Program-made: the position numbers and the translations under genes
Source: Chloroflexota bacterium
Lineage (GTDB): Bacteria; Chloroflexota; Chloroflexia; Chloroflexales; Herpetosiphonaceae
Length of the DNA stretch: 64,000 nt
Direction of reading: 5' to 3'
Assembly: GCA_020161265.1 (NCBI GenBank)
Contig: JAIUOC010000003.1
Span: 235,024-299,023 of the forward strand
Notes under the pieces: model-generated
What the model was told of the DNA's origin: nothing
What the model saw: the letters and a program-made list of their open reading frames with translations, nothing else
Databases searched by the model: none
Shown here: positions 1 through 64,000 of the stretch, piece by piece
Layout of the letters: every line of letters starts with the position of its first letter
How positions within the stretch are numbered: position 1 is the stretch's first letter

Positions 1-2036
1 ATTGAGCTAAATGCCGTGGGTAGGCTGAGTTCGATAATACCAGTTTTTTGCGAGATGCTGGTGCCCGCGCCACGGGCAGTGGTGGTACAGGTCGAACTCA
101 TTCCCATACCTAGATCGTCTTCTAAGCTATAGCTAAACCAATTATTGGTCAGTTCGACCGTATTTTGGCTATAGCGTAGTTGCGGATATTGAATCAGCAG
201 ACTGCGTTGGGTGGCAGCAAAGCGTTTTTCCGGCAAGTCGATTACCGCTTGATTGAAATCGACAAACGCTACAAACACAGCATTTCGATCAACACTGCCA
301 TAGCTATTGGGTAGGGCGATATCGAGTGCTTGAGTTTTGGCCAAAAGCTCGCGCGGCGGGCCAAATTCAGTTTGGTAGCCTGCATCAAGCTCTTTTTGGA
401 ACAACAAATAGCTTGCCCCCGACATCGAGGGATTGTTGTCAATTTGCAATTCGATCGATTTTTCCACACCTGGCTCGATTGTGCCAAACTTTTGAGCGTT
501 ACCTAACATAATAAAGGCCGCATCACTCAAGGTATAGGTACTGGTATTTTTGACTTTACCAATCAGCTTTTTACCTTGCATACTGATTTCAATTTGCACA
601 TGCGGCGCATCGCTGATATCGCGTTCATAGGCAAACATTTCCATCGACCATTGATTGATCGTGAGGTTCCGCACATCGCCTGGCTGATGACTGTAGAGCG
701 CTCTAGTGGCGTTAATGCCACCATTAGTGCCCATATTGGGGCTAACCAACAATGGGCGAGGGTACGCGCCATGGTTGATTGTGACTTGATAGTCTTCGCG
801 TATTGGCGAGAAAATGCCCGCATAGCCCAAAACTGTGGCGTTAGCTTGATCATCGGGGTAAATCAAGGCCACATCGTGAACCAAAATATCAGTGCCCCGT
901 TGTTTCGAGCCAATTCCATAGGCTAGCACGGCAAAAACTAAGGTTAATGCCGGAATCGTCAGCCAAGCCAGGGCCATGCGATCAAGCCGCCGTAGCACAA
1001 GATAGGTAACTGGCCCCGCCAAAACAATATAAATTCCCAAAAGAATTAACAGGGTTTGCAGCGGCGGCAAATCGAGCGCTGGCAAATTGTTCAGCAACGC
1101 AGGTGCAGCACTATCACGTAACATACTTTCACTGCTACCAGCACCCATCCAGCCTAGATCTTGTTGCTGAGGAAAGAGCGAGGCCAGTAGGTTTTCATAG
1201 CCCCGCCACGCCGTAAATTCAGCTTGATCAAGATTAAAGGCGCTGGCAATCACGAAGCCACGGCCAACCGAGCGCTTAACTAGCAGCGGCGTTTGCTCTT
1301 GTTTGAGGCTGGTCGCTGCTTGTTGGTTGGGCTGAAGTAGGGCAACTTCCAAGCTTTGCAGATTAAATGGCTGGCCAAACACTTGACTTAGAGTTGTGGT
1401 CGCAATCGTTTGCTGGCCAGTAGCTTGGGCTGGCTGGAGTTCGGCTGGTAAATCTTCGAGCAGATTTGGCTCGGCGACCAACACCCCGCCATTATTAACC
1501 CATTGCTTGATCGCTTGCTGTTGTTCAGGAGTTAGTTCACCCCATGAACGCTGATTGAGCACGATCCCACTCAGCATATCAAGGCCAATCTGCACATCGG
1601 GCAATTGTTGGCTATCAGTGGCAACTAATACCACTTTGGTTAATTGGGGTAGTGGCTGTTCTAATAAGGTTGCGACCATTGGGCGGTCGGTGGAACGTAA
1701 TTGCAGCGTAGCGGTTTCGCGCTTCTCACCATTTAAATACATGGCCATTGGCACCCGAAAGGCCTGATCAAATTGGCCATAGACCAAGGTTTCTTTTTGT
1801 GAGCCACCTGGCACATCAAGCTCAACATTGTAGTTGCCAATGTGAATTTCGACCATGCGATCAACGCCAGTATTGCTGACCTTGACTCGCAACGCCATCC
1901 ACTCACCAGCGCGATAAACCGTGCCAAAAACTGGCTCAACCTGCCAAACTAGCCCATTTGATTGCTCTTGGCTCGATGCTGCACTGATCGGTAGGGCTAT
2001 CAGCAACAGCAGCCAACACCAGCGTATCCAGCGCAT
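1..2036 (-). CDS. exported/membrane protein, partial (start ATG at 2036, C-terminus beyond window start); signal peptide MRWIRWCWLLLLIALPISAAS, two internal TM segments
   Basis: Manual translation of minus strand from ATG at 2034-2036 is open (no stops) to position 1; N-terminal signal peptide; not in ORF track because it has no in-window stop. Confidence 0.5.
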   Translation of the reverse strand, partial: MRWIRWCWLLLLIALPISAASSQEQSNGLVWQVEPVFGTVYRAGEWMALRVKVSNTGVDRMVEIHIGNYNVELDVPGGSQKETLVYGQFDQAFRVPMAMYLNGEKRETATLQLRSTDRPMVATLLEQPLPQLTKVVLVATDSQQLPDVQIGLDMLSGIVLNQRSWGELTPEQQQAIKQWVNNGGVLVAEPNLLEDLPAELQPAQATGQQTIATTTLSQVFGQPFNLQSLEVALLQPNQQAATSLKQEQTPLLVKRSVGRGFVIASAFNLDQAEFTAWRGYENLLASLFPQQQDLGWMGAGSSESMLRDSAAPALLNNLPALDLPPLQTLLILLGIYIVLAGPVTYLVLRRLDRMALAWLTIPALTLVFAVLAYGIGSKQRGTDILVHDVALIYPDDQANATVLGYAGIFSPIREDYQVTINHGAYPRPLLVSPNMGTNGGINATRALYSHQPGDVRNLTINQWSMEMFAYERDISDAPHVQIEISMQGKKLIGKVKNTSTYTLSDAAFIMLGNAQKFGTIEPGVEKSIELQIDNNPSMSGASYLLFQKELDAGYQTEFGPPRELLAKTQALDIALPNSYGSVDRNAVFVAFVDFNQAVIDLPEKRFAATQRSLLIQYPQLRYSQNTVELTNNWFSYSLEDDLGMGMSSTCTTTARGAGTSISQKTGIIELSLPTAFSS

Positions 2037-2201
2037 ACCATGCTCCACACACTAAAATCGATTCGGCTGTTCCTATCATAACGGATAGCAGGCCAATTGT
2101 GTTCCCTTTTTCAAGCAACTCTCAGCAATATCAGCAAGATATCAGTTTGCTTGGGCAAGGCGAGGCATGGTTGGTTAATTCGTAAGCAATCTGCTGGATA
2201 C

Positions 2202-2693
2202 TCAATTGGTTAAGCGCAACACTGGCATCAAACAGAGAAAGATCAATAGGTTGGTACTAAAGGCAATGACCCACGGTTGATACCAATGGCTGCGAGCGGG
2301 ATCGACCTGCATTTGTTGATTTGGATCAAGGCTTAGGGTTTGGGCATAGCTTTGATTGAGCCAATAGTTCATTACCAACGCATCGTGAATACAAATCACC
2401 AACAGGAGCATTAAGTGATACTGGCGGACAAATCCCCAGCGATAGTTAAAGATCGCAGGTGCAAGGAAATATATGCCTGTCATAACGAGGATGATGACCG
2501 TCGCTCCAGTCATCAACAGCATAAAACTTTTAAGCATTGGTGCTCGCTGGTTGACCCATTGACTGCGTGGAAAGGCCCAAGCTTTAAACACCACCACAAA
2601 CCAAATGGCCATGATAATTCCGATAATCCAAAATACTAGTTCAATCAGTGCACCGATTGGATTAATTCCACAGGCAATCAAAATCTGCTGCAT
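2202..2693 (-). CDS. small integral membrane protein, paralog 1 of tandem 'MQQILIACG' family (4 TM)
   Basis: 163-aa ORF, hydrophobic helices, conserved N-terminus MQQI-IACG shared with three upstream neighbours. Confidence 0.5.
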   Translation of the reverse strand: MQQILIACGINPIGALIELVFWIIGIIMAIWFVVVFKAWAFPRSQWVNQRAPMLKSFMLLMTGATVIILVMTGIYFLAPAIFNYRWGFVRQYHLMLLLVICIHDALVMNYWLNQSYAQTLSLDPNQQMQVDPARSHWYQPWVIAFSTNLLIFLCLMPVLRLTN

Positions 2694-2706
2694 AGCCGCC
2701 TCATTA

Positions 2707-3195
2707 CTAGTTCATTGAATCGATCATTTGGAAAAACAAAGCAACGATGATCACAATTAATGTATTCGATTGGAGCGCGACGGCCCACGCAGGTTGATAG
2801 CTCATAGGCACAGCTTCAACCTGTAATTGCTGATCATCAGTTAGGCTGATTGCTTGGACATTCGGTTTAATCGACCAGCGATTGATCAAGAATGTATCGA
2901 CAACGCAAACGATTGCCCAAATGAAAATTTGATAGGAATAGAAAAATCCAATTTCGATCACAAATAAAAAGGTTGGCAGAATATAAGCAGCGATGAAAAC
3001 AAAGACCGTCACCACTCCTGTCATAAACATTAACCCAAAGCTATCGATAAACAATGAACGGCGTGCCGAACGCCGAGTTTTTGCCAGAAAAAACCATTTG
3101 ATGCCTAAATTCATGAAAAATAGAACTAATACCCCAACTAAGGCAAAAATTTGACCCAATTGATTAGAGCCACAGGCAATTACAATCTGCTGCAT
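2707..3195 (-). CDS. small integral membrane protein, paralog 2 (very similar to paralog 3)
   Basis: 162-aa ORF; shares blocks such as QAISLTDDQ-LQVEA and LFFQMID with 3213..3707. Confidence 0.5.
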   Translation of the reverse strand: MQQIVIACGSNQLGQIFALVGVLVLFFMNLGIKWFFLAKTRRSARRSLFIDSFGLMFMTGVVTVFVFIAAYILPTFLFVIEIGFFYSYQIFIWAIVCVVDTFLINRWSIKPNVQAISLTDDQQLQVEAVPMSYQPAWAVALQSNTLIVIIVALFFQMIDSMN

Positions 3196-3212
3196 GGCGG
3201 CCTCACTACTAG

Positions 3213-3707
3213 TTAATCGATCATTTGGAAAAATAAGGCAACGACGATCGCAATTAATGTATTTGAGAGGAGGGAAGCGACCCAGGATGGCTGATAGTTA
3301 ATCGCTGCTGCTTCAACCTGTAATTTCTGATCGTCAGTTAGGCTGATTGCTTGAGCTTTGGGTTTGAGCGACCAGCGTTCGATCAAGAATGTATCAACAA
3401 TGCAAACAATTGCCCAAATAAAAAATTGATACGAGTAGAACCCCCCGATTTCTATTATAAATAAAGAAGTTGGCAAAATATAGGCAGAGATGAAAACGAA
3501 GCCAATCACCAATCCTACGATAAAGGTTAATCCTAAGCTATGGAGAAATAACGAACGGTGGGATGCGCGTAGCGTTTGCGCCAGAAAAAACCATTTGATA
3601 CCTAAAGTCAGACTAAATGGAATGACCATGATGAAGAAGAAAATCATATAGCCGAATGGATTGTAGCCACAGGCCAGAACGAGCTGCTGCATACCTGCTC
3701 CTTGCAC
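3213..3707 (-). CDS. small integral membrane protein, paralog 3 (start may be internal Met at 3692)
   Basis: 164-aa ORF; MQQLVLACG N-terminus; 4 predicted TM helices. Confidence 0.5.
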   Translation of the reverse strand: MQGAGMQQLVLACGYNPFGYMIFFFIMVIPFSLTLGIKWFFLAQTLRASHRSLFLHSLGLTFIVGLVIGFVFISAYILPTSLFIIEIGGFYSYQFFIWAIVCIVDTFLIERWSLKPKAQAISLTDDQKLQVEAAAINYQPSWVASLLSNTLIAIVVALFFQMID

Positions 3708-3711
3708 TCAT

Positions 3712-4194
3712 TTAGCTCAATACAAATACGCTGACAAAGAACAAGAGTAAACTACCAAGAATTGTCGCTGCAATCGCAAACAAGTTAATCATCACGGCGA
3801 TTTTTGTTGGCGATTCATACATCTTTGGTGTATGATCAATAACTTGAAGCTGGCCGATTGGATCACGATTAATCGCTTTGGCTGCGCGTTGCTTGATAAT
3901 CCAGCTCATGGTGAGGTAATCCAAAAGAATGATCCCGATGAAGCTGGTATAAATCGTGTCGGGTGAGCGGAAAACGACATAGCTCAACCAAATAACAAGC
4001 AGATTGCCAATAGTTAAACGAAAGCCATCAAGCCATGCCGAGCGATCAGCGAACCAATCGTAGAACATTAAGCCCATTGCTTTGGCCCAAATCGTCGCCG
4101 CCACTAGCAGGCTGCCCCATACCCATGCGCTTGTTGTTGAAATTCGGAAGGCCCATGGGGTCACGCCACAGGCAATGCTAATAATATGTGCCAT
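3712..4194 (-). CDS. small integral membrane protein, paralog 4 (more divergent, ...SIACGVTPW...)
   Basis: 160-aa ORF, IACG motif near N-terminus, 4 hydrophobic segments; 4-bp gap to paralog 3. Confidence 0.45.
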   Translation of the reverse strand: MAHIISIACGVTPWAFRISTTSAWVWGSLLVAATIWAKAMGLMFYDWFADRSAWLDGFRLTIGNLLVIWLSYVVFRSPDTIYTSFIGIILLDYLTMSWIIKQRAAKAINRDPIGQLQVIDHTPKMYESPTKIAVMINLFAIAATILGSLLLFFVSVFVLS

Positions 4195-4218
4195 CTTCCA
4201 GCTACTTTCTTGCTATGG

Positions 4219-5310
4219 TTAAGGTTGAGCAGCAATCATCACGATTGTGCCACGGTCGTAATCAGCGACCAACAATTGGCCTTGCGGGCTAATCGCGAAA
4301 CCAACAGGTCGGCCAAAACCACTGGCGAATGGTTCAATCTGCTGTGTTTCGGCATCCATACGGACGATGCTATGGCCACGTAATTCTTGGCTATACCATG
4401 AACCTGATAAGCCAATGAAGGCATCGCCGTGATATCTGGCGGGAAACGCAGTGCCCTGATAGAACACAATTCCGGTTACACCGCTATGGGCAGGCAACAG
4501 CGCAACTGGCTCGTTGGTGGTCGCACAGTTGGCCGCATCACCGCCGCCATCAGCATCGGGCTGACGCAGACCCCAACAGCGCGGCCAACCATAATCGGCT
4601 CCAGCCGTGATTCGATTTACCTCATCGGGCGGGAGATCGTCGCCAAGACCTTCGCGCCCGTTATCGGTGGCATAAAGCTGTTGTTGTGGGTCGAAAGCTA
4701 GGCCAAAGGGCATGCGCAAACCAGTTGCATACACGCTCGATTCGCTGCCATCGGCGCGAAAACGCCGAATATAACCCTCTTGAATTCCAGCGGTTGCCGT
4801 ATGATCGGCGCGTGTTCCCACGCCGAGATAGAGCCAACCTTGAACATCGGAAACCAGCGTGGCCGCCTCAATTTGATCAGGCAGATCGCTCAATAAAACC
4901 ATTTGCTGATCGACCGTTCCATCGCTATTGTCGTCGCTCAAGCGCTGAATTTGGCCTTGCTCAACGACATACAACGCCTGCTCATACCAATGCAAACTCA
5001 ATGGTTTGTTGAAATCAGTTTCGTACTCGCGGGGTGGGTTGGTTCCATCGCTGACTAGCACAGTGCCTGAGCGTTGGGCAATATACAAACGTCCTTGAGG
5101 ATCAAATGCTAGCCCAGTTGGCTGATCGAGGCCCGTAATAATCGGGGTAATCGTGAATCCTGCTGCGATTTGAAGTTCGGCTGGTGGGCTGGTTGGTGGA
5201 TTATCCGAGGAGTAATTGCCTGGAATTGAGCAAGCTACCAAAGCCAAGCCCAAAACCAAGCTCCAACTGCCATGTTTGACCCGTTGATAGGTATGCCAAA
5301 AAGCAAGCAT
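4219..5310 (-). CDS. PQQ-dependent sugar (glucose/sorbosone) dehydrogenase-like beta-propeller lipoprotein
   Basis: Lipoprotein signal (LALVACS); motifs GLAFDPQGRLYIA, GLAFDPQQQLYATDNG, GADYGWP (NYGWP-type motif of soluble quinoprotein dehydrogenases). Confidence 0.65.
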   Translation of the reverse strand: MLAFWHTYQRVKHGSWSLVLGLALVACSIPGNYSSDNPPTSPPAELQIAAGFTITPIITGLDQPTGLAFDPQGRLYIAQRSGTVLVSDGTNPPREYETDFNKPLSLHWYEQALYVVEQGQIQRLSDDNSDGTVDQQMVLLSDLPDQIEAATLVSDVQGWLYLGVGTRADHTATAGIQEGYIRRFRADGSESSVYATGLRMPFGLAFDPQQQLYATDNGREGLGDDLPPDEVNRITAGADYGWPRCWGLRQPDADGGGDAANCATTNEPVALLPAHSGVTGIVFYQGTAFPARYHGDAFIGLSGSWYSQELRGHSIVRMDAETQQIEPFASGFGRPVGFAISPQGQLLVADYDRGTIVMIAAQP

Positions 5311-5394
5311 CTCTCTCCAAATTGATTCGCTGTGGTGCTGCTAGCTTACAACCTGCAATGAGCACATGCAAGCCCCAATTTGGCATATTGAGCG

Positions 5395-5877
5395 TTAGGC
5401 TAACGGTTGATCTATAGCTGATTTTGAATCCACAAGTTTTGGATATTGAACGAAGCGCGTTGCCTTTGTAAACACGTGCAGCAGCTCGCCAAGCAGGCAG
5501 AATGTTCGATTACTGTAGATAATGTCAGCGTTGATTGCCACATAACTACTCACGCCAACACAGGTTGAACCAAGCATGCGCTGTTTTTCAACCAGATTGC
5601 CATTAACTAAATATTCAAGCACCGCAATTGCAGGGAAATTGGGCCAGTAGATATCATCAACATTGAATCCCAAACCTGCATTAATGAGGCAATAATTTGA
5701 TTTTGCCAAATAAATTTCGATCGCGATCGTGTGATTGTTGAGGATTGTGATAATCCGATCATCATCGGACGTTAATCGATTCGTTATTGTGATGGTATTG
5801 TGGAATGGGCAGCGATTGAGATATTCGCTGATTGCCTCGCTACGGTCTGTATACTGCATGGCTGGCTGCTGCTCCAA
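5395..5877 (-). CDS. hypothetical protein
   Basis: 160-aa ORF with no recognisable motif; lower GC than neighbours. Confidence 0.3.
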   Translation of the reverse strand: MEQQPAMQYTDRSEAISEYLNRCPFHNTITITNRLTSDDDRIITILNNHTIAIEIYLAKSNYCLINAGLGFNVDDIYWPNFPAIAVLEYLVNGNLVEKQRMLGSTCVGVSSYVAINADIIYSNRTFCLLGELLHVFTKATRFVQYPKLVDSKSAIDQPLA

Positions 5878-5941
5878 TGTACTTCAATCTGCTTCATTAT
5901 AAAAATGCAATGAAGCCTGACTAGCGGCTTTAGGCTGATTA

Positions 5942-5985
5942 ACCAAAAAAGCGCCCAACACCAATTGCTGGTGCTGGGCGCTTCG
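5942..5985 (-). terminator. rho-independent terminator downstream of nuclease gene
   Basis: On minus strand: GC-rich hairpin (agcgcccagcacc...ggtgttgggcgct) followed by TTTTTT. Confidence 0.5.
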
Positions 5986-5997
5986 AGTTCAGCCAAA

Positions 5998-8900
5998 TTA
6001 GTTTTTGGTGACTAATGGCATGTACACAGTGAAGCTTGGGGTTGTCGTTGCATTGACTGTCACGCTATCGGCGGTCAAGTTAATGTTGCTGTTGAGCACA
6101 GCGGTGTTGCCAACGCTACCCACGAAATTGCCCACGCTGCGCACAGCGATGGTATAGGTTTTGTTGCTATTTGGCGCGAGGCTGCTATTGGCACTCACGG
6201 TTTGACCGTTGATGGTCAAGCCACCAGTAACACTGACAATTTGCAGGTTGCTGTTGATAACATCGCTCAAGCTAAAGCTGCCTTCAGCTGCACCCGTGTT
6301 GCGAATCGTCAAGGTGTAGGTGAAGACCTCACCTTGTTCGACGCTGGTGCTGCTAACGGTTTTGGTTGAAGTGCTGAAGTTGGCGGTTGGAGTCGCGCCC
6401 AAGGCTAAGCCAACCACAATTGGATCGTGGTCGGAAGCACGATAGGCATCGTTATTGTACAAGCTGACGATTTGCCCAGCGCTCTTGAAATTGGTGTTGT
6501 AATCCAAGGCGATAGGTTCGTCGGCGTTGACGTGCAATTCTTGAACATCGGCAACTTGGCTGAACAACGACGTGCTAGCCAAGGCGTGGTCGAGTGAGCC
6601 AGTTTGGCCATCGAAAATGTATGAGTAGGCTTCGTCGCCAAGCAAGGTTTTGGGAATATTGACATAGCCAGCGTTGCGAATAGCGGTGATTGGATCTTCC
6701 ATGGCGTATGAGTTCAAGTCGCCAATGATCAGATAATCGCTATCATCAACGTTGGTTGGGTCGGTATTCAACCAAGCCACTAATTCTTGGGCAGCAGTTT
6801 TGCGGGTCAGGTTACAGTTGCCTTGACCATCGCCCAAATCGGGGTCGCTTGGCACTGGGCTGACGTTATCGGTACAAGCGCTACCCTTCGACTTCAAGTG
6901 GTTGACCACTACCGTGAAGGTTTCGCCGCTGCTGGTTTCGGTAAACGATTGGGTCAAAGCTGGGCGATTACGGCCAGTTGTGCCGCTGCTGGTGGTGAAA
7001 TCGCCGAATGCCCCAGTATTGAGTACGGCGGTTGTACCAGCCAAGCTAACCTTGCCAGGCTTGTAGAGTAAAGCAACCTTAATTGCATCAGTCCCCAATG
7101 GATTGGTTTGGCCAGTGCGAGTATCGACATCCACCAAGGCATAGGTACCTGGCGCGGTAGCCGTGTTCAAGCGATTAACCAAATCTTGGATTGCGCTGGT
7201 GCTGCCGAAGCCATCATTTTCAATTTCCATCAAGCCAATCACATCAGCTTGAGTCATGATGATTGCGGCAACGGTTTTATCAGCTTGACGTAAGAACTCA
7301 GCGCTATTTTCAGCACCACGACAATCGGTAGCTGAGCCACCAACCCCGCCAGTACAGTTGCCATTGCCAAAGGTGTTGAAATAGTTCAACACGTTGATTC
7401 CCGCAACCCGTAATGAGCCATCAAGCTCAAGCGAGGTTGGGCGTTGGTTTTCGGCTACGAAGTTTGGCGATTGGGTTACGCGCACACGGTAACTGTTTGG
7501 GCTAGCGCTGTTACCACCCCACGTGTAGGTCATCACACCTTGCAAGCCAGTGATGCTATCGCTAGCGCGAAGGGTGTTGGCGGCGCTCAAACCAGTGCCA
7601 CCACGACCAAACAGAATTGGATCGGCATTCTGGTTGTTGAATGGATCATCGAGGATGATTTTGTGCAAGTTATTTTGGGCTTGCAATGCCAAGGCTGGAG
7701 CGCCTGGTGAAACCACGTTGGTTGGTTGTGCCAAGCGTTCGTTGAGCGATAAGGTTACTTGGCCGAAGCGAGCCAACAAGTAGTGTTCTGAAACAACCAG
7801 CTTTTGGTTGAATTGAACCAACATACCTTCAAAGCGCTCGGCATCGGTGGTTGAGGCAAATGGCAGAGTAACTTGGGTTGGGGTAACCGTGTTGGTTGGG
7901 CCACAAAGCTCAACCGTCAAGCTCCCGCTCAATTGGGTTTGGCCTTGATTTTCGCCAGCCGTACCGGTTACGCGCACGACTTGACCAAGCGCAACTTGAT
8001 CAGCGCCGCCGTTGAATACAAAAATACCATCGGAGGTTGCATCGTTACTATCGCCAGCATCTTGCAGGTAGAAACCACGCAAAGCAGGCTGAGCACCTTC
8101 AAAATCGGCTACCACCGTCCCTTGAACGGTCACAACCGTACCATTTGCAGGCGTGGTTTCGCCAGTGCCTTGCACTTGGCCGATTGGGGTAACCGTGCCA
8201 CCTGAACAGGCAACACCACTAGAAACATTGAAGTTGAAGCTATAGTCTTGGGCCATCGCATCAACGCTACCGTCGCGATCGGTTACTTGGCTGGCAACAA
8301 CCGTTACGGTACAAGCATCGCTGGCAGCAAAATCGCTGCTAGGATCAAGCACATAGCTGGTTGGGCCACCAGTAACGCTGGCGGTGCGAGTGCCACTGGT
8401 ACAGCTGATGGTGTACCAAGTGCCCGTTGTGGTGACTGGCTCGCTGAACGTAAGTGTGACGTTGGCGTTCAAAGCCACATTGTTAGCAGCATTGGCTGGT
8501 ACAGTGCTAGCAACGGTTGGTGGATTATCGGTTGGCGAACCACCACAGGTTGCAACTGGACTGCTGCTATTACGCGGAGCTGAAGGGGTCAACAAACTGA
8601 AATCAGCAGCATTATTATCGGTATCAGTACAGCTTGTATTATTGCGTTGAGCACTATTATTGGCGCTAGGAGCAGCCACAACTGTGCCTTCAACAAATGC
8701 ATTGGTAGCACTACCAAAGCCAACTGAATCGATGATTGTGCCTGTATTCAAATCACCGTTACGGATCGCGAAGCCGCCGCCTGTGCCAGAAATACCGCTA
8801 CCAAAGGTTGCATCAGCGGTAACTGTGCCATCATATGAGGTCGCACGGCCTAAGAGATAGAAACCACCAGCAGGAATCACAACCGAGGTTGTCCAACTGG

Positions 8901-9168
8901 CAATTGAAACATCAGTTGTACCAGCAGCAGCACGATAAACGACGCGATGCCCATTCAAATCAACTGGATTGGCACTGATATTATGAATTTCGATAAATTC
9001 ATCATCGGCGGTACCGCCAGCGGTTTGGAATTGACTAATGACAAGGGAGGTTGATACAGCACTGGTCGGAGTGGTGTATGTTGCGGACAACGAAGTACCA
9101 ATCAACGTGAACAGCATCGTTAACGCTGTTAGGAGTCGTAAACCCTTAAATTGCACAGAATCCTCCAC
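5998..9168 (-). CDS. ExeM/NucH-family extracellular endonuclease (lamin-tail domain + endonuclease/exonuclease/phosphatase domain + C-terminal DUF11 repeat)
   Basis: 1056 aa, signal peptide; LTD-like segment (FIEIHNISANPVDLNGH...); EEP motifs (INVLNYFN..., VIGLMEIENDG, SDHDPIVVGL); C-terminal FTYTLTIRNTG conserved-repeat domain. Confidence 0.65.
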   Translation of the reverse strand: MEDSVQFKGLRLLTALTMLFTLIGTSLSATYTTPTSAVSTSLVISQFQTAGGTADDEFIEIHNISANPVDLNGHRVVYRAAAGTTDVSIASWTTSVVIPAGGFYLLGRATSYDGTVTADATFGSGISGTGGGFAIRNGDLNTGTIIDSVGFGSATNAFVEGTVVAAPSANNSAQRNNTSCTDTDNNAADFSLLTPSAPRNSSSPVATCGGSPTDNPPTVASTVPANAANNVALNANVTLTFSEPVTTTGTWYTISCTSGTRTASVTGGPTSYVLDPSSDFAASDACTVTVVASQVTDRDGSVDAMAQDYSFNFNVSSGVACSGGTVTPIGQVQGTGETTPANGTVVTVQGTVVADFEGAQPALRGFYLQDAGDSNDATSDGIFVFNGGADQVALGQVVRVTGTAGENQGQTQLSGSLTVELCGPTNTVTPTQVTLPFASTTDAERFEGMLVQFNQKLVVSEHYLLARFGQVTLSLNERLAQPTNVVSPGAPALALQAQNNLHKIILDDPFNNQNADPILFGRGGTGLSAANTLRASDSITGLQGVMTYTWGGNSASPNSYRVRVTQSPNFVAENQRPTSLELDGSLRVAGINVLNYFNTFGNGNCTGGVGGSATDCRGAENSAEFLRQADKTVAAIIMTQADVIGLMEIENDGFGSTSAIQDLVNRLNTATAPGTYALVDVDTRTGQTNPLGTDAIKVALLYKPGKVSLAGTTAVLNTGAFGDFTTSSGTTGRNRPALTQSFTETSSGETFTVVVNHLKSKGSACTDNVSPVPSDPDLGDGQGNCNLTRKTAAQELVAWLNTDPTNVDDSDYLIIGDLNSYAMEDPITAIRNAGYVNIPKTLLGDEAYSYIFDGQTGSLDHALASTSLFSQVADVQELHVNADEPIALDYNTNFKSAGQIVSLYNNDAYRASDHDPIVVGLALGATPTANFSTSTKTVSSTSVEQGEVFTYTLTIRNTGAAEGSFSLSDVINSNLQIVSVTGGLTINGQTVSANSSLAPNSNKTYTIAVRSVGNFVGSVGNTAVLNSNINLTADSVTVNATTTPSFTVYMPLVTKN

Positions 9169-9387
9169 GATTCATGTAGAAACGCCGTCCAGAACAACTG
9201 TGACGGCTAACCAACGCGGGAACCTTCAGTTCTGAAATGTCATGCTGCATAAAGAAGATAAACCGCATGTCAATGCTGCTTTAACTGATGGTTAAATCTT
9301 GTAGGGTCTGAGTGTACCATAGACATAATCAACGGGCAACTTAGGCCAAAAGTACCCCCCTCTTTCTCAGCGAATCTTCATTGCACG

Positions 9388-11040
9388 ATGGCTCAGGCTG
9401 TGCTACCATGCCGCACTATGGAGATGCAAAACTTGCCACCAAGTGGCCCACCAACTCAACGAGCAAGGTTGCTCACCGCCCTACGTTCAAGTCGTGCGAT
9501 GCAAAAAATTCGTCAATACCAGACCGTCTTGTTGGCTGGTACGTTCTTTGTTTTAGCTGCAATTTTTGGTCTCAATTCGCAATCGACGATCGAATCGCCC
9601 TCTGGTGCGGCTAGCCCAACGAGTTTGGCTCAGGCAACTTTAGCCCCAGCTGATGGCTCGATTACGCCAACCCTGGCAACCAGCACCGAAGTTGCCAATA
9701 CGCGCCCAACTCCCACCGATGTGGCGGGTGTGGTCGGGCCGCCAGCGCCTGATCGGGCAACGCCAACCAATGAGGGTGCGTATCCCCCACCGGTTGGTCA
9801 AGGGCCAACTTCGACGGTTGACCCGTTTCCAACCTTGCCAGTTGGTGGCACGACGATTCCACCATTCCCAACCGGCAGCACGGGCAATCGTGGCACGACT
9901 GCGCCAACCCAGAGTTCGGGCGGCTATCCTACGCCAAGTTCAAATAGTGCAACTCCAGCGCCAACCAATATCCCAGTGGCAACCGATGAATTGCCCTTCC
10001 CAACCGAGGAGGGCGAAGATCCAAAGCCAACCGAAGATCCATTTGAAGAAACTCCCAGTGCAACCGAGGAGCCGTTTGAAACTCCAACCGCCACCCCAAC
10101 CGAAGGGCCAACCGCGACCCCAACCAATACGCCAACGCCTACCCCATTGCCTTACGATCTGATTCGCGGCAATACGCGCTGGACATTGGCTCAAAGCCCA
10201 GTCAAAATTCGCCGCGATACGATTATCGCCAAAGGTGCAAGTTTGACGATCGATGATGGCGTGGAAGTATTGCTCGATGCCAATACATCGTTGGTAGTTG
10301 ATGGGACACTGACTGCTAATGCGGCCCGTTTCCGCAAGAGCGGCAACAGTTTCTGGAAATCAATCGTGGTTAATAATGGCGGTCAGGCTAATTTGAATTG
10401 GGTTGATATGCGCGGTGGTGGCTCCGAAGGCGTGTTGATTTCAGCCCTTGGTGGCAATACGGTCATCCAAGATAGCGTCTTTGAAGAGAACAAAGGCCGC
10501 ATCTATATCAGCGGTGGTAACTTTGATATGCAACGCAGCAGGGTGGTTGGCTTTGCTCCAATCAGTGCCGAAGTGCGTGGCGGCAAGAGCCTGCGCTTAT
10601 TCAGCAATGTGATTAATAACACAGCCACCGATGGCGCAACTGGCGTGAGTTTGAGCGCAACCGCCGACGATGTTGAAATTGTCTTGGAGAAGAACAGTTT
10701 CCGTGGTAGCAGCGGCACGAACGTTCGAGCGCAATTCAATCAATCATTGAATGCTGTGTTTCAGTGCAATAGCTTTAGCGGCGGAGCCTATGGCCTGCAA
10801 ATCAAATCAACTGACCCAACCTTAGATGGTTCACGGATTCTGATTAGCGGCAATAGCTTCCAAAGTCACAAAAACTATGGTCTAACTGGCGATGTTGGCT
10901 TTGATGCCCGCAACAACTGGTGGGGCGATGCCTCAGGCCCATATCATCCTGAGCAAAATGGTGCTGGCACCGGCGATGCGGTTGGGGTTAATTTAACCTT
11001 CAGTCCGTGGCTGAACGCCAAACCAAGTTGCGCCCCCTAA
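9388..11040 (+). CDS. membrane-anchored secreted protein with Pro/Thr-rich linker and right-handed parallel beta-helix repeats (start uncertain; alternative ATG at 9499)
   Basis: Signal-anchor TVLLAGTFFVLAAIFGL; about 200 aa P/T-rich low-complexity; C-terminal repeated NxGG/SGN beta-helix-like motifs. Confidence 0.5.
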   Translation: MAQAVLPCRTMEMQNLPPSGPPTQRARLLTALRSSRAMQKIRQYQTVLLAGTFFVLAAIFGLNSQSTIESPSGAASPTSLAQATLAPADGSITPTLATSTEVANTRPTPTDVAGVVGPPAPDRATPTNEGAYPPPVGQGPTSTVDPFPTLPVGGTTIPPFPTGSTGNRGTTAPTQSSGGYPTPSSNSATPAPTNIPVATDELPFPTEEGEDPKPTEDPFEETPSATEEPFETPTATPTEGPTATPTNTPTPTPLPYDLIRGNTRWTLAQSPVKIRRDTIIAKGASLTIDDGVEVLLDANTSLVVDGTLTANAARFRKSGNSFWKSIVVNNGGQANLNWVDMRGGGSEGVLISALGGNTVIQDSVFEENKGRIYISGGNFDMQRSRVVGFAPISAEVRGGKSLRLFSNVINNTATDGATGVSLSATADDVEIVLEKNSFRGSSGTNVRAQFNQSLNAVFQCNSFSGGAYGLQIKSTDPTLDGSRILISGNSFQSHKNYGLTGDVGFDARNNWWGDASGPYHPEQNGAGTGDAVGVNLTFSPWLNAKPSCAP

Positions 11041-11056
11041 AAAATCGATGTTGCAA

Positions 11057-11096
11057 CAGCCTCAGTTCTATGACTGGGGCTGTTTTTTTGTTTGGG
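11057..11096 (+). terminator. rho-independent terminator
   Basis: Hairpin cagcctcagt/actggggctg followed by TTTTTTTGTTT. Confidence 0.5.
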
Positions 11097-11099
11097 AGC

Positions 11100-11531
11100 A
11101 TGATTATGGAATGGCAAAAGGGTGACTATACGATCAGCACTGATTCAGCTCGGCTTGATCATGCGGCAATTGTTGACGGGCTGCATCAAACCTACTGGGC
11201 TGCCGAACGAGCGCCAGCAACAATTATTCGTTCGGTGAAACATTCGTTGTGCTTTGGGGTTTATCACGGTCAGCAGCAAGTAGGCTTGGCACGAGTAATT
11301 ACCGATTACGCGATTTTTGCCTATTTAGATGATGTTTATATTTTGGCTGAACATCGTGGTCATGGCCTTGGCAAGTGGTTGGTGCAAACCGTGCTGGCTC
11401 ACCCTGATTTGCAAGGCTTACGCCGTTGGCTGTTAGCAACTAGAAATGCCCATGGTTTGTATGCTCAATTTGGTTTTATCCCAATTGCCTCAGCCGAGCC
11501 ATGGATGGAAATCTTCAATAATCAAGCCTGA
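11100..11531 (+). CDS. GNAT family N-acetyltransferase
   Basis: Motif A region VGLARVITDY...HRGHGLGKWLV; start moved to ATG after the terminator (track ORF begins at 11007 and overlaps the upstream gene). Confidence 0.6.
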   Translation: MIMEWQKGDYTISTDSARLDHAAIVDGLHQTYWAAERAPATIIRSVKHSLCFGVYHGQQQVGLARVITDYAIFAYLDDVYILAEHRGHGLGKWLVQTVLAHPDLQGLRRWLLATRNAHGLYAQFGFIPIASAEPWMEIFNNQA

Positions 11532-11676
11532 AATGGAATCAGCTTTGCACGTTGATTGAGCAGATTTGGCGCAGGGAAGATAAAATTTGACAAGAAAGCT
11601 AAAGCTGATTATAATACCACGGCACTAAACAATTGAATAACGAAATGCAACACAAACCAAATGTTGCAAACCACCT

Positions 11677-11763
11677 GCCCAGGTGGCGGAATTGGCAGAC
11701 GCGCTACTTTGAGGGGGTAGTGGGAGCAATCTCGTGTGGGTTCAAGTCCCACTCTGGGCACCA
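11677..11763 (+). tRNA. tRNA-Leu (anticodon GAG), type II, CCA encoded
   Basis: Acceptor GCCCAGG/TCTGGGC, long variable arm, anticodon loop UUGAGGG by analogy with bacterial tRNA-Leu. Confidence 0.8.
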
Positions 11764-11783
11764 AAATCGTTATTCAATCAGAT

Positions 11784-11859
11784 GGGTGATTAGCTCAGTT
11801 GGTAGAGCGTCTCGTTTACACCGAGTAGGTCGGGGGTTCGAGTCCCTCATCACCCACCA
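11784..11859 (+). tRNA. tRNA-Val (anticodon UAC)
   Basis: GGGTGATTAGCTCAGTTGGTAGAGC...TTTACAC anticodon loop...GGTTCGAGTCC...ATCACCCACCA. Confidence 0.85.
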
Positions 11860-11941
11860 ATGCCACTTTAGCTCAGTTGGTAGAGCATACGACTGAAAAT
11901 TGTAGGGTCTCCGGTTCGAGCCCGGAAGGTGGCACCAAATC
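11839..11941 (+). repeat. attL-like 103-bp direct repeat (3' 21 nt of tRNA-Val + tRNA-Phe)
   Basis: Identical to 48542..48644. Confidence 0.7.
11862..11937 (+). tRNA. tRNA-Phe (anticodon GAA)
   Basis: GCCACTTTAGCTCAGTTGGTAGAGC...CTGAAAA loop...GGTTCGAGCCC...GGTGGCACCA. Confidence 0.85.
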
Positions 11942-12131
11942 TAGACAACCAGTGATGAATTTCATCGCTGGTTGTTGTGTTTTTACTACAGAAACTAGCT
12001 GTAGTAGTTCTATGGGGTGATGGCATCATTCAGGAGGCAAGATCCCCGCTTGATGCCTAGCCTACCCTTCCTCACTTCAATCAATATTGCTATTCATCAT
12101 CGAACCTTCGTTGCACTTGTAAGGGTAAAAG

Positions 12132-12356
12132 CTAAAGGCCACTATCTGGGTTTTCCCTTGGGATAGCATTTTGTGGAACCCGAGCTTGATTGGCTTTTCC
12201 CAACTGTTGCTGGATTCCACTGATCACTTCATTAAGTGAATGGGAAACATTACCGTTTTGGAACTCGCATTCCATTGCTACTCGAACATTGTCGTCAATC
12301 TTATTATCAATAACCAGCGGTTGCACATATTCAACTCGGATTATGATTTTACTCAT
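12132..12356 (-). CDS. hypothetical protein
   Basis: 74-aa ORF, lower-GC region at element edge. Confidence 0.25.
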   Translation of the reverse strand: MSKIIIRVEYVQPLVIDNKIDDNVRVAMECEFQNGNVSHSLNEVISGIQQQLGKANQARVPQNAIPRENPDSGL

Positions 12357-12371
12357 TGAAAGGACTCCTTT

Positions 12372-12593
12372 ATGAGTGACGATGCAGAAATGTTCATTTC
12401 CATTACTTTCAAGGATGCTAGTAAAAGCGATTACTACATTGTTAAGCGTTCAGTATTAGAACAAATAGTAAAAGACTTCAATAGTTATCTTGAAACAGGA
12501 GCATTCCTTCCTGGCTCTTATGAAGCAAGAACTCGTGGAGGTCCAAGCGTTCTGCTTTCGATAAGGTTCAGTGATGTACGGATGATTGGATAA
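12372..12593 (+). CDS. hypothetical protein
   Basis: 73-aa ORF divergent from previous. Confidence 0.25.
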   Translation: MSDDAEMFISITFKDASKSDYYIVKRSVLEQIVKDFNSYLETGAFLPGSYEARTRGGPSVLLSIRFSDVRMIG

Positions 12594-12707
12594 ATGGTGC
12601 TGATCCTGAGCCGAGGGATTACAAGATTGGTAGCCCACAAACTTGTCAGCTAACACAATGGGAAAATTGACGAAATGTGATCCTTGAGCGAGCAGGAGTA
12701 AGGTGTA

Positions 12708-13121
12708 ATGCGAAAAATGCTCACATTAGGGTTCGTTGCTCTTTTGCTTGGAGCATGTGGCCAATCGAATCAACAAAAGATCTTGGGTAAATGGCAAATC
12801 GATGGTGAGACGGTATATGTCACAGATGGATCGATGATTACCCTGAATGGCCCAGAAATGTGCTACCAACTAGAGGGCGATACGATCAAGACGGCTTTTG
12901 CCAATCAAGCAACTATACCGTCATCATTGCGCCAGCAATTCAAAAGTACTCTGAAATTTGATGGCGATACGATGACGATGATCCCAGAAGCAACTGATAG
13001 TACTAATGTTTATACCCGTATCGGTGACATCTCAGATCAAGATAAATTGTTGTTGGTTGAGAAGAAACTTCGCGAACCAGGAACACCTTCTTGTTCTGAT
13101 GTTATGAATAGCTTTAAATAA
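12708..13121 (+). CDS. lipoprotein
   Basis: Lipobox LLGAC after basic N-terminus. Confidence 0.45.
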   Translation: MRKMLTLGFVALLLGACGQSNQQKILGKWQIDGETVYVTDGSMITLNGPEMCYQLEGDTIKTAFANQATIPSSLRQQFKSTLKFDGDTMTMIPEATDSTNVYTRIGDISDQDKLLLVEKKLREPGTPSCSDVMNSFK

Positions 13122-13261
13122 CACGGCCACCCACCACCCATCCCAATTAGGCCGTGTATATATGGAATTTAGATTGGTAATGTGCGTTATCTCGTAAGGG
13201 GTAACTGGCTTTGCGTGGTAGTGACTGTTGGTATTTGGCGATGCTCTCCAGTACTACCACA

Positions 13262-13320
13262 AATAGAACTAGCCCATCTCGTAGGTTGCTAAACTGTTAC
13301 GAGATGGGCTAGTTCTATTT
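13262..13320. repeat. 23-bp perfect inverted repeat (hairpin) overlapping the 3' end of the XRE gene; probable bidirectional terminator
   Basis: aaatagaactagcccatctcgta ... tacgagatgggctagttctattt. Confidence 0.45.
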
Positions 13321-13540
13321 TAGACTCTGAACCTTCTTCTGAATCTTCAAAAACCAACAAGTCTTGAACTGTTATACCCAACGCTTTGCACAACTTTGCT
13401 ACTGTCTCAGTAGTAATGTTGATTGTTGGGTTGTTCTTGATGTTCGAAATTCTGGCGGAGGTAAGACCCGTCTGTTCGGACAGATCCTTCACTGAGATTT
13501 TCCGTCTCCACATAATCTCATCCAGATTATTACGAATCAT
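13289..13540 (-). CDS. XRE-family HTH transcriptional regulator (phage repressor-like)
   Basis: ISVKDLSEQTGLTSARISNIKNN HTH motif; divergent from the early operon. Confidence 0.7.
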   Translation of the reverse strand: MIRNNLDEIMWRRKISVKDLSEQTGLTSARISNIKNNPTINITTETVAKLCKALGITVQDLLVFEDSEEGSESKIELAHLVTV

Positions 13541-13676
13541 GGCGACCCCCTATCGAGATGCTATGATTCTAATGTATAGAATAACATCTGTCAATAAGCT
13601 TTATTATGATACTATTCTATTGACATTATTATCATATAAGGTAATATATTGCTTATAAAGATAAGGAGCTACAACA
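13541..13676. promoter_or_regulatory. AT-rich divergent promoter / operator region (putative genetic switch)
   Basis: TTGACA ... 17-18 nt ... TAATAT upstream of 13677; repeated ATTCTATTGACA / TGTCAATA half-sites. Confidence 0.3.
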
Positions 13677-14225
13677 ATGACACACACTAAGGAAATCCGC
13701 TACGACTGCATCACCAAAGACTTCGCCCTCTACTTGAACGGCGAATCGATCGGCTATGCCAGCTCTTACAGCGAAGGCGAAAGCCGCTTGAACGAATTGG
13801 TCTATGACCTGTTACGCCGTGCCTCACACGCTGACATCAGCGACTTGACCCCCGAAGACGCTGATGTCGTCTTGGACGCTACGGTAGCTTTGGCTGGGGA
13901 AGTTATCACCGAGAACAGTGAAATTGAAGAATCAGCAACAGTTGTGGCTGATGTTGCAGCTGCATCAACATTCGAAATGATTGCCGGACCTGGCACTGAA
14001 AAAACTACCTACGTCAACACCCCAATTGATGCCCTCGCCCGAACCATCGCTATTTTGGGTCGCAACTGGCAACGAGCGATCCGCGCGGGCCGCTACGCCG
14101 ATGCTGAGCGCATCGAGTCCCACGAGCAATCCGTTCGCTCGCAATTTCGCGCATTGGCCACCTCACCAACGCCGCCGGCTATTCCCGCCGATCGCCACGC
14201 TCTCGTTCGCCAGATTAAATACTAA
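13677..14225 (+). CDS. hypothetical protein (phage early region)
   Basis: 182-aa ORF with RBS AAGGAG. Confidence 0.4.
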   Translation: MTHTKEIRYDCITKDFALYLNGESIGYASSYSEGESRLNELVYDLLRRASHADISDLTPEDADVVLDATVALAGEVITENSEIEESATVVADVAAASTFEMIAGPGTEKTTYVNTPIDALARTIAILGRNWQRAIRAGRYADAERIESHEQSVRSQFRALATSPTPPAIPADRHALVRQIKY

Positions 14226-14317
14226 ACCCTTCACTGCTCGTCAAAGCAGCAAAGGGCAAAGCGATGACCGAGGTATTGATTGGACTCCTTGCCTCGGTCA
14301 CGAAAGGATGATACCTG

Positions 14318-14626
14318 ATGACTACCGAAACCGTCAATCGTCGAGACCGCCTGAGTCGGGTCAGCCACATTCTCCAGCTTGCCACGATCATTGCGGAAGA
14401 AGAAGGCCTCGACGACAACGCCGCATATGAATTGGCCGAGCAAGAATATGATGCCACGGTGGCTGCCGAGCTGGCGTGGAGTGAGCATCAAATCGTTACG
14501 CCTATCCAAATTATTCCAACCACATGGGGTATGGTGCTACGGCGTGATGGTCAGAGGATTGTTCTAAGTCTCCGCGATGTTGGCCCTGTGGTGCAAGCAC
14601 TTACCGAGTGGGGGCATCGTGTATGA
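14318..14626 (+). CDS. hypothetical protein
   Basis: 102-aa ORF; stop overlaps next start (ATGA). Confidence 0.35.
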   Translation: MTTETVNRRDRLSRVSHILQLATIIAEEEGLDDNAAYELAEQEYDATVAAELAWSEHQIVTPIQIIPTTWGMVLRRDGQRIVLSLRDVGPVVQALTEWGHRV

Positions 14627-14835
14627 ATGGTCGCTACTACTGTATGCAATGCCCAACGGTTTGCCACACGGCTGCCATGCTCGCTTTGCATAAATCTCAA
14701 TCACATCCGCTTATGCCACTGCCAGCACTCAACCCGAATACGCGCAGACAATGCCCAGTGTGCAAACGTATGATCAAGCATCGCGATTGGGCAACCCATC
14801 AAAGCGTTATTCATCCGGCAGCGGAGCCAGCATGA
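14623..14835 (+). CDS. small protein with two C2H2-like zinc fingers
   Basis: C-x2-C-x12-H-x4-H (CMQCPTVCHTAAMLALHKSQSH) and C-x2-C-x11-H-x4-H. Confidence 0.4.
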   Translation: MNGRYYCMQCPTVCHTAAMLALHKSQSHPLMPLPALNPNTRRQCPVCKRMIKHRDWATHQSVIHPAAEPA

Positions 14836-15053
14836 ATCGCAAAAAGCTGTACCGTCCTCGCAAACTGCGAAGACGACAAGCGCCTGAATCCCCAACCTAT
14901 GATCCTGAAGTACTTCGTGCTATGGAATTGGGTTGGCCATGTAAATGCAGCGTTTGTAGGGAAGCATGGGCTGAAATATTTAGCCCAAGTGATAGTAGTT
15001 GGTATTGTCGAGTTTGTTCAACCTCAATTACCCAGGAGCAAATCAATGTCTGA
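14832..15053 (+). CDS. small zinc-ribbon protein
   Basis: CKCSVC...CRVC motif; ATGA start/stop overlap with the upstream gene. Confidence 0.35.
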   Translation: MNRKKLYRPRKLRRRQAPESPTYDPEVLRAMELGWPCKCSVCREAWAEIFSPSDSSWYCRVCSTSITQEQINV

Positions 15054-15384
15054 TACAACATCAACCATCAAAGTAGATCACCAAATTCACTTCACCATCG
15101 ATGGATTCCCATGCACGACCTCGGTTGCGGGCGCGACGGCGGAACAACTGAAGGTGGTGATTGATCGGTTGAAATCGATCGGTGCACAACCACCAACCGC
15201 GCACTCGTCCCAACCAACGGCGGCAGTTGCATCGACGAGCGCTGTGGCCCAACGAACGTGCCCAGTTCATGGAACCGCCTTGCAATTACGCCAAGGTACA
15301 CGGCGCGGCAAACCCTACAAGTTTTGGAGTTGCAACAGCACTGATGCTGATGGTGAATGGTGTGATCATACTGAGAAACCCTAA
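15046..15384 (+). CDS. hypothetical Cys/His-containing protein
   Basis: Start MSDTTSTIK overlaps the previous stop; C-terminal CPVHG...FWSCNS...EWCDH. Confidence 0.35.
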   Translation: MSDTTSTIKVDHQIHFTIDGFPCTTSVAGATAEQLKVVIDRLKSIGAQPPTAHSSQPTAAVASTSAVAQRTCPVHGTALQLRQGTRRGKPYKFWSCNSTDADGEWCDHTEKP

Positions 15385-15535
15385 GCCAATCGCGAAACGA
15401 ATAGCATGGCTATCGCGATCAACTGACCGATGATGGATGACCCGCCAGCAGTCCAAATCAGGCTGTTGGCGGATGTTTTTTTAGCGCGAAACGGTTATGA
15501 TAATATGAATTATACAAACCGCTGGAGAGTCGAGC

Positions 15536-16525
15536 ATGAATAATGATTTTACACTCGCATTAACTACCCTTGCTGCAAGTACGCCAGCTGCAATTCAACC
15601 AACCACCAACCCCTTTATCGCCTATATCGCTAGTCTGCAAAGTGCCAATAGCCAACGCACCATGGAGAAGCAGCTGCATAGTTTGGCAACAATGATGGGC
15701 TTTGCCGATGCGCATGTGGTTCCGTGGTCGCAGCTGCGGGTTGAACATACCCAAGCCTTGTGGGCCAAACTCGCCAGCAGCAAATCAGCATCCACCGCCA
15801 ACCTCATGCTCTCGGCGTTACGCGGGGTGCTGAAGATGGCGTGGCGCATGGGCCTGATCACTGGTGAGGACTACACGCGAGCGGTTGATCTCAAAACAGT
15901 CAAAGGGAACGCACCCGATGCCGCAGCGGGGCGATCGCTCACCGCTGCCGAACTCCGCGCCTTATTTGCCGCGTGTGCTGCTGATTCATCGCCCGTTGGG
16001 CGGCGTGATGCGGCGATTCTGGCACTGGCCTATGCCGCTGGCGGTTTGCGTCGGGCGGAGATCGTTAATCTCGATCTGGCCGACTTCAATCCTGAAACGG
16101 CGATGCTGACGATTCGTGGCAAGGGCAATAAGGTGCGGACGGCATATGTGCGGGGTGGTGCGCGTGATGCCCTCGACGAGTGGCTGGCAGTGCGTGGCGA
16201 TGAAGCTGGGCCACTCTTCTGGCGCTTACAAGCTGGTGGTGTGGCAGGCCAGATGTATGAGCGGCTTAGTGATCAGGCGATTTATATCTTGTGCCAGCGA
16301 CGTGGCAAGGATGCCAATGTGCGGCATTTCAGCCCGCACGATATTCGACGAACCTTTATTAGTGATCAACTGGATGCGGGAACGGATGTCTTGACGGTTG
16401 CCCGGCTGGCAGGTCACAGCAATGCCAACACCACGAGCCGCTACGATCGGCGGGGTGAGCGAGCCAAACAAGCTGCGGCTGATGCATTGCATGTGCCATT
16501 TGTTGTTACACAATTTGATAAATAA
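15536..16525 (+). CDS. tyrosine recombinase (XerC/D / phage integrase family)
   Basis: Catalytic residues: R (LRRAEIVNLD), HDIRRTF, HSNANTTSRY (R..HxxR..Y). Confidence 0.8.
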   Translation: MNNDFTLALTTLAASTPAAIQPTTNPFIAYIASLQSANSQRTMEKQLHSLATMMGFADAHVVPWSQLRVEHTQALWAKLASSKSASTANLMLSALRGVLKMAWRMGLITGEDYTRAVDLKTVKGNAPDAAAGRSLTAAELRALFAACAADSSPVGRRDAAILALAYAAGGLRRAEIVNLDLADFNPETAMLTIRGKGNKVRTAYVRGGARDALDEWLAVRGDEAGPLFWRLQAGGVAGQMYERLSDQAIYILCQRRGKDANVRHFSPHDIRRTFISDQLDAGTDVLTVARLAGHSNANTTSRYDRRGERAKQAAADALHVPFVVTQFDK

Positions 16526-16548
16526 AATAATTGATGAAAGGATTTATA

Positions 16549-17331
16549 ATGGCTAAACAAGTAAAAATACCCATATCAAGACAAGAGTTAGAATCTCAGC
16601 TTGAAGATCACCTACATTTCCTTCAAAAATCATGTCAAGATTTTGATAATGGTGATGAACGTGAAGCTAAAAGAATATCAATAACACTTAGAATCCTATT
16701 ACATAGCACCCGTACTTCTCATAGTTTATTAGATCAACTAGGTCGTAAAAATATATCATTTTATGATACATCTACCGATGATTATAAAGGTAATCTATCC
16801 ATATATAAAGGATTAACAGCTGAACAACTTATTCCTGGTGGAATAGTGTATAAAGCTCGTCTACAAAAATTAAGGAGCAGTCGTTGGACTAAATTTGATG
16901 AATGGTGGACAAAAATTATTATGGATAATAGGAAAGGTCTTACTTTCTCACGAAGAGATTTTGTTCTATATGTGGCTGATCAAGATGGTGGTGCCCATGT
17001 AGATCCTGCAATTGATGAAAGATATGTAGAATTATCACGAAAAAACCCAATGCAGCTATTTATTGCTGTTAATGCTAACCAAGAACCTGTTACTCATATC
17101 GAACGGGTTACTATTCGCCAAATAGCACATGAGGTCTTAGGAACAATGATTCCTAACTACACTTTTATTCCTCCTCCAATCACACATGAAGGGCCTTGGG
17201 TTGCTGATTTAGCAGTTGTACCCGGAACAAAACCTCCGCCTACAACGCCCATTAAGAAAATTGGTAGAAATGATCCTTGCCCTTGTGGTAGTGATAAAAA
17301 ATACAAATATTGTCATGGTATACAACGATAG
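16549..17331 (+). CDS. SEC-C-motif protein with uncharacterised N-terminal domain (AT-rich cargo gene)
   Basis: C-terminal GRNDPCPCGSDKKYKYCHG; GC visibly far below surroundings. Confidence 0.5.
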   Translation: MAKQVKIPISRQELESQLEDHLHFLQKSCQDFDNGDEREAKRISITLRILLHSTRTSHSLLDQLGRKNISFYDTSTDDYKGNLSIYKGLTAEQLIPGGIVYKARLQKLRSSRWTKFDEWWTKIIMDNRKGLTFSRRDFVLYVADQDGGAHVDPAIDERYVELSRKNPMQLFIAVNANQEPVTHIERVTIRQIAHEVLGTMIPNYTFIPPPITHEGPWVADLAVVPGTKPPPTTPIKKIGRNDPCPCGSDKKYKYCHGIQR

Positions 17332-17396
17332 CTTAATATAGGAGGAGTGCTATAATTGTTAACAGACTTTTCAATATAGAATCAATTATAATCACG

Positions 17397-17987
17397 ATGG
17401 CTAATATACTGAACATATCGGATAAGGAGTACCAAATGATGAATCTGATAATGGAGAATATTCTGAAACAGCAAAATGACTTTAACGAAAAATCATCTAT
17501 GATCAAGAAGAAATTCGATGATTTTTCCGCTGAATTTATACATAACCTAAAAAATGCTGTTTCCGAAGGATCGCGGATGGGTATAAAAGATATGAATTTT
17601 GTGAGTGCTAAAAGCCTATCAAATGAAATTTCTGAAGATATATTTAAATTAAATAATAGAGAATACGTAATTATTACAGATAGTAGAGCTAATTATATTT
17701 TTGTGAAAAATAAATTACCTTTAATTACATATAGAATGATTATATATAATAATGATAAAAATGCAATGCCATATATGATTATAAATTTACAAGAAAACGG
17801 AGGTAATTCCATAAAGTTATATATAGAGAGATATACATCTACAAATGATAGCGATATCATACATCAAGAAAATGACATAGACGATAAAAGTCCATCTACA
17901 TCTGTTCAAGAAGTGATACGTTATATATATAATACAAAAAATATGTGGCTTAGTGTACCACTATATAAATATCATGAAAAATCATAA
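17397..17987 (+). CDS. hypothetical Asn/Ile/Lys-rich protein (AT-rich cargo gene)
   Basis: 196-aa ORF, extreme AT bias, no known motif. Confidence 0.4.
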   Translation: MANILNISDKEYQMMNLIMENILKQQNDFNEKSSMIKKKFDDFSAEFIHNLKNAVSEGSRMGIKDMNFVSAKSLSNEISEDIFKLNNREYVIITDSRANYIFVKNKLPLITYRMIIYNNDKNAMPYMIINLQENGGNSIKLYIERYTSTNDSDIIHQENDIDDKSPSTSVQEVIRYIYNTKNMWLSVPLYKYHEKS

Positions 17988-18004
17988 CTTATATCTCGAA
18001 ATAC

Positions 18005-18034
18005 TTGACAAGCGCACATGGGTGCTGGTATAGT
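18005..18034 (+). promoter_or_regulatory. sigma70-like promoter (TTGACA-18-TATAGT)
   Basis: Near-consensus -35/-10 elements upstream of 18117 gene. Confidence 0.35.
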
Positions 18035-18116
18035 ATTGCTACCGTAAGGACGGATGACCGCCTACGATGTGTGCAACACATCGGGGCGTTTTTTATTTCC
18101 CCACCGAGGAGGGGAT

Positions 18117-18491
18117 ATGCTTCCAGAGACGCTACGCACCATCTATGGCGATCCGGATGCGGATGCAACGGAATTTGGCACCAAGTACTTTGTGTGGGGA
18201 ACACCGCCCGATCCGAACGCAGCATTACCCAGCACATCTCCGCAGCGACGGCTGTGCGGCGCACGCTTTACTTATCGGATTCGCCCTGGCGAAAGCAATC
18301 ATGAGTTCGAATCCCGCGTTGATGCGCTAGCCCTGAAATTCTTGAGCGGCAGCGGCACATTGTATATCGAAGGCGAAATGACCTTTAGTCGCCATCGCTA
18401 TACTGAAGCAGCCCTGACCCTGTATCATGCGCCCATTGTTGCCCCCATCGATGTGCCCAAAGTCCTTCGTCGTCCATCCGCTGCGGCCTAG
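18117..18491 (+). CDS. hypothetical protein
   Basis: Strong RBS GAGGAGGGG 3 nt before ATG 18117 (track ORF 18054 ignored). Confidence 0.4.
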   Translation: MLPETLRTIYGDPDADATEFGTKYFVWGTPPDPNAALPSTSPQRRLCGARFTYRIRPGESNHEFESRVDALALKFLSGSGTLYIEGEMTFSRHRYTEAALTLYHAPIVAPIDVPKVLRRPSAAA

Positions 18492-18546
18492 AGCGCCATA
18501 GCAGGAACAATCGAATCATTTGGATAGTCAGTAGTTACGAGACGCG

Positions 18547-18590
18547 GCTATCAACCCTCACCTGAGGGTTGGTGGCCGCTTTTTTTATGC
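18547..18590 (+). terminator. rho-independent terminator
   Basis: gcggc...caaccctca/tgagggttg...gccgc hairpin + TTTTTTT. Confidence 0.45.
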
Positions 18591-18609
18591 CCGTTGGAGG
18601 AACCCGCTC

Positions 18610-18972
18610 ATGACCGAAGGAGACTTGCTCAAAGTGTATGGCCCTAGCCTCTTTCTGGTGGGGTGGTTCCTCTACCGCGAAGTCTGGCCGTTGCTCAAAG
18701 AACGCCTGCGTCCTGACCTCGTGGCCCAACGCCGCAAGGCCGAAGCCCAAGCCGAAGCCAAGGTCTTGACCGCCTTTATCGACAACACCGCCGCCATGAC
18801 GGGGCTGAAGCACACGCTGGAGGTGGTGTCGGACGAAATGAGCCGCCTGCGCGAAGGGCAAGAAGTCCATACCCAGTTGTTAGCCGAGTTGTTTGGCTTT
18901 TTCCGGCAGCCGCGCCCCAGTCCCAATCCGAGCACGCGGCCACGCCCCAGCAAAAAAGGAGAGACCGTATGA
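18610..18972 (+). CDS. holin-like small membrane protein
   Basis: N-terminal TM (SLFLVGWFLY), charged C-terminus, immediately upstream of endolysin. Confidence 0.35.
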   Translation: MTEGDLLKVYGPSLFLVGWFLYREVWPLLKERLRPDLVAQRRKAEAQAEAKVLTAFIDNTAAMTGLKHTLEVVSDEMSRLREGQEVHTQLLAELFGFFRQPRPSPNPSTRPRPSKKGETV

Positions 18973-19337
18973 CCACCGCTGTTTCCGCCAGTTTGTTGAG
19001 TACCCTTGTGCAGCTGCTGCTCGCCGTGCTGGTGCCGCTGGCGCTCGCCGTCGCCGCGCGGATCGGTCGCCGCATCGCCCGGGCGCTGGAAGATAAAGCC
19101 ACCGCGCTGCTCAGTCGCGAAGAACGGGACACCCTCTATAGCGCGATCAAGGTGGGCCTGCGGGTGGCCCAAAGCTATGGCATTACGCCCGATGGGGTGC
19201 GTCACCAGATCGAAGCCAAGGGTGTGGAGGCCGCAAGTCGCTATCTGAACGAGCTGGGCTTGCACTTTGATCCGAAGTTTCTTGTTGACCTGTTGCATGC
19301 CGAATATCAGAAGCATTTTGGAGCACCCACGTCATGA
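18969..19337 (+). CDS. membrane protein (second holin/antiholin-like candidate)
   Basis: N-terminal TM LLSTLVQLLLAVLVPLALAVAA; overlapping start/stop with neighbours. Confidence 0.35.
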   Translation: MTTAVSASLLSTLVQLLLAVLVPLALAVAARIGRRIARALEDKATALLSREERDTLYSAIKVGLRVAQSYGITPDGVRHQIEAKGVEAASRYLNELGLHFDPKFLVDLLHAEYQKHFGAPTS

Positions 19338-20086
19338 CCTTCGTGATCGATCGGCGCTGGCGCAAACATCACCGTCCGGTTGGCACGGGCTGGGATTATC
19401 GCCCGAAAGGCATCAAGCCTAGCTCTGCCGTGATTCACACGACCAACGGCAATCGGGGTAGCAGCTTTGAAGCCGAGGCCGACTATTTGGAAGCCAGTAG
19501 CGGGGTGGGTGCGCATTATTTGGTTGGCCAACGCGGCCAGATTGCCGAGATTCTGCCGCCGATCTATCGCGCCTGGCATGCGGGAGCGGCCAAGGACGAT
19601 TGGATCAATAGTCGCTCGATTGGCATCGAATGCCATCACGCGGTTGGCGAGGCATGGACTCCCGAGCAACGCGCGGCCCTCGCATGGCTTTGCCAACGCC
19701 TGATGGCCGATTGGTCAATTGTCCTCGGCGCAATTGAAACCCATCGCTTTGTGGCTTTGCCTGCGGGACGCAAGCCTGATCCTTCCGACTGGACGGATCG
19801 CAGCTTCTATGACTGGCGAGCGGCCCTGATCGCTCCGGTCCAACCAGCTGGAACTTATCCGGTGGCGCTTGAACTCAAAGTGGCATGGCAAACCAGTGGC
19901 GGTCTGTGGCATGCGTCGCAGTTTGCCCCGGGCTATGCCCTGACTCCCTTCTTTCGCCATCCTGATGGCCATCAGTATCAACTCTTCGAGCGCAGTGGTG
20001 CACGCTTTACGCCCCACGGCAGCATCGAATGGTTGTTTACCGACGAAGTGGAACGCCTGAAACAGTGGTGGCACACCCACCCATAA
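19334..20086 (+). CDS. N-acetylmuramoyl-L-alanine amidase (Amidase_2/PGRP) endolysin
   Basis: AHYLVGQRGQIAEI ... AWHAG ... IGIECHHAV motifs. Confidence 0.7.
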   Translation: MTFVIDRRWRKHHRPVGTGWDYRPKGIKPSSAVIHTTNGNRGSSFEAEADYLEASSGVGAHYLVGQRGQIAEILPPIYRAWHAGAAKDDWINSRSIGIECHHAVGEAWTPEQRAALAWLCQRLMADWSIVLGAIETHRFVALPAGRKPDPSDWTDRSFYDWRAALIAPVQPAGTYPVALELKVAWQTSGGLWHASQFAPGYALTPFFRHPDGHQYQLFERSGARFTPHGSIEWLFTDEVERLKQWWHTHP

Positions 20087-20194
20087 TGTCGCTTTGGCGA
20101 CGATCAGCGGCGGTGCGGCTGCGCCGTGGGCGGGGCTAGAGCAGCAGAATGGCTGTGTTCCCCCGCCCCACCGCAAACTTTTCAAGGAGATCGC

Positions 20195-20476
20195 ATGCCA
20201 CGTCGCCTTCCGGCTGACCAAATCACACTGTTTTGGCAGGCCTACGATGCCAGTGGCAATGCAAGTGCAGCGGGGCGGATTGCGGGCCTGAGCAAAGACC
20301 AAGCCCATCGGTTGCTCAAGAAACGGGGTGAGCGTCCGGTGGCCACGGTCACGCGAGCGCAACTCGAAGCGGTGGTGCAGCAGGTCGAGACGCTAGCGAC
20401 TGAGGTGCAGGCTGTGCGCCAACGGCTGGTGCGGTTGGTCGCCTTGTTGCCAGCACCACCCATTTCGAATCACTAA
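20195..20476 (+). CDS. HTH-domain protein
   Basis: RBS AAGGAG; HTH SAAGRIAGLSKDQAHRLLKK. Confidence 0.4.
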   Translation: MPRRLPADQITLFWQAYDASGNASAAGRIAGLSKDQAHRLLKKRGERPVATVTRAQLEAVVQQVETLATEVQAVRQRLVRLVALLPAPPISNH

Positions 20477-20527
20477 TCCATCGATACCGAATCATTTCGA
20501 ATCATTGTCGCATCACCTGAGGCTGCC

Positions 20528-21055
20528 ATGGGACGCAAAAGCACGATTACCGATGAGCTTGCCAACCAGCTGTTAGCCGCTGCCAAAGCGGGATCGAGCC
20601 AACGCCAGATCGCGCGGGACTTCGGCTTGTCGGTCAGTACCGTGCAGCGCTTTTTCGAATCACTGCCGACGGCGACCGCGCCAACGCTCATGCAGCATGC
20701 GGCGGTCGTCGAACGGGCTGGCTCGTCGCTCTGGGATAGTCGTGCGGCGCTCAGCGACAACTACCAACGGGCGCTCGATCTGGTGAGCAAGCTCGACGCG
20801 GGCATTGTCGAAGTCGATGGCGAGTACACCAGTCGCACGCCGATTGCCGTGCATGTCGCGGCGCTGCGCGAAGTGCGTGAACACATCAAAACCAGTTTGG
20901 CCATTCTCAAGTTATTGGTCGATGTTGATGAAGTGCGCCGCTTCCAACAAGCGGTGCTGACGGCGATTGGAGAGGCTGATGAATCGACCAAACAACGCAT
21001 CCTCGCGACCCTCCAAGCGCGACACGCTCTGGAGTTCCCTGTTTTCCGATCTTAG
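20528..21055 (+). CDS. terminase small subunit candidate (N-terminal HTH)
   Basis: SSQRQIARDFGLSVSTVQRFF HTH; directly upstream of TerL. Confidence 0.45.
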   Translation: MGRKSTITDELANQLLAAAKAGSSQRQIARDFGLSVSTVQRFFESLPTATAPTLMQHAAVVERAGSSLWDSRAALSDNYQRALDLVSKLDAGIVEVDGEYTSRTPIAVHVAALREVREHIKTSLAILKLLVDVDEVRRFQQAVLTAIGEADESTKQRILATLQARHALEFPVFRS

Positions 21056-22499
21056 CCTTGCCGTTGGTGGCAAACGCACGGTGTTGCCCTATGCCCATGA
21101 TCCGGTGGCCTATGCGCGCGAGGTGTTAGGGGAAGTTTGGTGGACGAAGCAGGAACAGATCGCGCGGTCGTTGCTCACGCCGCCGTATCGCACGTTGGTC
21201 AAAGCGTGTCATAAGGTTGGCAAAACCCACCTTGGGGGCGGCTTAGTCAACTGGTGGTACGACAGTTTTGATCCGGGGCTGGTGCTGACGACCGCCCCGA
21301 CCGATCGCCAAGTGCGTGACCTGCTTTGGAAGGAAGTCCGCATGCAGCGGCGTGGCCGCGCGGGCTTTACTGGCCCCAAGTCGCCCCGCTTGGAGAGTAC
21401 ACCCGACCATTTCGCCCATGGCTTCACGGCCAAAGATGGCGATTCGTTTCAAGGCCATCACTCACCGCACACCCTGTTCATCTTTGATGAGGCGGTGGGG
21501 GTGGCCAGTGTGTTTTGGGAAACCGCCGAATCGATGTTCAACGAGGGCGGCGCATGGCTGGCGATTTTCAATCCGACCGACACCAGCTCGCAAGCCTATG
21601 CTGAGGAATTGAGTGGGGGCTGGCATGTCATTTCGATGAGCGTGCTCGAGCATCCCAACATTCTAGCCGAATTGCAAGGCTTGCCGCCGCCGTTTCCCTC
21701 GGCGATTCGCCTGAGCCGTGTCGATACCTTGCTCAAAAAGTGGTGTCGCGCACTCAGTCCCGAAGAGCCAAAACGCGCCACGGATATTCACTGGCGCGAT
21801 GCCTGGTATCGGCCTGGACCGATCGCCGAAGCGCGGTTGTTGGGCCGTTGGCCATCGCAGGCGACCAACAATGTCTGGAGTGATGGCGCGTTTCAGGTGG
21901 CAGAAAGCCTGTTGTTGCCAGCCAGTGATGAACCGTGCGAGCTGGGCTGTGATGTGGCGCGGTATGGCGATGACTTTACCGAGATTCATGTGCGCCGTGG
22001 CGGCCACAGTCTCTATCACGAAGCGGCCAATGGCTGGAGCACGGTCGAAACCGCAGGGCGCTTGAAGCAATTGGCCAATGAATACGGGCGGCGGTGTGGG
22101 GTCGATGGTCGCGCGATTGCGGTCAAAATCGACGATGACGGCATCGGCGGCGGCGTGGTCGATCTCGCCGACGGCTATACCTTCCTCGGAGTCAGTGGGG
22201 CACGCACGGCCTACGATCCCGAGAAGTATCCCAATCGCCGCAGCGAATTATGGTTCAGCGTGGCCGAACGGGCGATGGAGCAACGCCTGAGCTTCGTTGC
22301 GCTCGATGCGGAAACGCGCCGCGAGCTGCGTCGCCAAGCGATGGCTCCCACGTGGAAGCAAGATAGTCAGGGACGGCGGGTCGTCGAGCCAAAAGCCGAC
22401 ACCAAGAAACGGATTAAGCGCAGTCCCGATGGCATGGATGCGGTCAATTTGGCCTATGCCCCCGCCCCGATCGTCAGTTTTGGCCCAAGTCTTTGGTAA
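20967..22499 (+). CDS. terminase large subunit (start uncertain; in-frame GTG at 21081 avoids the overlap)
   Basis: Walker A-like HKVGKT, Walker B LFIFDEA, C-terminal nuclease acidic motifs (DVARYGDDFTEIH). Confidence 0.7.
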   Translation: MERLMNRPNNASSRPSKRDTLWSSLFSDLSLAVGGKRTVLPYAHDPVAYAREVLGEVWWTKQEQIARSLLTPPYRTLVKACHKVGKTHLGGGLVNWWYDSFDPGLVLTTAPTDRQVRDLLWKEVRMQRRGRAGFTGPKSPRLESTPDHFAHGFTAKDGDSFQGHHSPHTLFIFDEAVGVASVFWETAESMFNEGGAWLAIFNPTDTSSQAYAEELSGGWHVISMSVLEHPNILAELQGLPPPFPSAIRLSRVDTLLKKWCRALSPEEPKRATDIHWRDAWYRPGPIAEARLLGRWPSQATNNVWSDGAFQVAESLLLPASDEPCELGCDVARYGDDFTEIHVRRGGHSLYHEAANGWSTVETAGRLKQLANEYGRRCGVDGRAIAVKIDDDGIGGGVVDLADGYTFLGVSGARTAYDPEKYPNRRSELWFSVAERAMEQRLSFVALDAETRRELRRQAMAPTWKQDSQGRRVVEPKADTKKRIKRSPDGMDAVNLAYAPAPIVSFGPSLW

Positions 22500-22512
22500 G
22501 AAAGCAGCAGAA

Positions 22513-23883
22513 ATGGGTATGTTTCCACCAACCGCCACCAGTAGCATCATTAGCCAGCACCTGCATGGGCAGCGCGTGGCTGATGATTTTCAGCGCTTGC
22601 AGCAGTTTCGCGCGGCGTGGGAAGCCTATCGCAAACAGGATACGCCCCCGCTGCCGATCGAAGCCGGACGACCCAACGACAACGTGCGGGTCAATCTGAT
22701 CAAGCTGATTGTCCAGACCTCAGTCTCGTTCTTGTTTGGCGATCAGGTGGCGTTTAGCGTGCCCGATGCCCCACCCGATGATCCACGCATCCAGTATCTT
22801 GATCGCATCTGGAATGCCGCCAAAAAGATGACGTGGCTCTACAAACAAGGCATCAACGGCAGCCTATGCGGCCACATCTTCGCGCGGATCTATCCCGAGC
22901 AGCCGCTGCCGCGCATCGTGATTCTCGATCCGGCGACCGTGACCGTGCGCTGGGCGGCGGACGATCTGGATCGGGTGGAATGCTACCTGATCGACTACAG
23001 CGCTTATGAATGGCAAGGCAACCACGAAGTGCTCGTCAGCATTCGCCAACGCATCGAGCGCACTGATACCGGCTGGCGCATTCTTGACCAACGGAGCCAG
23101 CCCGATAAACAGGCCTTCGAGACGTTGCATGAAGCACCGTGGCCCTATCCCTTTCCGCCGATCGTCGATAGCCAAAACCTCGCCGCGCCGAATGAATACT
23201 GGGGTGAGGCCGATATCACGCCCGACCTGATTGCCCTGGTCAACGCGGGCGATTTCACCTTATCCAACCAACAACGGATTGTGCGCTTCTATGCCCAGCC
23301 GCTGACCGTGGCCAAGGGGATGGACCCCGCGCAGCTCAAGCATGGACGCGACCGCACGGTCTTTATTCCGCCCAATGCCGACCTGAGCATTGTTGAGATG
23401 CAAAGCGAGTTAGCGGCTAGCCTTGACCATCACAGCCGCATCAAGAGCAGTATTCACGAAGTGGCCCAAACACCGGAGATTGCCACGGGCAAAGTCGAAG
23501 ATCTCGGCAACCTGAGCGGCTTAGCCTTGCAAATCCTGTATGGCCCCTTGCTGCAAAAGACCGTGCAAAAACGCATGCTCTATGGCGATTTCCTGAGCGA
23601 ACTCAATCGCCGCTTGCTGATGATTGGCGGCTTTCCCGAGACCACCACCACGGCGGTATGGGATTCCATGCTACCAGCTGATGGATTGAGTGAACGGAAT
23701 GTTGCCCTTATTGATCGCAAGCTTGGTGCAAGCGAAGCCACGATCCTGACCAAACTGGGCTATGACCCCGCCCATGAACGCGAGCAGCGGCAGGCCGAAA
23801 CGCCGCCCGACCATGACCCCATGACATCCAAAGGAGATGCTGATGATTCGAATCCTGATCCCGCAGCGCCTGCTGAACGCTGA
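22513..23883 (+). CDS. portal protein
   Basis: About 457 aa directly downstream of TerL; track ORF begins at 22297 but ATG 22513 follows the TerL stop. Confidence 0.5.
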   Translation: MGMFPPTATSSIISQHLHGQRVADDFQRLQQFRAAWEAYRKQDTPPLPIEAGRPNDNVRVNLIKLIVQTSVSFLFGDQVAFSVPDAPPDDPRIQYLDRIWNAAKKMTWLYKQGINGSLCGHIFARIYPEQPLPRIVILDPATVTVRWAADDLDRVECYLIDYSAYEWQGNHEVLVSIRQRIERTDTGWRILDQRSQPDKQAFETLHEAPWPYPFPPIVDSQNLAAPNEYWGEADITPDLIALVNAGDFTLSNQQRIVRFYAQPLTVAKGMDPAQLKHGRDRTVFIPPNADLSIVEMQSELAASLDHHSRIKSSIHEVAQTPEIATGKVEDLGNLSGLALQILYGPLLQKTVQKRMLYGDFLSELNRRLLMIGGFPETTTTAVWDSMLPADGLSERNVALIDRKLGASEATILTKLGYDPAHEREQRQAETPPDHDPMTSKGDADDSNPDPAAPAER

Positions 23884-24394
23884 TGATGGCGGGGGCAGTG
23901 GTAGTGATCCCACCCCACCTGCTGCACCACCAAGTCCCGCACCAGCGCCCGTGCTTTCACCAGCGCCGCAACCTGCCGCACCGCCACCCGCTGCTGATAC
24001 ACCAGACCTGCATGCGCGGTTGGCCACGTTGGAAACCCAACTCGAAGCCGATCGGGCGGCGTTGCGCAGCGAGCGCGGCGCTCGGCTGATTGAGCAAACC
24101 GCTGCGGCCCATGGCCTCGATGCAGGGTTGCTGGGGCGCTTGGTTACGCCGGAGTTTGATGAGCAGGGCCAACCCAAGCCGCTCGATGCCGCGATTGCCA
24201 GCTTGCTCACAACCTATCCCTACTTGGCCAAGCCAGCTGCTGGTGGAACGGCTGCGCCTGCGCCAATCGGAACCAGTCCGGCCAATCCGGCGCGGCCACC
24301 AGTCCTGACCAAGGCCGCGATTGAACGCATGACTCCCGAACAAATCAATACCAATTGGGATGCAATCCAAGCCTACTTAGCTCGCCAAGGCTAA
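23837..24394 (+). CDS. scaffolding-like protein (Pro/Ala-rich N-terminus, helical C-terminus)
   Basis: RBS AAGGAG; position between portal and capsid. Confidence 0.4.
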   Translation: MLMIRILIPQRLLNADDGGGSGSDPTPPAAPPSPAPAPVLSPAPQPAAPPPAADTPDLHARLATLETQLEADRAALRSERGARLIEQTAAAHGLDAGLLGRLVTPEFDEQGQPKPLDAAIASLLTTYPYLAKPAAGGTAAPAPIGTSPANPARPPVLTKAAIERMTPEQINTNWDAIQAYLARQG

Positions 24395-24430
24395 GCATGA
24401 GCACGCATGGCGTGTCAGAAAGGAACCGAT

Positions 24431-25282
24431 ATGGCGCTGAACAATTTCATTCCGGTGGTCTGGAGTGCGCGGATTCTCTCGAATCTGCATCGTGCCCATG
24501 TGTACGGGCAAGCAGGCGTGGTCAATCGCGAGTATGAAGGTGAGATTCGCGATGCGGGCGATACCGTCAAGATCAACAGCATTGGCCCGGTCACGATCGG
24601 CAATTACACCAAGAATACCAACATTGGCGACCCTGAAACCTTGACCGATGCCCAAATGACCTTGCTGATCAACCAAGCCAAATACTTCAACTTCCAAGTT
24701 GACGATATTGATCGCGCCCAACAAAAGCCCAGTGTGATGGATGAAGCGATGAAAGAAGCCAGTTATGGCCTGCGCGATGTCAGCGATGGCTTTATCGCCT
24801 CGCTCTATACGGGCGTGGCCGCTGGCAATGTGATTGGTAACGACACCACGCCTGTCACGCCCACCAGTGCCAATGCCTACGATTACTTGGTCGATTTGGG
24901 CACGCTGCTCGATGAGGCCAATGTGCCATCGGAAGGGCGCTGGACGATCGTGCCGCCATGGTTTCACGGCTTATTGCTCAAAGATGATCGCTTCGTCGGC
25001 GTTGGTTCAGCGAGCAGCGATCAGGTCTTGCGCAATGGCCAGATTGGCTCTGCTGCGGGGTTTAGCGTGTTGAAGTCGAATAGTGTGCCCAACGTGGCGG
25101 GAGCCAAATACAAGATTATGGCGGGTCACCCCATGGCGATCTCGTTTGCTGAGCAAATCGTCAAGGTTGAAGGCTATCGCCCGGAAAAGCGCTTTGCCGA
25201 TGCCGTGAAGGGCTTGCATGTCTATGGCGCGAAGGTCGTGCGGCCCACCGCCTTTGCCGTGATGACCGCCAATCGAAGCTAG
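24431..25282 (+). CDS. major capsid protein
   Basis: 283 aa; position and composition typical of HK97-fold capsid; RBS AAGGA. Confidence 0.5.
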   Translation: MALNNFIPVVWSARILSNLHRAHVYGQAGVVNREYEGEIRDAGDTVKINSIGPVTIGNYTKNTNIGDPETLTDAQMTLLINQAKYFNFQVDDIDRAQQKPSVMDEAMKEASYGLRDVSDGFIASLYTGVAAGNVIGNDTTPVTPTSANAYDYLVDLGTLLDEANVPSEGRWTIVPPWFHGLLLKDDRFVGVGSASSDQVLRNGQIGSAAGFSVLKSNSVPNVAGAKYKIMAGHPMAISFAEQIVKVEGYRPEKRFADAVKGLHVYGAKVVRPTAFAVMTANRS

Positions 25283-25319
25283 CACGGATGGGCTGTGACC
25301 TAGCAGAAGGAGTGCTCTA

Positions 25320-25478
25320 TGTGGGTGTTGAATACCGAAACCAATGTGACGTGGGAAGTCGATGGCGAGCTGGCGGAACGCCTCGCCGCCGATCCAGCTT
25401 ATCGTGTGGTCGATGCGCCGAGCGATGATGCCGCTGCGGAAGATGGGAAGCAGACCAAGAAAGCTTCCACAAAGTAAG
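25320..25478 (+). CDS. small head protein (52 aa)
   Basis: Short ORF with RBS GAAGGAG between capsid and connector genes (below the ORF-track size cut-off). Confidence 0.25.
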
Positions 25479-25489
25479 GATAGGCCGCC

Positions 25490-26077
25490 ATGCTGTATGT
25501 GAGTAGTGCTGAAGTTCAAGCGCAATTAGATGATGCACCCGCCGATCCTGACCTCATTGAACCCTATGTGGTGCGGGCCTCGGATATTGTGCGCTCGGCC
25601 TTACGGGTGCTGCTGCGTGATCCATCCTTTGAGTTTGTGCCCAATCCGGTGGCCACGATGCGCGTGGTCACCGGATTGCCGCTGCCGACCTTGACACTCG
25701 AAGCCCATGCGATTGGCAGTATTAGCCTGATTGAGCAACGGCTGCACGGCGCATGGGAACCGCTGGCGGCGACGGCGTGGCTCGAAGATGCACGCGGGGT
25801 GCTGCATGCGGACGCGGTGTGGGATGGCTATTGGGCCACGAGCTGGACGGATCATGCGCTCTATCGGATTACGGCCATCTGGGGCTATGGGGCCGTGCCG
25901 CCTGCGGTCGTCGATGTGGCGCTGCAGCTGACGATTAATCTCTATCGCTCGCGCACCACAGGCGGCATGATCGATAGCGTTGGCGTGCATGGGCAGGGCA
26001 CGACGCGGGTGGTGGCAGGCCTGACCAAGCAGCAGCTGGCGATTCTGGAGAGTGTGGTTGCGCCATGGCGAGCCTAA
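25490..26077 (+). CDS. head-tail connector (gp6-like) candidate
   Basis: Position in the morphogenesis operon. Confidence 0.35.
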   Translation: MLYVSSAEVQAQLDDAPADPDLIEPYVVRASDIVRSALRVLLRDPSFEFVPNPVATMRVVTGLPLPTLTLEAHAIGSISLIEQRLHGAWEPLAATAWLEDARGVLHADAVWDGYWATSWTDHALYRITAIWGYGAVPPAVVDVALQLTINLYRSRTTGGMIDSVGVHGQGTTRVVAGLTKQQLAILESVVAPWRA

Positions 26078-26538
26078 GAACCGTGGCGATGGCGCTCCAA
26101 CGCGGTGTGCCTGCCCCATGGCGGGCCGAGGTGCTGCAACGGGTGGTGCTGACGGTCAAAAGCGCGATCGAGCAGGCGACCCCGATCAAGGATGGCCACC
26201 TCAAGGCCAATACGCGCCATGAGATTCTGACCACAGGCGCAAAAGGCCGGATTTACAACCGCACGCCCTATGCCGTGTTTGTTCACGACGGCACGAAGCC
26301 GCATGTGATTCTGCCCAAATTCACCTCGCGCGAAGCCGCTCGCACGATCGGCGGCGGTGCGGCGCTGCTGGCGTTCCAGATTGGTGGCCGTTGGGTGCGC
26401 ACGCGGATGGTTCGCCACCCGGGCACACGCGCCAACCCGTTCATGCGGCGCGGCCTGACCGAGGCACGGCCCAGTCTGTCCTTACTGCTGAAGCTGGCCG
26501 CTGCTGACTTAATGAGCGAGTTACGAGGTCGCCCATGA
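26065..26538 (+). CDS. head-tail joining protein (HK97 gp10-like candidate)
   Basis: Gene order; overlapping start/stop. Confidence 0.35.
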   Translation: MASLRTVAMALQRGVPAPWRAEVLQRVVLTVKSAIEQATPIKDGHLKANTRHEILTTGAKGRIYNRTPYAVFVHDGTKPHVILPKFTSREAARTIGGGAALLAFQIGGRWVRTRMVRHPGTRANPFMRRGLTEARPSLSLLLKLAAADLMSELRGRP

Positions 26539-26984
26539 CGATCACCTATCAGGCCATTATTGACCAGCTACACCGACGTTTCGCCCTGCTACCGAGCTTG
26601 GTACGGCTGAATGCCAGTGGCCAGAATGTCGCTGTGTTGGCCGAAGAACCCAAGACGATCAGCCAATGCCCGACGCTCTACAGTTTGCTCGAGCACGTCA
26701 CCTATGCCCCCAGCACGCCCGTGGCGATCAGCGAGGTCGTGATTCTCTCGCGCCTCGTGGTCGCCGATGCAGGCAGCGATCGCTGTGAAGCCGCCGTGAT
26801 GCCCTATGTCTTTGACCTGCCTGCCACGATCAACGGTTCGTCAGAAGGGCGGCGCTTAGGCAACTGGATTGTCTTGCGGCGGGGGATTGCCACGGTCGAA
26901 CGGGCGGAAGCGGTGTGGGTGGCGATTGGCGGCAAGAACCTGTACCGAGCGCTCGATCTGTATACGAGGATTACCCTGCAATGA
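26535..26984 (+). CDS. tail completion/terminator candidate
   Basis: Gene order. Confidence 0.3.
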   Translation: MTITYQAIIDQLHRRFALLPSLVRLNASGQNVAVLAEEPKTISQCPTLYSLLEHVTYAPSTPVAISEVVILSRLVVADAGSDRCEAAVMPYVFDLPATINGSSEGRRLGNWIVLRRGIATVERAEAVWVAIGGKNLYRALDLYTRITLQ

Positions 26985-27313
26985 TCTATTTTACCTATGT
27001 GGCCACGCCCGATGACGGCTTTTTGCCGGGCATTCCCTTGGCTGACCTGACCGCGACCCACTGTATGCAGATGGCCGATTGGCAGCTGCGCAGTGTGGCC
27101 GCAGTGGCCATGTACCAGCCAACGCCTGCGGGTGTGGCGTATCTGGCGGAACGCTTGCCCGAACCCGAACCCGAGCCAGTACCGGAAATTCCGAGCGACC
27201 CAGAGCCACCTGCTGACCCTGAGCCACCCGCTGACCCTGAACCCGAGCCACCGATTGATCCTGAGCCAACGCCGACGGCGACCAGTGTGCGCCGCCGAGG
27301 AGGTGCTGCATGA
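26981..27313 (+). CDS. structural protein with (D)PEP(P/E) repeats
   Basis: PEPEPEPVPEIPSDPEPPADPEPPADPEPEPPIDPEP. Confidence 0.3.
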   Translation: MIYFTYVATPDDGFLPGIPLADLTATHCMQMADWQLRSVAAVAMYQPTPAGVAYLAERLPEPEPEPVPEIPSDPEPPADPEPPADPEPEPPIDPEPTPTATSVRRRGGAA

Positions 27314-28326
27314 CCATTGCCCAACAAATTGCCTTTGAATATTTCGCGATGGCACGGGAAGCCACGGCGGGCACGCCTGCCAGTGCACCGACCCACTATG
27401 TCACTGCCAAAGGTCAAGTCGATCCCGAGATTGCCCACGATGAGCCGGAAGAATCACGCGGCACATTGGCCAAGATCTACCGCTCGGCGGTGGTTAATCG
27501 CCAATCCAAGTGGAAAGCCAGCGGCGGCCTTGATCTCGATCTCATCCCGTTTCTGCTCCAGATGATGCACAACGGAGCGCTCACCACGCCAACGACTCCA
27601 GCGGGGGCAACGCTGGGGCGCTTGTGGGAAGCCACCCGCGTGATGACCAGTGCCAATACCAAATTCGCGACGCTGTGGTTTGGCGATCCCAATGTCCAAA
27701 CCTTTCGCGCGGCGTTTGGCGGGCTGAACAACCTCAAACTGACCAGCAATGTCGTGGGCAATGCGGCCACCAAGCTTGATTTGGATGGCTTTGCTCAATT
27801 TATGGAAGCCGTCACTACGCCTGCGTTGCCTGCTCAAACCGCTGGTGATCTAGTGATTCCGAGTGATCTGGAGTGCTGGATTGACCAAGGGAGCGATGCG
27901 ATTGGCACGACTCCGGCAACCTTCCGCGTGATTCAGGTCGAGCACACGTTTCAACCAGGGCTGGAACCGGATAAGTCGGCGAGTGGCCCGAGTGGTAACC
28001 GCACGTGGAATCGGGTCAATGTGGGGGTGAGTTCGCCCCAAACCATCCTCACGCTCTATTTTGACGACCTGACCGATTACGACCGCTGGCGCAACGGCGT
28101 GCGTTGTAAGGTGCGGGTGCGCCATAACGGCTCGTTCATCGAGACCGTGGCGGGGAATCCGAGCTATCGCTATCTCGAAGTCGATGGCTATGGGGTGCTC
28201 AAAGCGATGACGTGGGGCGCACAGAAGAACGCTCGCACGATCAAACTGACCCTCGACCACGCCTATGAACCCACGATTGGCAGTGATCTGCGCATCGCGT
28301 GCCAAAACACCAAAGCCACCGTGTAA
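27310..28326 (+). CDS. major tail protein candidate
   Basis: 338 aa, upstream of the chaperone/TMP pair. Confidence 0.45.
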   Translation: MTIAQQIAFEYFAMAREATAGTPASAPTHYVTAKGQVDPEIAHDEPEESRGTLAKIYRSAVVNRQSKWKASGGLDLDLIPFLLQMMHNGALTTPTTPAGATLGRLWEATRVMTSANTKFATLWFGDPNVQTFRAAFGGLNNLKLTSNVVGNAATKLDLDGFAQFMEAVTTPALPAQTAGDLVIPSDLECWIDQGSDAIGTTPATFRVIQVEHTFQPGLEPDKSASGPSGNRTWNRVNVGVSSPQTILTLYFDDLTDYDRWRNGVRCKVRVRHNGSFIETVAGNPSYRYLEVDGYGVLKAMTWGAQKNARTIKLTLDHAYEPTIGSDLRIACQNTKATV

Positions 28327-28380
28327 GCCACGGTTTTCGCGCAACGTTGATAGATGTTCACTTGTGAAAAGGATGACCCA

Positions 28381-28764
28381 ATGAGCCGTTTTACTCCAAC
28401 CACCACCGTCGATCTGACCGATGCCGAGGACACGATCACCATGCGCACGGGCTTGACCTATGGCCAACGCGCCGATTATGCCGATGCCTTGATGCAGATC
28501 GAGGGTGAGTATGTCACGACCTATCGCCGCCAGTTACTGATGCTCGAAGCCACAATCGAGGATTGGTCAGGCCCATCGTTTGATGCTATGCCGCTCACCC
28601 GCACTAGCATTGCGGCGCTCGATGCGCGTGATCCATTGGTACAACGGGCCGTCGCCCATGCCGAGGCGGTGATCTACCCAAAGGCCGCACCATTAACGGG
28701 CGACACCAGCAGCACAGCTTCAGCCACGCCGAGCAGCTCTACTGGGGTTGGTACGCCCAGCTAA
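28381..28764 (+). CDS. tail assembly chaperone (G-like)
   Basis: Acidic small protein immediately upstream of the tape measure; RBS AAGGA. Confidence 0.45.
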   Translation: MSRFTPTTTVDLTDAEDTITMRTGLTYGQRADYADALMQIEGEYVTTYRRQLLMLEATIEDWSGPSFDAMPLTRTSIAALDARDPLVQRAVAHAEAVIYPKAAPLTGDTSSTASATPSSSTGVGTPS

Positions 28765-28887
28765 GTGGCGCAGCGGCCACGCGGATCGGTGACTACGATG
28801 CCGAGGTGGCCTTAGCCATGCGCTTTGGCTGGACCTATGACCAAATTCGCCAGCAACCGGCTGGTTTTATTGATGAATTAATCGCGC

Positions 28888-31800
28888 GTGCCAATGCCGA
28901 AAGCGACTGGCAAGCCGAGGAGCAGGGCCGTGGCGGAAGAAACGCTTGAACTGATTCTCTCCCTCCGCGATGAGGCCACCAGCAAACTCGCCGCTGCTGG
29001 TGGCCAGCTTGCGTCCCTGAACGAGCAATCGACCCGTGCCGCCGCGACCGTGCAAACGCTGGCGGATAAATATCGCTTGGCGGGGCAATCCCAAGACCTC
29101 GTAGCCAAGTCGGTGACCGACCTCACGGGCAAACAAGCCAAACTCGAAAGCACGATCGAGGCAACCACCCGCGCACTGGAGCAGGAGCGGGCCAAAGCCG
29201 ATAGCAACGCCACGACTATCGCCACGTTGGAGCGCTCACTCGACAAATTGCAGCAGCAAGCGCGATCGACGAGTGATGCGATTGAACGCAAAGTGATCAG
29301 CATCGAAAAGGCCAGCGTCAGTATGCGCCAACTGGAGCAGCGCACGCTGAGTGCCGCCGATGCCATGCGCCGCGAAGACACTGCCATGACTGACTCCAAA
29401 AGTTCACTTGGTGGTCTTGCCGATGGACTCATGGGCGTGGCCAAAGCCTATGTTGGGGTGGAGGCGGTGCGCAAGGTGGTGCAGTGGGGCAAAGAAGGAG
29501 CGGCCATCGAAGGGGTTGAGGAAGCCTTCGACAACCTTGCCCGCAAATCCGGCACATCGAGCACCGCCTATCTGGCAGCGCTGAAGCAGGCCAGTGCAGG
29601 CACCATCAGCGAAACCAATCTGATGATTGGGGCCAATAAGGCGGTGTTGCTGGCGGGCGATCGCTTGGCCAAGGATGTGCCGAAGCTCTTAGAGATTGCG
29701 CGGGCCGCCTCCAAAGCGACCGGCGAAGATATCAACTTCATGTTTGATTCGCTGGTCACGGGTCTCGCGCGAAACTCGAAAATGATCATCGATAACCTTG
29801 GGATCACGGTCGATGTGGCCAAGGCCAATCAGGAGTATGCCGCGTCACTGGGCAAAACCGTGATGGCGCTGACCGATCAAGAGAAGGCGCTGGCCTTCCA
29901 ACAGGCGGTGATGCAGAGTGGCCAGCAGATGATCAACGATGTTGGCGTGGATGTCGATTCGAATGCGGCCAAAATCGCCCGTGCCGAAGCCCATTTGCAA
30001 AACTTTGGCAACAGCCTGAAGGTGCTGGCTGGCAACATCGTGGGCTTCTTTGCCGAAGGCATTGATGTGCTCGATCGGCTGACCAGCCAAAACGTCACCC
30101 TTGCGCAGCGGCTCGATGAGGTCGATTACCGCGCAATTCAATCCGGCAAGAGCTTCGCGACCTATCGCCAAATCTTGACCGACCTCGATGCGACCGAGGG
30201 CATGGTCACTGAGGGTCAATATCATCTGGCCGAAGCCTTCCTCAACACGGGCATGGACGCGCAAGCCGCCATGGATCGGGTGCGGGGCTTAGGCGATGCG
30301 TTTGTGCGCAAAGCTGAGGCTGCCGGACTCTCCAGCACCGCGATTGCCGAGCTGGCGACGCGGGCCGACACCTTGTCCGACAAAAGCGAACGGGCACGCG
30401 GGGCGGTCGAGGCCACGACCTTTGCCTTCAGTGCCGGATCAATTGATGCGACCCTCTACCAGCAGGCGCTCGATGCAATTGAGCAACAGGTGGTGCAAGA
30501 TGAAATTGAACTGACCCGCTTGGAAGGGGCGACCCTGCTCGTCGCCAGTGCCACCCGCGAAGCCACGGTCAGCACCGATGACTTTACCGCAGCGGTCGAT
30601 GCCCATACCGAGAGTCTCTACGCCAAAATCGATGCGACGATCGAAGCCAGTATGGAGCAAGAAACCCTCGCGCTCTTGACCCAAAACGCGCGACTGGCTG
30701 CCGATGATCATATTGGCGCATTAGCTGCCGAAACCAGTAGCCTCTATGATCTCGCCGCTGCCGCCCAAACCGCCGGTGATGCACTCGCCTATAAAGCCCT
30801 GATGGAAGGGGCCGCGCAGCTGCCGCGCAACACCACCGCTTCGCGCAATGATCTCCGCGCTGAGGGCATCGACCCGCGTGATCAACGCCAATACAAGGAT
30901 GCCGTGGCCGATCGGGCACAAGATTTGGTCAATCCGGCAGGCGCAGCGGCGCGACAACGCGAGGCCGAACGCCAAGCGGGAGACTTTAATCGCCGCAATG
31001 CCGAAAAAGTGCGCACGGCTCGCACCCCGACCCGCCGGAGTGGTGGCGGTGGCGGTGAGAGTGGCAGCCGTGGCCAATCCGCCAGTCAACGCGAAGCCGA
31101 GCAGCGGATCAAACAGGCCGAGCAGACCGAAGCCAAGATTGCCAAAGCCAAGGAGGATTTTCAGGAGAAGGCCGAACGCCTGACCCGCGAGCACTATGCT
31201 ACGGTGCGCAACATCGAGGATGACTATCACCGCAAAGCCTTGGCGGCGGAGCAGTCGTTCAATCGCCAGAAGTTTGCCGATCAAGCCGATTTCCTTGAAT
31301 CCGTGGCCAGCATGCACAAAGACGATCGGGCGGAGGCGCTGCGCAAGCAAACCGAGGCATGGGATAAAGCCCAAGCGATGGCGCAGGCAGGTCGCGCCAA
31401 AGAGGCTGATGCCTATCTCAAAGCGGCGGAAGAAGAAATTGAAGCCGATCAGCAACGCACCGATCGCATGCGCCAGCTGCGCCAACAGTTGGCCGATGAG
31501 ACCGCCGACTTGACCGCTGCAGATCGCGCGGATTTGGAAGAGCAGCTACGGCTGTTAGCCAAAGCCGATCAGATTAAGGACGACCTTGCGGCCAAGCGCT
31601 TGAGCGACTTGGAAACCGCCAACGATAGCCTGAAAGCTGAACGCGATGAGGCCTTGGCCAGCGAGAACGCCGACTATACCGAGGCACAGGTCAAGCTGCG
31701 TGATGACTTTGCCGACACCATGCGCGGAATTCTCGATAAACAAACCGAGCAATTACAGGCGCATCAAATGTGGGCTGATGCCACGATTGCACTCTATGGC

Positions 31801-32304
31801 CTCGTGGCCAGCGCTGCAAGCACGGCCTCCCGCGCTGTTGGCCAAGTACCCAGTGGCACTGCCGCGCCTGGCGAAGATGCGCCGTTTACCACGCAGGATA
31901 AAGTGGAAGCCAGCTACGCCCTTGGCACGGGTGACATGGGGTTGACCCGCGATATGGTAGTGCAAGCCCATGCCCGCGAAATTATTGTTGACCCGACCCG
32001 CTCTGAGGTGATTCGTAAGGCGGGCGGGATTGATTATCTGCTCAAACTCAGTGAAACCGAACGGGTCACTCGGTCGCGTGCCGATCGGCTGCCCACCGTC
32101 ACGCCTACGCCCTTAGTCCAGCCAGCCCCGCGTGATTATCCCCCACCTGCTGCCGCAGCGGGGCCAACCACCGTGGCCATTCAGGCAGGCGGCTTGACCC
32201 TTGCCCAAATTGAAGCGCTCTTACGCCGGATTCTGGCCCAAAATAACCAAGGGATGGGTCAACAAAGCCAGGTCCGGCAGCGTTTAGCCAGTCCCCGAAA
32301 GTGA
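28888..32304 (+). CDS. tail tape measure protein
   Basis: 1138 aa, alanine/coiled-coil rich, canonical position. Confidence 0.7.
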   Translation: MPMPKATGKPRSRAVAEETLELILSLRDEATSKLAAAGGQLASLNEQSTRAAATVQTLADKYRLAGQSQDLVAKSVTDLTGKQAKLESTIEATTRALEQERAKADSNATTIATLERSLDKLQQQARSTSDAIERKVISIEKASVSMRQLEQRTLSAADAMRREDTAMTDSKSSLGGLADGLMGVAKAYVGVEAVRKVVQWGKEGAAIEGVEEAFDNLARKSGTSSTAYLAALKQASAGTISETNLMIGANKAVLLAGDRLAKDVPKLLEIARAASKATGEDINFMFDSLVTGLARNSKMIIDNLGITVDVAKANQEYAASLGKTVMALTDQEKALAFQQAVMQSGQQMINDVGVDVDSNAAKIARAEAHLQNFGNSLKVLAGNIVGFFAEGIDVLDRLTSQNVTLAQRLDEVDYRAIQSGKSFATYRQILTDLDATEGMVTEGQYHLAEAFLNTGMDAQAAMDRVRGLGDAFVRKAEAAGLSSTAIAELATRADTLSDKSERARGAVEATTFAFSAGSIDATLYQQALDAIEQQVVQDEIELTRLEGATLLVASATREATVSTDDFTAAVDAHTESLYAKIDATIEASMEQETLALLTQNARLAADDHIGALAAETSSLYDLAAAAQTAGDALAYKALMEGAAQLPRNTTASRNDLRAEGIDPRDQRQYKDAVADRAQDLVNPAGAAARQREAERQAGDFNRRNAEKVRTARTPTRRSGGGGGESGSRGQSASQREAEQRIKQAEQTEAKIAKAKEDFQEKAERLTREHYATVRNIEDDYHRKALAAEQSFNRQKFADQADFLESVASMHKDDRAEALRKQTEAWDKAQAMAQAGRAKEADAYLKAAEEEIEADQQRTDRMRQLRQQLADETADLTAADRADLEEQLRLLAKADQIKDDLAAKRLSDLETANDSLKAERDEALASENADYTEAQVKLRDDFADTMRGILDKQTEQLQAHQMWADATIALYGLVASAASTASRAVGQVPSGTAAPGEDAPFTTQDKVEASYALGTGDMGLTRDMVVQAHAREIIVDPTRSEVIRKAGGIDYLLKLSETERVTRSRADRLPTVTPTPLVQPAPRDYPPPAAAAGPTTVAIQAGGLTLAQIEALLRRILAQNNQGMGQQSQVRQRLASPRK

Positions 32305-32308
32305 GGAT

Positions 32309-33679
32309 ATGATGCCAACGACCCAACGCACCTGTTCGTTGATTGCCGGAACCGATACCTTTACGATTGGCGACCCCAGCGCGGGAGCCGATGCCACCTT
32401 TGTACTCGGCGGCGGAGCCATTCCCAGCACCCACGATGATCGCCCAGTGGAAACCCAGTGGCTGATTAATATTGTCGGCACGACGGCAGCCGATGCCATG
32501 AGTCGGCTGCAAAAACTAGGACGGATTCTGACCGCTGCGACTTATTACCGCACGGCTCCTGAGCAGTATGACAGCCTGCGGCCACGGGTGCTGTTTCAGC
32601 CCTTTGGTAGTAATCGCAGCACGCCGCTCGTGCGCAGTTTGCTCGATGCGACCGTGCCTGATGTGCCCGCTGGACTGATTGATACCGATTTACAAGCGAT
32701 TCCGCCCGGGATTAACGGGGTGGCGGTCAGCTTTCAGTCGGGCGGCTGGTGGTTGCCGAGCGAGGTCAGTGACTATGATCGGGTCACCTCCGCCAGTGTG
32801 GCCAATGGTAGTGTGATGAACCTGAACTTTGGCGCAACCCTGCATGCGATTGCTTCCCCAGCTCGCGTAACCGTGGCGGGCAACTATCCCCCAACCAGTA
32901 GTGGCTTCTTGAACATGCCGCTCTCGGCGCTGCTGGTGAGTAAACAAGGCGGGATTCAGGTGGTAGCGGGCAGTAGCTGGAGCACTGATGCCACGTGGGC
33001 GAGTAACAACCAGTCGGCCCAAAAAGCTCGCGATACCTTTGTCTTGCGCGGAACCCTCAGTGCTGGCGTGACGAGCACCACGCCGCAACATACGGGCGGC
33101 TTTAGTGTCAGTGGGCGGCAGACGGTGGTGACCAAGATTGCCGTGCGCACCGCTGGCGTGAGTGTGCGGATTGCCGCCATCCTCGACAATCTGGAGAATG
33201 GCCAAAGCCTCGTTTCGCCCGAAGAGGTCGTGAGTGGTGGCAGCACGACCAACCCGCAAATCGTGATCTTCCGCGAGATTGCGATTAATAGCGTGAGCAC
33301 CCGCTTGCGCTATCGGGTGACCGCCAGCGCCGCCGCGACGGTCGATATTGAAACCAGCTACCTCGTCGATACCACCCGCCCTGAGCATGGCGTGCGCATC
33401 CTTGAACCCTTCGCCTTAAATAGCAGCCCGACTGGCTTTGTGTTGGACTTCCAACCCACCTATCGCCCACGGGTGGCGATTACGGGCAAGTTTGTTGGTG
33501 CGCGTGGCCGCTTGCCCGTACAGGTTCCGGCCCAAACCGCAGCGGGAGCCGATGCCAATCTTGATGCGGTCTATATTGGAACCTATAGCACCAACTGGCG
33601 GATTGTCGATGCGGCCAGCGCGGTGACCAATTATGTGCTGACCCTGGACCGCTATCGGGCCTACCGGATGCCAGAGTAA
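32309..33679 (+). CDS. distal tail protein candidate
   Basis: Gene order after TMP. Confidence 0.4.
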   Translation: MMPTTQRTCSLIAGTDTFTIGDPSAGADATFVLGGGAIPSTHDDRPVETQWLINIVGTTAADAMSRLQKLGRILTAATYYRTAPEQYDSLRPRVLFQPFGSNRSTPLVRSLLDATVPDVPAGLIDTDLQAIPPGINGVAVSFQSGGWWLPSEVSDYDRVTSASVANGSVMNLNFGATLHAIASPARVTVAGNYPPTSSGFLNMPLSALLVSKQGGIQVVAGSSWSTDATWASNNQSAQKARDTFVLRGTLSAGVTSTTPQHTGGFSVSGRQTVVTKIAVRTAGVSVRIAAILDNLENGQSLVSPEEVVSGGSTTNPQIVIFREIAINSVSTRLRYRVTASAAATVDIETSYLVDTTRPEHGVRILEPFALNSSPTGFVLDFQPTYRPRVAITGKFVGARGRLPVQVPAQTAAGADANLDAVYIGTYSTNWRIVDAASAVTNYVLTLDRYRAYRMPE

Positions 33680-33690
33680 GCGAGGCAATA

Positions 33691-35457
33691 ATGCTTGATC
33701 CCCAATTCCAAATTCTGATTCAGGATCTGACGAGTAGCCAAATGCTGGATGTCTCCGATCGAGTGACTGCTGCCACGTGGCGCTATACCGAGCAGGGCTG
33801 TGGTGATCTCAGTGTCACCATGCCCTGCACCATGCCGGAAGCCTATTGGTTCAAAACGCTGCCGTTTATCTATGTCAAAGTCTTCAACCGCTGCTCGAAG
33901 CGCATCTGGTGGGGCCGTGCTGCTGGCGATGATGTAACAATTACCCGTACCGCAGATGGGGCTGTCTCAATCCAGATTCTGGCCTTGGGCCTCGTCAAAG
34001 CGCTCGAAGATATTCCGCATACGGGCTGGTGGAGCAGCACCCGCTATGGTGATTGGCAGGACGTAACTAGCGACCTGATTCCCAGTCGCACGCCCGAACG
34101 CTTCAGCTTTGAAACCGAGCGGCGCTTGCGGATTGCACCATCGGGCGGCAATGGCTTCACGACCAGCAGCATTGGTATGTTGTCGATTGTGCAGCCCGCT
34201 GCGGCCAGTGTGCAGTGGCAAACGATTGAGGCGAGCTACACCCTGAAAGCGCCTGCTGGATGGCGAGCCAGCTTGAGTCGTTATGATGGCACAACCTTTC
34301 TTTCCTCGCTCTGGACACTCGATGGCATTGGCACGGGCGCGACCGGAATCACCACGCAAAGCGGCACGCTGAGTTTCCTGAGCGGGGTTGGCTGTTCGCG
34401 CTTGGGCTTTAATCTGTTTTGTACCCGTGCGGCCACCAATCTCCATACCGCCGCAATTACGGCAGGCACGCGCACGGTCACGCCCGGTACGATGGCAGGC
34501 ATCGCGGTCAATGCCAAGTTGGCGATTGGCGGCGCGGAGCCGGAGGAAGTCGTGGTGACGGCCACGACCGCGACAACCTTTACCGCCGTGTTTCGTAATG
34601 CGCACCTTGGCAGCGATCTGGTGGAGCCACTGTGGGATGGCAATGATGGCGATATTGAGTTGATCATCACCAACGTGCGCGTGAAAGCCGTGACGACCCC
34701 AACCGTGACGCTGGATCAACTGGCCAAGTCTGCCTTGAGTGAGGTACTGGCCGTCAATCCATGGGCGGTCTTTAATAGCGATGGCAAAGTGCAAAGTCCG
34801 ATCGTCGATATCGCGAATCTCGTAGCTGACGATCAGCCGTGGGCGACGATCCTGAGTGAGCAGGTGCCGCTGGGGGATACCAGCAATCGCCCATGGGTGT
34901 GGGGTGTTGATGAGGATGGGGTGCTATTCGTGCGGCCTCGCCAGTCAGGGCGGGTCTGGTATGTGAGTACCGAGCAATGCAGCTATACCCAAGGCGGCAA
35001 TAGCGATGGACGCTGGACGAGCGGCTATGGGGTGTATGAGGATGAGCAAGGCCAACGCCAGCGCACGCCCATCCAAACCGATGCCCAAGCGTTGGCCAAT
35101 AGCGGGTTGGTGCGGCGCACCGCGCTATCAGTTGACAGCGGAACGCTCGCCGTGGCCATGCAGCGGACGAGCGTGTTTCTGAGTGATGCGGCCAAAGGCG
35201 AAGCCGCTGCCAGCCTGATCTGTGCGGTGCTGGAAACGGTGGATGGCATGGTCTATCCGGCAACCGAAGCGCGACCGGGGGACATGCTCCTGTTCCGCGA
35301 TGTGCTGCCCACCAGTAGCGCCGTAGCCAATCGCCTGAATGGTTTTGTCTTGGCCGAAGTGCGGGTGGATGGCTTCAATCTCGGCGCAGTGCAGCTCGTG
35401 CCGGAGGAGCCGCTGCCATGGTTGGAGATGATGACCGCCAAGGTGGGTATGAAGTAA
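33691..35457 (+). CDS. tail tip / tail fibre-like protein candidate
   Basis: 588 aa following distal tail protein. Confidence 0.4.
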   Translation: MLDPQFQILIQDLTSSQMLDVSDRVTAATWRYTEQGCGDLSVTMPCTMPEAYWFKTLPFIYVKVFNRCSKRIWWGRAAGDDVTITRTADGAVSIQILALGLVKALEDIPHTGWWSSTRYGDWQDVTSDLIPSRTPERFSFETERRLRIAPSGGNGFTTSSIGMLSIVQPAAASVQWQTIEASYTLKAPAGWRASLSRYDGTTFLSSLWTLDGIGTGATGITTQSGTLSFLSGVGCSRLGFNLFCTRAATNLHTAAITAGTRTVTPGTMAGIAVNAKLAIGGAEPEEVVVTATTATTFTAVFRNAHLGSDLVEPLWDGNDGDIELIITNVRVKAVTTPTVTLDQLAKSALSEVLAVNPWAVFNSDGKVQSPIVDIANLVADDQPWATILSEQVPLGDTSNRPWVWGVDEDGVLFVRPRQSGRVWYVSTEQCSYTQGGNSDGRWTSGYGVYEDEQGQRQRTPIQTDAQALANSGLVRRTALSVDSGTLAVAMQRTSVFLSDAAKGEAAASLICAVLETVDGMVYPATEARPGDMLLFRDVLPTSSAVANRLNGFVLAEVRVDGFNLGAVQLVPEEPLPWLEMMTAKVGMK

Positions 35458-35673
35458 CAAAGATTATTTTTTATATTAAATCAAGACTGTGGGTGTTCAC
35501 CCGCAGTCTTATTATTACCTTCGATGAATTGAGTCTAATTGTATTCCCACATGCCAATACAGGTGATCTTTGAATAGTACATAGGTAGACCCATTAGGGG
35601 ATAGTCGGTAATGCAAGATTATTTCATAATAACTTAAATTACTATAATCCATAGTATAAGAAGTGAGGATGTT

Positions 35674-37182
35674 ATGAGTAATTCACTTTATTATGGAGAC
35701 AATCTTGACGTACTACGTAGAAAAATTCGCGATGAGACGGTTGACCTCTGTTATATCGATCCTCCATTCAACTCTAAAAGAACCTACAATCAAATCTATA
35801 ATAATTTTGGCCAAGAAGATAAGGCTCAAGCTCAAGCATTTATCGATACTTGGAAATGGGATGATCATTCAAATAGCGGGTTAGCCCAAATCTTTGATAA
35901 TACTCATGGTTTATATCCATCACAGTGTATAGAATTAATTAATGGACTCCTAAAGGTACTAAGAAAAGGCAGTATGCTTGCCTATTTAGTAAATATGACC
36001 CTTCGTATCGCAGAAATTCATCGAGTATTAAAACCATCAGGAACATTCTTTCTCCATTGTGATCCTACGGCAAGTCACTATCTGAAACTTATTCTTGATA
36101 CTATATTTGTTTCTCAAGGTGGCGAATTTCAGAATGAGATTATTTGGTGTTATTCAATTGGTGGGAAATCAAGCAAACGATTTGCAGAAAAACATGATGT
36201 TATACTTTTTTATACAAAGTCAAATGATGATACCCACACATTTAATAGACAAGGTGCTATCATTCCCCGCAAACCAAACAGTCATATGAAAGTACGTTCT
36301 ACGGCTGATGGGAGACTATATCAAGAAAAAACTGATAAAAAATCAGGAAAAGTATATCGTTATTTTCTTGATGATGGGAAAATTGCTGAAGATTGGTGGA
36401 TAGATATTGAAACCTTAAATAGAGGAGATAGTGAGCGATTAGGATATCCTACGCAGAAACCTGAACGCCTTCTGGAACGCATTATTGGAACATTTAGCAA
36501 TGAAGGTGATTGTATTTTTGATGCTTATTGTGGATGTGGTACTACTATTAATGTTGCCCAACGATTAGAACGGAAATGGATTGGAATTGATATTACATAT
36601 CAAAGTATAGGATTAATTTTACGACGTTTAGAAGACTCATTTGGAACACAGTCCGTTACAAATATTCAGCTTTCTGGTGTGCCGCGAGACATGGATGGAG
36701 CTAGGGCATTAGCGAATAAAAAAGACGATCGCACTCGTAAAGAGTTTGAGAAATGGGCAGTTCTTACATTTTCTAATAATAGAGCAGTCATTAATGATAA
36801 AAAAGGAGCTGATCATGGTATTGATGGTAAAGCTTTTGTTCAAGAATCGATGAATAATCAGAGACCTATTGTATTTTCTGTTAAATCAGGTCATAACTTG
36901 AATGTATCAATGGTTCGCGATTTACATGGTGTTATTGCAAGAGAGGATGCTGCGGCGGGTATCTTGATTACTCTTGAACCACCTACAAAACCAATGAGTC
37001 ATGAAGCAAAAGCCGCAGGAACGTATCAAAATCCCTATATGAGTAATCCATTTGATCGAATTCAATTAGTGAGTGTTGAATCTATTCTCCAAGGAGAACG
37101 GCTTCGGTTACCATTAACTCATGAGGTTCTTAAACGCGCAGAGACTTATTCAGCAGGAGAAAACTTATCTTTTGGGCTATAA
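35674..37182 (+). CDS. DNA methyltransferase (N6_N4 beta-class, DPPF motif) fused to a C-terminal Mrr_cat-like restriction-endonuclease domain
   Basis: N-terminal LCYIDPPFNS; C-terminal ADHGIDGKAF...VFSVKSG...VRDLHGVIAREDAAAGILITLEP; AT-rich. Confidence 0.7.
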   Translation: MSNSLYYGDNLDVLRRKIRDETVDLCYIDPPFNSKRTYNQIYNNFGQEDKAQAQAFIDTWKWDDHSNSGLAQIFDNTHGLYPSQCIELINGLLKVLRKGSMLAYLVNMTLRIAEIHRVLKPSGTFFLHCDPTASHYLKLILDTIFVSQGGEFQNEIIWCYSIGGKSSKRFAEKHDVILFYTKSNDDTHTFNRQGAIIPRKPNSHMKVRSTADGRLYQEKTDKKSGKVYRYFLDDGKIAEDWWIDIETLNRGDSERLGYPTQKPERLLERIIGTFSNEGDCIFDAYCGCGTTINVAQRLERKWIGIDITYQSIGLILRRLEDSFGTQSVTNIQLSGVPRDMDGARALANKKDDRTRKEFEKWAVLTFSNNRAVINDKKGADHGIDGKAFVQESMNNQRPIVFSVKSGHNLNVSMVRDLHGVIAREDAAAGILITLEPPTKPMSHEAKAAGTYQNPYMSNPFDRIQLVSVESILQGERLRLPLTHEVLKRAETYSAGENLSFGL

Positions 37183-37398
37183 ACCCTATAATGTATAGCA
37201 GTCATACATTCTCATAACAAGCGGGTTTATTTATAAATTTAATGCTGATTATTGAAAATTTGCAATCAGTGATTTCATTACTACGCACTCGAGAACTTGA
37301 TATGACATAAGTTGTGATATAGCGGCGGTATAGCTCGTTTCGGAGGAGCCGCTGCCATTGCTGGAGATGGTGGTGGCGAAGTCTGCTATTCGCGATTA

Positions 37399-37445
37399 AA
37401 TAAACACGACAGCTATCTTATCAATAAGGTAGCTGTCGTGTTTAA
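37399..37445. terminator. bidirectional terminator hairpin between convergent genes
   Basis: 12-bp stem acacgacagcta/tagctgtcgtgt, T-rich flanks. Confidence 0.45.
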
Positions 37446-37447
37446 AT

Positions 37448-38644
37448 TTAGGACTTTAAAGTGATATCCTTTTCGAAAGGATTATATGTTCCTTGGGTTG
37501 CTTCAATAAGAAATGGTTTGATGAGTTCCTCTGCAATTCCAAGAATATTACTTTGTACAACTAAAGCACTATGCTGGGCTATTGTTTCAAATGAATCTCT
37601 TTCCATTATAGGAGAATCATAGCTTTGTCCACGAAATACCTTACTTCCCTGAATTCCTTCGATACGTAAACCGATATTGAGATTCCCTATATATCCCGCT
37701 TGTTGATATAAGTGATTTGCTATCCATAAAGTTTGAACCAATATTTTAGCTATACCCGCCTCGAAGAGGAAAAACCAATCCTCTCCTTTCTCCGAAATTC
37801 TCCCACAGCATATATATATTGAACCATCATGATGAACATTGACTGATATATTAGAGGCTAATATATCATGATTTTTAGCTGGATCAGAACCTCTATAAGC
37901 ACGAAATTTCCAGCCTTCAATGATACGTTTATCATTTTGTACTCCATCAATAAAAGATGGATTAAAACCTATGTTGAAATTGTAGGCCTGATGAGCTTTG
38001 GCTACCAGTTCATAAAAAGATCTATTCCAATCTGCATCATTAAAACGAGGAATACCTGAAAACACTTGGGTAAATCCTTGGGTTGGTTTGATAGCAATAT
38101 ACATTCTTCCATAATCTGGATGAGGAGGAATGTCGAGTATCTTTACAGCATCCTTAATGATCTCTCTCGCACTTGTTTCTCCAGCAAGACGACGCTGATA
38201 GAGACGTGCAATATCACCTTCGTTTAATGGAATGTTACCCCGCGAACTCCGTCCATAAAATCGATTCTCTTGTTTAACCGTAACCTGATGCGGCGCAAAG
38301 GGCGATGATGGAATTATCACAACGATATATCCCTTCAGCGGATCTGCTTCTGCGGAAAAAGCAGATATATGAATTTTGAGCGGTGGTTGCAGACTGTACA
38401 TTGCTATTTGAGCCAGTTTTTCTGGAACGCCGTCTAAATCGATTGGAGTAAGGATTTTTAATTGACCATTCTCTTCGCCAATACCGTAAATAATCACACC
38501 ACCATCATTCGCCATAGCAGCAAAATCTTTGGCGATCTCTACAGATTTGCTCGCAATTTGCTGTTTCGCATCAAAGGTTGCCGACTCTTCAATACCTTGG
38601 TCAATGGCTTGTTGCAATTCTGCTTCAGTTTTTGGAATCCACAT
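37448..38644 (-). CDS. AlbA_2 (Schlafen-like) domain protein
   Basis: N-terminal FDAKQQI...AKDFAAMANDGGVIIYGI matches the AlbA_2 pattern; about 200 aa uncharacterised C-terminus. Confidence 0.5.
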   Translation of the reverse strand: MWIPKTEAELQQAIDQGIEESATFDAKQQIASKSVEIAKDFAAMANDGGVIIYGIGEENGQLKILTPIDLDGVPEKLAQIAMYSLQPPLKIHISAFSAEADPLKGYIVVIIPSSPFAPHQVTVKQENRFYGRSSRGNIPLNEGDIARLYQRRLAGETSAREIIKDAVKILDIPPHPDYGRMYIAIKPTQGFTQVFSGIPRFNDADWNRSFYELVAKAHQAYNFNIGFNPSFIDGVQNDKRIIEGWKFRAYRGSDPAKNHDILASNISVNVHHDGSIYICCGRISEKGEDWFFLFEAGIAKILVQTLWIANHLYQQAGYIGNLNIGLRIEGIQGSKVFRGQSYDSPIMERDSFETIAQHSALVVQSNILGIAEELIKPFLIEATQGTYNPFEKDITLKS

Positions 38645-38756
38645 AGATACCTCGTTATTAATTTCTAAAGAGCTATTATTCTGTCGCTATGCACGGTTTA
38701 ACATTGACGCTAATAAATAGCTAAGCGTAAATTTCGTTTACGCTTAGCTATCTCTT

Positions 38757-39071
38757 TTAAATCAAATCTGACATAACATCCACCAGATCTTCCCAGTGTT
38801 TTTGCAGATCGATTTTAGATATCTCTTTCAATACTTGCCTTTCTATTAACAAGTATGCTAGTTTATAACTAACCTTCAAAGCAAACTCCTTAAGTTTGTT
38901 TTGCTGATATACTGTAGTATTGGATTTGGTGAAAATCCCTTGTTGATCTGCGACAGGACTAAATTTCGCAGTGGTACCATCCGACTTTAAAACCTTGGTG
39001 TTTGCAGCACTAAGGTTTTTTCTTCTTTTAGGTTCATGCCGTTGCTTGTACTTTTTCGATCGTTTTTTCAT
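38757..39071 (-). CDS. small Lys-rich hypothetical protein
   Basis: 104-aa ORF, KKRSKKYKQRHEPKRRK basic N-terminus. Confidence 0.3.
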   Translation of the reverse strand: MKKRSKKYKQRHEPKRRKNLSAANTKVLKSDGTTAKFSPVADQQGIFTKSNTTVYQQNKLKEFALKVSYKLAYLLIERQVLKEISKIDLQKHWEDLVDVMSDLI

Positions 39072-39400
39072 ATGAATTCCTTTTGATGATTATTTAAGCT
39101 AAACACTTAGGTTTAGTTCGTGGCTAGTCATATACGGCTCCTTATTAGATTACGAAATTTACAAGTGTGAGTAATTTATAGATTACATAATGACTCCTTT
39201 TCTGATTTTAGATACAAAAAAACCCGCAAAGATTTTCACTAAATCTTTACAGGCTTTATTAGATATAAAATCTAATTGTAAAGACGTGATCATACACAAT
39301 ATTTGCGGTACGATCCGTCAAATGGAATAGGTGATAAACCTATATTTCAATGGTAGCGTTATTTTTTATTCCTGTCAAGTGCTATTTTGAAACAAATATT

Positions 39401-40336
39401 CTATATCTTTGCCTCAAACCACCCTGCCCTTAAAAAGCGATGCGGCTGCTGAATGCGTTGGCCATGTTTTGTATACTGGGCTGTCCAGATCGGCGTGAGA
39501 ATACCTGACTCACGCACATCATCAATCGTGGCGATCAGCAATTGGCTCCCGGGCCAGCCGATTTCCCATGCATCGAGCACTGCCCGTTTGCGACGTTCGC
39601 TCGGCACGGTAAAGGCAATCAGCGGCCATTGATAGCGACCTTCCCAATACTTCGAGCGATACAACTCTCCATAGGAGTGGGCTTTGCCCGTGATAATACT
39701 CAGCTCCTCAGTTCCCCGATCAATCTCGATCGCATAAAGTTGATCGATCTGCCCCTGTTGTTGGCCAATCCCAAGCCACGGATACAACGACGAGCGCTCG
39801 CAATCGGGCTTCGTCGCATCAGCCCAGCGGCGCACCACGACAATCCCATCAGCGCGTGGCCGTGCGGTTGGGCCTAAGTCCATCTCAATATAACTGCTCA
39901 TGCCGACAATACCAGGCACATATGGTAGCGATTGAATCAAACTGGTGATAACCTCGGCATACTCAATTTGATGTTCAGCCTGGTGCTGCGGATTAAACAT
40001 CGTGGGTGCAAGTCGCTCACTGCCTTCTTCAAGCATGGGTAAGGCCTGTTTGACGATCTCCCAGCCGAGCGGCGTGAGACTATATAGGCGGCCATGGCGC
40101 GTCCAGCCGATTGCACCACGCGGATCATAGCCATGCGATTGAAAGTGTTCGCAGTAGGTCAGTAATTTCGCATCAACCAGTTTGACCAACGTGCGATTGA
40201 CCGTTTGAATCGTCACGGTAAACGGATGCCCCCAGGCTGTGCGTAGGTGACGCGAGAGTAATCGGCCAAGCCGAGCAACGAGCACGAGGATCTGCATTTC
40301 GATGGGATTCAAGCCAATGGGTGTTGAAAATACCAT
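39401..40336 (-). CDS. winged-HTH protein, replication-relaxation-family-like candidate
   Basis: N-terminal wHTH-like segment; adjacent to FtsK-like ATPase as in conjugative elements. Confidence 0.35.
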   Translation of the reverse strand: MVFSTPIGLNPIEMQILVLVARLGRLLSRHLRTAWGHPFTVTIQTVNRTLVKLVDAKLLTYCEHFQSHGYDPRGAIGWTRHGRLYSLTPLGWEIVKQALPMLEEGSERLAPTMFNPQHQAEHQIEYAEVITSLIQSLPYVPGIVGMSSYIEMDLGPTARPRADGIVVVRRWADATKPDCERSSLYPWLGIGQQQGQIDQLYAIEIDRGTEELSIITGKAHSYGELYRSKYWEGRYQWPLIAFTVPSERRKRAVLDAWEIGWPGSQLLIATIDDVRESGILTPIWTAQYTKHGQRIQQPHRFLRAGWFEAKI

Positions 40337-40633
40337 ACAACTATCTCCTCATAATCATAATGGTAGCTGCGCAGCCGGTTAAAGAATGTCGGCACGACCA
40401 AATGACCAATTTAGGCGATTCTAATGCGCTATTTTTTGCTTGGCGATTTGTAGGCCGTCTGAATGCGAAATGAATACGATTTGAACACGATGTGAACATA
40501 TACGCCGAGGGAAAAGATGGTGCGAGCAAAAGAAACGCCATTAGCAAATAACGCATCTGCCAACGGCGTTTTTGTAATAGATGAATTCCTATATTCGATA
40601 GTATTTGATTATTTTCAATGATAATGAAAATAA

Positions 40634-41758
40634 TCATGAGATGTCGGATTGTTCAATCAGTTGTTTAATCTGGCGGATTTGTTCTTGACGGCGCTTGCGT
40701 TTACCGCCTAAAGTGTCAATAATTTCGTTGCCACTTTTCTGCTCAAGGAGCAATTTGGTAATCGCGACAATATCCTCGATACTGGTTCCCTCAATCGCGG
40801 TAGTTTCGCTGGTTCCCTCGGTTCCCACGCTTGAATTGTTCTCTTTTTGCTCTTGGGTACTAGGGTACTGCCATACAACACTCTGATTAATTGGCTGAAG
40901 TGACAATGCATAGGCAGGCTCACGATCACACCAAAACCATTTACTATTCCACTCAACGGCTGCTGGCCATGATAGTGACGAAGATGCTTTCATTTTCTCT
41001 ACAGCCCGATCGCCGATTGCTACCCATAAGAGATTATCGAGTGCTTCACTATCACCCTCAATTCCTAACGGATTGACCAATGTGGTTTGGGTTACGACGA
41101 TAAGATGCATTCGGTATTTGGCAGCTTGGCGAAGCATTTCACCAACAAAGCGCCGAGCAATTGGTACTTTGGGTTTTGCCGATGATCCATCTTCGCCATG
41201 CACCTTACTCATCACATCAGGTGCTTCTTCGAGTACGATCGTAATAGGATCAAACTCAATTACCCCTTTTGAAGCAGCTTCCTTGCGTGCTTGGAGTTCC
41301 TCAAGAAGTATCTTCATGACATGGTTAATCTCGCCATACGCCTGAACTTGTGACAACCCACCATAGTCATTTGGTCGGGCATGCGAGTTGAGAATCACCA
41401 GCTGGTGTCCATCAATCGAACGTAAGTAGGTCAAAGCCATACTAAGTATCGATTTTCCTTGTCGTGATGGTCCGGCAATCCCAATATGTGGTCGCTTCCC
41501 GAGCAGCTCCAGCAGTGCAGGCCACATATAGATTGATGGCTGATCGTCGATAGATGAAGCAACAACACCTTTGGTTGATGATTTTGCGATTGGTGTTACT
41601 GTCACAGGTTTTGTTTGCCCACTCGATTGACCTGGTATCGAGAGTGCTGGTCGTCGTTTTGCTGGAGGAGTTCGTGCATGCCACCAGAGAAATGTACCTA
41701 CAAAACTACAGGCAAAAAGAAATATTGTTGGATAAAGCCAAGGGGAGTTAATATCCAT
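40634..41758 (-). CDS. FtsK/SpoIIIE-like DNA translocase ATPase with N-terminal TM (TraB/TraSA-like)
   Basis: Walker A GPSRQGKS, Walker B IVLEEAPDV; start at ATG 41758 with RBS AAGGAGGA. Confidence 0.6.
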   Translation of the reverse strand: MDINSPWLYPTIFLFACSFVGTFLWWHARTPPAKRRPALSIPGQSSGQTKPVTVTPIAKSSTKGVVASSIDDQPSIYMWPALLELLGKRPHIGIAGPSRQGKSILSMALTYLRSIDGHQLVILNSHARPNDYGGLSQVQAYGEINHVMKILLEELQARKEAASKGVIEFDPITIVLEEAPDVMSKVHGEDGSSAKPKVPIARRFVGEMLRQAAKYRMHLIVVTQTTLVNPLGIEGDSEALDNLLWVAIGDRAVEKMKASSSLSWPAAVEWNSKWFWCDREPAYALSLQPINQSVVWQYPSTQEQKENNSSVGTEGTSETTAIEGTSIEDIVAITKLLLEQKSGNEIIDTLGGKRKRRQEQIRQIKQLIEQSDIS

Positions 41759-42194
41759 CGTGCTCCTCCTTTGATGTAGCTCCAAACGCCAAATACTCGG
41801 GCCACCGAGCAGAGACAATTCCAATTGCTAATCCTAGCGCCCATGCTATCAATCGTGCGGTTATGCCTGTGCTCAGCTTGTATGCGATTTGATAAAACAG
41901 CCAATCACACCATTTGTAGGCGGTAATAATGGCATCGGGAGCCAGAAAGCTTACGTAGCCCCACCCTGAACGCCGTAAGGTGTACATTTGTCCCACAAAG
42001 AGAAAGAAGGCTAGCCCAAGCCCTGCAAAGATTCCTCGGAGATCGCGTTGGCCCCAGAGCCAATATTGAAAATCGCTCATTGTTGAGACGGTGGTCACAA
42101 TACTATTGCCCCAACCAATTGTGCAGGCGATCCCCTTTACGAGTTTGCGACTGGGGTCGAGGCGGCGTAGATCGAATAACACATCGGTAGTCAT
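41748..42194 (-). CDS. membrane protein
   Basis: 148-aa ORF with hydrophobic helices. Confidence 0.3.
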   Translation of the reverse strand: MTTDVLFDLRRLDPSRKLVKGIACTIGWGNSIVTTVSTMSDFQYWLWGQRDLRGIFAGLGLAFFLFVGQMYTLRRSGWGYVSFLAPDAIITAYKWCDWLFYQIAYKLSTGITARLIAWALGLAIGIVSARWPEYLAFGATSKEEHDGY

Positions 42195-42293
42195 CGTGTT
42201 CTCCTTTGGTATACTAGCGCTGCATCACTTTGGTGTTCTCCTGTGATGCACGCCGCCGATGGTGGTGCATCGGCGGCACTTTATCCTTATTAA

Positions 42294-42647
42294 TTAAGTA
42301 TTGGTTTCATTGATATCCGGTGGAGATTCTGTTTGTGCATCAGCGGCAGAGTTTGACTGAACTGTCACACACTGGTATTCGATGAGATAAAGATCGGCAT
42401 AGCGCTGCAATGGTGCGTCATAGTAAGCTCGGCCAACAGGCTGTGCTCCTCGTTTAAGCCGATAACCCATCTTTGTAATTTGGGTTTTGGTGCGCAAGGT
42501 CATCCCAACTCGTTCAAGAAGGGGAATCCAATGCTCCCGCTGCCCTGATCCCCACGTGAATCGATTTCCTTCTAATCCTTGGGCTACATCGTTTAGCACC
42601 CGTCGAATAACTTCAATTCGTTGTTTGGCGGTATTTGGTGATCCCAT
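42294..42647 (-). CDS. hypothetical protein
   Basis: 117-aa ORF. Confidence 0.3.
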   Translation of the reverse strand: MGSPNTAKQRIEVIRRVLNDVAQGLEGNRFTWGSGQREHWIPLLERVGMTLRTKTQITKMGYRLKRGAQPVGRAYYDAPLQRYADLYLIEYQCVTVQSNSAADAQTESPPDINETNT

Positions 42648-42653
42648 AAAACC

Positions 42654-42974
42654 TCATACATCATATTCAAGGTAGGGGTCGTCAGTTATAGGGTCTGGCG
42701 TGCTCTGGTTTTGTTCAACAGAAGTTGAACAATTGGCTAACGCTTGTTCAACGTTTCCAGTAAGTAATTCCATTAATTTGCTGCGAATTGCTTCATCATT
42801 GATTCGGGCAAGGCTTGCCATAATATCGGCAGCGAATAAACGAATATCTTTGCCACTGGCATGCAGTCCAATAATGATGAGGGCGCGGAGCACTGCGGAT
42901 TCATTACCAAGGCTCCTAACGGTTTTGCTTAGCAAGGTGGAACTTCGCGTAGTTAGGCGTTCTTCAAAACTCAT
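42654..42974 (-). CDS. hypothetical protein (possible ParR-like adaptor)
   Basis: Small ORF immediately downstream of ParM-like gene. Confidence 0.25.
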   Translation of the reverse strand: MSFEERLTTRSSTLLSKTVRSLGNESAVLRALIIIGLHASGKDIRLFAADIMASLARINDEAIRSKLMELLTGNVEQALANCSTSVEQNQSTPDPITDDPYLEYDV

Positions 42975-43963
42975 TGGCCAAGCTCCTCATAGCGCCGCGC
43001 ACGGCGGGCGTATCCGCGTGCGATCGCTGTTTGTGGATTTGGGGCAACAATAGCCTGTCGAAAGCGTTGTTGGAGCGCACGAACAAGGATTGGCAACTCA
43101 GCTCCACCGCCTGCGATAATGATGGCATCGAGCTTTCCGCCACTTCCCCAGGCACGCACCATCGCATCGGCAACTTGCTGACCATTTGCTTCCCAAGGGC
43201 GTTCCCAACCTGTTGGTAGATCGAGTTCTTCGCCGGCTACCCGTACATAGCCCTTGCGCACTGCTTGATCAACATCGTGAAGTGTGAGATCGATGTTATA
43301 ACGCCCGCTAATTCGCGTTTGGAGTTGCTGGAGTGGATTAGCACTCCCAAGCTCGAAGCTAATCGCACTATCGGGAATAACATTTAAGGCTTGGACAATG
43401 CAGGCATCCACGGTGTTATGACCAAGATCAATGACTCCAATGCGGCCTGTCTCGTATCCAAGATTGAGAATGCGCCCTGTTTCATCGAGTAACACGCCAT
43501 ACAATGCCCCAAGTGGCTCGCTAATCACACGAATTCCTGTTTTGAGGGTTGCACCGTGAAAGAACCCACTTGGCACAGCGTCACGTAAACGCCCAGCAAG
43601 CGCAACTGCGAGATCACGCTCACCTATCCAAGCTGCTGGTAACCCGGTTACACAAGCGCCGCCAGTTGGTTGGCCAAGCCGTTGAAGTGCTCCTTTAACA
43701 AGCGCTGGAATAATGTGGCGGTCGTAGAGTCGTTGTTGTGAGCGAAGAGAGAGGGGCGAGGGTGCTAATAATGCGTGCTCACCCGTCCACCAGAGTGTTC
43801 CATGAACTTCTACCGTTGGAATATCGTGGAGACTTCCCTCTGCATTGCTTGCTGCTGGAGCAACAATTGCTGGAAAAATAGTTGTCTGCTCTTCGCCATT
43901 CTCATTGATTGTGTACTTAACAAAGCCATGGCCGATATTTGCTCCATGAACGGTAATTGACAT
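42971..43963 (-). CDS. ParM/StbA-family actin-like ATPase (partition)
   Basis: ASKHA motifs: GIDLGHNTVD, IIIAGGGAE. Confidence 0.55.
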   Translation of the reverse strand: MSITVHGANIGHGFVKYTINENGEEQTTIFPAIVAPAASNAEGSLHDIPTVEVHGTLWWTGEHALLAPSPLSLRSQQRLYDRHIIPALVKGALQRLGQPTGGACVTGLPAAWIGERDLAVALAGRLRDAVPSGFFHGATLKTGIRVISEPLGALYGVLLDETGRILNLGYETGRIGVIDLGHNTVDACIVQALNVIPDSAISFELGSANPLQQLQTRISGRYNIDLTLHDVDQAVRKGYVRVAGEELDLPTGWERPWEANGQQVADAMVRAWGSGGKLDAIIIAGGGAELPILVRALQQRFRQAIVAPNPQTAIARGYARRARRYEELGQ

Positions 43964-44033
43964 ATAATGCTCCTAAGTAAGGTTTCCCACAGGCCGCTGG
44001 TGTATGCATTGATTGCAGATACTGGTGGCTTTT

Positions 44034-44246
44034 TTATTGTTGTGATTGGTCAGCGATTGGTAATTTAAGGGGTGCAGAGTGATTGGGCTGGAAGGTAATT
44101 GTTCCGTAGGCTAACCATTGCCCTTTACGACCTTGCCGTGCAGACTGGATAGCAACGCCTGATTGCTGGAGCTGCGTTACCGCCGTTTGGGCATCTTCTT
44201 GAGAATCGGCGATGATACGGATCTGAACAATAATAGGCTTGTTCAT
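44034..44246 (-). CDS. hypothetical protein
   Basis: Start MNKPII with RBS AAGGGGGG. Confidence 0.3.
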   Translation of the reverse strand: MNKPIIVQIRIIADSQEDAQTAVTQLQQSGVAIQSARQGRKGQWLAYGTITFQPNHSAPLKLPIADQSQQ

Positions 44247-44254
44247 AACCCCCC

Positions 44255-45391
44255 TTATGATGCTGCTGATTGAAGATCGGTTCGTGTAATACCCATCCAC
44301 CATTGATCAAGATGGGTAGCAATCCACGCGCGTAAATCTATGCCACACTGTGCAACCATGGTTCCAAAATCGTGTGGGTCAGGGCGCATGCGATAGACTT
44401 CTTTGCCTTTGAAGATATCAAGCCAAAATGCAGCTGATTTATCTCCAGCGGCATCGGCATCAGTCGCGATAAAGAGTGGTTGGCACAAGCTGTATTGCAC
44501 GAGCCATCGAAATGCACGGCCTTGGGTTGTCCCAACTGCCACGACCCCAGCGAGTGGAGTTCCTCGTCGTTCAAATTGGCCAAGTGCTTGTTGGGCCACA
44601 AGGGCATCGATCGGTCCTTCAACAAAGATGCTTGGCTGCCCAGGTCGCAGCGTATCGATGCCATAGGGAACATTACTGCTTCCGGCTACCGTCACATACT
44701 TAAAGCCTTCATCACGAGGATTGGTTTGGCGAATTGAGAGCTTCCAGAGCTGCCCATCACAAAACCAAGGAATAACATACCCTGCAGGCAACCACACGCC
44801 ATCTTTATCCGGGTCATCAAGTCCCCACCGGTGTAATGGACGGTTGAGCGGTTTCGGGTTATAGCCAATTGCTGCGGTGCGGATTGTATGATCACTTAGG
44901 CCACGTTGGCGAAGATAGGTCAGCGGCGTTGAATCAGCAGCGGCATCTTTCCACAACATATCCACGCAATAGCCGAGAAAACTCAGGCCCATTTGTTGCC
45001 ATTGTGTGCCTGGTGGCTCACAGGCGCTCGGTGGCTCAGGGTCAGGAACCGATCGTGATTCCTTAGCTGATCGCGTAATGGTTAATCCGAGTGCTTCAAA
45101 AGCCGCTTTAATCAAAACAGGCCAATCAGGGTGATCTTTGGTTGGAATGAAGCCATGGTCGCGCAGGAAAATAAAATCAATATCCGATGCCCATGGCTGG
45201 CCCATGCGACAACCACGACACCACCAGCGGCCACCGCTATCGCCATGTGGTTGAACACGAAACCGATCCTTGCCACCACACAAGGGGCAGGCTCCGGCCC
45301 ATTCACCACCATTGGTTGCGGCTACTTTGCGCAGGGTAGTACGCTGGCCAACCAAGGCAAGAAAATCATCGCCGGAAAGATGGTCAATCAT
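44255..45391 (-). CDS. DnaG-type primase (zinc-binding + TOPRIM)
   Basis: CPLCGGKDRFR zinc finger; TOPRIM VEGPIDAL ... ATDADAAGD; RBS GGGAGG. Confidence 0.65.
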   Translation of the reverse strand: MIDHLSGDDFLALVGQRTTLRKVAATNGGEWAGACPLCGGKDRFRVQPHGDSGGRWWCRGCRMGQPWASDIDFIFLRDHGFIPTKDHPDWPVLIKAAFEALGLTITRSAKESRSVPDPEPPSACEPPGTQWQQMGLSFLGYCVDMLWKDAAADSTPLTYLRQRGLSDHTIRTAAIGYNPKPLNRPLHRWGLDDPDKDGVWLPAGYVIPWFCDGQLWKLSIRQTNPRDEGFKYVTVAGSSNVPYGIDTLRPGQPSIFVEGPIDALVAQQALGQFERRGTPLAGVVAVGTTQGRAFRWLVQYSLCQPLFIATDADAAGDKSAAFWLDIFKGKEVYRMRPDPHDFGTMVAQCGIDLRAWIATHLDQWWMGITRTDLQSAAS

Positions 45392-45675
45392 TGAAACCTC
45401 CCACAAGAAACGTCACTAGCGTCACCGAAGTGTCATGCTGTCTAAAGTAGTGATTTATGTCTTTCCAAAGGGATAAAACTGATAATCGTCGCAATGTCAC
45501 AAGTGTCACATGATTCTCGTTATTGAGGACTCTGGTTAATGATCGCGTGCATGTTTCATATTAAATTGGACATGTCCCCCTGTGACTCTGTGACTCTTCT
45601 TAAGAAAGCCGCTCTCAGAGGCGCTTTTTAGCGTCACAATCCATCGGTGACAGTTCGGTGACGTTGTGTCGCTTC

Positions 45676-47271
45676 TCATGCGCTGAACCTCCATACCTGA
45701 ATTGATCGGCCATTGGCTGCTTTGCTATCCAGCACATCAACCTGGCCTGCAAGTCGTAACACCTCTAAGACCTCGGTAATCTCTTTTTTGGATTGGTGGG
45801 TTCTGCGGCAAAGATCACGCACCGTCAACCCTGAAAGGGTATCTTTCAGAATGTCCAGCAGTTTATCGCCCAACTTAGTTTCTTCACTCTGAATCCCATC
45901 GCTCCAAATACGGTGCAAATCGCTGCGCCAGCGCTCGACAATCGCGATCGCGCGTTTGAGGTGATCGAGCTGCATGATTACTGGCAATTCAGGGCAATCC
46001 ATCGCGGCCAAAATCATGGCCACGCGCAATGCATGCCCTGGGAAACGGGCATAACTGGCATAGAGTGTGTCGGGTAGTCCGCTGTTGGGGAGATCGAACC
46101 GCAGCACCTTGTCATAGCGTTTCCACAATCCCATCACACCAGGTGCGAGTCGGATCGCACTCGGGGGATGTTCGTTATAGATCCGCACAAAGCGCTTGAT
46201 ATTTTCCTCAGGCACATCGTCTACCAGTTCGGCCTCGGGCTTGGGAAACAGGGTATCCAGATCCTTGAGACCATCAAGGAGGTCATCAGGCATCACCAAT
46301 TCGTCGGGAAACTCGGCATAACGAGGTGGTGCATCTGGCATCAGAATGGCGAAGCGACTCCATAGGCCTTCATCCCACAGTTTCTCGCTGCGGAGGTGAT
46401 CTTCAATATTCTTTGGTGTGGTTGCGCCAAGGAACGAGAGACTGGCATCACGAATCGTTGTTCGGCCATGGGTGATCGTTTCGTGGGCCAAGTATTCAGG
46501 GTTATCAAATAGCTTGAGTAAGAGCGAGAGCAGCTCGGCCATATACTCTTTTTTCATGTCACTGAATAAGAACCCGGCTTCATCGAGCAGCCATGCCCGT
46601 TGGGCCGCTTGGGCGCGGGCGAGCAGCCACTGTTCACGGTCATAATCACTGTAGCTGTCCAGCTTATCAGGAATGACGGTCGAAAACTGCTGGAGCAGCG
46701 ACTGAGGCGTGCTCTTGTCGGGTAAGAGCAAATGGCCAAGGCCCGCACGCCGCAGTACCCGCTCGACGACTTTCATGGCCGTCGATTTGGCATAGCGACC
46801 AGGGGGTGCAACGAACAAAGCATAGACATTGGGATAGTAGAAGGTCTCACCAATTTGGAGATACAGCCGTCGCGCGATCGCAGTTGCTGCTAGGAAAAGA
46901 CCTGCGGCTTCGTGAAAAATAGGTGGTGTGACTGGACTAGCTTGGCTGGCATAGTCAATGAAGGTGTCAAGCCATGTGCCACATTTGCCCTGCTGTCGAA
47001 TGACCTTTGTCAGTTCGTTCGGCAGCGGCGGCATGGTGCGGAGCGCCGGTGTTGGCTCACTCTCGATTAAGAGCGAAGCAATCCGATGATCGGCGCGGAT
47101 TGCCGTCTCCAGCGCCGCACGAACGCCGTCTGCACCACCAGCTTCGAATGCCTGCATCAGACTCTGAATAACAGCTTCCCATTCACCATAATCCTGTTGA
47201 CCAGGGATTGTTGATTGCAACAATGCGTTGATTGCAATGCGGGCTGCTAAAAAGGTAGGTTGTGTTGTCAT
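45676..47271 (-). CDS. DUF3987-like primase-associated / replicative helicase-loader-like protein
   Basis: 531 aa; degenerate P-loop VAPPGRYAKST; genomic association with primase. Confidence 0.4.
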   Translation of the reverse strand: MTTQPTFLAARIAINALLQSTIPGQQDYGEWEAVIQSLMQAFEAGGADGVRAALETAIRADHRIASLLIESEPTPALRTMPPLPNELTKVIRQQGKCGTWLDTFIDYASQASPVTPPIFHEAAGLFLAATAIARRLYLQIGETFYYPNVYALFVAPPGRYAKSTAMKVVERVLRRAGLGHLLLPDKSTPQSLLQQFSTVIPDKLDSYSDYDREQWLLARAQAAQRAWLLDEAGFLFSDMKKEYMAELLSLLLKLFDNPEYLAHETITHGRTTIRDASLSFLGATTPKNIEDHLRSEKLWDEGLWSRFAILMPDAPPRYAEFPDELVMPDDLLDGLKDLDTLFPKPEAELVDDVPEENIKRFVRIYNEHPPSAIRLAPGVMGLWKRYDKVLRFDLPNSGLPDTLYASYARFPGHALRVAMILAAMDCPELPVIMQLDHLKRAIAIVERWRSDLHRIWSDGIQSEETKLGDKLLDILKDTLSGLTVRDLCRRTHQSKKEITEVLEVLRLAGQVDVLDSKAANGRSIQVWRFSA

Positions 47272-47292
47272 ACATCCCTCAAAAACAACCTC

Positions 47293-47508
47293 TCACGCAA
47301 GGAGAGAGGAAAGGCTGATAGGTTCTCGTTGTGGTGCTGGTGGGGGGGGATTGAGAAAGTGACATTCCAGCATCAATTGAATGCGGCGCAGTCGTTCCAC
47401 GTGGACGCTATTCGCATTCATTGGTAACGAGCGCTCGGCTATTTGTAAGGTAAAGACTAGGTCGTCCAGATCCTGTTGTTGTTCCGGTGATAAAGTGTGA
47501 GATTGCAT
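47293..47508 (-). CDS. small hypothetical protein (possible regulator)
   Basis: 71-aa ORF divergent from integrase. Confidence 0.25.
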   Translation of the reverse strand: MQSHTLSPEQQQDLDDLVFTLQIAERSLPMNANSVHVERLRRIQLMLECHFLNPPPPAPQREPISLSSLLA

Positions 47509-47635
47509 AACAGTTGCAACCTTTCTGCTACCGTGTGTAGCGGGTTGTTGTCATCGTCCTGTAATCTAGCGCTCCAAAAAGAGAAAATTGGTTGCACCTT
47601 ATATAGGGTGTGTACATTTTGTGAGGAGCGTTTAA

Positions 47636-48510
47636 TGCCTACGATTCACTCTCTACTTCCTGCATATGAGCGTTCTATGCGCTCACGTGGGCAACGCCCA
47701 AGGGGTATCCAACGCTATATCGCCCATCTCCGCAGCTTCCTCGTTCACGCTGGGAATGATTTTGATATCGTTGATCTGAAGCCACGCGACATTCGCAGGT
47801 TTCAAGAAGTCCGTTGTGAGGAAGTGGCCCTTCGCACCGTCCATGGTGCGTTGACGGCCCTTCGCTCGTTTTGCCTTTGGGCTATCGAGGAAGAGTACAT
47901 TGCAGACGATCCGACTGCGCGAATGCGATGGCCCAAGCTACCAGAAACAGCCCCAAAAGCATTGACGCGTCAACAGCTTCGCCGTTTGATGACAGCCCTA
48001 GAAGAGCCGATTGACTTGGCTACTCATGAGCGATGGCAATGGCGGCGAAATAGACGGGTTATTTTATTGATGTTATTTGCTGGGTTGCGTATGTCGGAAG
48101 TGATTGACCTACGCTGGCGCGATGTCGATCTTGATAATCGCGTCTTGGTTGTGCGTGATGGAAAGGGCGGGCGAGCACGTTCGCTACCCATTCATGCAGC
48201 ATTGGCAAAAGAGCTTAGTCGTGTTGCTATAAAAGATCCAGAGTATGCGGTTGCTGGTCGGAGCGATGGTGCTCCAGTATCCCGCGATCACGATAAGATG
48301 TTTCGGCGCTGGTTGAAGGAACGTGGTGTCGAGTTGAGTGCTCACCAGCTGCGTCACACGTTTGCGACTGAATTAATGCGGAGTGGTGCAAATTTACGGT
48401 ATATCCAAGAACTTATGGGCCACCGTAGTATTGAAACCACCCAACGCTATCTCTTGGTCGAGCCAGATGTGCTACGGGTTGCTGTAGCACAAATGCCTGC
48501 TGCCTGGTAG
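47636..48510 (+). CDS. int: tyrosine integrase
   Basis: RBS GAGGAG; catalytic motifs LRMSEV..., HQLRHTFAT, HRSIETTQRY; adjacent to att repeat. Confidence 0.8.
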
Positions 48511-48541
48511 GTTTTATCTCCTCTAGATGAGGGATTGTAGC

Positions 48542-48644
48542 CGAGTCCCTCATCACCCACCAATGCCACTTTAGCTCAGTTGGTAGAGCATACGACTGAA
48601 AATTGTAGGGTCTCCGGTTCGAGCCCGGAAGGTGGCACCAAATC
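48542..48644 (+). repeat. attR-like 103-bp direct repeat
   Basis: Identical to 11839..11941. Confidence 0.7.
48565..48640 (+). tRNA. tRNA-Phe (GAA), second identical copy within the att repeat
   Basis: Same 76-nt sequence as 11862..11937. Confidence 0.8.
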
Positions 48645-48645
48645 A

Positions 48646-48685
48646 AACCACTGGTTGAAAAACCAGTGGTTTTTGTTGTTTAGTT
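48646..48685 (+). terminator. rho-independent terminator
   Basis: aaccactggtt gaaa aaccagtggtt + TTTTTGTTGTTT. Confidence 0.5.
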
Positions 48686-50098
48686 CATTTGAACAAATGG
48701 GGTGAAAAGTTCATAGCTCACCGGGCTGAGCCAGCGCTCAATCGCTGGCCGATCCCGCTCGCGGCTGAAAATCGCAATGAATGGTTGTAAACAACGGGCC
48801 TCATCACAGCCGTTCAAACGCGCACCAGTGACGCTCCAGCCAAGGTTCGTTGGGCTGAATACTTGGGTGTCGAGTTGACCAACCCAGTGCTGTTGACTTG
48901 GTGTGGTGCTGCTCCCTTGTACGTTGTAATAAGCCCAGCCCGGCGGTGGCGCAGTAAAATCATCAAAAATGCTGCTCGAAAGCGTCGGATATTGTTTGGT
49001 ACTGCTGTGATAAAAGCTTACCGCTACATCATCACGCCCATTGACCGCCACACTCGGCAGCGAGAAGCCGTTTTGGGCATTGAAAATAAATGGCCGCGCT
49101 AAACTGAATGGTAATAAACTTAGATCACGTTCATACATTCGCACCGCATCAATATAGGGAAAGGTAATCGTATTGCTGGAAACTGCATTCCACATAAAAC
49201 CAACAGTGCCTTTGGCCACCCAACCTGCGCGGATTCGCCCATCATCATCACTACACCAATTGCGCTGATCTGGGGTTGGGCAAATGCGTGCGCCAGCTGT
49301 CCACTCAGCAACATTGAGATCGCTACTGGTTGGAATTGGCTGGTTCTCATCCCAAGCGTAAACCCGCAGGCTAGTTTGATTGATGTGGGTTGCAAAATAC
49401 ATCATATCTTTAGCACCCCGCACCAAGTGCCAAGCCCGCTCAGTGCTTGAGGAGTAACTTCGAATAAAGGGTAAATCGTCTTCAAGTGTATCAGTTTGAA
49501 TCTGGCTGACCCATGTGCTATCAATGGCCCCGCCGATTGGCTGCCGTTCCATTGCCAGCCAAATTTGATTAGCGCTGAGTTCAAGTTGGGGATCAACCCA
49601 AGTAAAACCTTGGGTGGCGGGCACATCGTACCATTCCCAGGCTTGTTCGGCCAAGCCAGCACTATCGGTGTAGGCAATGCGCACAAGCCCACGCTGGGCA
49701 TCGGGTGCATACTGCAACAACCAAATAAAGAGATCACGGCCATAATCATAGGCAAAGGCTTGTTGGCAACACAGGCCGCCTGCTGCCGTAGGAAACAGCG
49801 TCAATGGATCGAGTTGCTGCCAATGATTGCCTGCATCAAGCGAAAAAAAGGTTTTTTGGCCAACCCCAACTAACCAACTATCGCCGCTGGCGACCCCACG
49901 CACCGCATCGCCAAAATTCATTGAGGTTGGGATAGGATGCAGCCGCAGAACCTGAAATGCACCTGCTGGATCACCCTCACCTTCACCAAAAATATGTTCT
50001 GTAGAGCCTTGATCAGCAGCTTGGGCTTGGGGTATGCTTCCCAGCACGATCGCTACCAACAGCCCAACTAGGGCGACCCTCAACCAAACCATGAGCAT
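48680..50098 (-). CDS. secreted hypothetical protein (signal peptide)
   Basis: 472 aa; N-terminal LVGLLVAIVLGSIPQAQA. Confidence 0.45.
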   Translation of the reverse strand: MLMVWLRVALVGLLVAIVLGSIPQAQAADQGSTEHIFGEGEGDPAGAFQVLRLHPIPTSMNFGDAVRGVASGDSWLVGVGQKTFFSLDAGNHWQQLDPLTLFPTAAGGLCCQQAFAYDYGRDLFIWLLQYAPDAQRGLVRIAYTDSAGLAEQAWEWYDVPATQGFTWVDPQLELSANQIWLAMERQPIGGAIDSTWVSQIQTDTLEDDLPFIRSYSSSTERAWHLVRGAKDMMYFATHINQTSLRVYAWDENQPIPTSSDLNVAEWTAGARICPTPDQRNWCSDDDGRIRAGWVAKGTVGFMWNAVSSNTITFPYIDAVRMYERDLSLLPFSLARPFIFNAQNGFSLPSVAVNGRDDVAVSFYHSSTKQYPTLSSSIFDDFTAPPPGWAYYNVQGSSTTPSQQHWVGQLDTQVFSPTNLGWSVTGARLNGCDEARCLQPFIAIFSRERDRPAIERWLSPVSYELFTPFVQMN

Positions 50099-50228
50099 AA
50101 TCCTTTCAACAGTGACCTTCGATTGAGCGCAACTATACCCCTGAATGGAGATTGTGACAAAAGTTTGTGACAGTTGTTGTCACAACTTGCTGCTATGCTC
50201 AAATCCAACATTGGCTAGGAGGTCTGCG

Positions 50229-50624
50229 ATGCATCCAATAACTGGAATTGAAGCAGTATTGCAATGGTTTGCTGAACGCTATTCATCAAGCGAGGCTGAG
50301 CAAATTCGGAGTGCGGTCAATGCCAATACTCGTTTGCTCAAGGCCTGGCGTACCAATCCAGCCAATGCCCGCCCTTTGGCCAGCGATAAACATTTGTGGT
50401 GCTTGCTGGGCGCGATGTATGGCAACGCGATTTTGGCCCAAGCTCAAGCGGTGTATCGCCAAGCCACAGCCCATTACCAACGCTGGCTCAATCGCCGCCG
50501 CAATCTCCAAACGGTTGAAGTTCGTTTGCAAGGCGATCTCGCCCGTTTTGGCGAACAACACCCCCGCACTCAACGGACTTTGGCGCAATTACAACGCCTG
50601 CATCAAGAATTATTAGCCGCTTAA
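50229..50624 (+). CDS. hypothetical protein
   Basis: RBS AGGAGG before ATG 50229. Confidence 0.35.
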   Translation: MHPITGIEAVLQWFAERYSSSEAEQIRSAVNANTRLLKAWRTNPANARPLASDKHLWCLLGAMYGNAILAQAQAVYRQATAHYQRWLNRRRNLQTVEVRLQGDLARFGEQHPRTQRTLAQLQRLHQELLAA

Positions 50625-50851
50625 TCAACTGCTCATTTTGGCATTTCCTGCGAGCTTAGGCTAAAAAAGGCCTTGGCTTAATTGGCATGGCTTGAAAATT
50701 CGCCTAAAATAGCCGCTTTTTACCGCAAAATCGTACTATACTAGAATAAACGCGGTTTTTTCCGATTTTATTGACAGAAAATGATTATCGATTTATAATC
50801 ATTCTCAATAACCATGCGACGGTATGGTCAAAGGCATAATGCGAGGTATCT

Positions 50852-51514
50852 ATGACCGTGTTTGGTATCCGAGAAGGAACGCCCGCCGGCGATATTTTGA
50901 GCTACATTCAGCGTAAAGGTTCAGCGACTGTCAAGGAATTGGAAGATGCGCTGGCTGTGAGCACAACTGCGGTGCGCGAGCAACTAACCCATCTCACCAA
51001 TCAAGGTCTTATTGCACCAACCAAAATTCGCCAAGGACCAGGCCGCCCTTCCTACCGCTATACTCTGACTGCTAAGGCTCAATCGCTCTTTCCCAAGGGC
51101 TACGATGTGCTTTTGAATGTGTTGCTGGAAGAAATTTTGGCGACCGAAGGCCCAGAAGGTATGGCTCAGTTGCTCAGTCGGGTGGGCACACGCTTGGCTA
51201 CGCTCTACACGGGCGATCATCCCGCCAATGTGGCTTTGCGTGAGCGTTTGATGCAATTCGTCTACACGATGAACCGCAAAGGGATGTCGATCAATGTGGC
51301 CGAATCGCCTGGCGGTGGATGGGTGGTGAGTGAGTATGCCTGCCCTTATTTTGAGGTGGCCCAAACTCACGATAGCCTGTGCAGCATGGAACGCCAAATG
51401 ATGGAAACTGCGCTCGGCCATGAAGTTGAAATTCAACGACGTATGGTCGAAGGTCATAATGGCTGTCACTTTGTGATCAAAGCCGATGAGATTGGGATCG
51501 AGAAGCATAACTAA
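50852..51514 (+). CDS. sufR: SufR-type iron-sulfur cluster biosynthesis transcriptional regulator
   Basis: N-terminal wHTH; C-terminal Cys cluster (CPYFE...LCSME...GCHF); upstream of suf operon. Confidence 0.55.
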   Translation: MTVFGIREGTPAGDILSYIQRKGSATVKELEDALAVSTTAVREQLTHLTNQGLIAPTKIRQGPGRPSYRYTLTAKAQSLFPKGYDVLLNVLLEEILATEGPEGMAQLLSRVGTRLATLYTGDHPANVALRERLMQFVYTMNRKGMSINVAESPGGGWVVSEYACPYFEVAQTHDSLCSMERQMMETALGHEVEIQRRMVEGHNGCHFVIKADEIGIEKHN

Positions 51515-51587
51515 GTTCTTTGGCGGCTGGCGATGCAGGGGGCATGCCACGCTGTTGTGTTGAATAGCAATCTTGAATAGGAGTGTC

Positions 51588-52379
51588 ATGAGCGCCAACA
51601 ATTTGGTCATTCGCAACTTGCACGTTGCGGTCGATGGCAAAGAAATTCTTAAAGGCATTAATCTCACCATCGAAGAAGGCAAAATTCACGCCATCATGGG
51701 GCCAAATGGCTCAGGCAAGTCAACCTTGGCATACACCCTCGCTGGTCACCCACGCTATGAAGTGACCGAAGGCGAAGTTTGGTACAAAGGCCAAGATGTG
51801 CTTGATCTCGAACCAAATGATCGTTCAAAATTGGGCTTATTCTTGGCCTTCCAATATCCAGTGGCGGTTGCTGGTGTAACTGTTGCCAACTTCTTGCGGG
51901 CAGCCTTGAACGCCCATCGCGCTCAAGAAGGCGTTGATCCCAAATCAACCGCCATTCCAATGGCTGAATATCGCAAAGTGATCAAAGCCCGCATGGATAT
52001 GCTGGAAATGGCTCCTGACTTTGCCCGCCGCTATTTGAACGAAGGTTTCTCGGGCGGTGAAAAGAAACGCCTTGAAATTTTGCAAATGGCCATGTTGCAG
52101 CCTTCAATCTCGATCATGGACGAAACCGACTCAGGCCTTGATATCGACGCTTTGAAGATTGTGGCCGAAGGGGTCAACAAAGTTAAAGCTGAAAAGCCTG
52201 AATTAGGCGTGTTGGTAATTACCCACTACCAACGCTTGCTCAACTACATCAAGCCCGATTATGTGCATGTTTTGATGAACGGCCAAATTGTGCGCGAAGG
52301 CGGCCCCGACATGGCCTTAGAACTCGAAGAAAAAGGTTACGATTTCATTCGAGAGGAAGTGTTCGGCAATGCCAGCTAA
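51588..52379 (+). CDS. sufC: Fe-S cluster assembly ATPase SufC
   Basis: Walker A GPNGSGKST, ABC signature SGGEKKR. Confidence 0.85.
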   Translation: MSANNLVIRNLHVAVDGKEILKGINLTIEEGKIHAIMGPNGSGKSTLAYTLAGHPRYEVTEGEVWYKGQDVLDLEPNDRSKLGLFLAFQYPVAVAGVTVANFLRAALNAHRAQEGVDPKSTAIPMAEYRKVIKARMDMLEMAPDFARRYLNEGFSGGEKKRLEILQMAMLQPSISIMDETDSGLDIDALKIVAEGVNKVKAEKPELGVLVITHYQRLLNYIKPDYVHVLMNGQIVREGGPDMALELEEKGYDFIREEVFGNAS

Positions 52380-53559
52380 TTTGCAATCTACCTTTGATCT
52401 GGCACAATTTGAGGCTTTGCTGGCCAGCCGCAACGAGCCAAGCTGGCTGACCAGCCGCCGTCGCGAAGCTTGGGAAGCATTCGAAACCGCTGAGCAACCA
52501 GATTGGCGACGAACCAATTTGAAGGGCTTCAATATCGCCGATTACACGCTGGCTGAGGCCGAAGTTTCAGTTGATTTTGCTGGCGCGGAAGGCGTGACGA
52601 TTCTGCCTTTAGCCGAAGCGATTCAAAGCCATGCCGAATTGGTGCAACGAGTGCTTGGTAGCGCCGTCCAAACCAGCCGCGATCCATTTTCAGCGCTCAA
52701 TAATGCTTTGGTCAACGGCGGGATTTTCATCCACGTTGCCAAAGATGTTGCGGTTGAAGAATTGGTGCGAATTCGCTATCACCTCAGCAATCCTGGCACG
52801 GTTGTCGCACCCCGCACATTAATCGTCACTGAACGCCATAGCTCGATCAACGTGATCGAAGAAATTAGCTCAGCTGATTTTGCTGGCAGCGCAGTGGTCT
52901 TGACGGGTGCTGAAATTGAGGTTGGCGATGGTGGCCAAGTTGGCTTCAGCAGCGTGCAAACCTTGAACAGCAATGTCTATGTGTTAGGCAGTCAACAAAT
53001 TCGCATCAACCGCGATGCCCAAGCCGAATGGCTAAACGTGGTGGTTGGTAGCGCTGTGCAGCACGTCACCTTGGAAGCCAATTTGAGCGGTAACGGATCA
53101 AGCGTCAATTGGAATGGCTTGTTGTATGGTAATGGCAAGCAAAACTTGCTGGTTGCGCCCAAGCTCAATCACATTGGCTTGAATACCGAAGGCCAAATCA
53201 ACTTCAAAACCGTGGTCGATGATGAAGCCTATGCCGTTTTCGATGGCATGGTCAAAATCCCTGCCACGGGCCAAGGCACCAACTCCGACTTGCGCGAAAA
53301 TGCCTTGCACTTGAGCAAAACTTCACGCTCGGATTCAATTCCAGGCTTGGAGATTGATGCCAATGAAGTTAAGGCAGGCCACGGCTCGACTAGCGGCCAA
53401 ATCGATGAAGAGCAGTTGTTCTATCTGCAATCGCGTGGTTTGCCGTTTGCCGAAGCCAAGCGCACGATCGTGTTGGGCTTTGTCGGCGAAATCATCGATA
53501 TGATTCCTGATGAAGCTGTGCGCGAACGGGTCGAAACCATCGTCGCCGAAAAAGTCTAA
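52369..53559 (+). CDS. sufD: Fe-S cluster assembly protein SufD
   Basis: SufB/D-family C-terminal motifs (DEEQLFYLQSRG). Confidence 0.8.
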   Translation: MPANLQSTFDLAQFEALLASRNEPSWLTSRRREAWEAFETAEQPDWRRTNLKGFNIADYTLAEAEVSVDFAGAEGVTILPLAEAIQSHAELVQRVLGSAVQTSRDPFSALNNALVNGGIFIHVAKDVAVEELVRIRYHLSNPGTVVAPRTLIVTERHSSINVIEEISSADFAGSAVVLTGAEIEVGDGGQVGFSSVQTLNSNVYVLGSQQIRINRDAQAEWLNVVVGSAVQHVTLEANLSGNGSSVNWNGLLYGNGKQNLLVAPKLNHIGLNTEGQINFKTVVDDEAYAVFDGMVKIPATGQGTNSDLRENALHLSKTSRSDSIPGLEIDANEVKAGHGSTSGQIDEEQLFYLQSRGLPFAEAKRTIVLGFVGEIIDMIPDEAVRERVETIVAEKV

Positions 53560-53584
53560 GCATCAAAAATCTTCGTGGTTTCAG

Positions 53585-53640
53585 TCAATGTATAAGATTG
53601 AAACCACGAAGAGCACGAAGAACGCTAAGATCGATAAGTT
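53585..53640. repeat. CTTCGTG-rich repeat copy (inverted orientation) forming a hairpin after sufD
   Basis: tcttcgtggtttca...tgaaaccacgaagagcacgaagaa. Confidence 0.4.
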
Positions 53641-53721
53641 ATAAGATCAGAATTGATTCGCCAAAAATGAATAACAAAGGTATCTAAATGATATCCATTG
53701 ACTCATTTTGGAGAAACAATT

Positions 53722-54108
53722 ATGCCTTTATTGTTAGCTGATGAAGCATTCGCAGTAGTTGGAGCGGCGATTGACGTACATCGTGAGTTGGGTAGCGGAT
53801 TTCTAGAAGCTGTCTATCAAGAGGCACTTGAATTCGAATTGACCCAACGTCAAATTCCTTTTATACGTCAACAGCCATTGCCAATTCGCTATAAACAAAC
53901 GATCTTAAATAAACTCTATATTGCCGATTTGGTTTGCTTCGACCAGATTATTGTTGAAATAAAGGCAATTCAACGATTAACATCGGTTGAACATGCTCAA
54001 TTATTAAATTATCTCAAGGCGACGCATAAACCGCTAGGGATCTTAATGAATTTTCATAGTCGGCCAACACTGGAATGGAAACGCTTAATTTTGAGTAACG
54101 ATACTTAG
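53722..54108 (+). CDS. GxxExxY-family protein (PD-(D/E)XK-like)
   Basis: GSGFLEAVY motif; inserted between sufD and sufS. Confidence 0.55.
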   Translation: MPLLLADEAFAVVGAAIDVHRELGSGFLEAVYQEALEFELTQRQIPFIRQQPLPIRYKQTILNKLYIADLVCFDQIIVEIKAIQRLTSVEHAQLLNYLKATHKPLGILMNFHSRPTLEWKRLILSNDT

Positions 54109-54111
54109 CGA

Positions 54112-54172
54112 TCTTCGCGTCCTTCGCGGTTCCTATTCTTCGTGCTCTTCGTGTCCTTCGTGGATCAAATAA
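54112..54172. repeat. tandem CTTCGYG nonamer repeat element ending GTGGATCAAAT
   Basis: tcttcgcgtccttcgcggttcctattcttcgtgctcttcgtgtccttcgtggatcaaat; related copy at 60702..60768. Confidence 0.4.
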
Positions 54173-54214
54173 ACAATTCGTGGGCTCCTTTATGGAATCG
54201 GATATTGGTGAGTT

Positions 54215-55453
54215 ATGTCTGTACAAACAACCCTTGATATTCAGGCCATTCGCGAGCAATTTCCGCTCTTGGATCAATCGATTAACGGCCATCGCCTAGC
54301 CTATTTGGATAGCACCGCAACTGCCCAAAAGCCGCTAGCAGTGCTTGATGCGATGGATCGCTATTATCGCACGATTAATGCGAATGTTCATCGAGGTGTG
54401 TATCAGATTAGTGAAGCTGCCACCGAAGCCTATGAAGGCACGCGCCGCACGATTGGCCGCTTTATCGGCGCGAAATCGACCAAAGAAATTATTTTTACTC
54501 GCAACGCCACCGAAGCGATTAACTTGGTTGCCCAAAGCTGGGGCCGAGCCAATTTGCAAGCGGGCGATCGAATTTTGCTCACAGTCAGCGAACATCATTC
54601 CAATTTAGTGCCATGGCAATTGCTAGCAGCCCAAATTGGCCTAGAGCTTGATTTTATCGAGCTTGATGCGCAAGGCCGACTTGATCTCAGTGACCTTGAT
54701 CAACTATTGACTGAACGCACCAAATTGGTCGCCATGACCCACATGTCGAATGTGTTGGGCACGATCAATCCAGTTGAACGTGTGATTGCTGCTGCCAAAC
54801 AGGTTGGAGCCTTGGTGCTGCTGGATGGGGCGCAAAGCGTGCCCCATATTCCTGTCAATGTTCAAGCGCTTGGCTGCGATTTCTTGGCCTTTTCGGGGCA
54901 TAAAATGTGTGGACCAACTGGCATTGGGGTGCTGTGGGCGCGACGCGAATTGCTTGAAGCGATGCCACCGTTTATGGGTGGTGGCGATATGATCAAACGG
55001 GTCGGGCTACGCGAAAGCTCTTGGAACGATCTCCCATGGAAATTCGAGGCAGGTACGCCAGCAATTGCCGAGGCGATTGGCCTTGGCGCGGCGATTGACT
55101 TCTTGAATGAACTTGGGATGCAGGCGATTCACGAGCGCGAACGCCAATTGACCAACTACGCTTGGGATAAACTTAGCGGCATCGATGGGTTGACCATTTT
55201 TGGTCCACCTGCTGCCGAGCGCGGTGGCTTGTTGAGTTTTACCCTCGCAGGCGTGCATGCCCATGATGTGGCAGCGATTCTCGATACCCAAGGGATTGCA
55301 GTGCGGGCTGGACATCATTGTACCCATCCGTTGCACGATATTTTTGGCGTGCCAGCAACGGTACGCGCATCATTCTACCTATACACGCTTGAGGAAGAAA
55401 TTGATCGTTTGGCCGAAGCCTTGGTTTTGGCTCGCGATACCTTCCAACTGTGA
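54215..55453 (+). CDS. sufS: cysteine desulfurase SufS
   Basis: PLP lysine motif SGHKMCGPTGIG, C-terminal RAGHHC. Confidence 0.85.
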   Translation: MSVQTTLDIQAIREQFPLLDQSINGHRLAYLDSTATAQKPLAVLDAMDRYYRTINANVHRGVYQISEAATEAYEGTRRTIGRFIGAKSTKEIIFTRNATEAINLVAQSWGRANLQAGDRILLTVSEHHSNLVPWQLLAAQIGLELDFIELDAQGRLDLSDLDQLLTERTKLVAMTHMSNVLGTINPVERVIAAAKQVGALVLLDGAQSVPHIPVNVQALGCDFLAFSGHKMCGPTGIGVLWARRELLEAMPPFMGGGDMIKRVGLRESSWNDLPWKFEAGTPAIAEAIGLGAAIDFLNELGMQAIHERERQLTNYAWDKLSGIDGLTIFGPPAAERGGLLSFTLAGVHAHDVAAILDTQGIAVRAGHHCTHPLHDIFGVPATVRASFYLYTLEEEIDRLAEALVLARDTFQL

Positions 55454-55459
55454 GGCCTT

Positions 55460-55855
55460 GTGGACGATTTATATCGTGAAAATATATTAGATCATTATCG
55501 CCATCCGCGAAATTACGGCGAGATCGAGCAAGCAACGATTGTGCAACACGAGCATAACCCGTTGTGCGGCGATCAACTCAGCATTTATTTGCTAGTCGAA
55601 AACGAGCGGATTGTTGATGTAAAATTTAAAGGCAAAGGCTGCGCGATCAGCCAAGCTTCAGCCTCGATGCTCAGCGAAGAACTTGCTGGCAAAAGCGTTG
55701 ATGAGGCCAAAGCCTTTGATAAACAAACCATCCTCGATTTATTGGGGATACCGATTGGACCCGTGCGGCTCAAGTGTGCCTTGCTCTCGCTCAAAACGCT
55801 CAAAGCTGGTCTCTACGGAGTCAATCTGGTTGACGACGATGAGGATAGCCTTTGA
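55460..55855 (+). CDS. sufU: SUF system Fe-S scaffold SufU (NifU-like N-terminal)
   Basis: NPLCGD, GKGCAISQAS, LKCALL motifs. Confidence 0.8.
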   Translation: MDDLYRENILDHYRHPRNYGEIEQATIVQHEHNPLCGDQLSIYLLVENERIVDVKFKGKGCAISQASASMLSEELAGKSVDEAKAFDKQTILDLLGIPIGPVRLKCALLSLKTLKAGLYGVNLVDDDEDSL

Positions 55856-56082
55856 TCCAGTCCGTTCGACATCCGGCACTAATTAGTATTATCCGATTGA
55901 TTAAGTTGGCTGGAGTCGGATTCGCTTTCTGGGCAACCTATGCCTTGTTCGAACGATTGCGTGAGCAGCGCTATCAACAATCAATTGCCACGGTAATAGC
56001 TGAATTTTCTGCTAACGAATGGCAGCATTTAGAAACAGAATTGCAAGATTCTGAATCAAGTAATCTCATCACTTATTCGTGA
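55852..56082 (+). CDS. small membrane protein
   Basis: 76-aa ORF with one TM, overlaps sufU stop. Confidence 0.3.
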   Translation: MIQSVRHPALISIIRLIKLAGVGFAFWATYALFERLREQRYQQSIATVIAEFSANEWQHLETELQDSESSNLITYS

Positions 56083-56105
56083 TCACACTATAGGAGGCTC
56101 AGGGC

Positions 56106-57524
56106 ATGTCCAACCCTGCACAAAACGAGATCGAGTTTGATTACTCGAAGTACGGCTTTCGCGACGAAGAGAACTACACATTCAAATCTTCAAAAGGTCT
56201 GAGTGCCGATATTGTGCGCACGATCTCGGAAATGAAGGGCGAACCTGAATGGATGTTGCAACGCCGCTTGAAGGCGCTGGAAATTTTCCACAAGAAGCCA
56301 TTGCCAACCACTGGCGTATGGGCTAACCCACGCTTGGTCGAGTTGGATTTCCAAGATATTCACTATTATGTGCGGCCTGGCGAACGCGCCGAAAATAGCT
56401 GGGACGATGTGCCAGAAAATATCAAGAATACCTTTGAAAAATTGGGTATTCCTGAAGCTGAACGCAAGTTCTTGGCTGGCGTTGGCGCTCAATACGAATC
56501 AGAAGTTGTTTACCACTCGTTGCGTGAAGAGTGGGAAAAACTGGGCGTGATCTTTCTTGATACCGATACTGGTTTGAAAGAGTATCCAGAATTGTTCAAG
56601 GAATATTTCGGCACGATCATTCCTTCAGCCGATAACAAATTTGCTGCCTTGAACACAGCAGTTTGGTCGGGTGGCTCGTTCGTGTATGTACCCAAGGGTG
56701 TCAAGGTCGATATTCCATTGCAAGCCTATTTCCGCATCAACGCTGAAAACATGGGCCAGTTCGAACGCACCTTGATTATCGTTGACGAAGGCGCAGAAGT
56801 TCACTATATCGAAGGTTGTACCGCGCCAGTCTACAGCACTAACTCATTGCACTCAGCGGTTGTGGAAATCATCATCAAAAAAGGTGGCAAATGCCGCTAT
56901 ACCACGATTCAAAACTGGGCCAATAATATCTTCAATTTGGTAACCAAACGCGCCGTAGCCTACGAAGATGCTTCAATGGAATGGGTCGATGGCAACATTG
57001 GCTCGAAGTTGACCATGAAGTATCCTGCGGTCTACATGATGGGTCGCGGCGCAAAGGGCGAGGTGCTCTCAGTCGCTTATGCTGGCGAAGGCCAACATCA
57101 AGACGCTGGAGCCAAGATGGTGCACGGCGCTCCCGACACCACCAGTCGCATCACCAACAAATCAGTCTCGAAGAACGGTGGTCGCACGACCTATCGTGGT
57201 TTGGCCAAGGTTATGCGCGGTGCACACAATGCCAAAATCAACGTGGTCTGTGATGCCTTGATTCTCGACAATCGCTCAGCCTCGGATACGATTCCTTATA
57301 TCGAGATCGAGGAAGATTCAGCAACCGTCGCCCACGAAGCAACCGTCGGCAAAATCGGCGAAGAGCAATTGTTCTATCTGATGAGCCGTGGTCTCGACGA
57401 AGCTGAAGCACTTTCGATGATTGTGTTGGGCTTTATGGAGCCATTCACCCGCGAATTGCCCATGGAATACGCTGTCGAATTGAACCGCTTGATCCAAATG
57501 GAAATGGAAGGTTCGGTCGGCTAG
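56106..57524 (+). CDS. sufB: Fe-S cluster assembly protein SufB
   Basis: 472 aa, characteristic SufB sequence ([13 protein letters not shown]). Confidence 0.9.
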
Positions 57525-57619
57525 GCTTGGCCTATCAACGCCGAGGCGCAACCACTGCGTCCTCGGCGTTTTCTATGTCAGATCATTGTTAATCAATTTA
57601 GTTAATAAATTAAGGAATA

Positions 57620-57934
57620 ATGATGAGCTTTCAAATTGTTGCAACGCTGCAAGATTTGGCCGACACGCCAGCGATTCAAATTGACTTTGCTGGCGAACAA
57701 GTTGGGATTTTTCGCTGTGGCACGCAGTATTTCGCCACCAGCAACATTTGCACCCATGCCTATGCCGAATTGCATGAGGGCGAGTTGGATGTTGATGATT
57801 GTACAATCGAATGTCCGTTGCATGGCGCACGTTTTGATTTAGCTAGTGGTCGCCCGCGCTCGTTGCCAGCGACCGAACCATTGAAGGTCTATAGCCTTAA
57901 AATTGAAGGCGATCAAATTTTGCTTGAAGCTTAA
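57620..57934 (+). CDS. Rieske [2Fe-2S] ferredoxin
   Basis: CTH...CPLHG Rieske motifs. Confidence 0.7.
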   Translation: MMSFQIVATLQDLADTPAIQIDFAGEQVGIFRCGTQYFATSNICTHAYAELHEGELDVDDCTIECPLHGARFDLASGRPRSLPATEPLKVYSLKIEGDQILLEA

Positions 57935-57961
57935 CTATTAATCTTGATAAAGGAGCAATCG

Positions 57962-58852
57962 ATGAGCGATTATGTGAATCCTGAGGTCTTGGTGAGCACG
58001 GATTGGGTTGCCGAACATTTGAATGATCCTAATGTGCGCTTGGTTGAGTCGGATGAAGATATTTTATTGTATGAAATGGGTCATATCGCTAATGCAGTCA
58101 AAATCAATTGGCAAGATGATTTAAACGATCTCCAGATTCGCGATTATATTGATGGCGACGATTTTGCTGCGTTGCTGAGCCGCTTTGGTATTAGCAACGA
58201 CACGACGATCGTATTTTATGGCGATAAAAATAATTGGTGGGCTTGCTATGCCTATTGGGTTTTCCAATTGCTTGGTCACGAAAAGCTCAAAATTATGAAT
58301 GGTGGCCGCAAAAAATGGATCGACGAAGGCCGTGAATTGACCCGCGTTGTGCCAAGCTTCGAACCAACCAGCTATGTCGTGGGCGAGCCAAAGCCCGAAA
58401 TTCGCGCCTTCCGCGATGATGTTTTGGCCCATATTGGGCGGCCAAATCCGCGTCAAACCGCAATTGAATTGCCAGCTGGCCATAGCTTGGTCGATGTACG
58501 CTCGCCCGATGAATATACTGGCAAAAAATTGCATATGCCCGAATATCCCCAAGAAGGTGCTGTGCGCGGTGGCCATATTCCAGGTGCGGTTAATGTGCCT
58601 TGGGCCAAAGCCGTTAACGATGATGGCACGTTCAAAAGCGCCGATGAGATTCGCCAATTGTATGGCGATGTTGGGGTTACGCCCGAAAGCGATACGGTGG
58701 TGTATTGCCGGATTGGTGAACGCTCATCATTAACCTGGTTTGTGCTGCACGAATTGCTGGGCTACAAAAATGTGCGCAATTACGACGGCTCGTGGACTGA
58801 ATGGGGCAATGTGGTTGGCTTGCCAATTCATAATCCTACGACCAGCAAATAG
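57962..58852 (+). CDS. thiosulfate/3-mercaptopyruvate sulfurtransferase (two rhodanese domains)
   Basis: Active-site CRIGERS loop; RBS AAGGAG. Confidence 0.75.
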
Positions 58853-58928
58853 TTAATTACCTCGCCCAGCTACAAAACAAAAAGCCCCGCTCCCACATTG
58901 CGTGGAAGCGGGGTTGGGGTGAGGGAAA

Positions 58929-59813
58929 CTAGCTAAACAATGCACGATTGGCATTGAGATACTCGGCCAATGATTGAGCTGGCTTGCCAGTCAAGCGCTC
59001 AACGTCGTTGGTCACAAGATCCAACGCGCCTGAGCCGATCAAATCGTGGTCGATCGCAACGACGAAACCAGCGATTTGGGCGGGTAGACCAAATTGCTCA
59101 AGTTGTTGTTGAGCGCTAGCAGCATCAATTGGATAGTAGGCGACTTCGCGGCCTGCAAATTCGGCCACAGTTTCAGCGATTGCTTTGTGGGTCAGGCTCA
59201 CAGGGCCAGTGATGTTATAAACTTCCGAGGCGGTGTTATCGCTGACCAAGGCGGCAGCGGCGGCAGCGGCACAATCGGCGCGGGCAACTAAGCCAGCAGC
59301 GGCATCGCCAGCAGCGGCAGCGATTACGCCACCAGCTAAAGCGCCTTTGATTTTATCGGTAATCGTTTCAAAATAGAAGTTGTTGCGCAAGAAACTATAG
59401 CTCAAGCCGCTCGCCACAATTGCTTGTTCGGTCGCAGCGTGTTCACGAACGAACTCCATTGGGGCTTCGGCGGGATTGATTGCCGAGGTATAAACCAGAT
59501 GTTTCACGCCAGCCGCAGCGATTGCTTTGACCGCATCAGTTTGCAAGCGCACCCGTTCGCCACCAATTACATCGATACTGATCATCAAGACGCGCTCGAC
59601 TCCAGCCAAAGCAGCCGTCAGACCAGCGGGATCGCTGAAATCGCCAGCGACAACTTTAACCCCTTGGGCTGCGACATCGGCCAATTTGGCGGGATCACGG
59701 GTGATTGCCACAACTTGATTTGCTGCAACTTTTTCGAGCACTTGCTGCAAAACCAACCGCCCTAATTGCCCAGCCGCACCTGTGATCGCTACCAAACCTT
59801 GGGTATTTGCCAT
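58929..59813 (-). CDS. NmrA-like / SDR-family NAD(P)-binding oxidoreductase
   Basis: ITGAAGQLG Rossmann motif; start at MANTQGL with RBS. Confidence 0.6.
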   Translation of the reverse strand: MANTQGLVAITGAAGQLGRLVLQQVLEKVAANQVVAITRDPAKLADVAAQGVKVVAGDFSDPAGLTAALAGVERVLMISIDVIGGERVRLQTDAVKAIAAAGVKHLVYTSAINPAEAPMEFVREHAATEQAIVASGLSYSFLRNNFYFETITDKIKGALAGGVIAAAAGDAAAGLVARADCAAAAAAALVSDNTASEVYNITGPVSLTHKAIAETVAEFAGREVAYYPIDAASAQQQLEQFGLPAQIAGFVVAIDHDLIGSGALDLVTNDVERLTGKPAQSLAEYLNANRALFS

Positions 59814-59956
59814 GATTGAAAACCTCGCTAATGAATGTTTAGATCTAAACAACACTCGTTGTTTAATTGACATCTGTTGAATAGCATAAAGAAGCCATGG
59901 TATAGTGTCAACCAGCAAAAACCAAAATTTGTTGTTTAGGCAACAAAGGAGCTAAA

Positions 59957-60544
59957 ATGTTGGGAAACGCAGTTAAAATTGATCCGCGCACCAAGCGCAC
60001 CCGTAAATTAATTCTTGATGCCTTGATTCAGCTCTTGCGCACCCGTACCTTTGAGGAAGTCACAGTTAATGAGATTGCCGAAGCGGCGACGATCAATCGC
60101 GCAACGTTCTATGCCCATTTCAGCGATAAATATGCTTTGGTCGATGAACTGATTCGTGATGGCTTTATGCTGTATCTTGATCGGCGCATGCAGCATTATC
60201 CTGATACGCCAACCCGTTATATGCAAGCCTTGCTGTGGGCGATCGCCGACCATTGGGCGATGATCCATGGTCAATGTAATCAATATCATCGCTTTTTCGA
60301 TTCGTTGGCCGAAAATCAGATCAAACGCATGCTTGAGCAGCATATTCAAACTTGGCTTGATCATTATGGGCCGCTGCGCAACGTCCCATCCATGCAACGC
60401 CAATTATTAGCAACCATGCTGAGTTGGTCGGTCTATGCCTTGGCCGCCCGCTGGCTGTATAGCGACCGTTGCCAAAACCTCGAACACTTTATTAATGATA
60501 GCGTGCCCTTGCTGGTTGGCAGTATCGAAGCTTTGAAGGGATGA
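59957..60544 (+). CDS. TetR/AcrR-family transcriptional regulator
   Basis: N-terminal TetR HTH (FEEVTVNEIAEAATINRATFYAHF); divergent from oxidoreductase. Confidence 0.75.
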   Translation: MLGNAVKIDPRTKRTRKLILDALIQLLRTRTFEEVTVNEIAEAATINRATFYAHFSDKYALVDELIRDGFMLYLDRRMQHYPDTPTRYMQALLWAIADHWAMIHGQCNQYHRFFDSLAENQIKRMLEQHIQTWLDHYGPLRNVPSMQRQLLATMLSWSVYALAARWLYSDRCQNLEHFINDSVPLLVGSIEALKG

Positions 60545-60701
60545 AGGATGAGGGATGAGGGATGAAGAACCTAAAGATTGGAGATCATTATTTTTGACAC
60601 AGAGGCGCAGAGGATAAAGGCTGATGGCTTTGGGCTATCGGAAGGTTTTGTAGTATGTCAGTAATTCCCGATAGCCAATCGCCTATAGCCTTTCATCACA
60701 T

Positions 60702-60768
60702 CTTCGCGTCCTTCGTGATTTCCGTTCTTCGTGTCCTTTGTACCCTTTGTGGATCAAACCGAGAATTG
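60702..60768. repeat. third copy of CTTCGTG-rich repeat ending GTGGATCAAAC
   Basis: catcttcgcgtccttcgtgatttccgttcttcgtgtcctttgtaccctttgtggatcaaac. Confidence 0.4.
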
Positions 60769-60784
60769 ATAGTTGGAGGAAGTT

Positions 60785-61360
60785 ATGCGTTCGATGATTC
60801 GTAGCTTGGTAACTCAAATTGCCCCCTTGGATTTACGCGAGCAGGCCGATTGCAACGAAACCTTGGCATGGATCGATAGCGATGCACCCTTATTTCGCAC
60901 GGCCAAGCCAGCAACCCCGCCAATGCATTTAGTTTCCTACATTGTGGTCTATGATCCGGCGACAGCCCAGATTTTATTGGTCGATCATCGCAATGCTCAA
61001 TTGTGGTTGCCGTGTGGTGGCCATGTTGAGCCAGATGAACATCCTGCAATCACCGTGATTCGTGAGATTGAAGAAGAATTGGGCATTCAAGCTGAGTTTT
61101 ATTGGCAAGATCCCTGCTTCATCACCGTAACCGAAACAGTTGGGCTAACGGCGGGCCATATTGACGTTTCGCTGTGGTATGTGGTGCAAGCTGATTCGCA
61201 ACAACCATTGGCCTACGATCAAGCTGAATTTAGCCAAATTCGCTGGTTTGCGCTGGATCAACTGCCGTTAGAACGCAGCGATCCACAGCTTGGGCGCTTT
61301 ATTGGCAAGTTTCAACGGCTGCTCAAACGCGAAGCTCCACGACTATTGGCGGTGCGTTAA
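60785..61360 (+). CDS. NUDIX hydrolase
   Basis: Nudix box GGHVEPDEHPAITVIREIEEELGI. Confidence 0.7.
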   Translation: MRSMIRSLVTQIAPLDLREQADCNETLAWIDSDAPLFRTAKPATPPMHLVSYIVVYDPATAQILLVDHRNAQLWLPCGGHVEPDEHPAITVIREIEEELGIQAEFYWQDPCFITVTETVGLTAGHIDVSLWYVVQADSQQPLAYDQAEFSQIRWFALDQLPLERSDPQLGRFIGKFQRLLKREAPRLLAVR

Positions 61361-61465
61361 CATTTCGTTTAAGCAGCTTTTAAGGCATTCAAAGCCCTAA
61401 AGCTGCGTGGTATAATCTAGCGATGCAGCCGTGCTGCCGATATTCAGACACCACGAGGTACCACA

Positions 61466-64000
61466 TGTTTAAATGGCTTGGGAAACTACTGGGCGACCCC
61501 AACGCTAAGGTTGTGAAGAAAATGCAGCCAACCTTAGATGAAATTAATGCCCTTGAGCCGACAATCAAGGCTCTTAGCGATGAACAACTCCGTGAAAAAA
61601 CGGCTGAATTACGCACACGGTTCGCAGAGCTAACCAAAGCGGATCGTGAAGCGCTCGACGACCGCTACGCCGACGAAAATCGCCACGATTCCACCGTCGA
61701 AAAAGACTATCAAAAAGAATTACGGGTGATCGAAGATGCAGCGCTTGATGAATTATTGCCCGAAGCCTTTGCTTTGGTGCGCGAAGCCTCAAGCCGCGTG
61801 ATCGGTCAACGTCATTACGATGTCCAGATGATCGGCGGGATTGTGCTGCACGAAGGCCGCATCGCCGAAATGAAGACCGGCGAAGGGAAGACCTTGGTGG
61901 CTTCCTTGCCTTTGTTCCTCAATGCTATTCCTGGTCGTGGCGCACACTTGATTACCGTCAACGACTACCTCGCCAAAGTTGGTGGTGGCTGGATGGGGCC
62001 AATCTTCCATAGCCTTGGCATGAGCACGGGCTATATCGCCCACGATTATTCAGCGATTTACGATCCCAATTATATCGACCCCAACGCTAAACAAGATGAT
62101 AGCCGTTTGGTGCACTGGCGGCCTTGCTCGCGCCGCGAAGCTTACATGGCCGATATGACCTACGGGACGAATAACGAATATGGCTTCGATTATCTACGCG
62201 ATAACATGGTGCAGCACAAAGATCAATGTGTGCAGCGCGAATTGCACTATGCGATTGTTGACGAAGTAGATAATATTTTGATCGACGAAGCCCGTACTCC
62301 CTTGATTATCTCTGGCCCAGCCCAAGAATCCAGCGATAACTATCGCCGTTTTTCTTCATTGGTGCGTGGCCTCAAGCGCTCCAGCATTTCGCCCGATGAA
62401 GTGCGTAAGGGTTTGAAAGATGATTTTGATGGCGATTACTGGATCGACGAAAAATCGCGCTCAATTACCTTGACCGAATCGGGCTTAGAGGTGATGGAAA
62501 AGCGGCTCAATTTGCCTGATGGCGAAAATATGTACGATGCCAAGAACTTCGAATTAACTCACTATTTGGAAAACGCCCTCAAGGCCGAATATGTTTTCCA
62601 TCGTGATGTTGATTATGTGGTGCAAAATGGCGAAGTTGTGATCGTCGATGAATTTACAGGTCGGACGATGCCAGGTCGGCGTTGGTCGGATGGCTTGCAC
62701 CAAGCGGTTGAAGCTAAAGAATCGGTCGAAGTGCGACGCGAAAACGTCACCTTGGCCACGATTACCTTCCAAAATTACTTCCGAATGTACAACAAACTTG
62801 GTGGTATGACTGGTACAGCAATCACCGAAGCTGAAGAATTTAGCAAAATCTACAATTTGGAAGTCGTGATTATCCCAACCAACCGCCAAGTCGTGCGCGA
62901 AGATTATCGCGACCATATTTATGCTTCGCAAAAAGCCAAATATAACGCCGTGTTGCGTGAAATCAAAGAGATGCACGAAGTTGGCCGCCCAGTCTTGGTC
63001 GGTACAACCTCGGTCGAAAGCTCGGAAATTGTCAGCAATTTGCTGAAGCAAGAGGGGCTTGAACACTATCTCTTGAATGCTAAGCAACACGAACGTGAAG
63101 CGTATATCGTGGCCCAAGCTGGCCGTACTGGCGCAATCACGATTGCAACCAACATGGCTGGTCGGGGAACCGACATTTTGCTTGGTGGCAACCCCGATGG
63201 CTTAATTGAGGAACATCTCAAAGCCCTCGGCACTACCATTGCCGATGCAACGCCTGAGCAACTGGCCCAAGCCCAAGCCCAAGCGAAAGCCGATGTCGAG
63301 GCCGAACGTAAAGCTGTGATGGAAGCTGGTGGCTTACACATCATCGGCACTGAGCGCCACGAAGCTCGCCGGATCGATAACCAACTCCGTGGTCGGGCTG
63401 GCCGTCAAGGCGACCCTGGTTCATCGCGCTTCTTCATTTCGCTTGAAGATGAGTTGATGACACGCTTCGGACGGATCGATACGATCAAGCGCTTGATGGA
63501 GCGTATGTCTGATGGCGATGAAGAATTGCCACTCGAATCGGGCTTGCTCGATAAAGCGATCGAAAGTGCCCAAACCCGGGTCGAAGGCTATAACTTCGAT
63601 GTGCGGAAGCATGTGGTCGAATACGACGACGTGGTTAACAAGCAGCGCGAAGTGATTTACGCCGACCGCCATGCCATTCTCGGCGGTGAAGATATGGGCG
63701 ACCGCATTCTTGAGATGGTCGTTGACGAAATCGACATCCATGTCGAAGAATTTCTTGATAATCGTGAGCTAGACAAGCCTGATCTCGAAGGCTTCTTGCG
63801 TCAGTTATATTCGATTGTGCCCCAACTCAAAGCCCAAGAAACTGAATTGGCAGCCCGCTTCAAAGGCAAACAAGCCGATGAAATTGGCGAAATCGCTACC
63901 GAAGTGGTTGAAGAAGCCTACAATCGGCTCGGTGAAGAGTTGGCAACTCAATACACGACCTTATTGCAACGTGGAGTCCAGCCAATTCCTGGGGTCAGTG
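61466..64000 (+). CDS. secA: preprotein translocase ATPase SecA, 5' partial (continues beyond window end)
   Basis: Manual translation [15 protein letters not shown]..., Walker [13 protein letters not shown]; absent from ORF track because no stop in window. Confidence 0.9.

Follow-up and report, generated by a model that had tools for sequence, protein, structure and literature searches.

Two identical copies of a tRNA gene bordering a long block of phage-like DNA raise the question of what kind of element lies between them and which tRNA was its target. Such a block occurs in the 64,000-nt window, the whole stretch of DNA analyzed here. The evidence described below makes it very probable that a temperate siphovirus-like prophage, 36.7 kb long and integrated at the tRNA-Leu-Val-Phe operon of a Herpetosiphon host (Chloroflexota), accounts for the block. 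Judged from its sequence, it is intact-looking, a well-formed case of an ordinary kind of element.

Repeat boundaries and the empty site

A repeat search of the window found a 103-nt direct repeat with copies at 11839-11941 and 48542-48644 that are 100% identical and mismatched right outside both ends (11838 t vs 48541 c; 11942 t vs 48645 a). The start-to-start distance is 36,703 bp, so that about 36.7 kb is bracketed, and the occurrence of a perfect 103-mer in 64 kb by chance is effectively impossible. Each copy begins at C56 in the T-loop of tRNA-Val and takes in the final 21 nt of that gene, a 2-nt spacer, the whole 76-nt tRNA-Phe and 4 further nt. By ARAGORN and Rfam, tRNA-Leu(GAG) lies at 11677-11763, tRNA-Val(TAC) at 11784-11859 and tRNA-Phe(GAA) of the left junction at 11862-11937, and the second, displaced tRNA-Phe at 48565-48640 within the attR block, all on the + strand. 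The identical repeats and the two complete tRNA-Phe genes, the right one accompanied by only the last 21 nt of tRNA-Val, were thus as the initial annotation had described them.

The same tRNA-Leu-Val-Phe cluster (11677..11937, +) is present in six Herpetosiphon genomes. The comparison with related genomes that had been proposed as a check revealed the empty site in 6/6 of those retrieved, with the cluster directly next to the right-flank gene and one tRNA-Phe. H. aurantiacus DSM 785 is one of the six, with flanks 94-97% identical, and both flanks consist of conserved host genes. Homology to the related genomes stops at 11941 and restarts at 48542, delimiting the attL (11839..11941, +) and attR (48542..48644, +) identity blocks. 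Because the attB sequence does not vary between Herpetosiphon isolates, a perfect repeat gives no indication of how old the insertion is. The identity segment of Haemophilus phage HP1, which also covers a downstream tRNA gene, is reportedly about 182 bp. The present segment, initially regarded as unusually long, is long yet hardly exceptional, as cores of 50 and 110 nt are described for 186-like prophages (PMC3448106).

Gene content and sister prophages

The genome is modular. Besides a lysogeny/early arm, it has a late block rich in GC, cargo specific to this strain and a set of replication/partition genes of plasmid-like type. This temperate-phage set with its plasmid-like replication genes, lying between conserved host genes, agrees with the earlier description of a phage- or plasmid-like interior and host flanks. 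The lysogeny/early arm contains a Cro/CI-type HTH protein (13289..13540, -; Pfam HTH_26, E 3.7e-18), a repressor candidate divergent from the early genes (13677-14225, 14318-14626, 14751-15053 and 14899-15384, spanning 13677..15384, +; function unassigned), and a second tyrosine recombinase (15536..16525, +), which is Xer-like with the R-H-R-Y motif (Pfam Phage_integrase, E 1e-23). Homologues of three early ORFs followed by this recombinase are found on metagenome contig L029. An ORF at 12708..13121 (+), lipoprotein-like on sequence reading (signal peptide and Cys), gave no match in family searches and is likely a moron. Low-GC cargo (16531..17987, +; GC 0.31) comprises a SEC-C-motif protein (phrog_7805) and a 196-aa ORF.

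The late block (18004..35461, +; GC 0.595; Pfam and PHROGs) starts with a 145-aa ORF and continues with two single-TM holin candidates (18610-19337), an amidase (19334-20086), an HTH small-terminase candidate (20528-21055) and TerL (20967-22499), which matches annotated phage terminases. The portal (about 22513-23883), scaffold (23837-24394), major capsid (24407-25282), head-tail adaptor (25490-26077), tail completion (26065-26538) and tube (27310-28326) proteins were, like the amidase, assigned by Pfam or PHROGs, and the tape-measure candidate (28888-32304) and distal tail proteins (32309-35457) had no match in family searches. Further cargo follows. An N6/N4 DNA methyltransferase fused to an Mrr-type endonuclease domain (35674..37182, +; Pfam; PADLOC MTase_II), predicted to be of the restriction-modification type, is missing from the sister prophage, and a Schlafen/AlbA_2-domain protein (Pfam, E 4.5e-10) is encoded at 37448..38644 (-).

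The replication/partition block is on the - strand. A Replication-relaxation family protein (39401..40336; Pfam Replic_Relax, 33.6 bits vs a cut-off of 25.3) is 91-93% identical in amino acids to its sister-prophage homologues. A membrane-anchored P-loop ATPase (40634..41758) has a DSM 785 homologue named 'FtsK domain-containing protein' in UniRef, and its low-confidence structural model (pLDDT 58.8) gave the FtsK motor, TcpA and EssC as best Foldseek matches (E 2e-4 to 1e-3), which weakly suggests an FtsK/TcpA-like role. An actin-like (ParM/ALP) segregation protein (42971..43963; Pfam ALP_N and MreB-like_C; NCBIfam ParM and PRTRC_D matches under cut-off), a primase with zinc ribbon and Toprim (44255..45406; Pfam) and a DUF3987 protein (45676..47271; Pfam, E 1.5e-22) complete the block; the last has relatives in PHROGs 'DNA primase' families and is presumed to be a replication protein.

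The same layout was found in sister prophages of DSM 785 (IMGVR_UViG_2508501111_000002; CP000875.1 around 761-795 kb) and H. llansteffanensis CA052B, the latter also having the late and replication architecture, and the replication/partition block is in the same order at 58-93% amino acid identity. The DSM 785 prophage has a 17.5-kb late block in common with the present element at 92-93% nucleotide identity; all 19 of 19 genes are intact with dN/dS of 0.01-0.33, and the replication genes show 0.05-0.22. Unlike the present element in the tRNA-Leu-Val-Phe operon, the sister prophage occupies tRNA-Asn with an anticodon-loop-type partial copy, and its 287-aa integrase is unrelated and encoded in the same orientation as the replication genes. 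Its cargo also differs, in a comparison that covers the sister without its left arm, which was not captured.

Gene content and purifying selection support the completeness of the prophage, and on the same grounds we lean towards its being inducible. The converse, that it is a cryptic or domesticated prophage (GTA-like or a remnant) past excising or forming infectious particles, is unlikely but keeps some weight. No excisionase was recognised in the element, searches of IMG/VR and JGI metagenomes gave neither an attP junction nor a free form, and several tail proteins have no recognisable family. Against these points, the late and replication ORFs are all intact and under purifying selection relative to the sister element, the att sites are perfect and no catalytic residue is missing from the integrase. 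Moreover, the absence of the element from six related genomes indicates strain-specific acquisition rather than a fixed host module, and the variation of the integrase/att module between sister elements implies active mobility.

Integrase, target tRNA and operon structure

The att-side integrase (47635..48510, +; 291 aa) is an Xer-like tyrosine integrase (Pfam Phage_integrase, E 3e-35; phrog_1 integrase, E 7e-56) without an arm-binding domain, and alignment A3 shows its catalytic R152, H237, R240, H263 and Y272 to be invariant. It adjoins the right repeat as first annotated, with slightly shifted boundaries: the start is most likely 47635 (Met47 of the ORF 47497-48510) instead of 47636, and 31 bp rather than 30 bp separate the stop codon from the repeat. 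A 9-bp inverted repeat, GATGAGGGA / TCCCTCATC (48526..48554, +), placed around the point where the identity block begins, forms the left arm of attP/attR and is by its sequence a putative T-arm mimic; analogous arms are present in relatives L013 and L014.

In the integrase relatives that use the same target (97%, 58% and 57% identity), a pseudo-T-arm and the tRNA-Val 3' end come straight after the stop codon. The Val-Phe spacers here and in the 57-58% relatives are 2, 16 and 0 nt, and the left edge falls in the tRNA-Val T-loop regardless. Clade members at 36-55% identity have a 17-27-nt tRNA 3' fragment, as read by eye, that begins in or at the T-arm and is followed by no further tRNA. Crossover subsites in the T-loop and at the T/acceptor junction have been defined in the Islander paper (PMC4383910). 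Because the tRNA fragment beside the integrase gene starts in the T-loop across the clade, the target is probably tRNA-Val (T-loop / T-acceptor junction) rather than tRNA-Phe, and the latter is probably a passenger in the attP identity block, together with the phage-supplied terminator. The initial proposal of tRNA-targeted integration therefore holds, given the repeat and the empty sites, with tRNA-Val probably replacing tRNA-Phe as the target.

Since attL and attR are identical in sequence, the crossover point is unreadable from this locus; the most likely place for strand exchange is the 5' boundary of the identity block, in the tRNA-Val T-loop / T-acceptor junction. We consider it improbable that the same prophage exchanged strands inside tRNA-Phe (anticodon loop or T-loop), with the tRNA-Val end merely extra homology. 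The block does hold the whole tRNA-Phe, and by the identity of attL and attR any point in the 103 bp is formally possible. Metagenome contigs of several independent relatives stop in the tRNA-Phe anticodon loop, which cross-species tRNA repeats explain equally well. However, identity upstream of a crossover in tRNA-Phe would restore no function, yet the left edge lies in the tRNA-Val T-loop and is held there in the 57-58% relatives despite the differing spacers, and clade members at other targets carry only a T-arm-to-CCA fragment.

With tRNA-Val as the target, the integrase would join the phage attP with the host tRNA-Leu-Val-Phe operon. The attP, just downstream of the integrase gene, would hold the final 21 nt of tRNA-Val, then the spacer, tRNA-Phe and 4 nt, followed by the phage terminator, with exchange at the 5' boundary of the shared segment. 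The attL would then run from host tRNA-Leu and the tRNA-Val 5' part into the phage-derived Val 3' end, tRNA-Phe (inferred to be the phage copy) and terminator, a junction of host and phage parts by which the operon is rebuilt under the host promoter (11587..11615, +; TTGACA-17-TATAAT, a 12/12 match from a consensus scan only). The host's own Val 3' fragment, its tRNA-Phe and the native terminator would be displaced to attR, behind the integrase gene. An element-supplied intrinsic terminator (11944..11985, +; 15-bp stem, then a T run) indeed stands right after the attL tRNA-Phe in place of the native one, which is kept in all 6 empty sites and is now at 48645..48672 (+). The tRNA operon stays whole because the element brings its own tRNA-Val end, tRNA-Phe and terminator.

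Remaining alternatives and related systems

The element might also be composite, tandem or nested, combining a phage late block with an integrative plasmid or AICE-like element, each with one recombinase. Two tyrosine recombinases are present, the GC steps are sharp (0.45 / 0.60 / 0.36 / 0.50), and dS relative to the sister prophage is about 5-fold lower in the late block (0.15-0.40) than in the replication block (0.8-1.9), indicating different module histories. Mosaicism is, however, normal in temperate phages, a search inside the element found no third att copy, and the pairing of late and replication blocks is kept in DSM 785 and H. llansteffanensis. Furthermore, two diverged phage contigs, L028 and L008, each have a homologue of the second recombinase some 5 kb upstream of TerL, and the 31.5-kb L028/L013 contig carries homologues of both recombinases in the same relative positions, leaving the composite structure quite improbable.

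Misassembly, in which a free circular phage (attP) and an empty host attB were misjoined through the common 103 bp, is more improbable still. The best match in the databases was to a MAG contig; the source is apparently a MAG, so the integrated configuration rests on assembly, whose graph is made ambiguous by a repeat common to phage and host. Yet common read lengths and the large k-mers of metagenome assemblers exceed 103 bp, which normally lets them span both junctions, and even a misjoin would leave the biology as it is, with a phage that has this attP and this attB. Plain duplication of tRNA-Phe around unrelated DNA accounts for two tRNA-Phe genes and nothing more, and is refuted by the phage genome in the interior, the integrase at the junction and the related genomes with a single tRNA-Phe and nothing in between.

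For the plasmid-like traits of the prophage, P1-type phage-plasmids are a comparison group alongside actinomycete integrative and conjugative elements (AICEs); traits of this type are the possible FtsK-like membrane ATPase, the Replic_Relax protein, the actin-like partition protein and the extra tyrosine recombinase. This character is read from the genes, and a search for a plasmid match to the element found none. Like AICEs (Ghinet et al. 2011, PMC3218068), the element combines a tRNA-site integrase and a replication module with a filamentous host; unlike them, it has a complete virion and lysis module, and its FtsK assignment is weak. HP1 likewise inserts within a polycistronic tRNA cluster, has an attP with the 3' part of the target tRNA and the downstream tRNA by which the operon is rebuilt, and has its crossover where a long identity block begins on the 5' side, as is inferred here. 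That phage, a P2/186-like myovirus, uses an arm-binding integrase and crosses over in the anticodon loop, whereas the present prophage has a short Xer-like integrase, a T-loop signature and, from its genes, a siphovirus-like morphotype. The HP1 target is tRNA-Leu (PMC12540744, PMC3448106). The closest class is that of the Islander tDNA prophages and islands with subsite 'J' (T-loop / T-acceptor junction; Williams 2002; Hudson et al. 2015, PMC4383910), which share the tyrosine integrase gene beside one end, the empty site in relatives, and the target tRNA restored at one end with a same-orientation displaced 3' fragment, from the T-loop, at the other. The present element differs from these in that its identity block spans the complete second tRNA of the operon and is followed by an element-borne terminator, and in that its host belongs to Chloroflexota, a phylum barely represented among characterised phages.

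Insertion into the tRNA-Leu-Val-Phe cluster

A repeat search of the window returned one long direct repeat, 103 nt and perfect, at 11839-11941 and 48542-48644, the two copies being 36,703 bp apart. The bases immediately flanking it, read by eye, differ at both the left and right edges, confirming the perfect 103-bp repeat claimed in the initial annotation. It starts at C56 in the T-loop of tRNA-Val and ends 4 nt past the encoded CCA of tRNA-Phe, and thereby contains the 3′ 21 nt of tRNA-Val, a 2-nt spacer, the entire tRNA-Phe and 4 nt more. Both ARAGORN and Rfam located tRNA-Leu (11677-11763), tRNA-Val (11784-11859) and, as had been claimed, two complete tRNA-Phe genes (11862-11937 and 48565-48640), all on the plus strand; the Rfam scan of the window gave these four tRNAs and no other RNA family. 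The left junction (attL) has an intact tRNA-Val, and the right junction (attR) repeats the 21 nt of tRNA-Val and tRNA-Phe in the same (+) orientation. The identity, described earlier as unusually long, is long but not exceptional, as att cores of 50 and 110 nt have been reported among 186-like prophages (PMC3448106).

The empty host site (attB) was sought in relatives with the right-flank protein (48680-50098, minus strand), by which six loci were recovered from species-representative genomes, namely H. aurantiacus DSM 785 (99% aa), H. giganteus, H. geysericola, H. llansteffanensis, NSE202 and a Chloroflexia MAG. The check was positive: the tRNA-Leu-Val-Phe cluster adjoins the right-flank gene in all six, with one tRNA-Phe in each, and when the window was compared with each locus by blastn, homology ended at 11941 and restarted at 48542. 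Of the five isolate genomes, four share an identical 103-bp attB, and only its last base is changed in the fifth, H. llansteffanensis. Because attB is nearly invariant among these genomes, the perfection of the repeat is uninformative on the age of the insertion.

The window flanks are 94-97% identical to DSM 785 and carry ordinary host genes, in agreement with the first description (a GNAT acetyltransferase, a secreted nuclease/phosphatase-type protein and SufC/SufD/SufS-like proteins); the source is probably a metagenome-assembled Herpetosiphon genome. An exact-protein look-up of the right-flank gene returned no record, probably owing to a start-codon mismatch. The flanks also contain an intergenic repeat of about 68 nt, at 54111-54178 and 60700-60767, whose copies are 78% identical and rich in CTTCGYG-like heptads, with the terminal sequence GTGGATCAAA. 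A start codon follows each copy at a distance of about 40-50 nt (a SufS-like gene at 54215 and an ORF at 60773), and the repeat is possibly a regulatory or REP-like element dispersed in Herpetosiphon. At 2202-4194 (minus strand), where the GC content of the host flank is lower, four paralogous ORFs, each of about 160 aa, lie in tandem and form the repeat families D1 and D3, with neighbours 75-81% identical in nucleotide sequence.

Gene content and the sister prophages

The interior of the element is a compositional mosaic with GC steps of 0.45, 0.595, 0.36 and 0.50. The left arm (11942-18003, GC 0.45) encodes a lipoprotein-like ORF, a Cro/CI-type HTH protein (13289-13540, minus strand; HTH_26, E 3.7e-18) oriented divergently to a series of small early ORFs on the plus strand, a second tyrosine recombinase (15536-16525) and low-GC cargo including a SEC-C-motif protein (phrog_7805). 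The late block (18004-35461, GC 0.595) holds two single-TM ORFs preceding an Amidase_2 endolysin (E 3e-24), an HTH protein that is a small-terminase candidate, TerL (phrog_2, E 9e-24, with tblastn matches to annotated terminases), an SPP1-type portal (SPP1_portal, E 6e-22), the major capsid protein (Phage_capsid_4, E 2e-13), a scaffold, a head-tail adaptor, a tail-completion protein, a tube protein (Phage_tube_2, 24.1 bits where the cut-off is 27), an ORF of 1138 aa where a tape measure would be expected and two large distal tail proteins. The cargo region (35462-39400, GC 0.36) encodes an N6/N4 methyltransferase fused to a Mrr-type nuclease domain, which matched in PADLOC, and a Schlafen/AlbA_2 protein. 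The replication/partition block (39401-47271, minus strand, GC 0.50) encodes Replic_Relax, a membrane-anchored P-loop ATPase, a ParM/ALP actin-like protein, a zinc-ribbon/Toprim primase and a DUF3987 protein.

The gene set had been regarded as complete; the repressor-type HTH protein, lysis, TerL, portal, capsid and integrase genes were matched, and a siphovirus-like tail is partly supported. The tape-measure ORF, the distal tail proteins and most early genes were without PHROGs or Pfam matches, and neither a sheath protein nor an excisionase was detected in the element. The methyltransferase was the sole PADLOC match, the SLFN/AlbA_2 and SEC-C proteins not being among its defence genes, and the DUF3987 protein was without relatives in the plasmid collection searched. 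In tblastn comparison TerL was at most 32% identical to annotated phage terminases (32% for the best GenBank phage match), and therefore the element has no close cultured relative.

The presence of two tyrosine recombinases, together with the sharp GC steps, suggested that the element might be a composite of more than one element. Four results argue against this. A third att-like copy was absent inside the element, the search returning only the known copies and a 19-nt tRNA D-arm self-similarity. The late and replication blocks occur together, with the replication order kept, in a sister prophage of DSM 785 (IMG/VR entry UViG_2508501111_000002, which matches CP000875.1 at about 761-795 kb), and H. 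llansteffanensis also has such a prophage. Compared with the former, the late block is 92-93% identical in nucleotide sequence, with homology boundaries exactly at the GC steps, and the replication block has the same gene order at 72-86% identity. By the Nei-Gojobori method, all 19 late genes were intact with dN/dS of 0.01-0.33 and dS of 0.15-0.40, and the replication genes gave dN/dS of 0.05-0.22 and dS of 0.8-1.9. As these dN/dS ratios are well below 1, both modules are under purifying selection; the different dS ranges indicate that their histories differ, as is normal for mosaic phage genomes. Finally, the second recombinase is no stray insertion, since it recurs upstream of lysis and terminase genes in relatives. 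Its 63% homologue shares a 31.5-kb phage contig (L028/L013) with a 57% homologue of the integrase beside attR and lies just upstream of the holin, amidase and terminase genes, as in the window; in another retrieved locus, L008, about 5 kb separate a 47% homologue from the downstream TerL, which is 76% identical to that of the element. A tandem array was rejected, as a degenerate third att copy was sought inside the element and none was found.

The GC content of the late block is 10 points above that of the host (0.49), the relatives of its TerL come from contigs of 63-68% GC, and in comparison with the DSM 785 sister the replication block has a dS about 5-fold higher than that of the late block. 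These features point to a recent exchange of the late block among Herpetosiphon prophages and to its origin in higher-GC Chloroflexota phages.

The family of the second recombinase is widespread, with 2464 database proteins at E<=1e-30, and in three diverged phages a member lies about 5 kb upstream of TerL (window 15536-16525; L028 1543-2598; L008 36-827). A further member, L030 10001-10975, ends a 10-kb element that has a large serine recombinase at the opposite end. The single-protein search of IMG/VR with the second recombinase gave no confirmed locus; the one in L008 was located later by tblastn.

Integrase clade and target tRNA

The integrase had been placed correctly beside the right repeat; its start is most likely at 47635 (Met47 of ORF 47497-48510) and its stop is 31 bp from attR, a slight revision. 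The 291-aa product (47635-48510) is a short Xer-like tyrosine recombinase with Pfam and PHROGs matches, and its catalytic residues R152, H237, R240, H263 and Y272 are invariant in the alignment of relatives. A 97% relative was found in two metagenome contigs, in both of which the sequence from the stop codon to the repeat is the same as in the window, and the longer of the two, L011, has the same DUF3987 and primase neighbours. In the relatives of 57-58% identity, a pseudo-T-arm comes after the stop codon; behind it lie the last 17 nt or so of tRNA-Val and next tRNA-Phe, the Val-Phe spacer measuring 16 and 0 nt. In the relatives of 43-55% identity (L018, from Kallotenue, and L020), a tRNA 3′ fragment of 19-20 nt that begins in the T-loop is followed by host DNA. 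A fragment starting at the T-arm and without further tRNA sequence was also read by eye in 8 of 12 informative IMG/VR loci, at 36-44% integrase identity.

A fragment running from the T-arm to the tRNA 3′ end lies beside the integrase gene in the window and in the relatives L011-L014, L018 and L020. The T-loop, or T-acceptor junction, is a described crossover subsite of tDNA islands (PMC4383910; bioRxiv 10.1101/2020.11.02.365908), and the fragment pattern of this clade reads as the signature of that subsite. Because the signature position holds the 3′ end of tRNA-Val in the window, we infer that tRNA-Val is the likely integration target and tRNA-Phe a passenger in the extended identity block of the circular phage site (attP). 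Integration had initially been assigned to tRNA-Phe; the tRNA-targeted insertion stands, and the T-loop fragments of the integrase clade make tRNA-Val the more likely target. The window locus itself cannot prove the crossover position, since attL and attR are identical.

Four independent metagenome contigs with integrase relatives (L012, L013, L016 and L017) all end in the anticodon loop of the downstream tRNA-Phe (...gcgactgaaa[a]), probably at an assembly-graph branch caused by tRNA-Phe variants common to several species. Positioning the crossover from such contig ends was rejected, as tRNA repeats across species explain these breaks equally well. In the reconstructed attP, repeated 9-11-mers, sought as arm-type integrase-binding repeats, were no commoner than in shuffled sequences. 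The left arm of attP just upstream of the identity block is complementary to TCCCTCA, the 3′ strand of the tRNA-Val T-stem, at 48526-48554 in the window, at about 10883-10900 in L013 and at about 8198-8216 in L014, with spacings of 11, 1 and 4 nt, respectively. This arm could serve as a mimic of the T-arm, a core site for the integrase, the terminator of the integrase gene or a processing signal.

The sister prophages differ from the element in having an unrelated 287-aa integrase and a site of the anticodon-loop type at tRNA-Asn, in contrast to the probable T-loop type at tRNA-Val. Since their integrase is unrelated and their site is at tRNA-Asn, the integrase/att module has been swapped within the prophage family. 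The sister prophage of DSM 785 adjoins EamA and tRNA-Asn (L024, 2234-2372), as does that of H. llansteffanensis (L027). In L024, and likewise in L027, a partial copy of the 3′ half, diverging from the anticodon loop onward, lies 22 nt beyond a full tRNA-Asn, which suggests that the sister entered one of two tandem tRNA-Asn genes by means of a different integrase, predicted to be of the anticodon-loop type.

Proposed reconstruction of the operon and comparison with known elements

A promoter matching the consensus at 12 of 12 positions (11587-11615) lies upstream of tRNA-Leu, and a hairpin with a T run at 48645-48672, conserved in the empty sites, is the native terminator. Because of this promoter and terminator, Leu-Val-Phe is probably one transcription unit. 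An insertion restoring tRNA-Val alone would sever tRNA-Phe from the promoter. The attP would instead supply the tRNA-Val 3′ end, tRNA-Phe and a strong terminator of its own, found immediately after the identity block (11944-11976 and a T run). After integration, the host promoter would read through tRNA-Leu, a hybrid tRNA-Val and the phage-borne tRNA-Phe to the phage terminator, and the displaced host tRNA-Phe with the native terminator would end up behind the integrase gene. The att site of phage HP1 likewise rebuilds an operon, of tRNA-Leu and a downstream tRNA. HP1 integrates in tRNA-Leu (PMC12540744; PMC3448106). Islands have been argued to avoid, as a tendency, tDNAs within polycistronic units (bioRxiv 10.1101/2020.11.02.365908). 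The attP design is a way around this avoidance.

The locus offers a clean example of an attP with a whole downstream tRNA and a terminator, by which a polycistronic tRNA operon survives integration, and of an integrase/att module swap between sister phages, with the tRNA-Asn anticodon-loop type on one side and the probable tRNA-Val T-loop type on the other. Very few phages of Chloroflexota are characterised, and among Herpetosiphon genome papers the only one to mention prophages describes just an 'incomplete' one of 16 kb (PMC6210107). Judged from sequence, this locus and the DSM 785 sister define an apparently functional temperate phage family for the predatory, filamentous Herpetosiphon. As attB is conserved among the isolates, the 291-aa integrase and the compact attP are an obvious candidate pair for a single-copy integration vector.

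The P-loop ATPase of the replication block (40634-41758) has 374 aa, with a transmembrane helix at the N terminus as well as Walker A and B motifs, and was without a match in Pfam, NCBIfam or a PDB sequence search. Its DSM 785 homologue is named 'FtsK domain-containing protein' in UniRef. An AlphaFold model built from five sequences was of low confidence (pLDDT 58.8), and the best Foldseek matches of this model in the PDB were the FtsK motor, the TcpA coupling protein and EssC (E 2e-4 to 1e-3, TM about 0.3), so that a possible FtsK-like identity is a lead, not an assignment. We consider it improbable that the family has a dual lifestyle, producing virions and also persisting as a plasmid or moving as dsDNA between the cells of a filament in the manner of AICEs. 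The players would be the FtsK/TcpA-like ATPase, Replic_Relax, the ParM-like filament and the second Xer-like recombinase, which in the plasmid-like version would have a Cre-like resolution role. If such a lifestyle were true, the operon-rebuilding attP would be an adaptation by which genes inside polycistronic tRNA operons become available for integration.

The more direct reading is that of a tRNA-integrated tyrosine-integrase prophage and temperate tailed phage, every testable feature of which is found at the sequence level, the tail type being partly supported. In IMG/VR and the JGI metagenome contigs, attP or junction patterns and a free form were not found. AICEs transfer dsDNA in mycelial actinomycetes, to which the cells of the host filament are the proposed analogue; the element is not an AICE because a full late block of virion genes is present, and it is not a phage-plasmid in its present state because it is integrated between att sites. 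The features of Islander-type tDNA islands, namely an intact/fragment tDNA pair, an integrase near the end and an empty site, are all present in the element.

Follow-up and report, generated by a model that had tools for sequence, protein, structure and literature searches.

We analysed a 64,000-nucleotide stretch of DNA from a Chloroflexota bacterium, referred to below as the window. An AT-rich block lies there between the gene of a 588-aa tail-module protein and the gene of a Replic_Relax protein, both identified with Pfam (Table 1). The GC content falls from about 0.60 to 0.33–0.40 at about position 35460 and returns to higher values near position 39400; by piece it is 0.59 in the tail gene, 0.36 in the methyltransferase cassette, 0.39 in the Schlafen gene, 0.33 in the region of the 104-aa ORF and 0.54 in the Replic_Relax gene. 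At position 35460 itself the drop is from 0.60 to 0.35. This agrees with the initial annotation, which had placed a low-GC block after the last tail gene.

The block contains two convergent genes, coding for a 502-aa fusion of an N6_N4_Mtase and an Mrr_cat domain and for a 398-aa SLFN_AlbA_2 protein. Four strong hairpins and an ORFan for a basic protein of 104 aa are also present. All these elements had been proposed from the letters of the DNA, and a profile search confirmed the three domains (N6_N4_Mtase, Mrr_cat and AlbA_2). The strength of the hairpins that bracket the genes was judged against shuffled sequences, and the z-scores ranged from −5.5 to −12.2.

Table 1. Features of the AT-rich block and of the element that carries it. 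Positions are those of the window; hairpin energies are in kcal/mol; L002 and L004 are sister elements.
Feature	Position	Strand	Remarks
attL-like copy of 103-bp perfect direct repeat, contains tRNA-Phe	11839–11941	+	repeat search
Last gene of the tail module (588 aa), bounds the slot on the left	33691–35457	+	orthologs in L002 and L004, 95–96% aa identity
Left copy of 57-nt imperfect direct repeat, functional tail-gene 3' end	35386–35442	+	repeat search, alignment
Hairpin right after the tail-gene stop codon	35483–35510	+	−19.5, z −6.2
Beta-class DNA methyltransferase with Mrr-type PD-(Q/S)xK domain, 502 aa	35674–37182	+	Pfam; PADLOC MTase_II
Methyltransferase domain	~35740–36597	+	within the 502-aa gene
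Mrr_cat domain	~36736–37014	+	site residues D384, S402, K404
Remnant of older tail-gene 3' end with stop codon; right repeat copy	37325–37399	+	alignment to L002
Bidirectional terminator hairpin	37401–37444	both	−29.6 on + (z −12.2), −25.5 on −
Prokaryotic Schlafen (pSlfn), 398 aa	37448–38644	−	Pfam SLFN_AlbA_2
Putative C-terminal sensor domain of pSlfn, aa ~176–398	37451–38119	−	within the 398-aa gene
Nuclease domain of pSlfn, aa 1–150	~38195–38644	−	within the 398-aa gene
Ex4DxK motif of pSlfn, E20/D25/K27	38564–38587	−	plus D47, E57
Terminator-like hairpin between 104-aa ORF and Schlafen gene	38715–38753	−	−22.3, z −5.5; inverted repeat
Basic ORFan, 104 aa	38757–39071	−	AAAGGA ribosome-binding site 7 nt upstream
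Terminator-like hairpin with T-run, downstream of Replic_Relax gene	39219–39257	−	−19.9, z −6.1
Replic_Relax gene, right border of the slot	39401–40336	−	Pfam E 5.2e-8; L002 and L004 orthologs, 93–94% aa identity
Integrase gene	47497–48510		adjoins attR-like copy
attR-like copy of 103-bp repeat (tRNA-Phe)	48542–48644	+	repeat search; adjoins integrase gene

A variable cargo slot in a prophage

A temperate tailed-phage-like element of about 36.6 kb is integrated at tRNA-Phe of this bacterium, and the AT-rich block is its variable cargo ("moron") slot. The element is marked by the perfect 103-bp repeat with tRNA-Phe and by integrase, ParM-like, primase and DUF3987 genes. The window is collinear with two sister elements, L002 and L004 (about 92% nucleotide identity in the tail block, 86–88% in Replic_Relax), each of which carries AT-rich cargo, different from that of the window, between the same tail and Replic_Relax genes. 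In the L002 slot a Schlafen gene (64% aa identity to that of the window) immediately follows the tail gene; a 332-aa ORF of no assigned kind, a homolog of Lit (PADLOC Lit, E 1.2e-21) and a 47-aa ORF are also present, and a methylase is lacking. Four ORFs without assigned function fill the slot of L004. The slot would be refilled by recombination, with the conserved tail and Replic_Relax genes serving as homology arms. The initial annotation had suggested a phage-borne defence or counter-defence island: its foreign, AT-rich phage cargo is borne out, while the role is plausible because the cargo of L002 includes a Lit homolog.

The methyltransferase gene lies between the two copies of a 57-nt repeat, which are 79% identical and spaced by 1939 nt, the right copy occupying positions 37325–37381. 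In a base-by-base alignment, the longer remnant that includes this copy corresponds to the 3' end of the tail gene as it stands intact in L002, TAA codon and following terminator included. On sequence grounds, this right copy no longer functions and is the scar left by acquisition of the methyltransferase cassette. The following hairpin, with 21-nt arms that are 95% complementary, is also kept in L002; it is a terminator common to the tail gene in its ancestral form and the Schlafen gene that converges on it. It is the sole strong structure downstream of the methyltransferase gene; positions 37183–37260 are unstructured. Because the tail-gene remnant lies between them, the methyltransferase and Schlafen genes must have arrived separately, and the slot of the window would consist of three modules, each acquired independently, rather than of a single system.

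The third of these modules would be the 104-aa ORFan. As first described, its product is highly basic (pI 10.0), with 18 lysines and 5 arginines, 13 of these within residues 1–30, and the chance of an ORF this long in that AT-rich stretch is P ~0.01. Among 5.8 billion proteins it found itself alone, it had no match in Pfam, PADLOC, NCBIfam or PHROG, and it is absent from L002 and L004.

The methyltransferase–Mrr fusion

In the 502-aa protein, Pfam places N6_N4_Mtase (PF01555) at residues 23–308 (E 4.5e-41) and Mrr_cat at residues 355–447 (E 2.4e-7, exceeding the gathering score); in addition, a match to the phrog_67 DNA methyltransferase runs across residues 1–480. The motif IDPPF at residues 28–32 (DPPF, 29–32) precedes the SAM motif FDAYCGCGTT at residues 282–291, which, from the sequence and its alignment with M.MboIIA, is the order of the beta class to which it had been assigned earlier. 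The closest solved structures are M.MboIIA, CcrM and M.RsrI. The protein is probably an N6-adenine methyltransferase: m6A is suggested because motif IV has D and not S, and because the best NCBIfam matches, PRK11524 and CcrM, both under the cut-off, are adenine-specific.

When 278 relatives with 37–70% identity were aligned, DPPF was found in 272 of the 273 that were ungapped there, and D384 and K404 of the nuclease-like site in 277 of the 278. The site of the window protein reads E359...D384...S402-V-K404; its relatives have E or Q at the positions of E357 and E359, and at position 402 Q in 166 cases and S in 107. The QxK form of the Mrr-like PD-QxK site is catalytic in MspJI (PMC12707154). 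Because S402 of the window protein takes the place of the Q of the MspJI-type motif, nuclease activity of its Mrr-like domain is uncertain.

The architecture is not unusual: we found more than 8000 homologs at 37–70% identity, at least 552 members in viral contigs (IMG/VR) and 59 records from cultured phages, annotated merely as DNA methyltransferase. The Mrr_cat-like domain of the family is not named in existing annotations, and to our knowledge the family has never been characterised. Across 158 loci the commonest neighbours were transposases, recombinases and repressors; no neighbour family occurred in more than 10 of them, giving no conserved partner gene, and none of the largest neighbour clusters had an REase among its annotated members. 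In chromosomes of Chloroflexia and Microcystis the gene is solitary.

With the phage orphan beta-class methyltransferases (phrog_67; M.MboIIA, M.RsrI, CcrM) the protein shares motif IV (DPPF) before motif I, life as a solitary phage gene and a presumed role in anti-restriction self-protection, but it has an extra C-terminal Mrr_cat-like domain of about 150 aa with a conserved D-(Q/S)xK, which is missing from the solved relatives. Like the Type IIG/IIC enzymes BpuSI and MmeI, it joins a domain of the PD-(D/E)xK nuclease type and a methyltransferase in a single polypeptide. Type IIG enzymes, however, have an N-terminal nuclease, a gamma-class methyltransferase and a separate TRD, whereas here a beta-class methyltransferase is followed by the nuclease-like domain, so the Pfam domain order is not that of canonical IIG. 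The type of nuclease-like domain (PD-QxK) is common to the fusion and to Mrr/MspJI Type IV enzymes, although these have a modification-reading N-terminal domain (winged helix or SRA) and no methyltransferase; Pfam found no such reader domain with Mrr_cat in the 502-aa protein, its N-terminus being the methyltransferase. Nor was the arrangement that of a classical two-gene Type II RM system, as the 158 loci showed no conserved REase neighbour.

The methylase of the 1.9-kb cassette would most likely methylate the DNA of the phage and the lysogen and so shield it from restriction. Its nuclease-like site may also cut unmodified DNA, giving single-chain RM-like behaviour; we infer both this activity and the methylation specificity from the protein sequence.

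The Schlafen protein

The SLFN_AlbA_2 model (PF04326) matched residues 20–140 of the convergent 398-aa protein (E 4.5e-10; 40.5 bits against a Pfam gathering score of 25.3), and the fold match was to the Schlafen nuclease lobe. The protein consists of this nuclease domain fused to a non-catalytic C-terminal domain. In its motif E20-SATF-D25-A-K27, residues E20 and K27 are invariant among 36 homologs and D25 is at least 90% conserved; the three align to E17/D22/K24 of CbCash, and D47 and E57 correspond to D45 and E65 of Avs9 (PMC12680541). Mutants of the Ex4DxK motif of RorSlfn5 and CbCash lose tRNA cleavage and defence (PMC13056530, PMC13462974). The AlbA_2 domain had at first been taken for a DNA-binding domain; because this catalytic motif, essential in bacterial Schlafens, is present, it is better read as a nuclease effector. 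Pfam found neither an HTH nor any other regulator domain in the protein.

By profile, the closest solved relative is Cash (CbCash, PDB 9ylu; PMC13462974; E 1.5e-6), and the E-D-K triads of the two align, but the window protein is without a Csx15/CARF-like cA4 sensor and without a nearby type III CRISPR locus. Similarly to RorSlfn5 (PMC13056530), it is a single chain with an N-terminal SLFN/AlbA_2 nuclease carrying Ex4(E/D)xK and a fused non-catalytic C-terminus, and proteins of this class occur in mobile elements or defence islands, as does the prophage-borne copy described here. Architectures of the class include TBP-like fusions (1.5%) and unannotated fusions (17%) (PMC13056530). The C-terminal domain of our protein differs from the Ig-like, HisKinase and DUF262 sensors of the tested examples; it gave weak TBP-like, AdoMetDC and PGM-C fold matches and is nearly confined to this architecture of about 395 aa (91 cluster representatives).

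This domain is, to judge from its sequence, a probable sensor. Between the window and L002 the nuclease domains are 87% identical and the C-terminal domains 50%, while the flanking proteins are 94–95% identical. Such rapid divergence of the presumed sensor beside a much slower nuclease domain is what an arms race would be expected to produce. The family is small (about 91 clusters at 50% identity) and found chiefly in Chloroflexota; no homolog was found in cultured phages. Because the tRNase motif is intact and the C-terminal domain is fast-evolving, pSlfn is predicted, by analogy, to be most likely a phage-triggered abortive-infection nuclease. On sensing a cue that an infecting phage provides, it would cut tRNAs and make the infection abortive, which would guard the lysogen population from superinfection; tRNA cleavage and trigger are both predictions.

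Relationship of the two genes

The initial annotation had joined the two genes in one system. Pairing is not supported: L002 keeps the Schlafen gene without the methylase and the window has the scar, and the methylase fusion and the Schlafen protein probably do not form one new two-gene system. They are not co-inherited either: the pair was seen in 2 of 14 pSlfn loci and, with any AlbA_2 neighbour counted, in just 2 of 158 methyltransferase–Mrr loci, and 9 of the 14 pSlfn loci lack an RM-type gene at a distance of up to two genes. The pSlfn family nevertheless adjoins N6_N4-type methylases more often than unrelated genes would, in the window, in Herpetosiphon (33-bp gap, same strand) and in Bellilinea (Type III Mod/Res); other AlbA_2 proteins adjoin methyltransferase–Mrr genes at the loci L083 and L062. 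Such recurrent adjacency could reflect functional coupling. As to the novelty of the pairing, Schlafens with uncharacterised C-terminal domains that adjoin RM genes have been a known class since 2026 (Cluster 4, PMC13462974), to which the window protein may belong.

Discussion

The explanation that we favour, and think reasonably probable as a whole, is a prophage cargo slot filled with three independently acquired modules, in which the methyltransferase fusion and pSlfn have separate roles.

It is a tentative but serious alternative that the fusion is purely an orphan anti-restriction methylase, with the Mrr-like domain a catalytically dead module for DNA binding or oligomerisation and restriction-like activity wholly absent. 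Cultured phages, lytic as well as temperate, often have a member of the family as their sole RM-like gene, its chromosomal copies are solitary, the window protein has S and not Q, E or D at the middle catalytic position, and it weakly matches NA-iREase1, a Pfam family named inactive ("inactive REase"). The near-complete conservation of D384 and K404, however, with E or Q at the E357/E359 positions, goes beyond what a scaffold would need, and in some Type II enzymes (Cfr10I-type) a PD-(D/E)xK site of the S-x-K form is active.

An unlikely possibility is that the two genes form a facultative two-gene defence unit in which pSlfn is a guard of the PrrC kind, kept latent by, or monitoring, the adjacent N6_N4 RM enzyme and firing once this enzyme is knocked out by an anti-restriction factor of a phage or by SAM depletion. 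EcoprrI-PrrC resembles the window as we read it, being a tRNase beside an RM module and a prophage- or island-borne abortive shut-off of translation, as Lit of e14 also is, whose homolog fills the slot in L002; PrrC, however, has an ABC-ATPase domain and sits inside a Type I operon, and pSlfn has neither. The recurrent adjacency to methylase and RM genes speaks for a guard, though it is loose, and clustering in defence islands could by itself produce it. The L002 slot without a methylase, the convergent genes with a recombination scar in between, the low pair counts and a fold match that is generic (6% identity) all argue against it. We strongly doubt its bolder form, in which the whole family would be a Schlafen-type analogue of PrrC that guards N6_N4-methylase RM systems (methyltransferase–Mrr fusions, Type III Mod/Res); its TBP/AdoMetDC-like C-terminus would be the sensor of methylase state or of a SAM-related metabolite, and it would fire on the loss of modification or restriction to phage countermeasures. 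If true, the methyltransferase–Mrr proteins would then constitute a new class of beta-class RM enzymes with a single chain, spread chiefly by phages. The initial reading, in which an AlbA_2 protein with a DNA-binding or regulatory role would join the fusion in a new, unnamed two-gene modification–restriction system, is very improbable, as the protein has no regulator domain, its Ex4DxK is intact and conserved, and the genes were acquired separately and are found apart, L002 largely refuting the idea.

Read as a prophage cargo slot, the locus is a clean natural case in which three near-identical backbones differ in cargo alone: methyltransferase–Mrr with pSlfn, pSlfn with Lit, and four unassigned ORFs. 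Current understanding is not overturned by this, and the locus is of value chiefly as a source of candidate genes for experiments; the recurrent linkage of pSlfn to methylase and RM genes makes the guard hypothesis open to testing. A very large, phage-rich methylase family is now seen to carry a conserved Mrr-type nuclease-like site, and the newly recognised bacterial Schlafen defence proteins are extended to prophages of Chloroflexota.

Prophage carrying the AT-rich block

The AT-rich block lies in an integrated temperate tailed-phage-like element of ~36.6 kb. Its 502-aa and 398-aa proteins both have exact matches on a 604-kb contig of a Chloroflexota MAG. This element is bracketed by two perfect copies of a 103-bp direct repeat, which contains tRNA-Phe together with 22 bp from the end of the tRNA-Val region; a tyrosine integrase gene adjoins the right copy, and the two copies are probably attL and attR. 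Between the repeats we found a structural module of 60% GC, a ParM-like actin, a primase, a DUF3987 protein and Replic_Relax. In the left arm, a near-palindrome was also observed. A first AT-rich island (GC ~0.31 at 17001-18000), located behind a second integrase gene, may be a second cargo site; its products are a protein of 266 aa carrying a SEC-C motif at the C-terminus and one of 196 aa without a Pfam match. Outside the prophage, four tandem ORFs represent a recently duplicated paralog array (76% DNA identity between 2652-3195 and 3154-3692).

The prophage backbone was compared with two relatives, L002 (a 41-kb Logan contig) and L004 (a 34-kb IMG/VR contig collinear with the prophage). The tail block has ~92% nucleotide identity, and the amino acid identities are 95-96% for the tail protein and 93-94% for Replic_Relax. 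Between the last tail gene and Replic_Relax, these shared backbones each hold different low-GC DNA, so this slot is a site of cargo exchange, with defence genes among its contents. In L002, where the slot has a GC content of 22-40%, a Schlafen homolog (64% amino acid identity) stands directly behind the tail gene. Next come a 332-aa protein for which Pfam, PADLOC and PHROGs gave no match, a homolog of Lit (Peptidase_U49; PADLOC Lit, E 1.2e-21) and a 47-aa ORF. The L004 cargo consists of four unknown ORFs, of which the 148-aa and 240-aa ones showed weak PADLOC similarity to the candidate defence proteins PDC-M32B and PDC-M32A, respectively (E ~1e-4).

The initial annotation had described three ORFs of 502, 398 and 104 aa in a low-GC block with strong hairpins, and all of these were recovered. 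The tail genes have a GC content of ~0.60; it drops to 0.33-0.40 (~35460 to ~39400) and then rises to ~0.53, and four hairpins are present, with folding energies of -19.5 to -29.6 kcal/mol (z -5.5 to -12 against shuffles). The 104-aa ORF is indeed highly basic (pI 10.0, 23 K+R) and is preceded by a plausible ribosome-binding site; the chance probability of such a length in this AT-rich stretch is ~0.01, and a homolog search yielded zero relatives. No model in PADLOC, NCBIfam or PHROGs matched this ORF or the 398-aa protein, and an Rfam scan of the island gave no match. When 35000-39500 was compared with cultured phages and plasmids by DNA similarity, just two short matches in the methylase gene were obtained; in these collections, the window is without a close sequenced relative. 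Between Replic_Relax and the 104-aa ORF, the spacer contains a sigma-70-like promoter match (10/12, at 39378-39350), a terminator-like hairpin and a mini-ORF of ~10 codons behind a strong AAGGAG site, and may be a regulatory leader.

Coordinates of the features in the window and, where named, in the compared loci
Feature	Position	Strand	Remark
Paralog array	2202-4194	-	four ~160-aa ORFs
103-bp repeat, left copy	11839-11941		
Near-palindrome	13261-13320		62 nt, 84% self-complementary
Second integrase gene	15536-16525		
Second integrase gene and first AT-rich island	15536-17987		
Functional tail gene, 3' end	35457		L004-like
Four hairpins	35483-35510; 37401-37444; 38715-38753; 39219-39257		folding energy vs shuffles
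Methylase gene (MTase-Mrr)	35674-37182	+	502 aa
Codon of residue 402	36877-36879	+	S
Tail 3'-end remnant	37325-37444		L002-type
Schlafen gene (pSlfn)	37448-38644	-	398 aa
Basic ORF	38757-39071	-	104 aa
Spacer	39072-39400	-	
Tyrosine integrase gene	47497-48510		
103-bp repeat, right copy	48542-48644		
L002, Schlafen gene	10001-11206		
L002, Lit, 332-aa and 47-aa ORFs	6858-9973		GC 0.22-0.31
L004, cargo	11773-14538	-	four ORFs: 126, 148, 240, 243 aa
L009, gene cluster	6913-15484		co-directional

The methyltransferase-Mrr fusion

Both domains assigned to the 502-aa protein (MTase-Mrr) were recognised by Pfam, N6_N4_Mtase at aa 23-308 (E 4.5e-41) and Mrr_cat at aa 355-447 (E 2.4e-7, above the gathering score). 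Its assignment to the beta class also held, because IDPPF (aa 28-32) stands before the SAM-binding FDAYCGCGTT (aa 282-291). Among solved structures, its nearest relatives are M.MboIIA, CcrM and M.RsrI, the protein matches phrog_67, and among the proteins of the block PADLOC recognised only this methylase (MTase_II).

The fusion is not rare. At least 8000 homologs were found, the best 120 of which share 58-70% identity along the whole protein and come from cyanobacteria, Beggiatoa, Chloroflexia, Acidobacteria and Woesearchaeota; at least 552 relatives occur in IMG/VR and at least 597 on metagenome contigs. Relatives were also present in 59 cultured-phage records (Streptomyces, Flavobacterium, Mycobacterium Dori/Mask/Amgine and Marinitoga MPV1), annotated, among the records listed, as DNA methyltransferase or methylase only; 28 of the 59 cover at least 80% of the protein and reach into the Mrr-like domain. 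We found no characterisation of an N6_N4_Mtase and Mrr_cat fusion in the literature.

We aligned 278 members of the family. DPPF was present in 272 of the 273 ungapped sequences, and D384 and K404 of the Mrr-like domain in 277 of the 278; as these two residues are near-invariant, we did not accept that the domain is degenerate, and their conservation argues for a functional site. Residue 402, in the middle of the D-x-K site, is Q in 166 members and S in 107, the window protein carrying S. In the Mrr-like MspJI family the catalytic motif is PD-QxK (PMC12707154).

No neighbouring family was present in more than 10 of 158 MTase-Mrr loci; annotated examples of the largest neighbour clusters include an IS1595 transposase, a P63C protein, a serine recombinase, an integrase and an S24 repressor. 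The copies on Chloroflexia and Microcystis chromosomes are solitary. The gene is therefore self-contained. That the methylase is half of a classical Type II pair was rejected, since no conserved REase neighbour was seen across the 158 loci. Its most likely predicted function is to protect the DNA of phage and lysogen by methylation, and the same chain possibly also performs a putative RM-like cleavage.

The Schlafen protein

The AlbA_2 domain proposed for the 398-aa protein (pSlfn) was found by Pfam as SLFN_AlbA_2 at aa 20-140 (E 4.5e-10, above the gathering score), and a profile of its family matched CbCash (PDB 9ylu) with an E-value of 1.5e-6. Residues E20, D25 and K27 align with the catalytic E17, D22 and K24 of Cash (PMC13462974). 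Together they form Ex4(E/D)xK, the motif that defines the bacterial Schlafen nucleases, and its mutation abolishes both tRNA cleavage and phage defence (PMC13056530). Across the pSlfn family E20, K27 and D47 show no variation, and the conservation of D25 and E57 is at least 90%; the four acidic residues match the AlbA_2 site of Avs9 (PMC12680541). The protein is a prokaryotic Schlafen.

The family is small (77 matches in a word-indexed search; 91 cluster representatives for the C-terminal domain) and mostly from Chloroflexota, and its members are ~395 aa long and alignable end to end. Viral contigs scanned with the single pSlfn protein gave no match, nor did a tblastn search of cultured phages. 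Between the window and L002, pSlfn shows 87% identity in the nuclease domain but only 50% in the C-terminal domain, against 94-95% for the flanking proteins of these sister prophages. A sensor that evolves under diversifying pressure would be expected to show this pattern; either diversifying selection or domain-level allelic exchange is suggested. The idea that the C-terminal domain is a sensor shared with other effectors was unsupported, as nearly all proteins retrieved by phmmer from 1.84 billion representatives had the same ~395-aa architecture. If pSlfn acts like RorSlfn5 and Cash, it would cleave tRNA on a phage trigger, which would lead to abortive infection or superinfection exclusion.

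Separate arrival of the two genes

In L002 the tail gene ends with ...PEEPLPLLEMVVAKAAIRD-TAA, at once followed by a hairpin that it shares with the convergent Schlafen gene. In the window, this 3' end with its stop codon and hairpin lies behind the methylase gene as a dead remnant, and the functional tail gene has a different 3' end. The two copies form a direct repeat of 57 nt with 79% identity and a spacing of 1939 nt. Because the dead remnant, stop codon and hairpin sit downstream of the methylase, the tail gene once abutted the Schlafen terminator; a segment comprising a tail 3' end and the methylase gene recombined in later. L002 might in principle have arisen by a secondary deletion, with the two 57-nt repeats recombining, but the dead remnant would still require a tail gene once ending at the pSlfn terminator, and even as a deletion product L002 is a case of the Schlafen gene persisting with no methylase. 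The methylase and Schlafen genes were acquired separately.

Association with restriction-modification genes

We also looked at the gene neighbourhoods of both families. In Herpetosiphon geysericola, an MTase-Mrr gene (40% identity to that of the window) lies 33 bp upstream of a pSlfn family member (39%) on the same strand, with transposase genes on the flanks. In L009, a Bellilinea sp. MAG, a family member is directly followed by Type III Mod (N6_N4_Mtase) and Res. The L009 cluster consists of a HATPase_c_3 protein (683 aa), a 306-aa unknown, the pSlfn family member, a Type III Mod-like N6_N4 MTase (534 aa) and a ResIII helicase (890 aa), with gaps of ~30 bp on either side of the family member, and may be a composite defence operon. 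Two other loci have GmrSD and a DUF6094 MTase-SNF2 protein within two genes of the Schlafen, and the remaining 9 pSlfn loci have no restriction-modification gene within that distance; genes seen near them are, among others, Lit, a NACHT protein, HigBA, HepT/MNT, bpMoxR and DUF4145, housekeeping genes in one, and several are unannotated. From the methylase side, an AlbA_2 neighbour was found at only 2 of 158 loci (L083 and L062), whose AlbA_2 proteins have only the nuclease domain in common with the window pSlfn and whose MTases are 52-53% identical to the Herpetosiphon enzyme and ~39% to that of the window. The Cash paper (PMC13462974) independently describes a cluster of RM-associated Schlafens whose C-terminal domains are unknown.

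Most of the evidence speaks against an obligate link between MTase-Mrr and pSlfn. There is a loose, recurrent association of pSlfn with RM genes, most simply explained by clustering in defence islands; that pSlfn functions as a guard like PrrC, the tRNase guarding an RM module, is a minority possibility. We consider it improbable that a Schlafen guard of a methylase-based RM system and a new single-chain RM class are both present here. The pairing put forward in the initial annotation is probably not a system, given the separate arrival of the genes, the presence of pSlfn without the methylase in L002 and the self-contained MTase gene. Among known kinds, pSlfn is a new member of the bacterial Schlafen defence nucleases, a group described in 2025-2026, and MTase-Mrr is a new member of the phage beta-class methylases.

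Follow-up and report, generated by a model that had tools for sequence, protein, structure and literature searches.

The locus analysed here raises the question of what kind of mobile element combines genes for replication, segregation and DNA transfer with those of a tailed phage. The window (the whole stretch of DNA that was analysed, 64 kb) contains such genes in the block 39401-47508. A preliminary description of the block listed, on the minus strand, an actin-like ATPase, a primase, a DUF3987-like protein, an FtsK/SpoIIIE-type ATPase and a wHTH protein. All five gene types are present (Pfam and PHROG matches; a family profile in the case of the ATPase), and replication-, partition- and DNA-transfer-type genes are combined inside a complete prophage with att repeats, an integrase and a virion module. 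The observation is confirmed, and the interpretation offered with it (a phage-plasmid, or a phage fused with a conjugative element) is partly supported. We tentatively propose that a lineage of temperate siphoviruses is integrated in Herpetosiphon (Chloroflexota) genomes, and that the block is its non-structural arm.

General features of the prophage

The prophage (36.7 kb) is integrated, and its ends, located by tRNA calling and repeat alignment, are formed by a perfect 103-nt direct repeat in tRNA-Val/Phe. Its main parts outside the block, with the first ORF of the leftward operon, are:

11839..11941, plus strand: attL, 103-nt repeat comprising the 3′ end of tRNA-Val, a spacer, the whole tRNA-Phe and 4 nt
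18054..35457, plus strand: virion and lysis genes of the prophage (Pfam matches, phrog_2)
47293..47508, minus strand: 71-aa ORF that opens the leftward operon and diverges from the integrase gene
47497..48510, plus strand: tyrosine integrase adjoining attR (Phage_integrase, 3e-35)
48542..48644, plus strand: attR, second copy of the 103-nt repeat, with the full tRNA-Phe inside

The att core occurs just twice, and not between the modules. Translation of the integrase likely starts from the ATG at 47635, and a second tyrosine recombinase is encoded within the island (15536-16525). The 71-aa ORF has no Pfam or PHROG family and is not conserved in related prophages. The virion and lysis module encodes an amidase, HTH/TerS, TerL (20967-22499; phrog_2), an SPP1-type portal, scaffold-like, capsid, tail tube and tape measure proteins, and two tail proteins; the tail proteins are 90-98% identical to those of Herpetosiphon prophages. 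The G+C content forms a strong mosaic (virion 0.59-0.61, block 0.47-0.53, cargo 0.37). A Pfam scan of the larger ORFs of the island revealed no further replication module. No T4SS genes were found among the larger ORFs of the element, which is therefore at most mobilizable, not conjugative; this was counted against the mobilization reading given below.

Replication and segregation genes

The distal part of the block contains the following ORFs:

45676..47271, minus strand: DUF3987 P-loop protein (PF13148, 80.7 bits)
44255..45406, minus strand: primase with Zn-ribbon and Toprim domains (Zn_Ribbon_Prim and Toprim_2 above cut-off; phrog_47, 5e-18)
44034..44246, minus strand: 70-aa ORF between the primase and actin-like genes, no Pfam match
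42971..43963, minus strand: actin-like (ParM/ALP-type) protein (ALP_N 31.5 bits and MreB-like_C 43.9 bits, both above cut-off)
42654..42974, minus strand: 106-aa protein directly downstream of the actin-like gene (4-nt overlap), no HMM match
42294..42647, minus strand: 117-aa ORF, no family

The DUF3987 protein, which has distant relatives in Microcystis and Aeromonas phages, matches positions 364-784 of the 788 of phrog_3022, and corresponds to the C-terminal part of phage primase-helicase fusions. The primase, whose dnaG equivalog score is far under the cut-off, is of the phage/plasmid type, not a chromosomal DnaG. These two proteins would form the replication module, a split phage primase-helicase.

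The actin-like protein matches ASKHA-family models, a point on which the preliminary description had made its assignment depend. It aligns over its full length with phrog_691 ('partition protein', 1.6e-28), and its nearest PDB sequence is 3js6, a pSK41-type ParM. The 106-aa protein (55-58% identical in related prophages) is, from its position, a candidate segregation adaptor, and the two may position or partition the excised, replicating genome. The full-length model match and the small gene in the ParR position resemble type II (ParMRC) partition and phage actin-like proteins (phrog_691; SPO1 gp27.9). In contrast to ParMRC, the adaptor lacks a recognizable family, the scores of the ParM and PRTRC_D NCBIfam (equivalog) models are far below cut-offs, and a search around the actin-like gene revealed no centromere-like repeats, which counts also against the reading preferred below. 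The 117-aa ORF is not conserved in related prophages and has no Pfam or PHROG match.

The primase, the DUF3987 protein and the actin-like 'partition proteins' each have phage (PHROG) families, and actin-like proteins are present even in lytic SPO1-like phages. These three genes are thus ordinary phage components and, on their own, no sign of a plasmid or an ICE. The earlier view that the gene set is typical of plasmids and ICEs rather than of siphoviruses does not hold for them.

The relaxase gene and the oriT-like site

The proximal end of the block is organized as follows:

39219..39257, minus strand: terminator-like hairpin closing the Replic_Relax transcription unit (17-pair stem, then a T run)
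39401..40336, minus strand: Replic_Relax protein (PF13814, 33.6 bits; cut-off 25.3)
40362..40404, minus strand: conserved 43-nt non-coding core, CATTTGGTCGTGCCGACATTCTTTAACCGGCTGCGCAGCTACC
40455..40498, minus strand: four direct repeats with an 11-nt period, TGTTCACATCG, TGTTCAAATCG, TATTCATTTCG and CATTCAGACGG

The Replic_Relax protein contains an N-terminal wHTH (weak match to MarR_2, MarR-type) and a PD-(D/E)XK-type nuclease domain. PF13814 represents the MOBC class of relaxases (PMC5357655, table 1; PMC12857230), and the protein is accordingly classified, at the level of family models, as a putative MOBC-class relaxase. Prophage-type and T4SS-type homologs all retain E121, E125, D153, D163, E204, D206 and K218, which constitute candidate catalytic residues. 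The relaxase is 56% identical to Haur_5116 of the pHAU01 T4SS cluster, and homologs (55-58% identity) are encoded in conserved VirB4/T4CP/NlpC-P60 clusters of pHAU01, H. gulosus, H. llansteffanensis and one metagenome contig.

Each of the 11 loci examined has the 43-nt core, located upstream of either the relaxase gene or the operon containing it. The prophage and pHAU01 cores are identical at 38 of 43 positions, while their relaxases share only the 56% given above. An exact 22-mer of the core occurs once in the window and is rare in public collections. We regard the core as a candidate nick region, and the 11-nt repeats, located 50 nt upstream of it, as a candidate relaxase binding site, the two together having a putative oriT-like layout. 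The equivalent region of pHAU01 has its own 11-nt repeats (GAACCTTGTCC, three copies), as do loci L021 and L018/L022; the repeat sequences are lineage-specific, and they travel with the relaxase, not with the ATPase. TraX of pAD1, a MOBC protein with an N-terminal wHTH, binds five direct repeats placed 70-120 bp from nic (PMC12857230), an arrangement matched by the repeats preceding the core here. A weak promoter-like match also overlaps the core, which might thus serve as an operator, and the small hairpins that the core contains lack covariation support; both points were counted against mobilization.

The membrane-anchored ATPase and its partner

Between the segregation genes and the repeats, three further features were identified:

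41748..42194, minus strand: 148-aa membrane protein (hydropathy), whose end overlaps the ATPase start by 11 nt
40634..41758, minus strand: 374-aa membrane-anchored FtsK/TcpA-like P-loop ATPase
40533..40571, minus strand: terminator-like hairpin 3′ of the ATPase gene (18-pair stem, then a T run)

The ATPase comprises (i) one N-terminal TM helix, (ii) a disordered linker, (iii) a RecA-type motor with Walker A (GPSRQGKS), Walker B (VLEE) and TQ motifs, and (iv) a C-terminal three-helix HTH-like domain. A family profile matched the FtsK motor (E 1.2e-12); the protein itself gave no direct Pfam match to FtsK_SpoIIIE (PF01580) or FtsK-gamma. Its nearest solved structure is the conjugative coupling protein TcpA of Clostridium perfringens pCW3 (PDB 6o1x). 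That it might be a terminase paralog, a possibility raised earlier, was ruled out by this match and by the separate TerL gene. Plasmid hosts of the ATPase family are mostly filamentous (Nostoc, Tolypothrix, Pseudanabaena), as is the Herpetosiphon host, and members of the family are found on plasmids as small as pDU1 (6.4 kb) and pCC7120zeta (5.6 kb).

The 148-aa protein has two strongly hydrophobic segments. It is 74-76% identical in three related prophages, where the overlap with the ATPase gene is also kept, and is weakly similar to the product of the gene preceding an ATPase homolog in an unrelated phage contig. The hairpin at 40533..40571 indicates that the ATPase and relaxase genes belong to separate transcription units.

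Related prophages and exchange of modules

Prophages of H. aurantiacus, H. llansteffanensis and H. geysericola have the same gene order (DUF3987, primase, actin-like, small ORF, membrane protein, ATPase, Replic_Relax, tail genes). Protein identities to these three are 65-98%, but the integrases are just 26-27% identical, which indicates that the integration module was swapped. Since the block and near-identical tail genes recur together in three genomes with a different integrase, we recognize one phage lineage, not a chance fusion; with a single att pair, a recent accidental fusion of a phage with a conjugative element is unlikely. Relatives with readable flanks (H. aurantiacus chromosome, H. 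llansteffanensis) are integrated, with host genes adjoining the integrase end.

The primase/DUF3987 module has been swapped independently of the relaxase cassette, and one related prophage carries, at the same place, a different plasmid-type cassette with PRTRC-like genes (ThiF, E2 and JAB domains). Linkage of the ATPase to the relaxase is not strict. A 49%-identical ATPase is encoded in another phage contig that lacks the relaxase; the H. giganteus prophage has an approx. 90% identical relaxase cassette without the ATPase, and a further predicted viral region has two such cassettes. In two related prophages, a 329-aa gene separates the core from the relaxase gene. These findings were counted against mobilization, as were the separate transcription units of the ATPase and relaxase genes.

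Comparison with known systems

The closest known systems are traW-oriT2-traX of Enterococcus faecalis pAD1, whose TraX is the prototype MOBC relaxase, and MobB/MobC of CloDF13; both relaxases are likewise PF13814 / PD-(D/E)XK proteins with an N-terminal wHTH. The gene of a TraG-like protein lies beside traX in pAD1, and MobB/MobC form a pair of coupling-type ATPase and relaxase, so that a coupling-type ATPase gene adjoins the relaxase gene, as here. The title of Francia & Clewell 2002 (cited in PMC5587640) mentions a 'possible TraG-like protein', and the pAD1 binding site resembles ours in consisting of short direct repeats tens of bases from the presumed nick region (PMC12857230). The present cassette differs in its location in a Chloroflexota tailed prophage, not a conjugative or mobilizable plasmid, and in its ATPase, which is TcpA/FtsK-like, not VirD4/TraG-like. 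The link to TraX and MobC is one of Pfam-level membership, and nicking is here putative.

The same compact order of FtsK-like ATPase and relaxase genes is seen in streptococcal IMEs, where a TcpA-type coupling gene is located upstream of a non-canonical relaxase gene, followed by excisionase and integrase genes (PMC5357655). Those elements also integrate via a tyrosine integrase at a tRNA-type site, and their coupling proteins are likewise gained, lost and swapped independently of the relaxase. However, in streptococci the TcpA type pairs with rolling-circle-initiator-related relaxases, and MOBC with VirD4, whereas here a MOBC relaxase accompanies a TcpA/FtsK-like ATPase, and the carrier is a complete 36.7-kb phage genome, not a small island. 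With TcpA and FtsK themselves, the ATPase shares the membrane anchor followed by a motor with Walker A, B and TQ motifs, but identity is only 13-16%, PF01580 is not matched directly, the TM helix is single, the C terminus carries an additional HTH-like domain, and no T4SS gene was found nearby.

Among phages, the Bacillus siphoviruses Novomoskovsk and Bolokhovo (PMC9658697) also have an FtsK/SpoIIIE gene directly before a Replic_Relax gene, with small partition-type DNA-binding genes alongside. The similarity is remote (hhalign E 6e-5 and 5e-4), their Replic_Relax protein is a 91-aa fragment, neither an integrase nor an actin-like gene is annotated in the Novomoskovsk genome, and no shared cis site or T4SS homolog is reported. 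Actinomycete ICEs of the pSAM2 type have, like the prophage, an integrase located at a tRNA gene as well as a membrane ATPase of the FtsK superfamily. The likeness to them suggested earlier was not borne out: the prophage has a relaxase, an oriT-like site and a full virion module, and no match to a RepSA/RepAM-type Rep, NUDIX or GntR-type Kor was obtained with Pfam (Spd is not HMM-screenable). The MOBC relaxase and the oriT-like site favour mobilization of the relaxase/T4SS type over FtsK-driven transfer of dsDNA without a relaxase.

Possible role of the relaxase cassette

The best explanation, to which we assign slightly less than an even chance, is a temperate siphovirus that also carries a mobilization cassette of the integrative-mobilizable-element type. 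Because the relaxase and the DNA site are common to conjugative plasmids of the same genus, the phage may be movable by conjugation too. The standard IME layout has the coupling-protein gene directly upstream of the relaxase gene (PMC5357655); the position of the coupling-type ATPase gene matches it, which favours mobilization. The predicted module consists, in order, of the small membrane protein, TcpA/FtsK-like ATPase, terminator, 11-nt repeats, 43-nt core and MOBC wHTH-nuclease. After excision, the wHTH domain of the relaxase would bind the direct repeats and the enzyme would nick within or near the core. The nicked DNA could be passed by the phage's ATPase to the T4SS of a co-resident pHAU01-like plasmid (conjugative mobilization), or could prime rolling-circle-type replication, as with the ICEBs1 relaxase; both uses are possible together. 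It counts against mobilization that MOBC relaxases are little studied and have no detectable covalent DNA adduct (PMC12857230).

The cassette could instead be purely viral, Replic_Relax being a phage site-specific nickase or initiator, the repeats and core an origin of rolling-circle or late replication, and the membrane ATPase and its partner serving DNA handling at the membrane or superinfection exclusion, with no conjugation. We judge this rather unlikely, although the family name and the match to phrog_9381 ('replication initiation by nicking', E 0.001) point to it, the match counting also against mobilization. 'Plasmid replication' is among the reported roles of the Replic_Relax family (PMC3424549), ICE relaxases can also be replication initiators (ICEBs1, PMC5357655), iterons with a conserved site also describe replication origins, and a lytic Bacillus siphovirus has the FtsK-like and Replic_Relax genes side by side (PMC9658697). 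A core phage function would also agree with the conservation of the relaxase cassette, at about 90% identity, in phages of unrelated background, whether or not the ATPase is present. Yet the element already has an independently swapped primase/DUF3987 replication module, the nearest non-phage relaxase homologs and the same core lie inside T4SS clusters, not beside plasmid replication genes, and the ATPase is structurally nearest to a conjugative coupling protein.

It is improbable that the element is a true phage-plasmid, as the preliminary description had suggested, i.e. an episome kept at low copy number in certain hosts or under certain conditions, which the primase/DUF3987 module would replicate and the actin-like system would partition, with integration as one of two lysogenic states. 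The ParM/ALP and 'partition protein' matches, the conserved gene in the adaptor position, the PRTRC-like cassette of a relative and the second recombinase, which could resolve dimers, agree with this; the perfect att repeats with an adjacent integrase, the chromosomal relatives, the missing centromere repeats and the actin-like proteins of strictly lytic phages, which imply no plasmid maintenance, do not. We give a similarly low probability to a Streptomyces-type (AICE/TraB-like) system in which the ATPase pumps dsDNA between adjacent cells, e.g. along a filament, without a T4SS. Its TM anchor, FtsK-type motor and HTH-like domain, the filamentous hosts and the very small plasmids of the family would suit such a role, but, the integrase aside, the Pfam scan gave no match to the AICE-type Rep, NUDIX or Kor, direct FtsK_SpoIIIE or FtsK-gamma matches are lacking, the repeats go with the relaxase, which TraB systems do not need, and TcpA works with a T4SS. 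Least probable are two functionally unlinked elements that happen to be adjacent, one a prophage and the other an independent IME or plasmid remnant: the two integrases, the G+C mosaic and the independent exchange of modules could be so explained, but not the absence of att copies between modules, the joint occurrence of block and tail genes in three other species with a different integrase, or the lack of a second replication module among the larger ORFs scanned.

Strain DSM 785 contains both a helper and a candidate hitcher: its prophage lies on CP000875, and the T4SS cluster on pHAU01 (CP000876). This favours the preferred reading, in which a pHAU01-like plasmid would mobilize the phage.

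Organization of the prophage

The minus-strand block analyzed here lies within a 36.7-kb island flanked by a perfect 103-nt direct repeat, whose main features are listed below.

Main features of the island
11839-11941: left 103-nt repeat (3′ end of tRNA-Val, spacer and whole tRNA-Phe)
~18-35.5 kb (+): complete siphovirus-type virion and lysis module, comprising amidase, HTH/TerS, TerL (phrog_2), SPP1-type portal, scaffold-like protein, capsid, tail tube, 1138-aa tape measure and two tail proteins
39401-47508 (-): the block, transcribed leftward from 47508 to 39401 in the order 71-aa ORF, DUF3987 protein, Zn-ribbon/Toprim primase, 70-aa ORF, actin-like protein (42971-43963), 106-aa and 117-aa ORFs, 148-aa membrane protein, 374-aa ATPase (40634-41758), 311-aa Replic_Relax protein (39401-40336; hereafter the relaxase)
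47497-48510: tyrosine integrase, adjoining the right repeat
48542-48644: right 103-nt repeat (3′ end of tRNA-Val, spacer and whole tRNA-Phe)

Pfam, PHROG and membrane-segment evidence confirmed the five types of gene that the preliminary description had recognized on the minus strand of the block (actin-like, primase, DUF3987-like, FtsK-like and replication-relaxation-like). The possibility that the island consists of two tandem elements was rejected, since a search between the two 103-nt repeats revealed no third att copy.

The G+C content of the element (11941-48541) forms a strong mosaic, with values of 0.59-0.61 for the virion module, 0.47-0.53 for the replication/transfer arm and 0.37-0.42 for the cargo genes; that of the host flanks is about 0.50. 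The low-G+C left arm (15536-17331) encodes a second tyrosine recombinase with XerD-like domains and a SEC-C-motif protein. No additional att copy accounts for these two genes; the recombinase may possibly serve in dimer resolution. A gene of 0.37 G+C (35674-37182), whose product is a fusion of a DNA methyltransferase with an Mrr-type nuclease domain, is flanked by a 57-nt imperfect (79%) direct repeat (copies at 35386-35442 and 37325-37381); together they look like a cassette inserted behind the last tail gene. Between the tail genes and the relaxase lies a region of variable cargo: a Schlafen/AlbA_2 protein in the window (37448-38644, minus strand), and an MmeI-type restriction-modification enzyme with a DUF6602 protein in the prophage of H. 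llansteffanensis (L010, 14852-18868).

Related prophages in Herpetosiphon

H. aurantiacus DSM 785 (on chromosome CP000875), H. llansteffanensis and H. geysericola share both the gene order of the block and the tail genes that follow it. The H. aurantiacus copy also appears as a 34.3-kb IMG/VR viral region. With closer alignments as queries, the locus search returned the Herpetosiphon prophages only. A "Chloroflexi bacterium" MAG encodes a protein 100% identical to the ATPase.

Amino acid sequence identity between the window and the three related prophages
Tail proteins: 90-98%
Replic_Relax protein: 91-93%
DUF3987 protein: 83-86%
Primase: 80%
Actin-like protein: 79-80%
Membrane protein: 74-76%
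ATPase: 65-67%
Integrase: 26-27%

The conserved gene order and these identities indicate that the block and the virion genes belong to a single phage lineage in which the integration module has been swapped. Judged from these sequences, a single lineage shared with three other genomes argues against a recent accidental fusion of a phage with another element and against two tandem elements. The plasmid-like gene content noted within the prophage is genuine, and the block belongs integrally, as one of the arms, to a siphovirus that is conserved and integrative.

Replication and segregation genes

The DUF3987 protein matches PF13148 with 80.7 bits (cut-off 27), as had been proposed. The primase contains Zn-ribbon and Toprim domains, both above cut-off, and matches phrog_47, while its score against the DnaG equivalog TIGR01391 is 17 bits (cut-off 283.6). 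The protein, earlier labelled a DnaG-type primase, is predicted to be a phage/plasmid-type Toprim primase rather than a chromosomal DnaG. In phage primase-helicase proteins, one half corresponds to the primase (phrog_47) and the other to the DUF3987 protein (phrog_3022).

The actin-like protein belongs to the ASKHA-fold family, with matches to ALP_N (31.5 bits, cut-off 26.3) and MreB-like_C (43.9 bits, cut-off 27.8), and its residues 5-320 match the phrog_691 "partition protein" (1.6e-28). It falls far below the curated equivalogs, i.e. ParM PRK13917 (48 bits vs 417) and PRTRC_D TIGR03739 (65.5 vs 214.8). The ParR position beside this gene is held by a conserved 106-aa gene, whose product has no family match, and no convincing parC-like iterated or centromere repeats were detected in the non-coding DNA around the actin-like gene or in the other intergenic regions.

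Actin-like partition proteins form a populated phage family, also present in lytic SPO1-like phages. An episomal, plasmid-like phase would fit the actin-like, primase and DUF3987 genes but is not demonstrated by them, and by themselves these genes are poor evidence of a plasmid lifestyle.

The relaxase and its putative oriT

The 311-aa protein matches Replic_Relax (PF13814), as the preliminary description had proposed, with 33.6 bits (cut-off 25.3) over residues 41-234, and all of its homologs P0165-P0171 contain the same domain. Its N-terminus (residues 8-63) shows a weak match to MarR_2, below the cut-off (E 0.0075). PF13814 represents the MOBC relaxase class, of PD-(D/E)XK fold, which is typified by TraX of pAD1 and MobC of CloDF13 (PMC5357655, table 1; PMC12857230; PMC3424549). 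Seven residues (E121, E125, D153, D163, E204, D206 and K218) are invariant in nine homologs of 55-100% identity, of prophage type and T4SS type alike, and are candidate catalytic residues of the PD-(D/E)XK type.

Among plasmid proteins, the relaxase matched only Haur_5116, which is encoded on plasmid pHAU01 of H. aurantiacus and shows 56% identity along its entire length. Its gene belongs to a cluster that also encodes the VirB4-like ATPase Haur_5109, a coupling protein of the VirD4 type (T4SS-DNA_transf) and an NlpC/P60 hydrolase. The same cluster, with a relaxase of 55-58% identity, recurs in H. gulosus and H. llansteffanensis as well as on a metagenome contig.

In each of the 11 loci examined (seven prophage-type and four T4SS-type), the relaxase gene or its operon is preceded by a conserved 43-nt non-coding core. 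The core of the window (40362-40404) is identical to that of pHAU01 at 38 of 43 positions. Approximately 50 nt further upstream there are three to five direct repeats with an 11-nt period, whose sequence is lineage-specific:

40455-40498 (window): TGTTCAnATCG x4
pHAU01: GAACCTTGTCC x3
L021 (another relaxase locus): TACCRTTTCAC x4

The unit of repeats, core and gene is flanked by terminator-like hairpins, and a weak promoter-like match overlaps the core. A covariation test of the core's two small inverted repeats gave no signal, because the core sequence hardly varies. A 98-aa ORF (40341-40637) covering the terminator, repeats and core was rejected as a gene, since it is conserved only in its non-coding-like part.

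TraX carries an N-terminal wHTH and binds five direct repeats located 70-120 bp from nic (PMC12857230). The layout of repeats, core and relaxase matches this architecture, on which basis the repeats and core are predicted to constitute a cognate oriT-like site beside the relaxase gene.

The membrane-anchored ATPase

The ATPase gene is located directly upstream of the relaxase gene, with a terminator between the two. The protein alone yielded no usable match in Pfam, PHROGs, NCBIfam or PADLOC; at E ≤ 0.1, neither PF01580 nor FtsK-gamma was matched, and the only Pfam hit was a spurious one to Dynamin_N. A PDB sequence search with a 5-sequence profile returned noise only, and a word-indexed homolog search with a 60-sequence profile recovered 17 proteins. 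An exhaustive profile search collected 875 representatives of the family. Weak matches to the FtsK_SpoIIIE (PF01580) and HerA models were found for 36 of 60 relatives (best PF01580 E-value 2.4e-7), and the family profile matched the FtsK motor in the PDB (E 1.2e-12) across the Walker A and the Walker B/TQ segment, followed by EccC, HerA, VirB4, TcpA and TrwB.

An AlphaFold model based on a 10-sequence alignment reached a pLDDT of 75.8 (85-95 in the motor domain; a 5-sequence alignment gave 49). The motor has the FtsK-type fold, with Walker A, Walker B and the following TQ motif. It is preceded by a single N-terminal TM helix (residues 6-29) and a disordered linker, and there is a conserved C-terminal three-helix domain. 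TcpA has two TM segments, whereas the window ATPase has one. The profile, fold and domain evidence places the protein in the FtsK-HerA superfamily as a TcpA/FtsK-like ATPase that is not a genuine member of PF01580. Of the FtsK/SpoIIIE-type ATPase originally described, the FtsK-type motor and membrane anchor stand, without a direct PF01580 match. That it might be a TerL paralog was rejected on the PHROG assignment of a separate TerL and on structure comparison.

Plasmids of cyanobacteria, mostly filamentous ones, encode relatives of the ATPase; examples are pDU1, pCC7120zeta and a Pseudanabaena plasmid, on which the NCBI label is T4SS DNA-transfer protein. Some of these plasmids are very small, among them the classic vector replicon pDU1 and pCC7120zeta (plasmid loci L006, 2957-4129; L019, 1557-2690; L005, 7611-8921). 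Distant homologs are also present on short Chloroflexaceae contigs. On 14-kb Clostridium perfringens plasmids (L007, 10045-12049), a distant homolog is directly followed by a G2P-type rolling-circle Rep gene, which is another ATPase-then-nickase arrangement. Structural relatives are found among viral proteins, and tblastn of a phage collection gave no match for either the ATPase or the relaxase.

Distribution of the relaxase cassette

In a prophage of H. giganteus (L022, 5639-10939) the relaxase cassette is 90% identical to that of the window, and the tail protein only 25%; the cassette is preceded by Prok-E2_D, Prok-JAB, ThiF and DUF3102 (PRTRC-like) genes, which replace the primase, actin-like and ATPase genes. 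A predicted viral region (L018, IMG/VR UViG_2508501111_000003) contains two inverted copies of the cassette 4.6 kb apart (3023-3955, minus strand; 8638-9561, plus strand); these copies are 93% identical to that of the window, a core is present at each, and no ATPase, primase or actin-like gene lies nearby. In H. aurantiacus (L002, 11997-12986) and, at the same position, H. geysericola (L014), a 329-aa ORF without a Pfam family separates the core from the relaxase gene. Judging from this distribution, the relaxase cassette is promiscuous.

Conversely, an unrelated phage contig without actin-like, primase and relaxase genes encodes a 49%-identical ATPase behind a weakly similar membrane protein. 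Since the cassette occurs without the ATPase, and the ATPase without the relaxase, their pairing is facultative, as is that of coupling protein and relaxase in streptococcal IMEs (PMC5357655). A similar adjacency of FtsK and Replic_Relax genes has been annotated in Bacillus siphoviruses (PMC9658697), but that pair is only remotely related to the one described here and no cis site was identified there.

Nature of the element and possible routes of transfer

The preliminary description compared the element with AICEs and phage-plasmids, an interpretation that the present analysis supports in part. In AICEs, an FtsK-domain Tra is accompanied by Rep, Pif, Kor and Spd; the window element carries a relaxase instead, and its scanned larger ORFs contain no RepSA, RepAM or prim-pol Rep, NUDIX Pif or Kor domain (Spd lay outside the HMM screen), so the AICE assignment is not upheld. 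The element does combine virion genes with plasmid-type maintenance genes, as phage-plasmids do. It is not an extrachromosomal prophage: it is integrated, with an integrase, between the 103-nt repeats, and relatives with readable flanks are also chromosomal. As seen here, it is therefore not a phage-plasmid.

What appears to be new in this element is a cassette of MOBC relaxase, oriT-like site and TcpA-like ATPase common to a prophage and to T4SS plasmids of the same genus, and this sharing makes a mobilizable prophage a concrete hypothesis. We propose, tentatively and as a rather doubtful reading, a temperate tailed phage doubling as an IME, which would spread both in virions and through the T4SS of co-resident Herpetosiphon plasmids by means of its own MOBC relaxase, oriT and TcpA-like ATPase, the terminator-bounded relaxase/oriT cassette being exchanged between conjugative plasmids and a number of unrelated prophages within the genus. 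Priming of rolling-circle-type replication, as by the relaxases of some ICEs, is an equally possible role for the relaxase; the promiscuity of the cassette, the promoter-like match over the core and the lack of any T4SS gene among the larger ORFs of the element all limit the mobilization reading.

Gene transfer by phages and gene transfer by conjugation are usually assigned to separate kinds of element. Within the parts reached by a keyword search, reviews of mobilizable elements and plasmid mobility (PMC11389934, PMC12282955) contain no passage on prophages with their own relaxase, oriT and coupling protein. If the cassette works, the phage could enter hosts without its receptor, and the donor cell would not have to die for it to move. 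Mobilization is a testable proposal: the cultured strain H. aurantiacus DSM 785 contains pHAU01, the candidate helper plasmid, together with a prophage closely related to that of the window.

For conjugation in Chloroflexota, the cassette provides a first candidate relaxase with a candidate oriT. MOB-suite types pHAU01 (L015, CP000876, 141-172 kb) as "non-mobilizable", despite its VirB4-like ATPase, VirD4-type coupling protein, NlpC/P60 hydrolase and MOBC-class relaxase with an oriT-like site. From its gene content, this cluster is likely to be a Chloroflexota conjugation system overlooked by standard typing.
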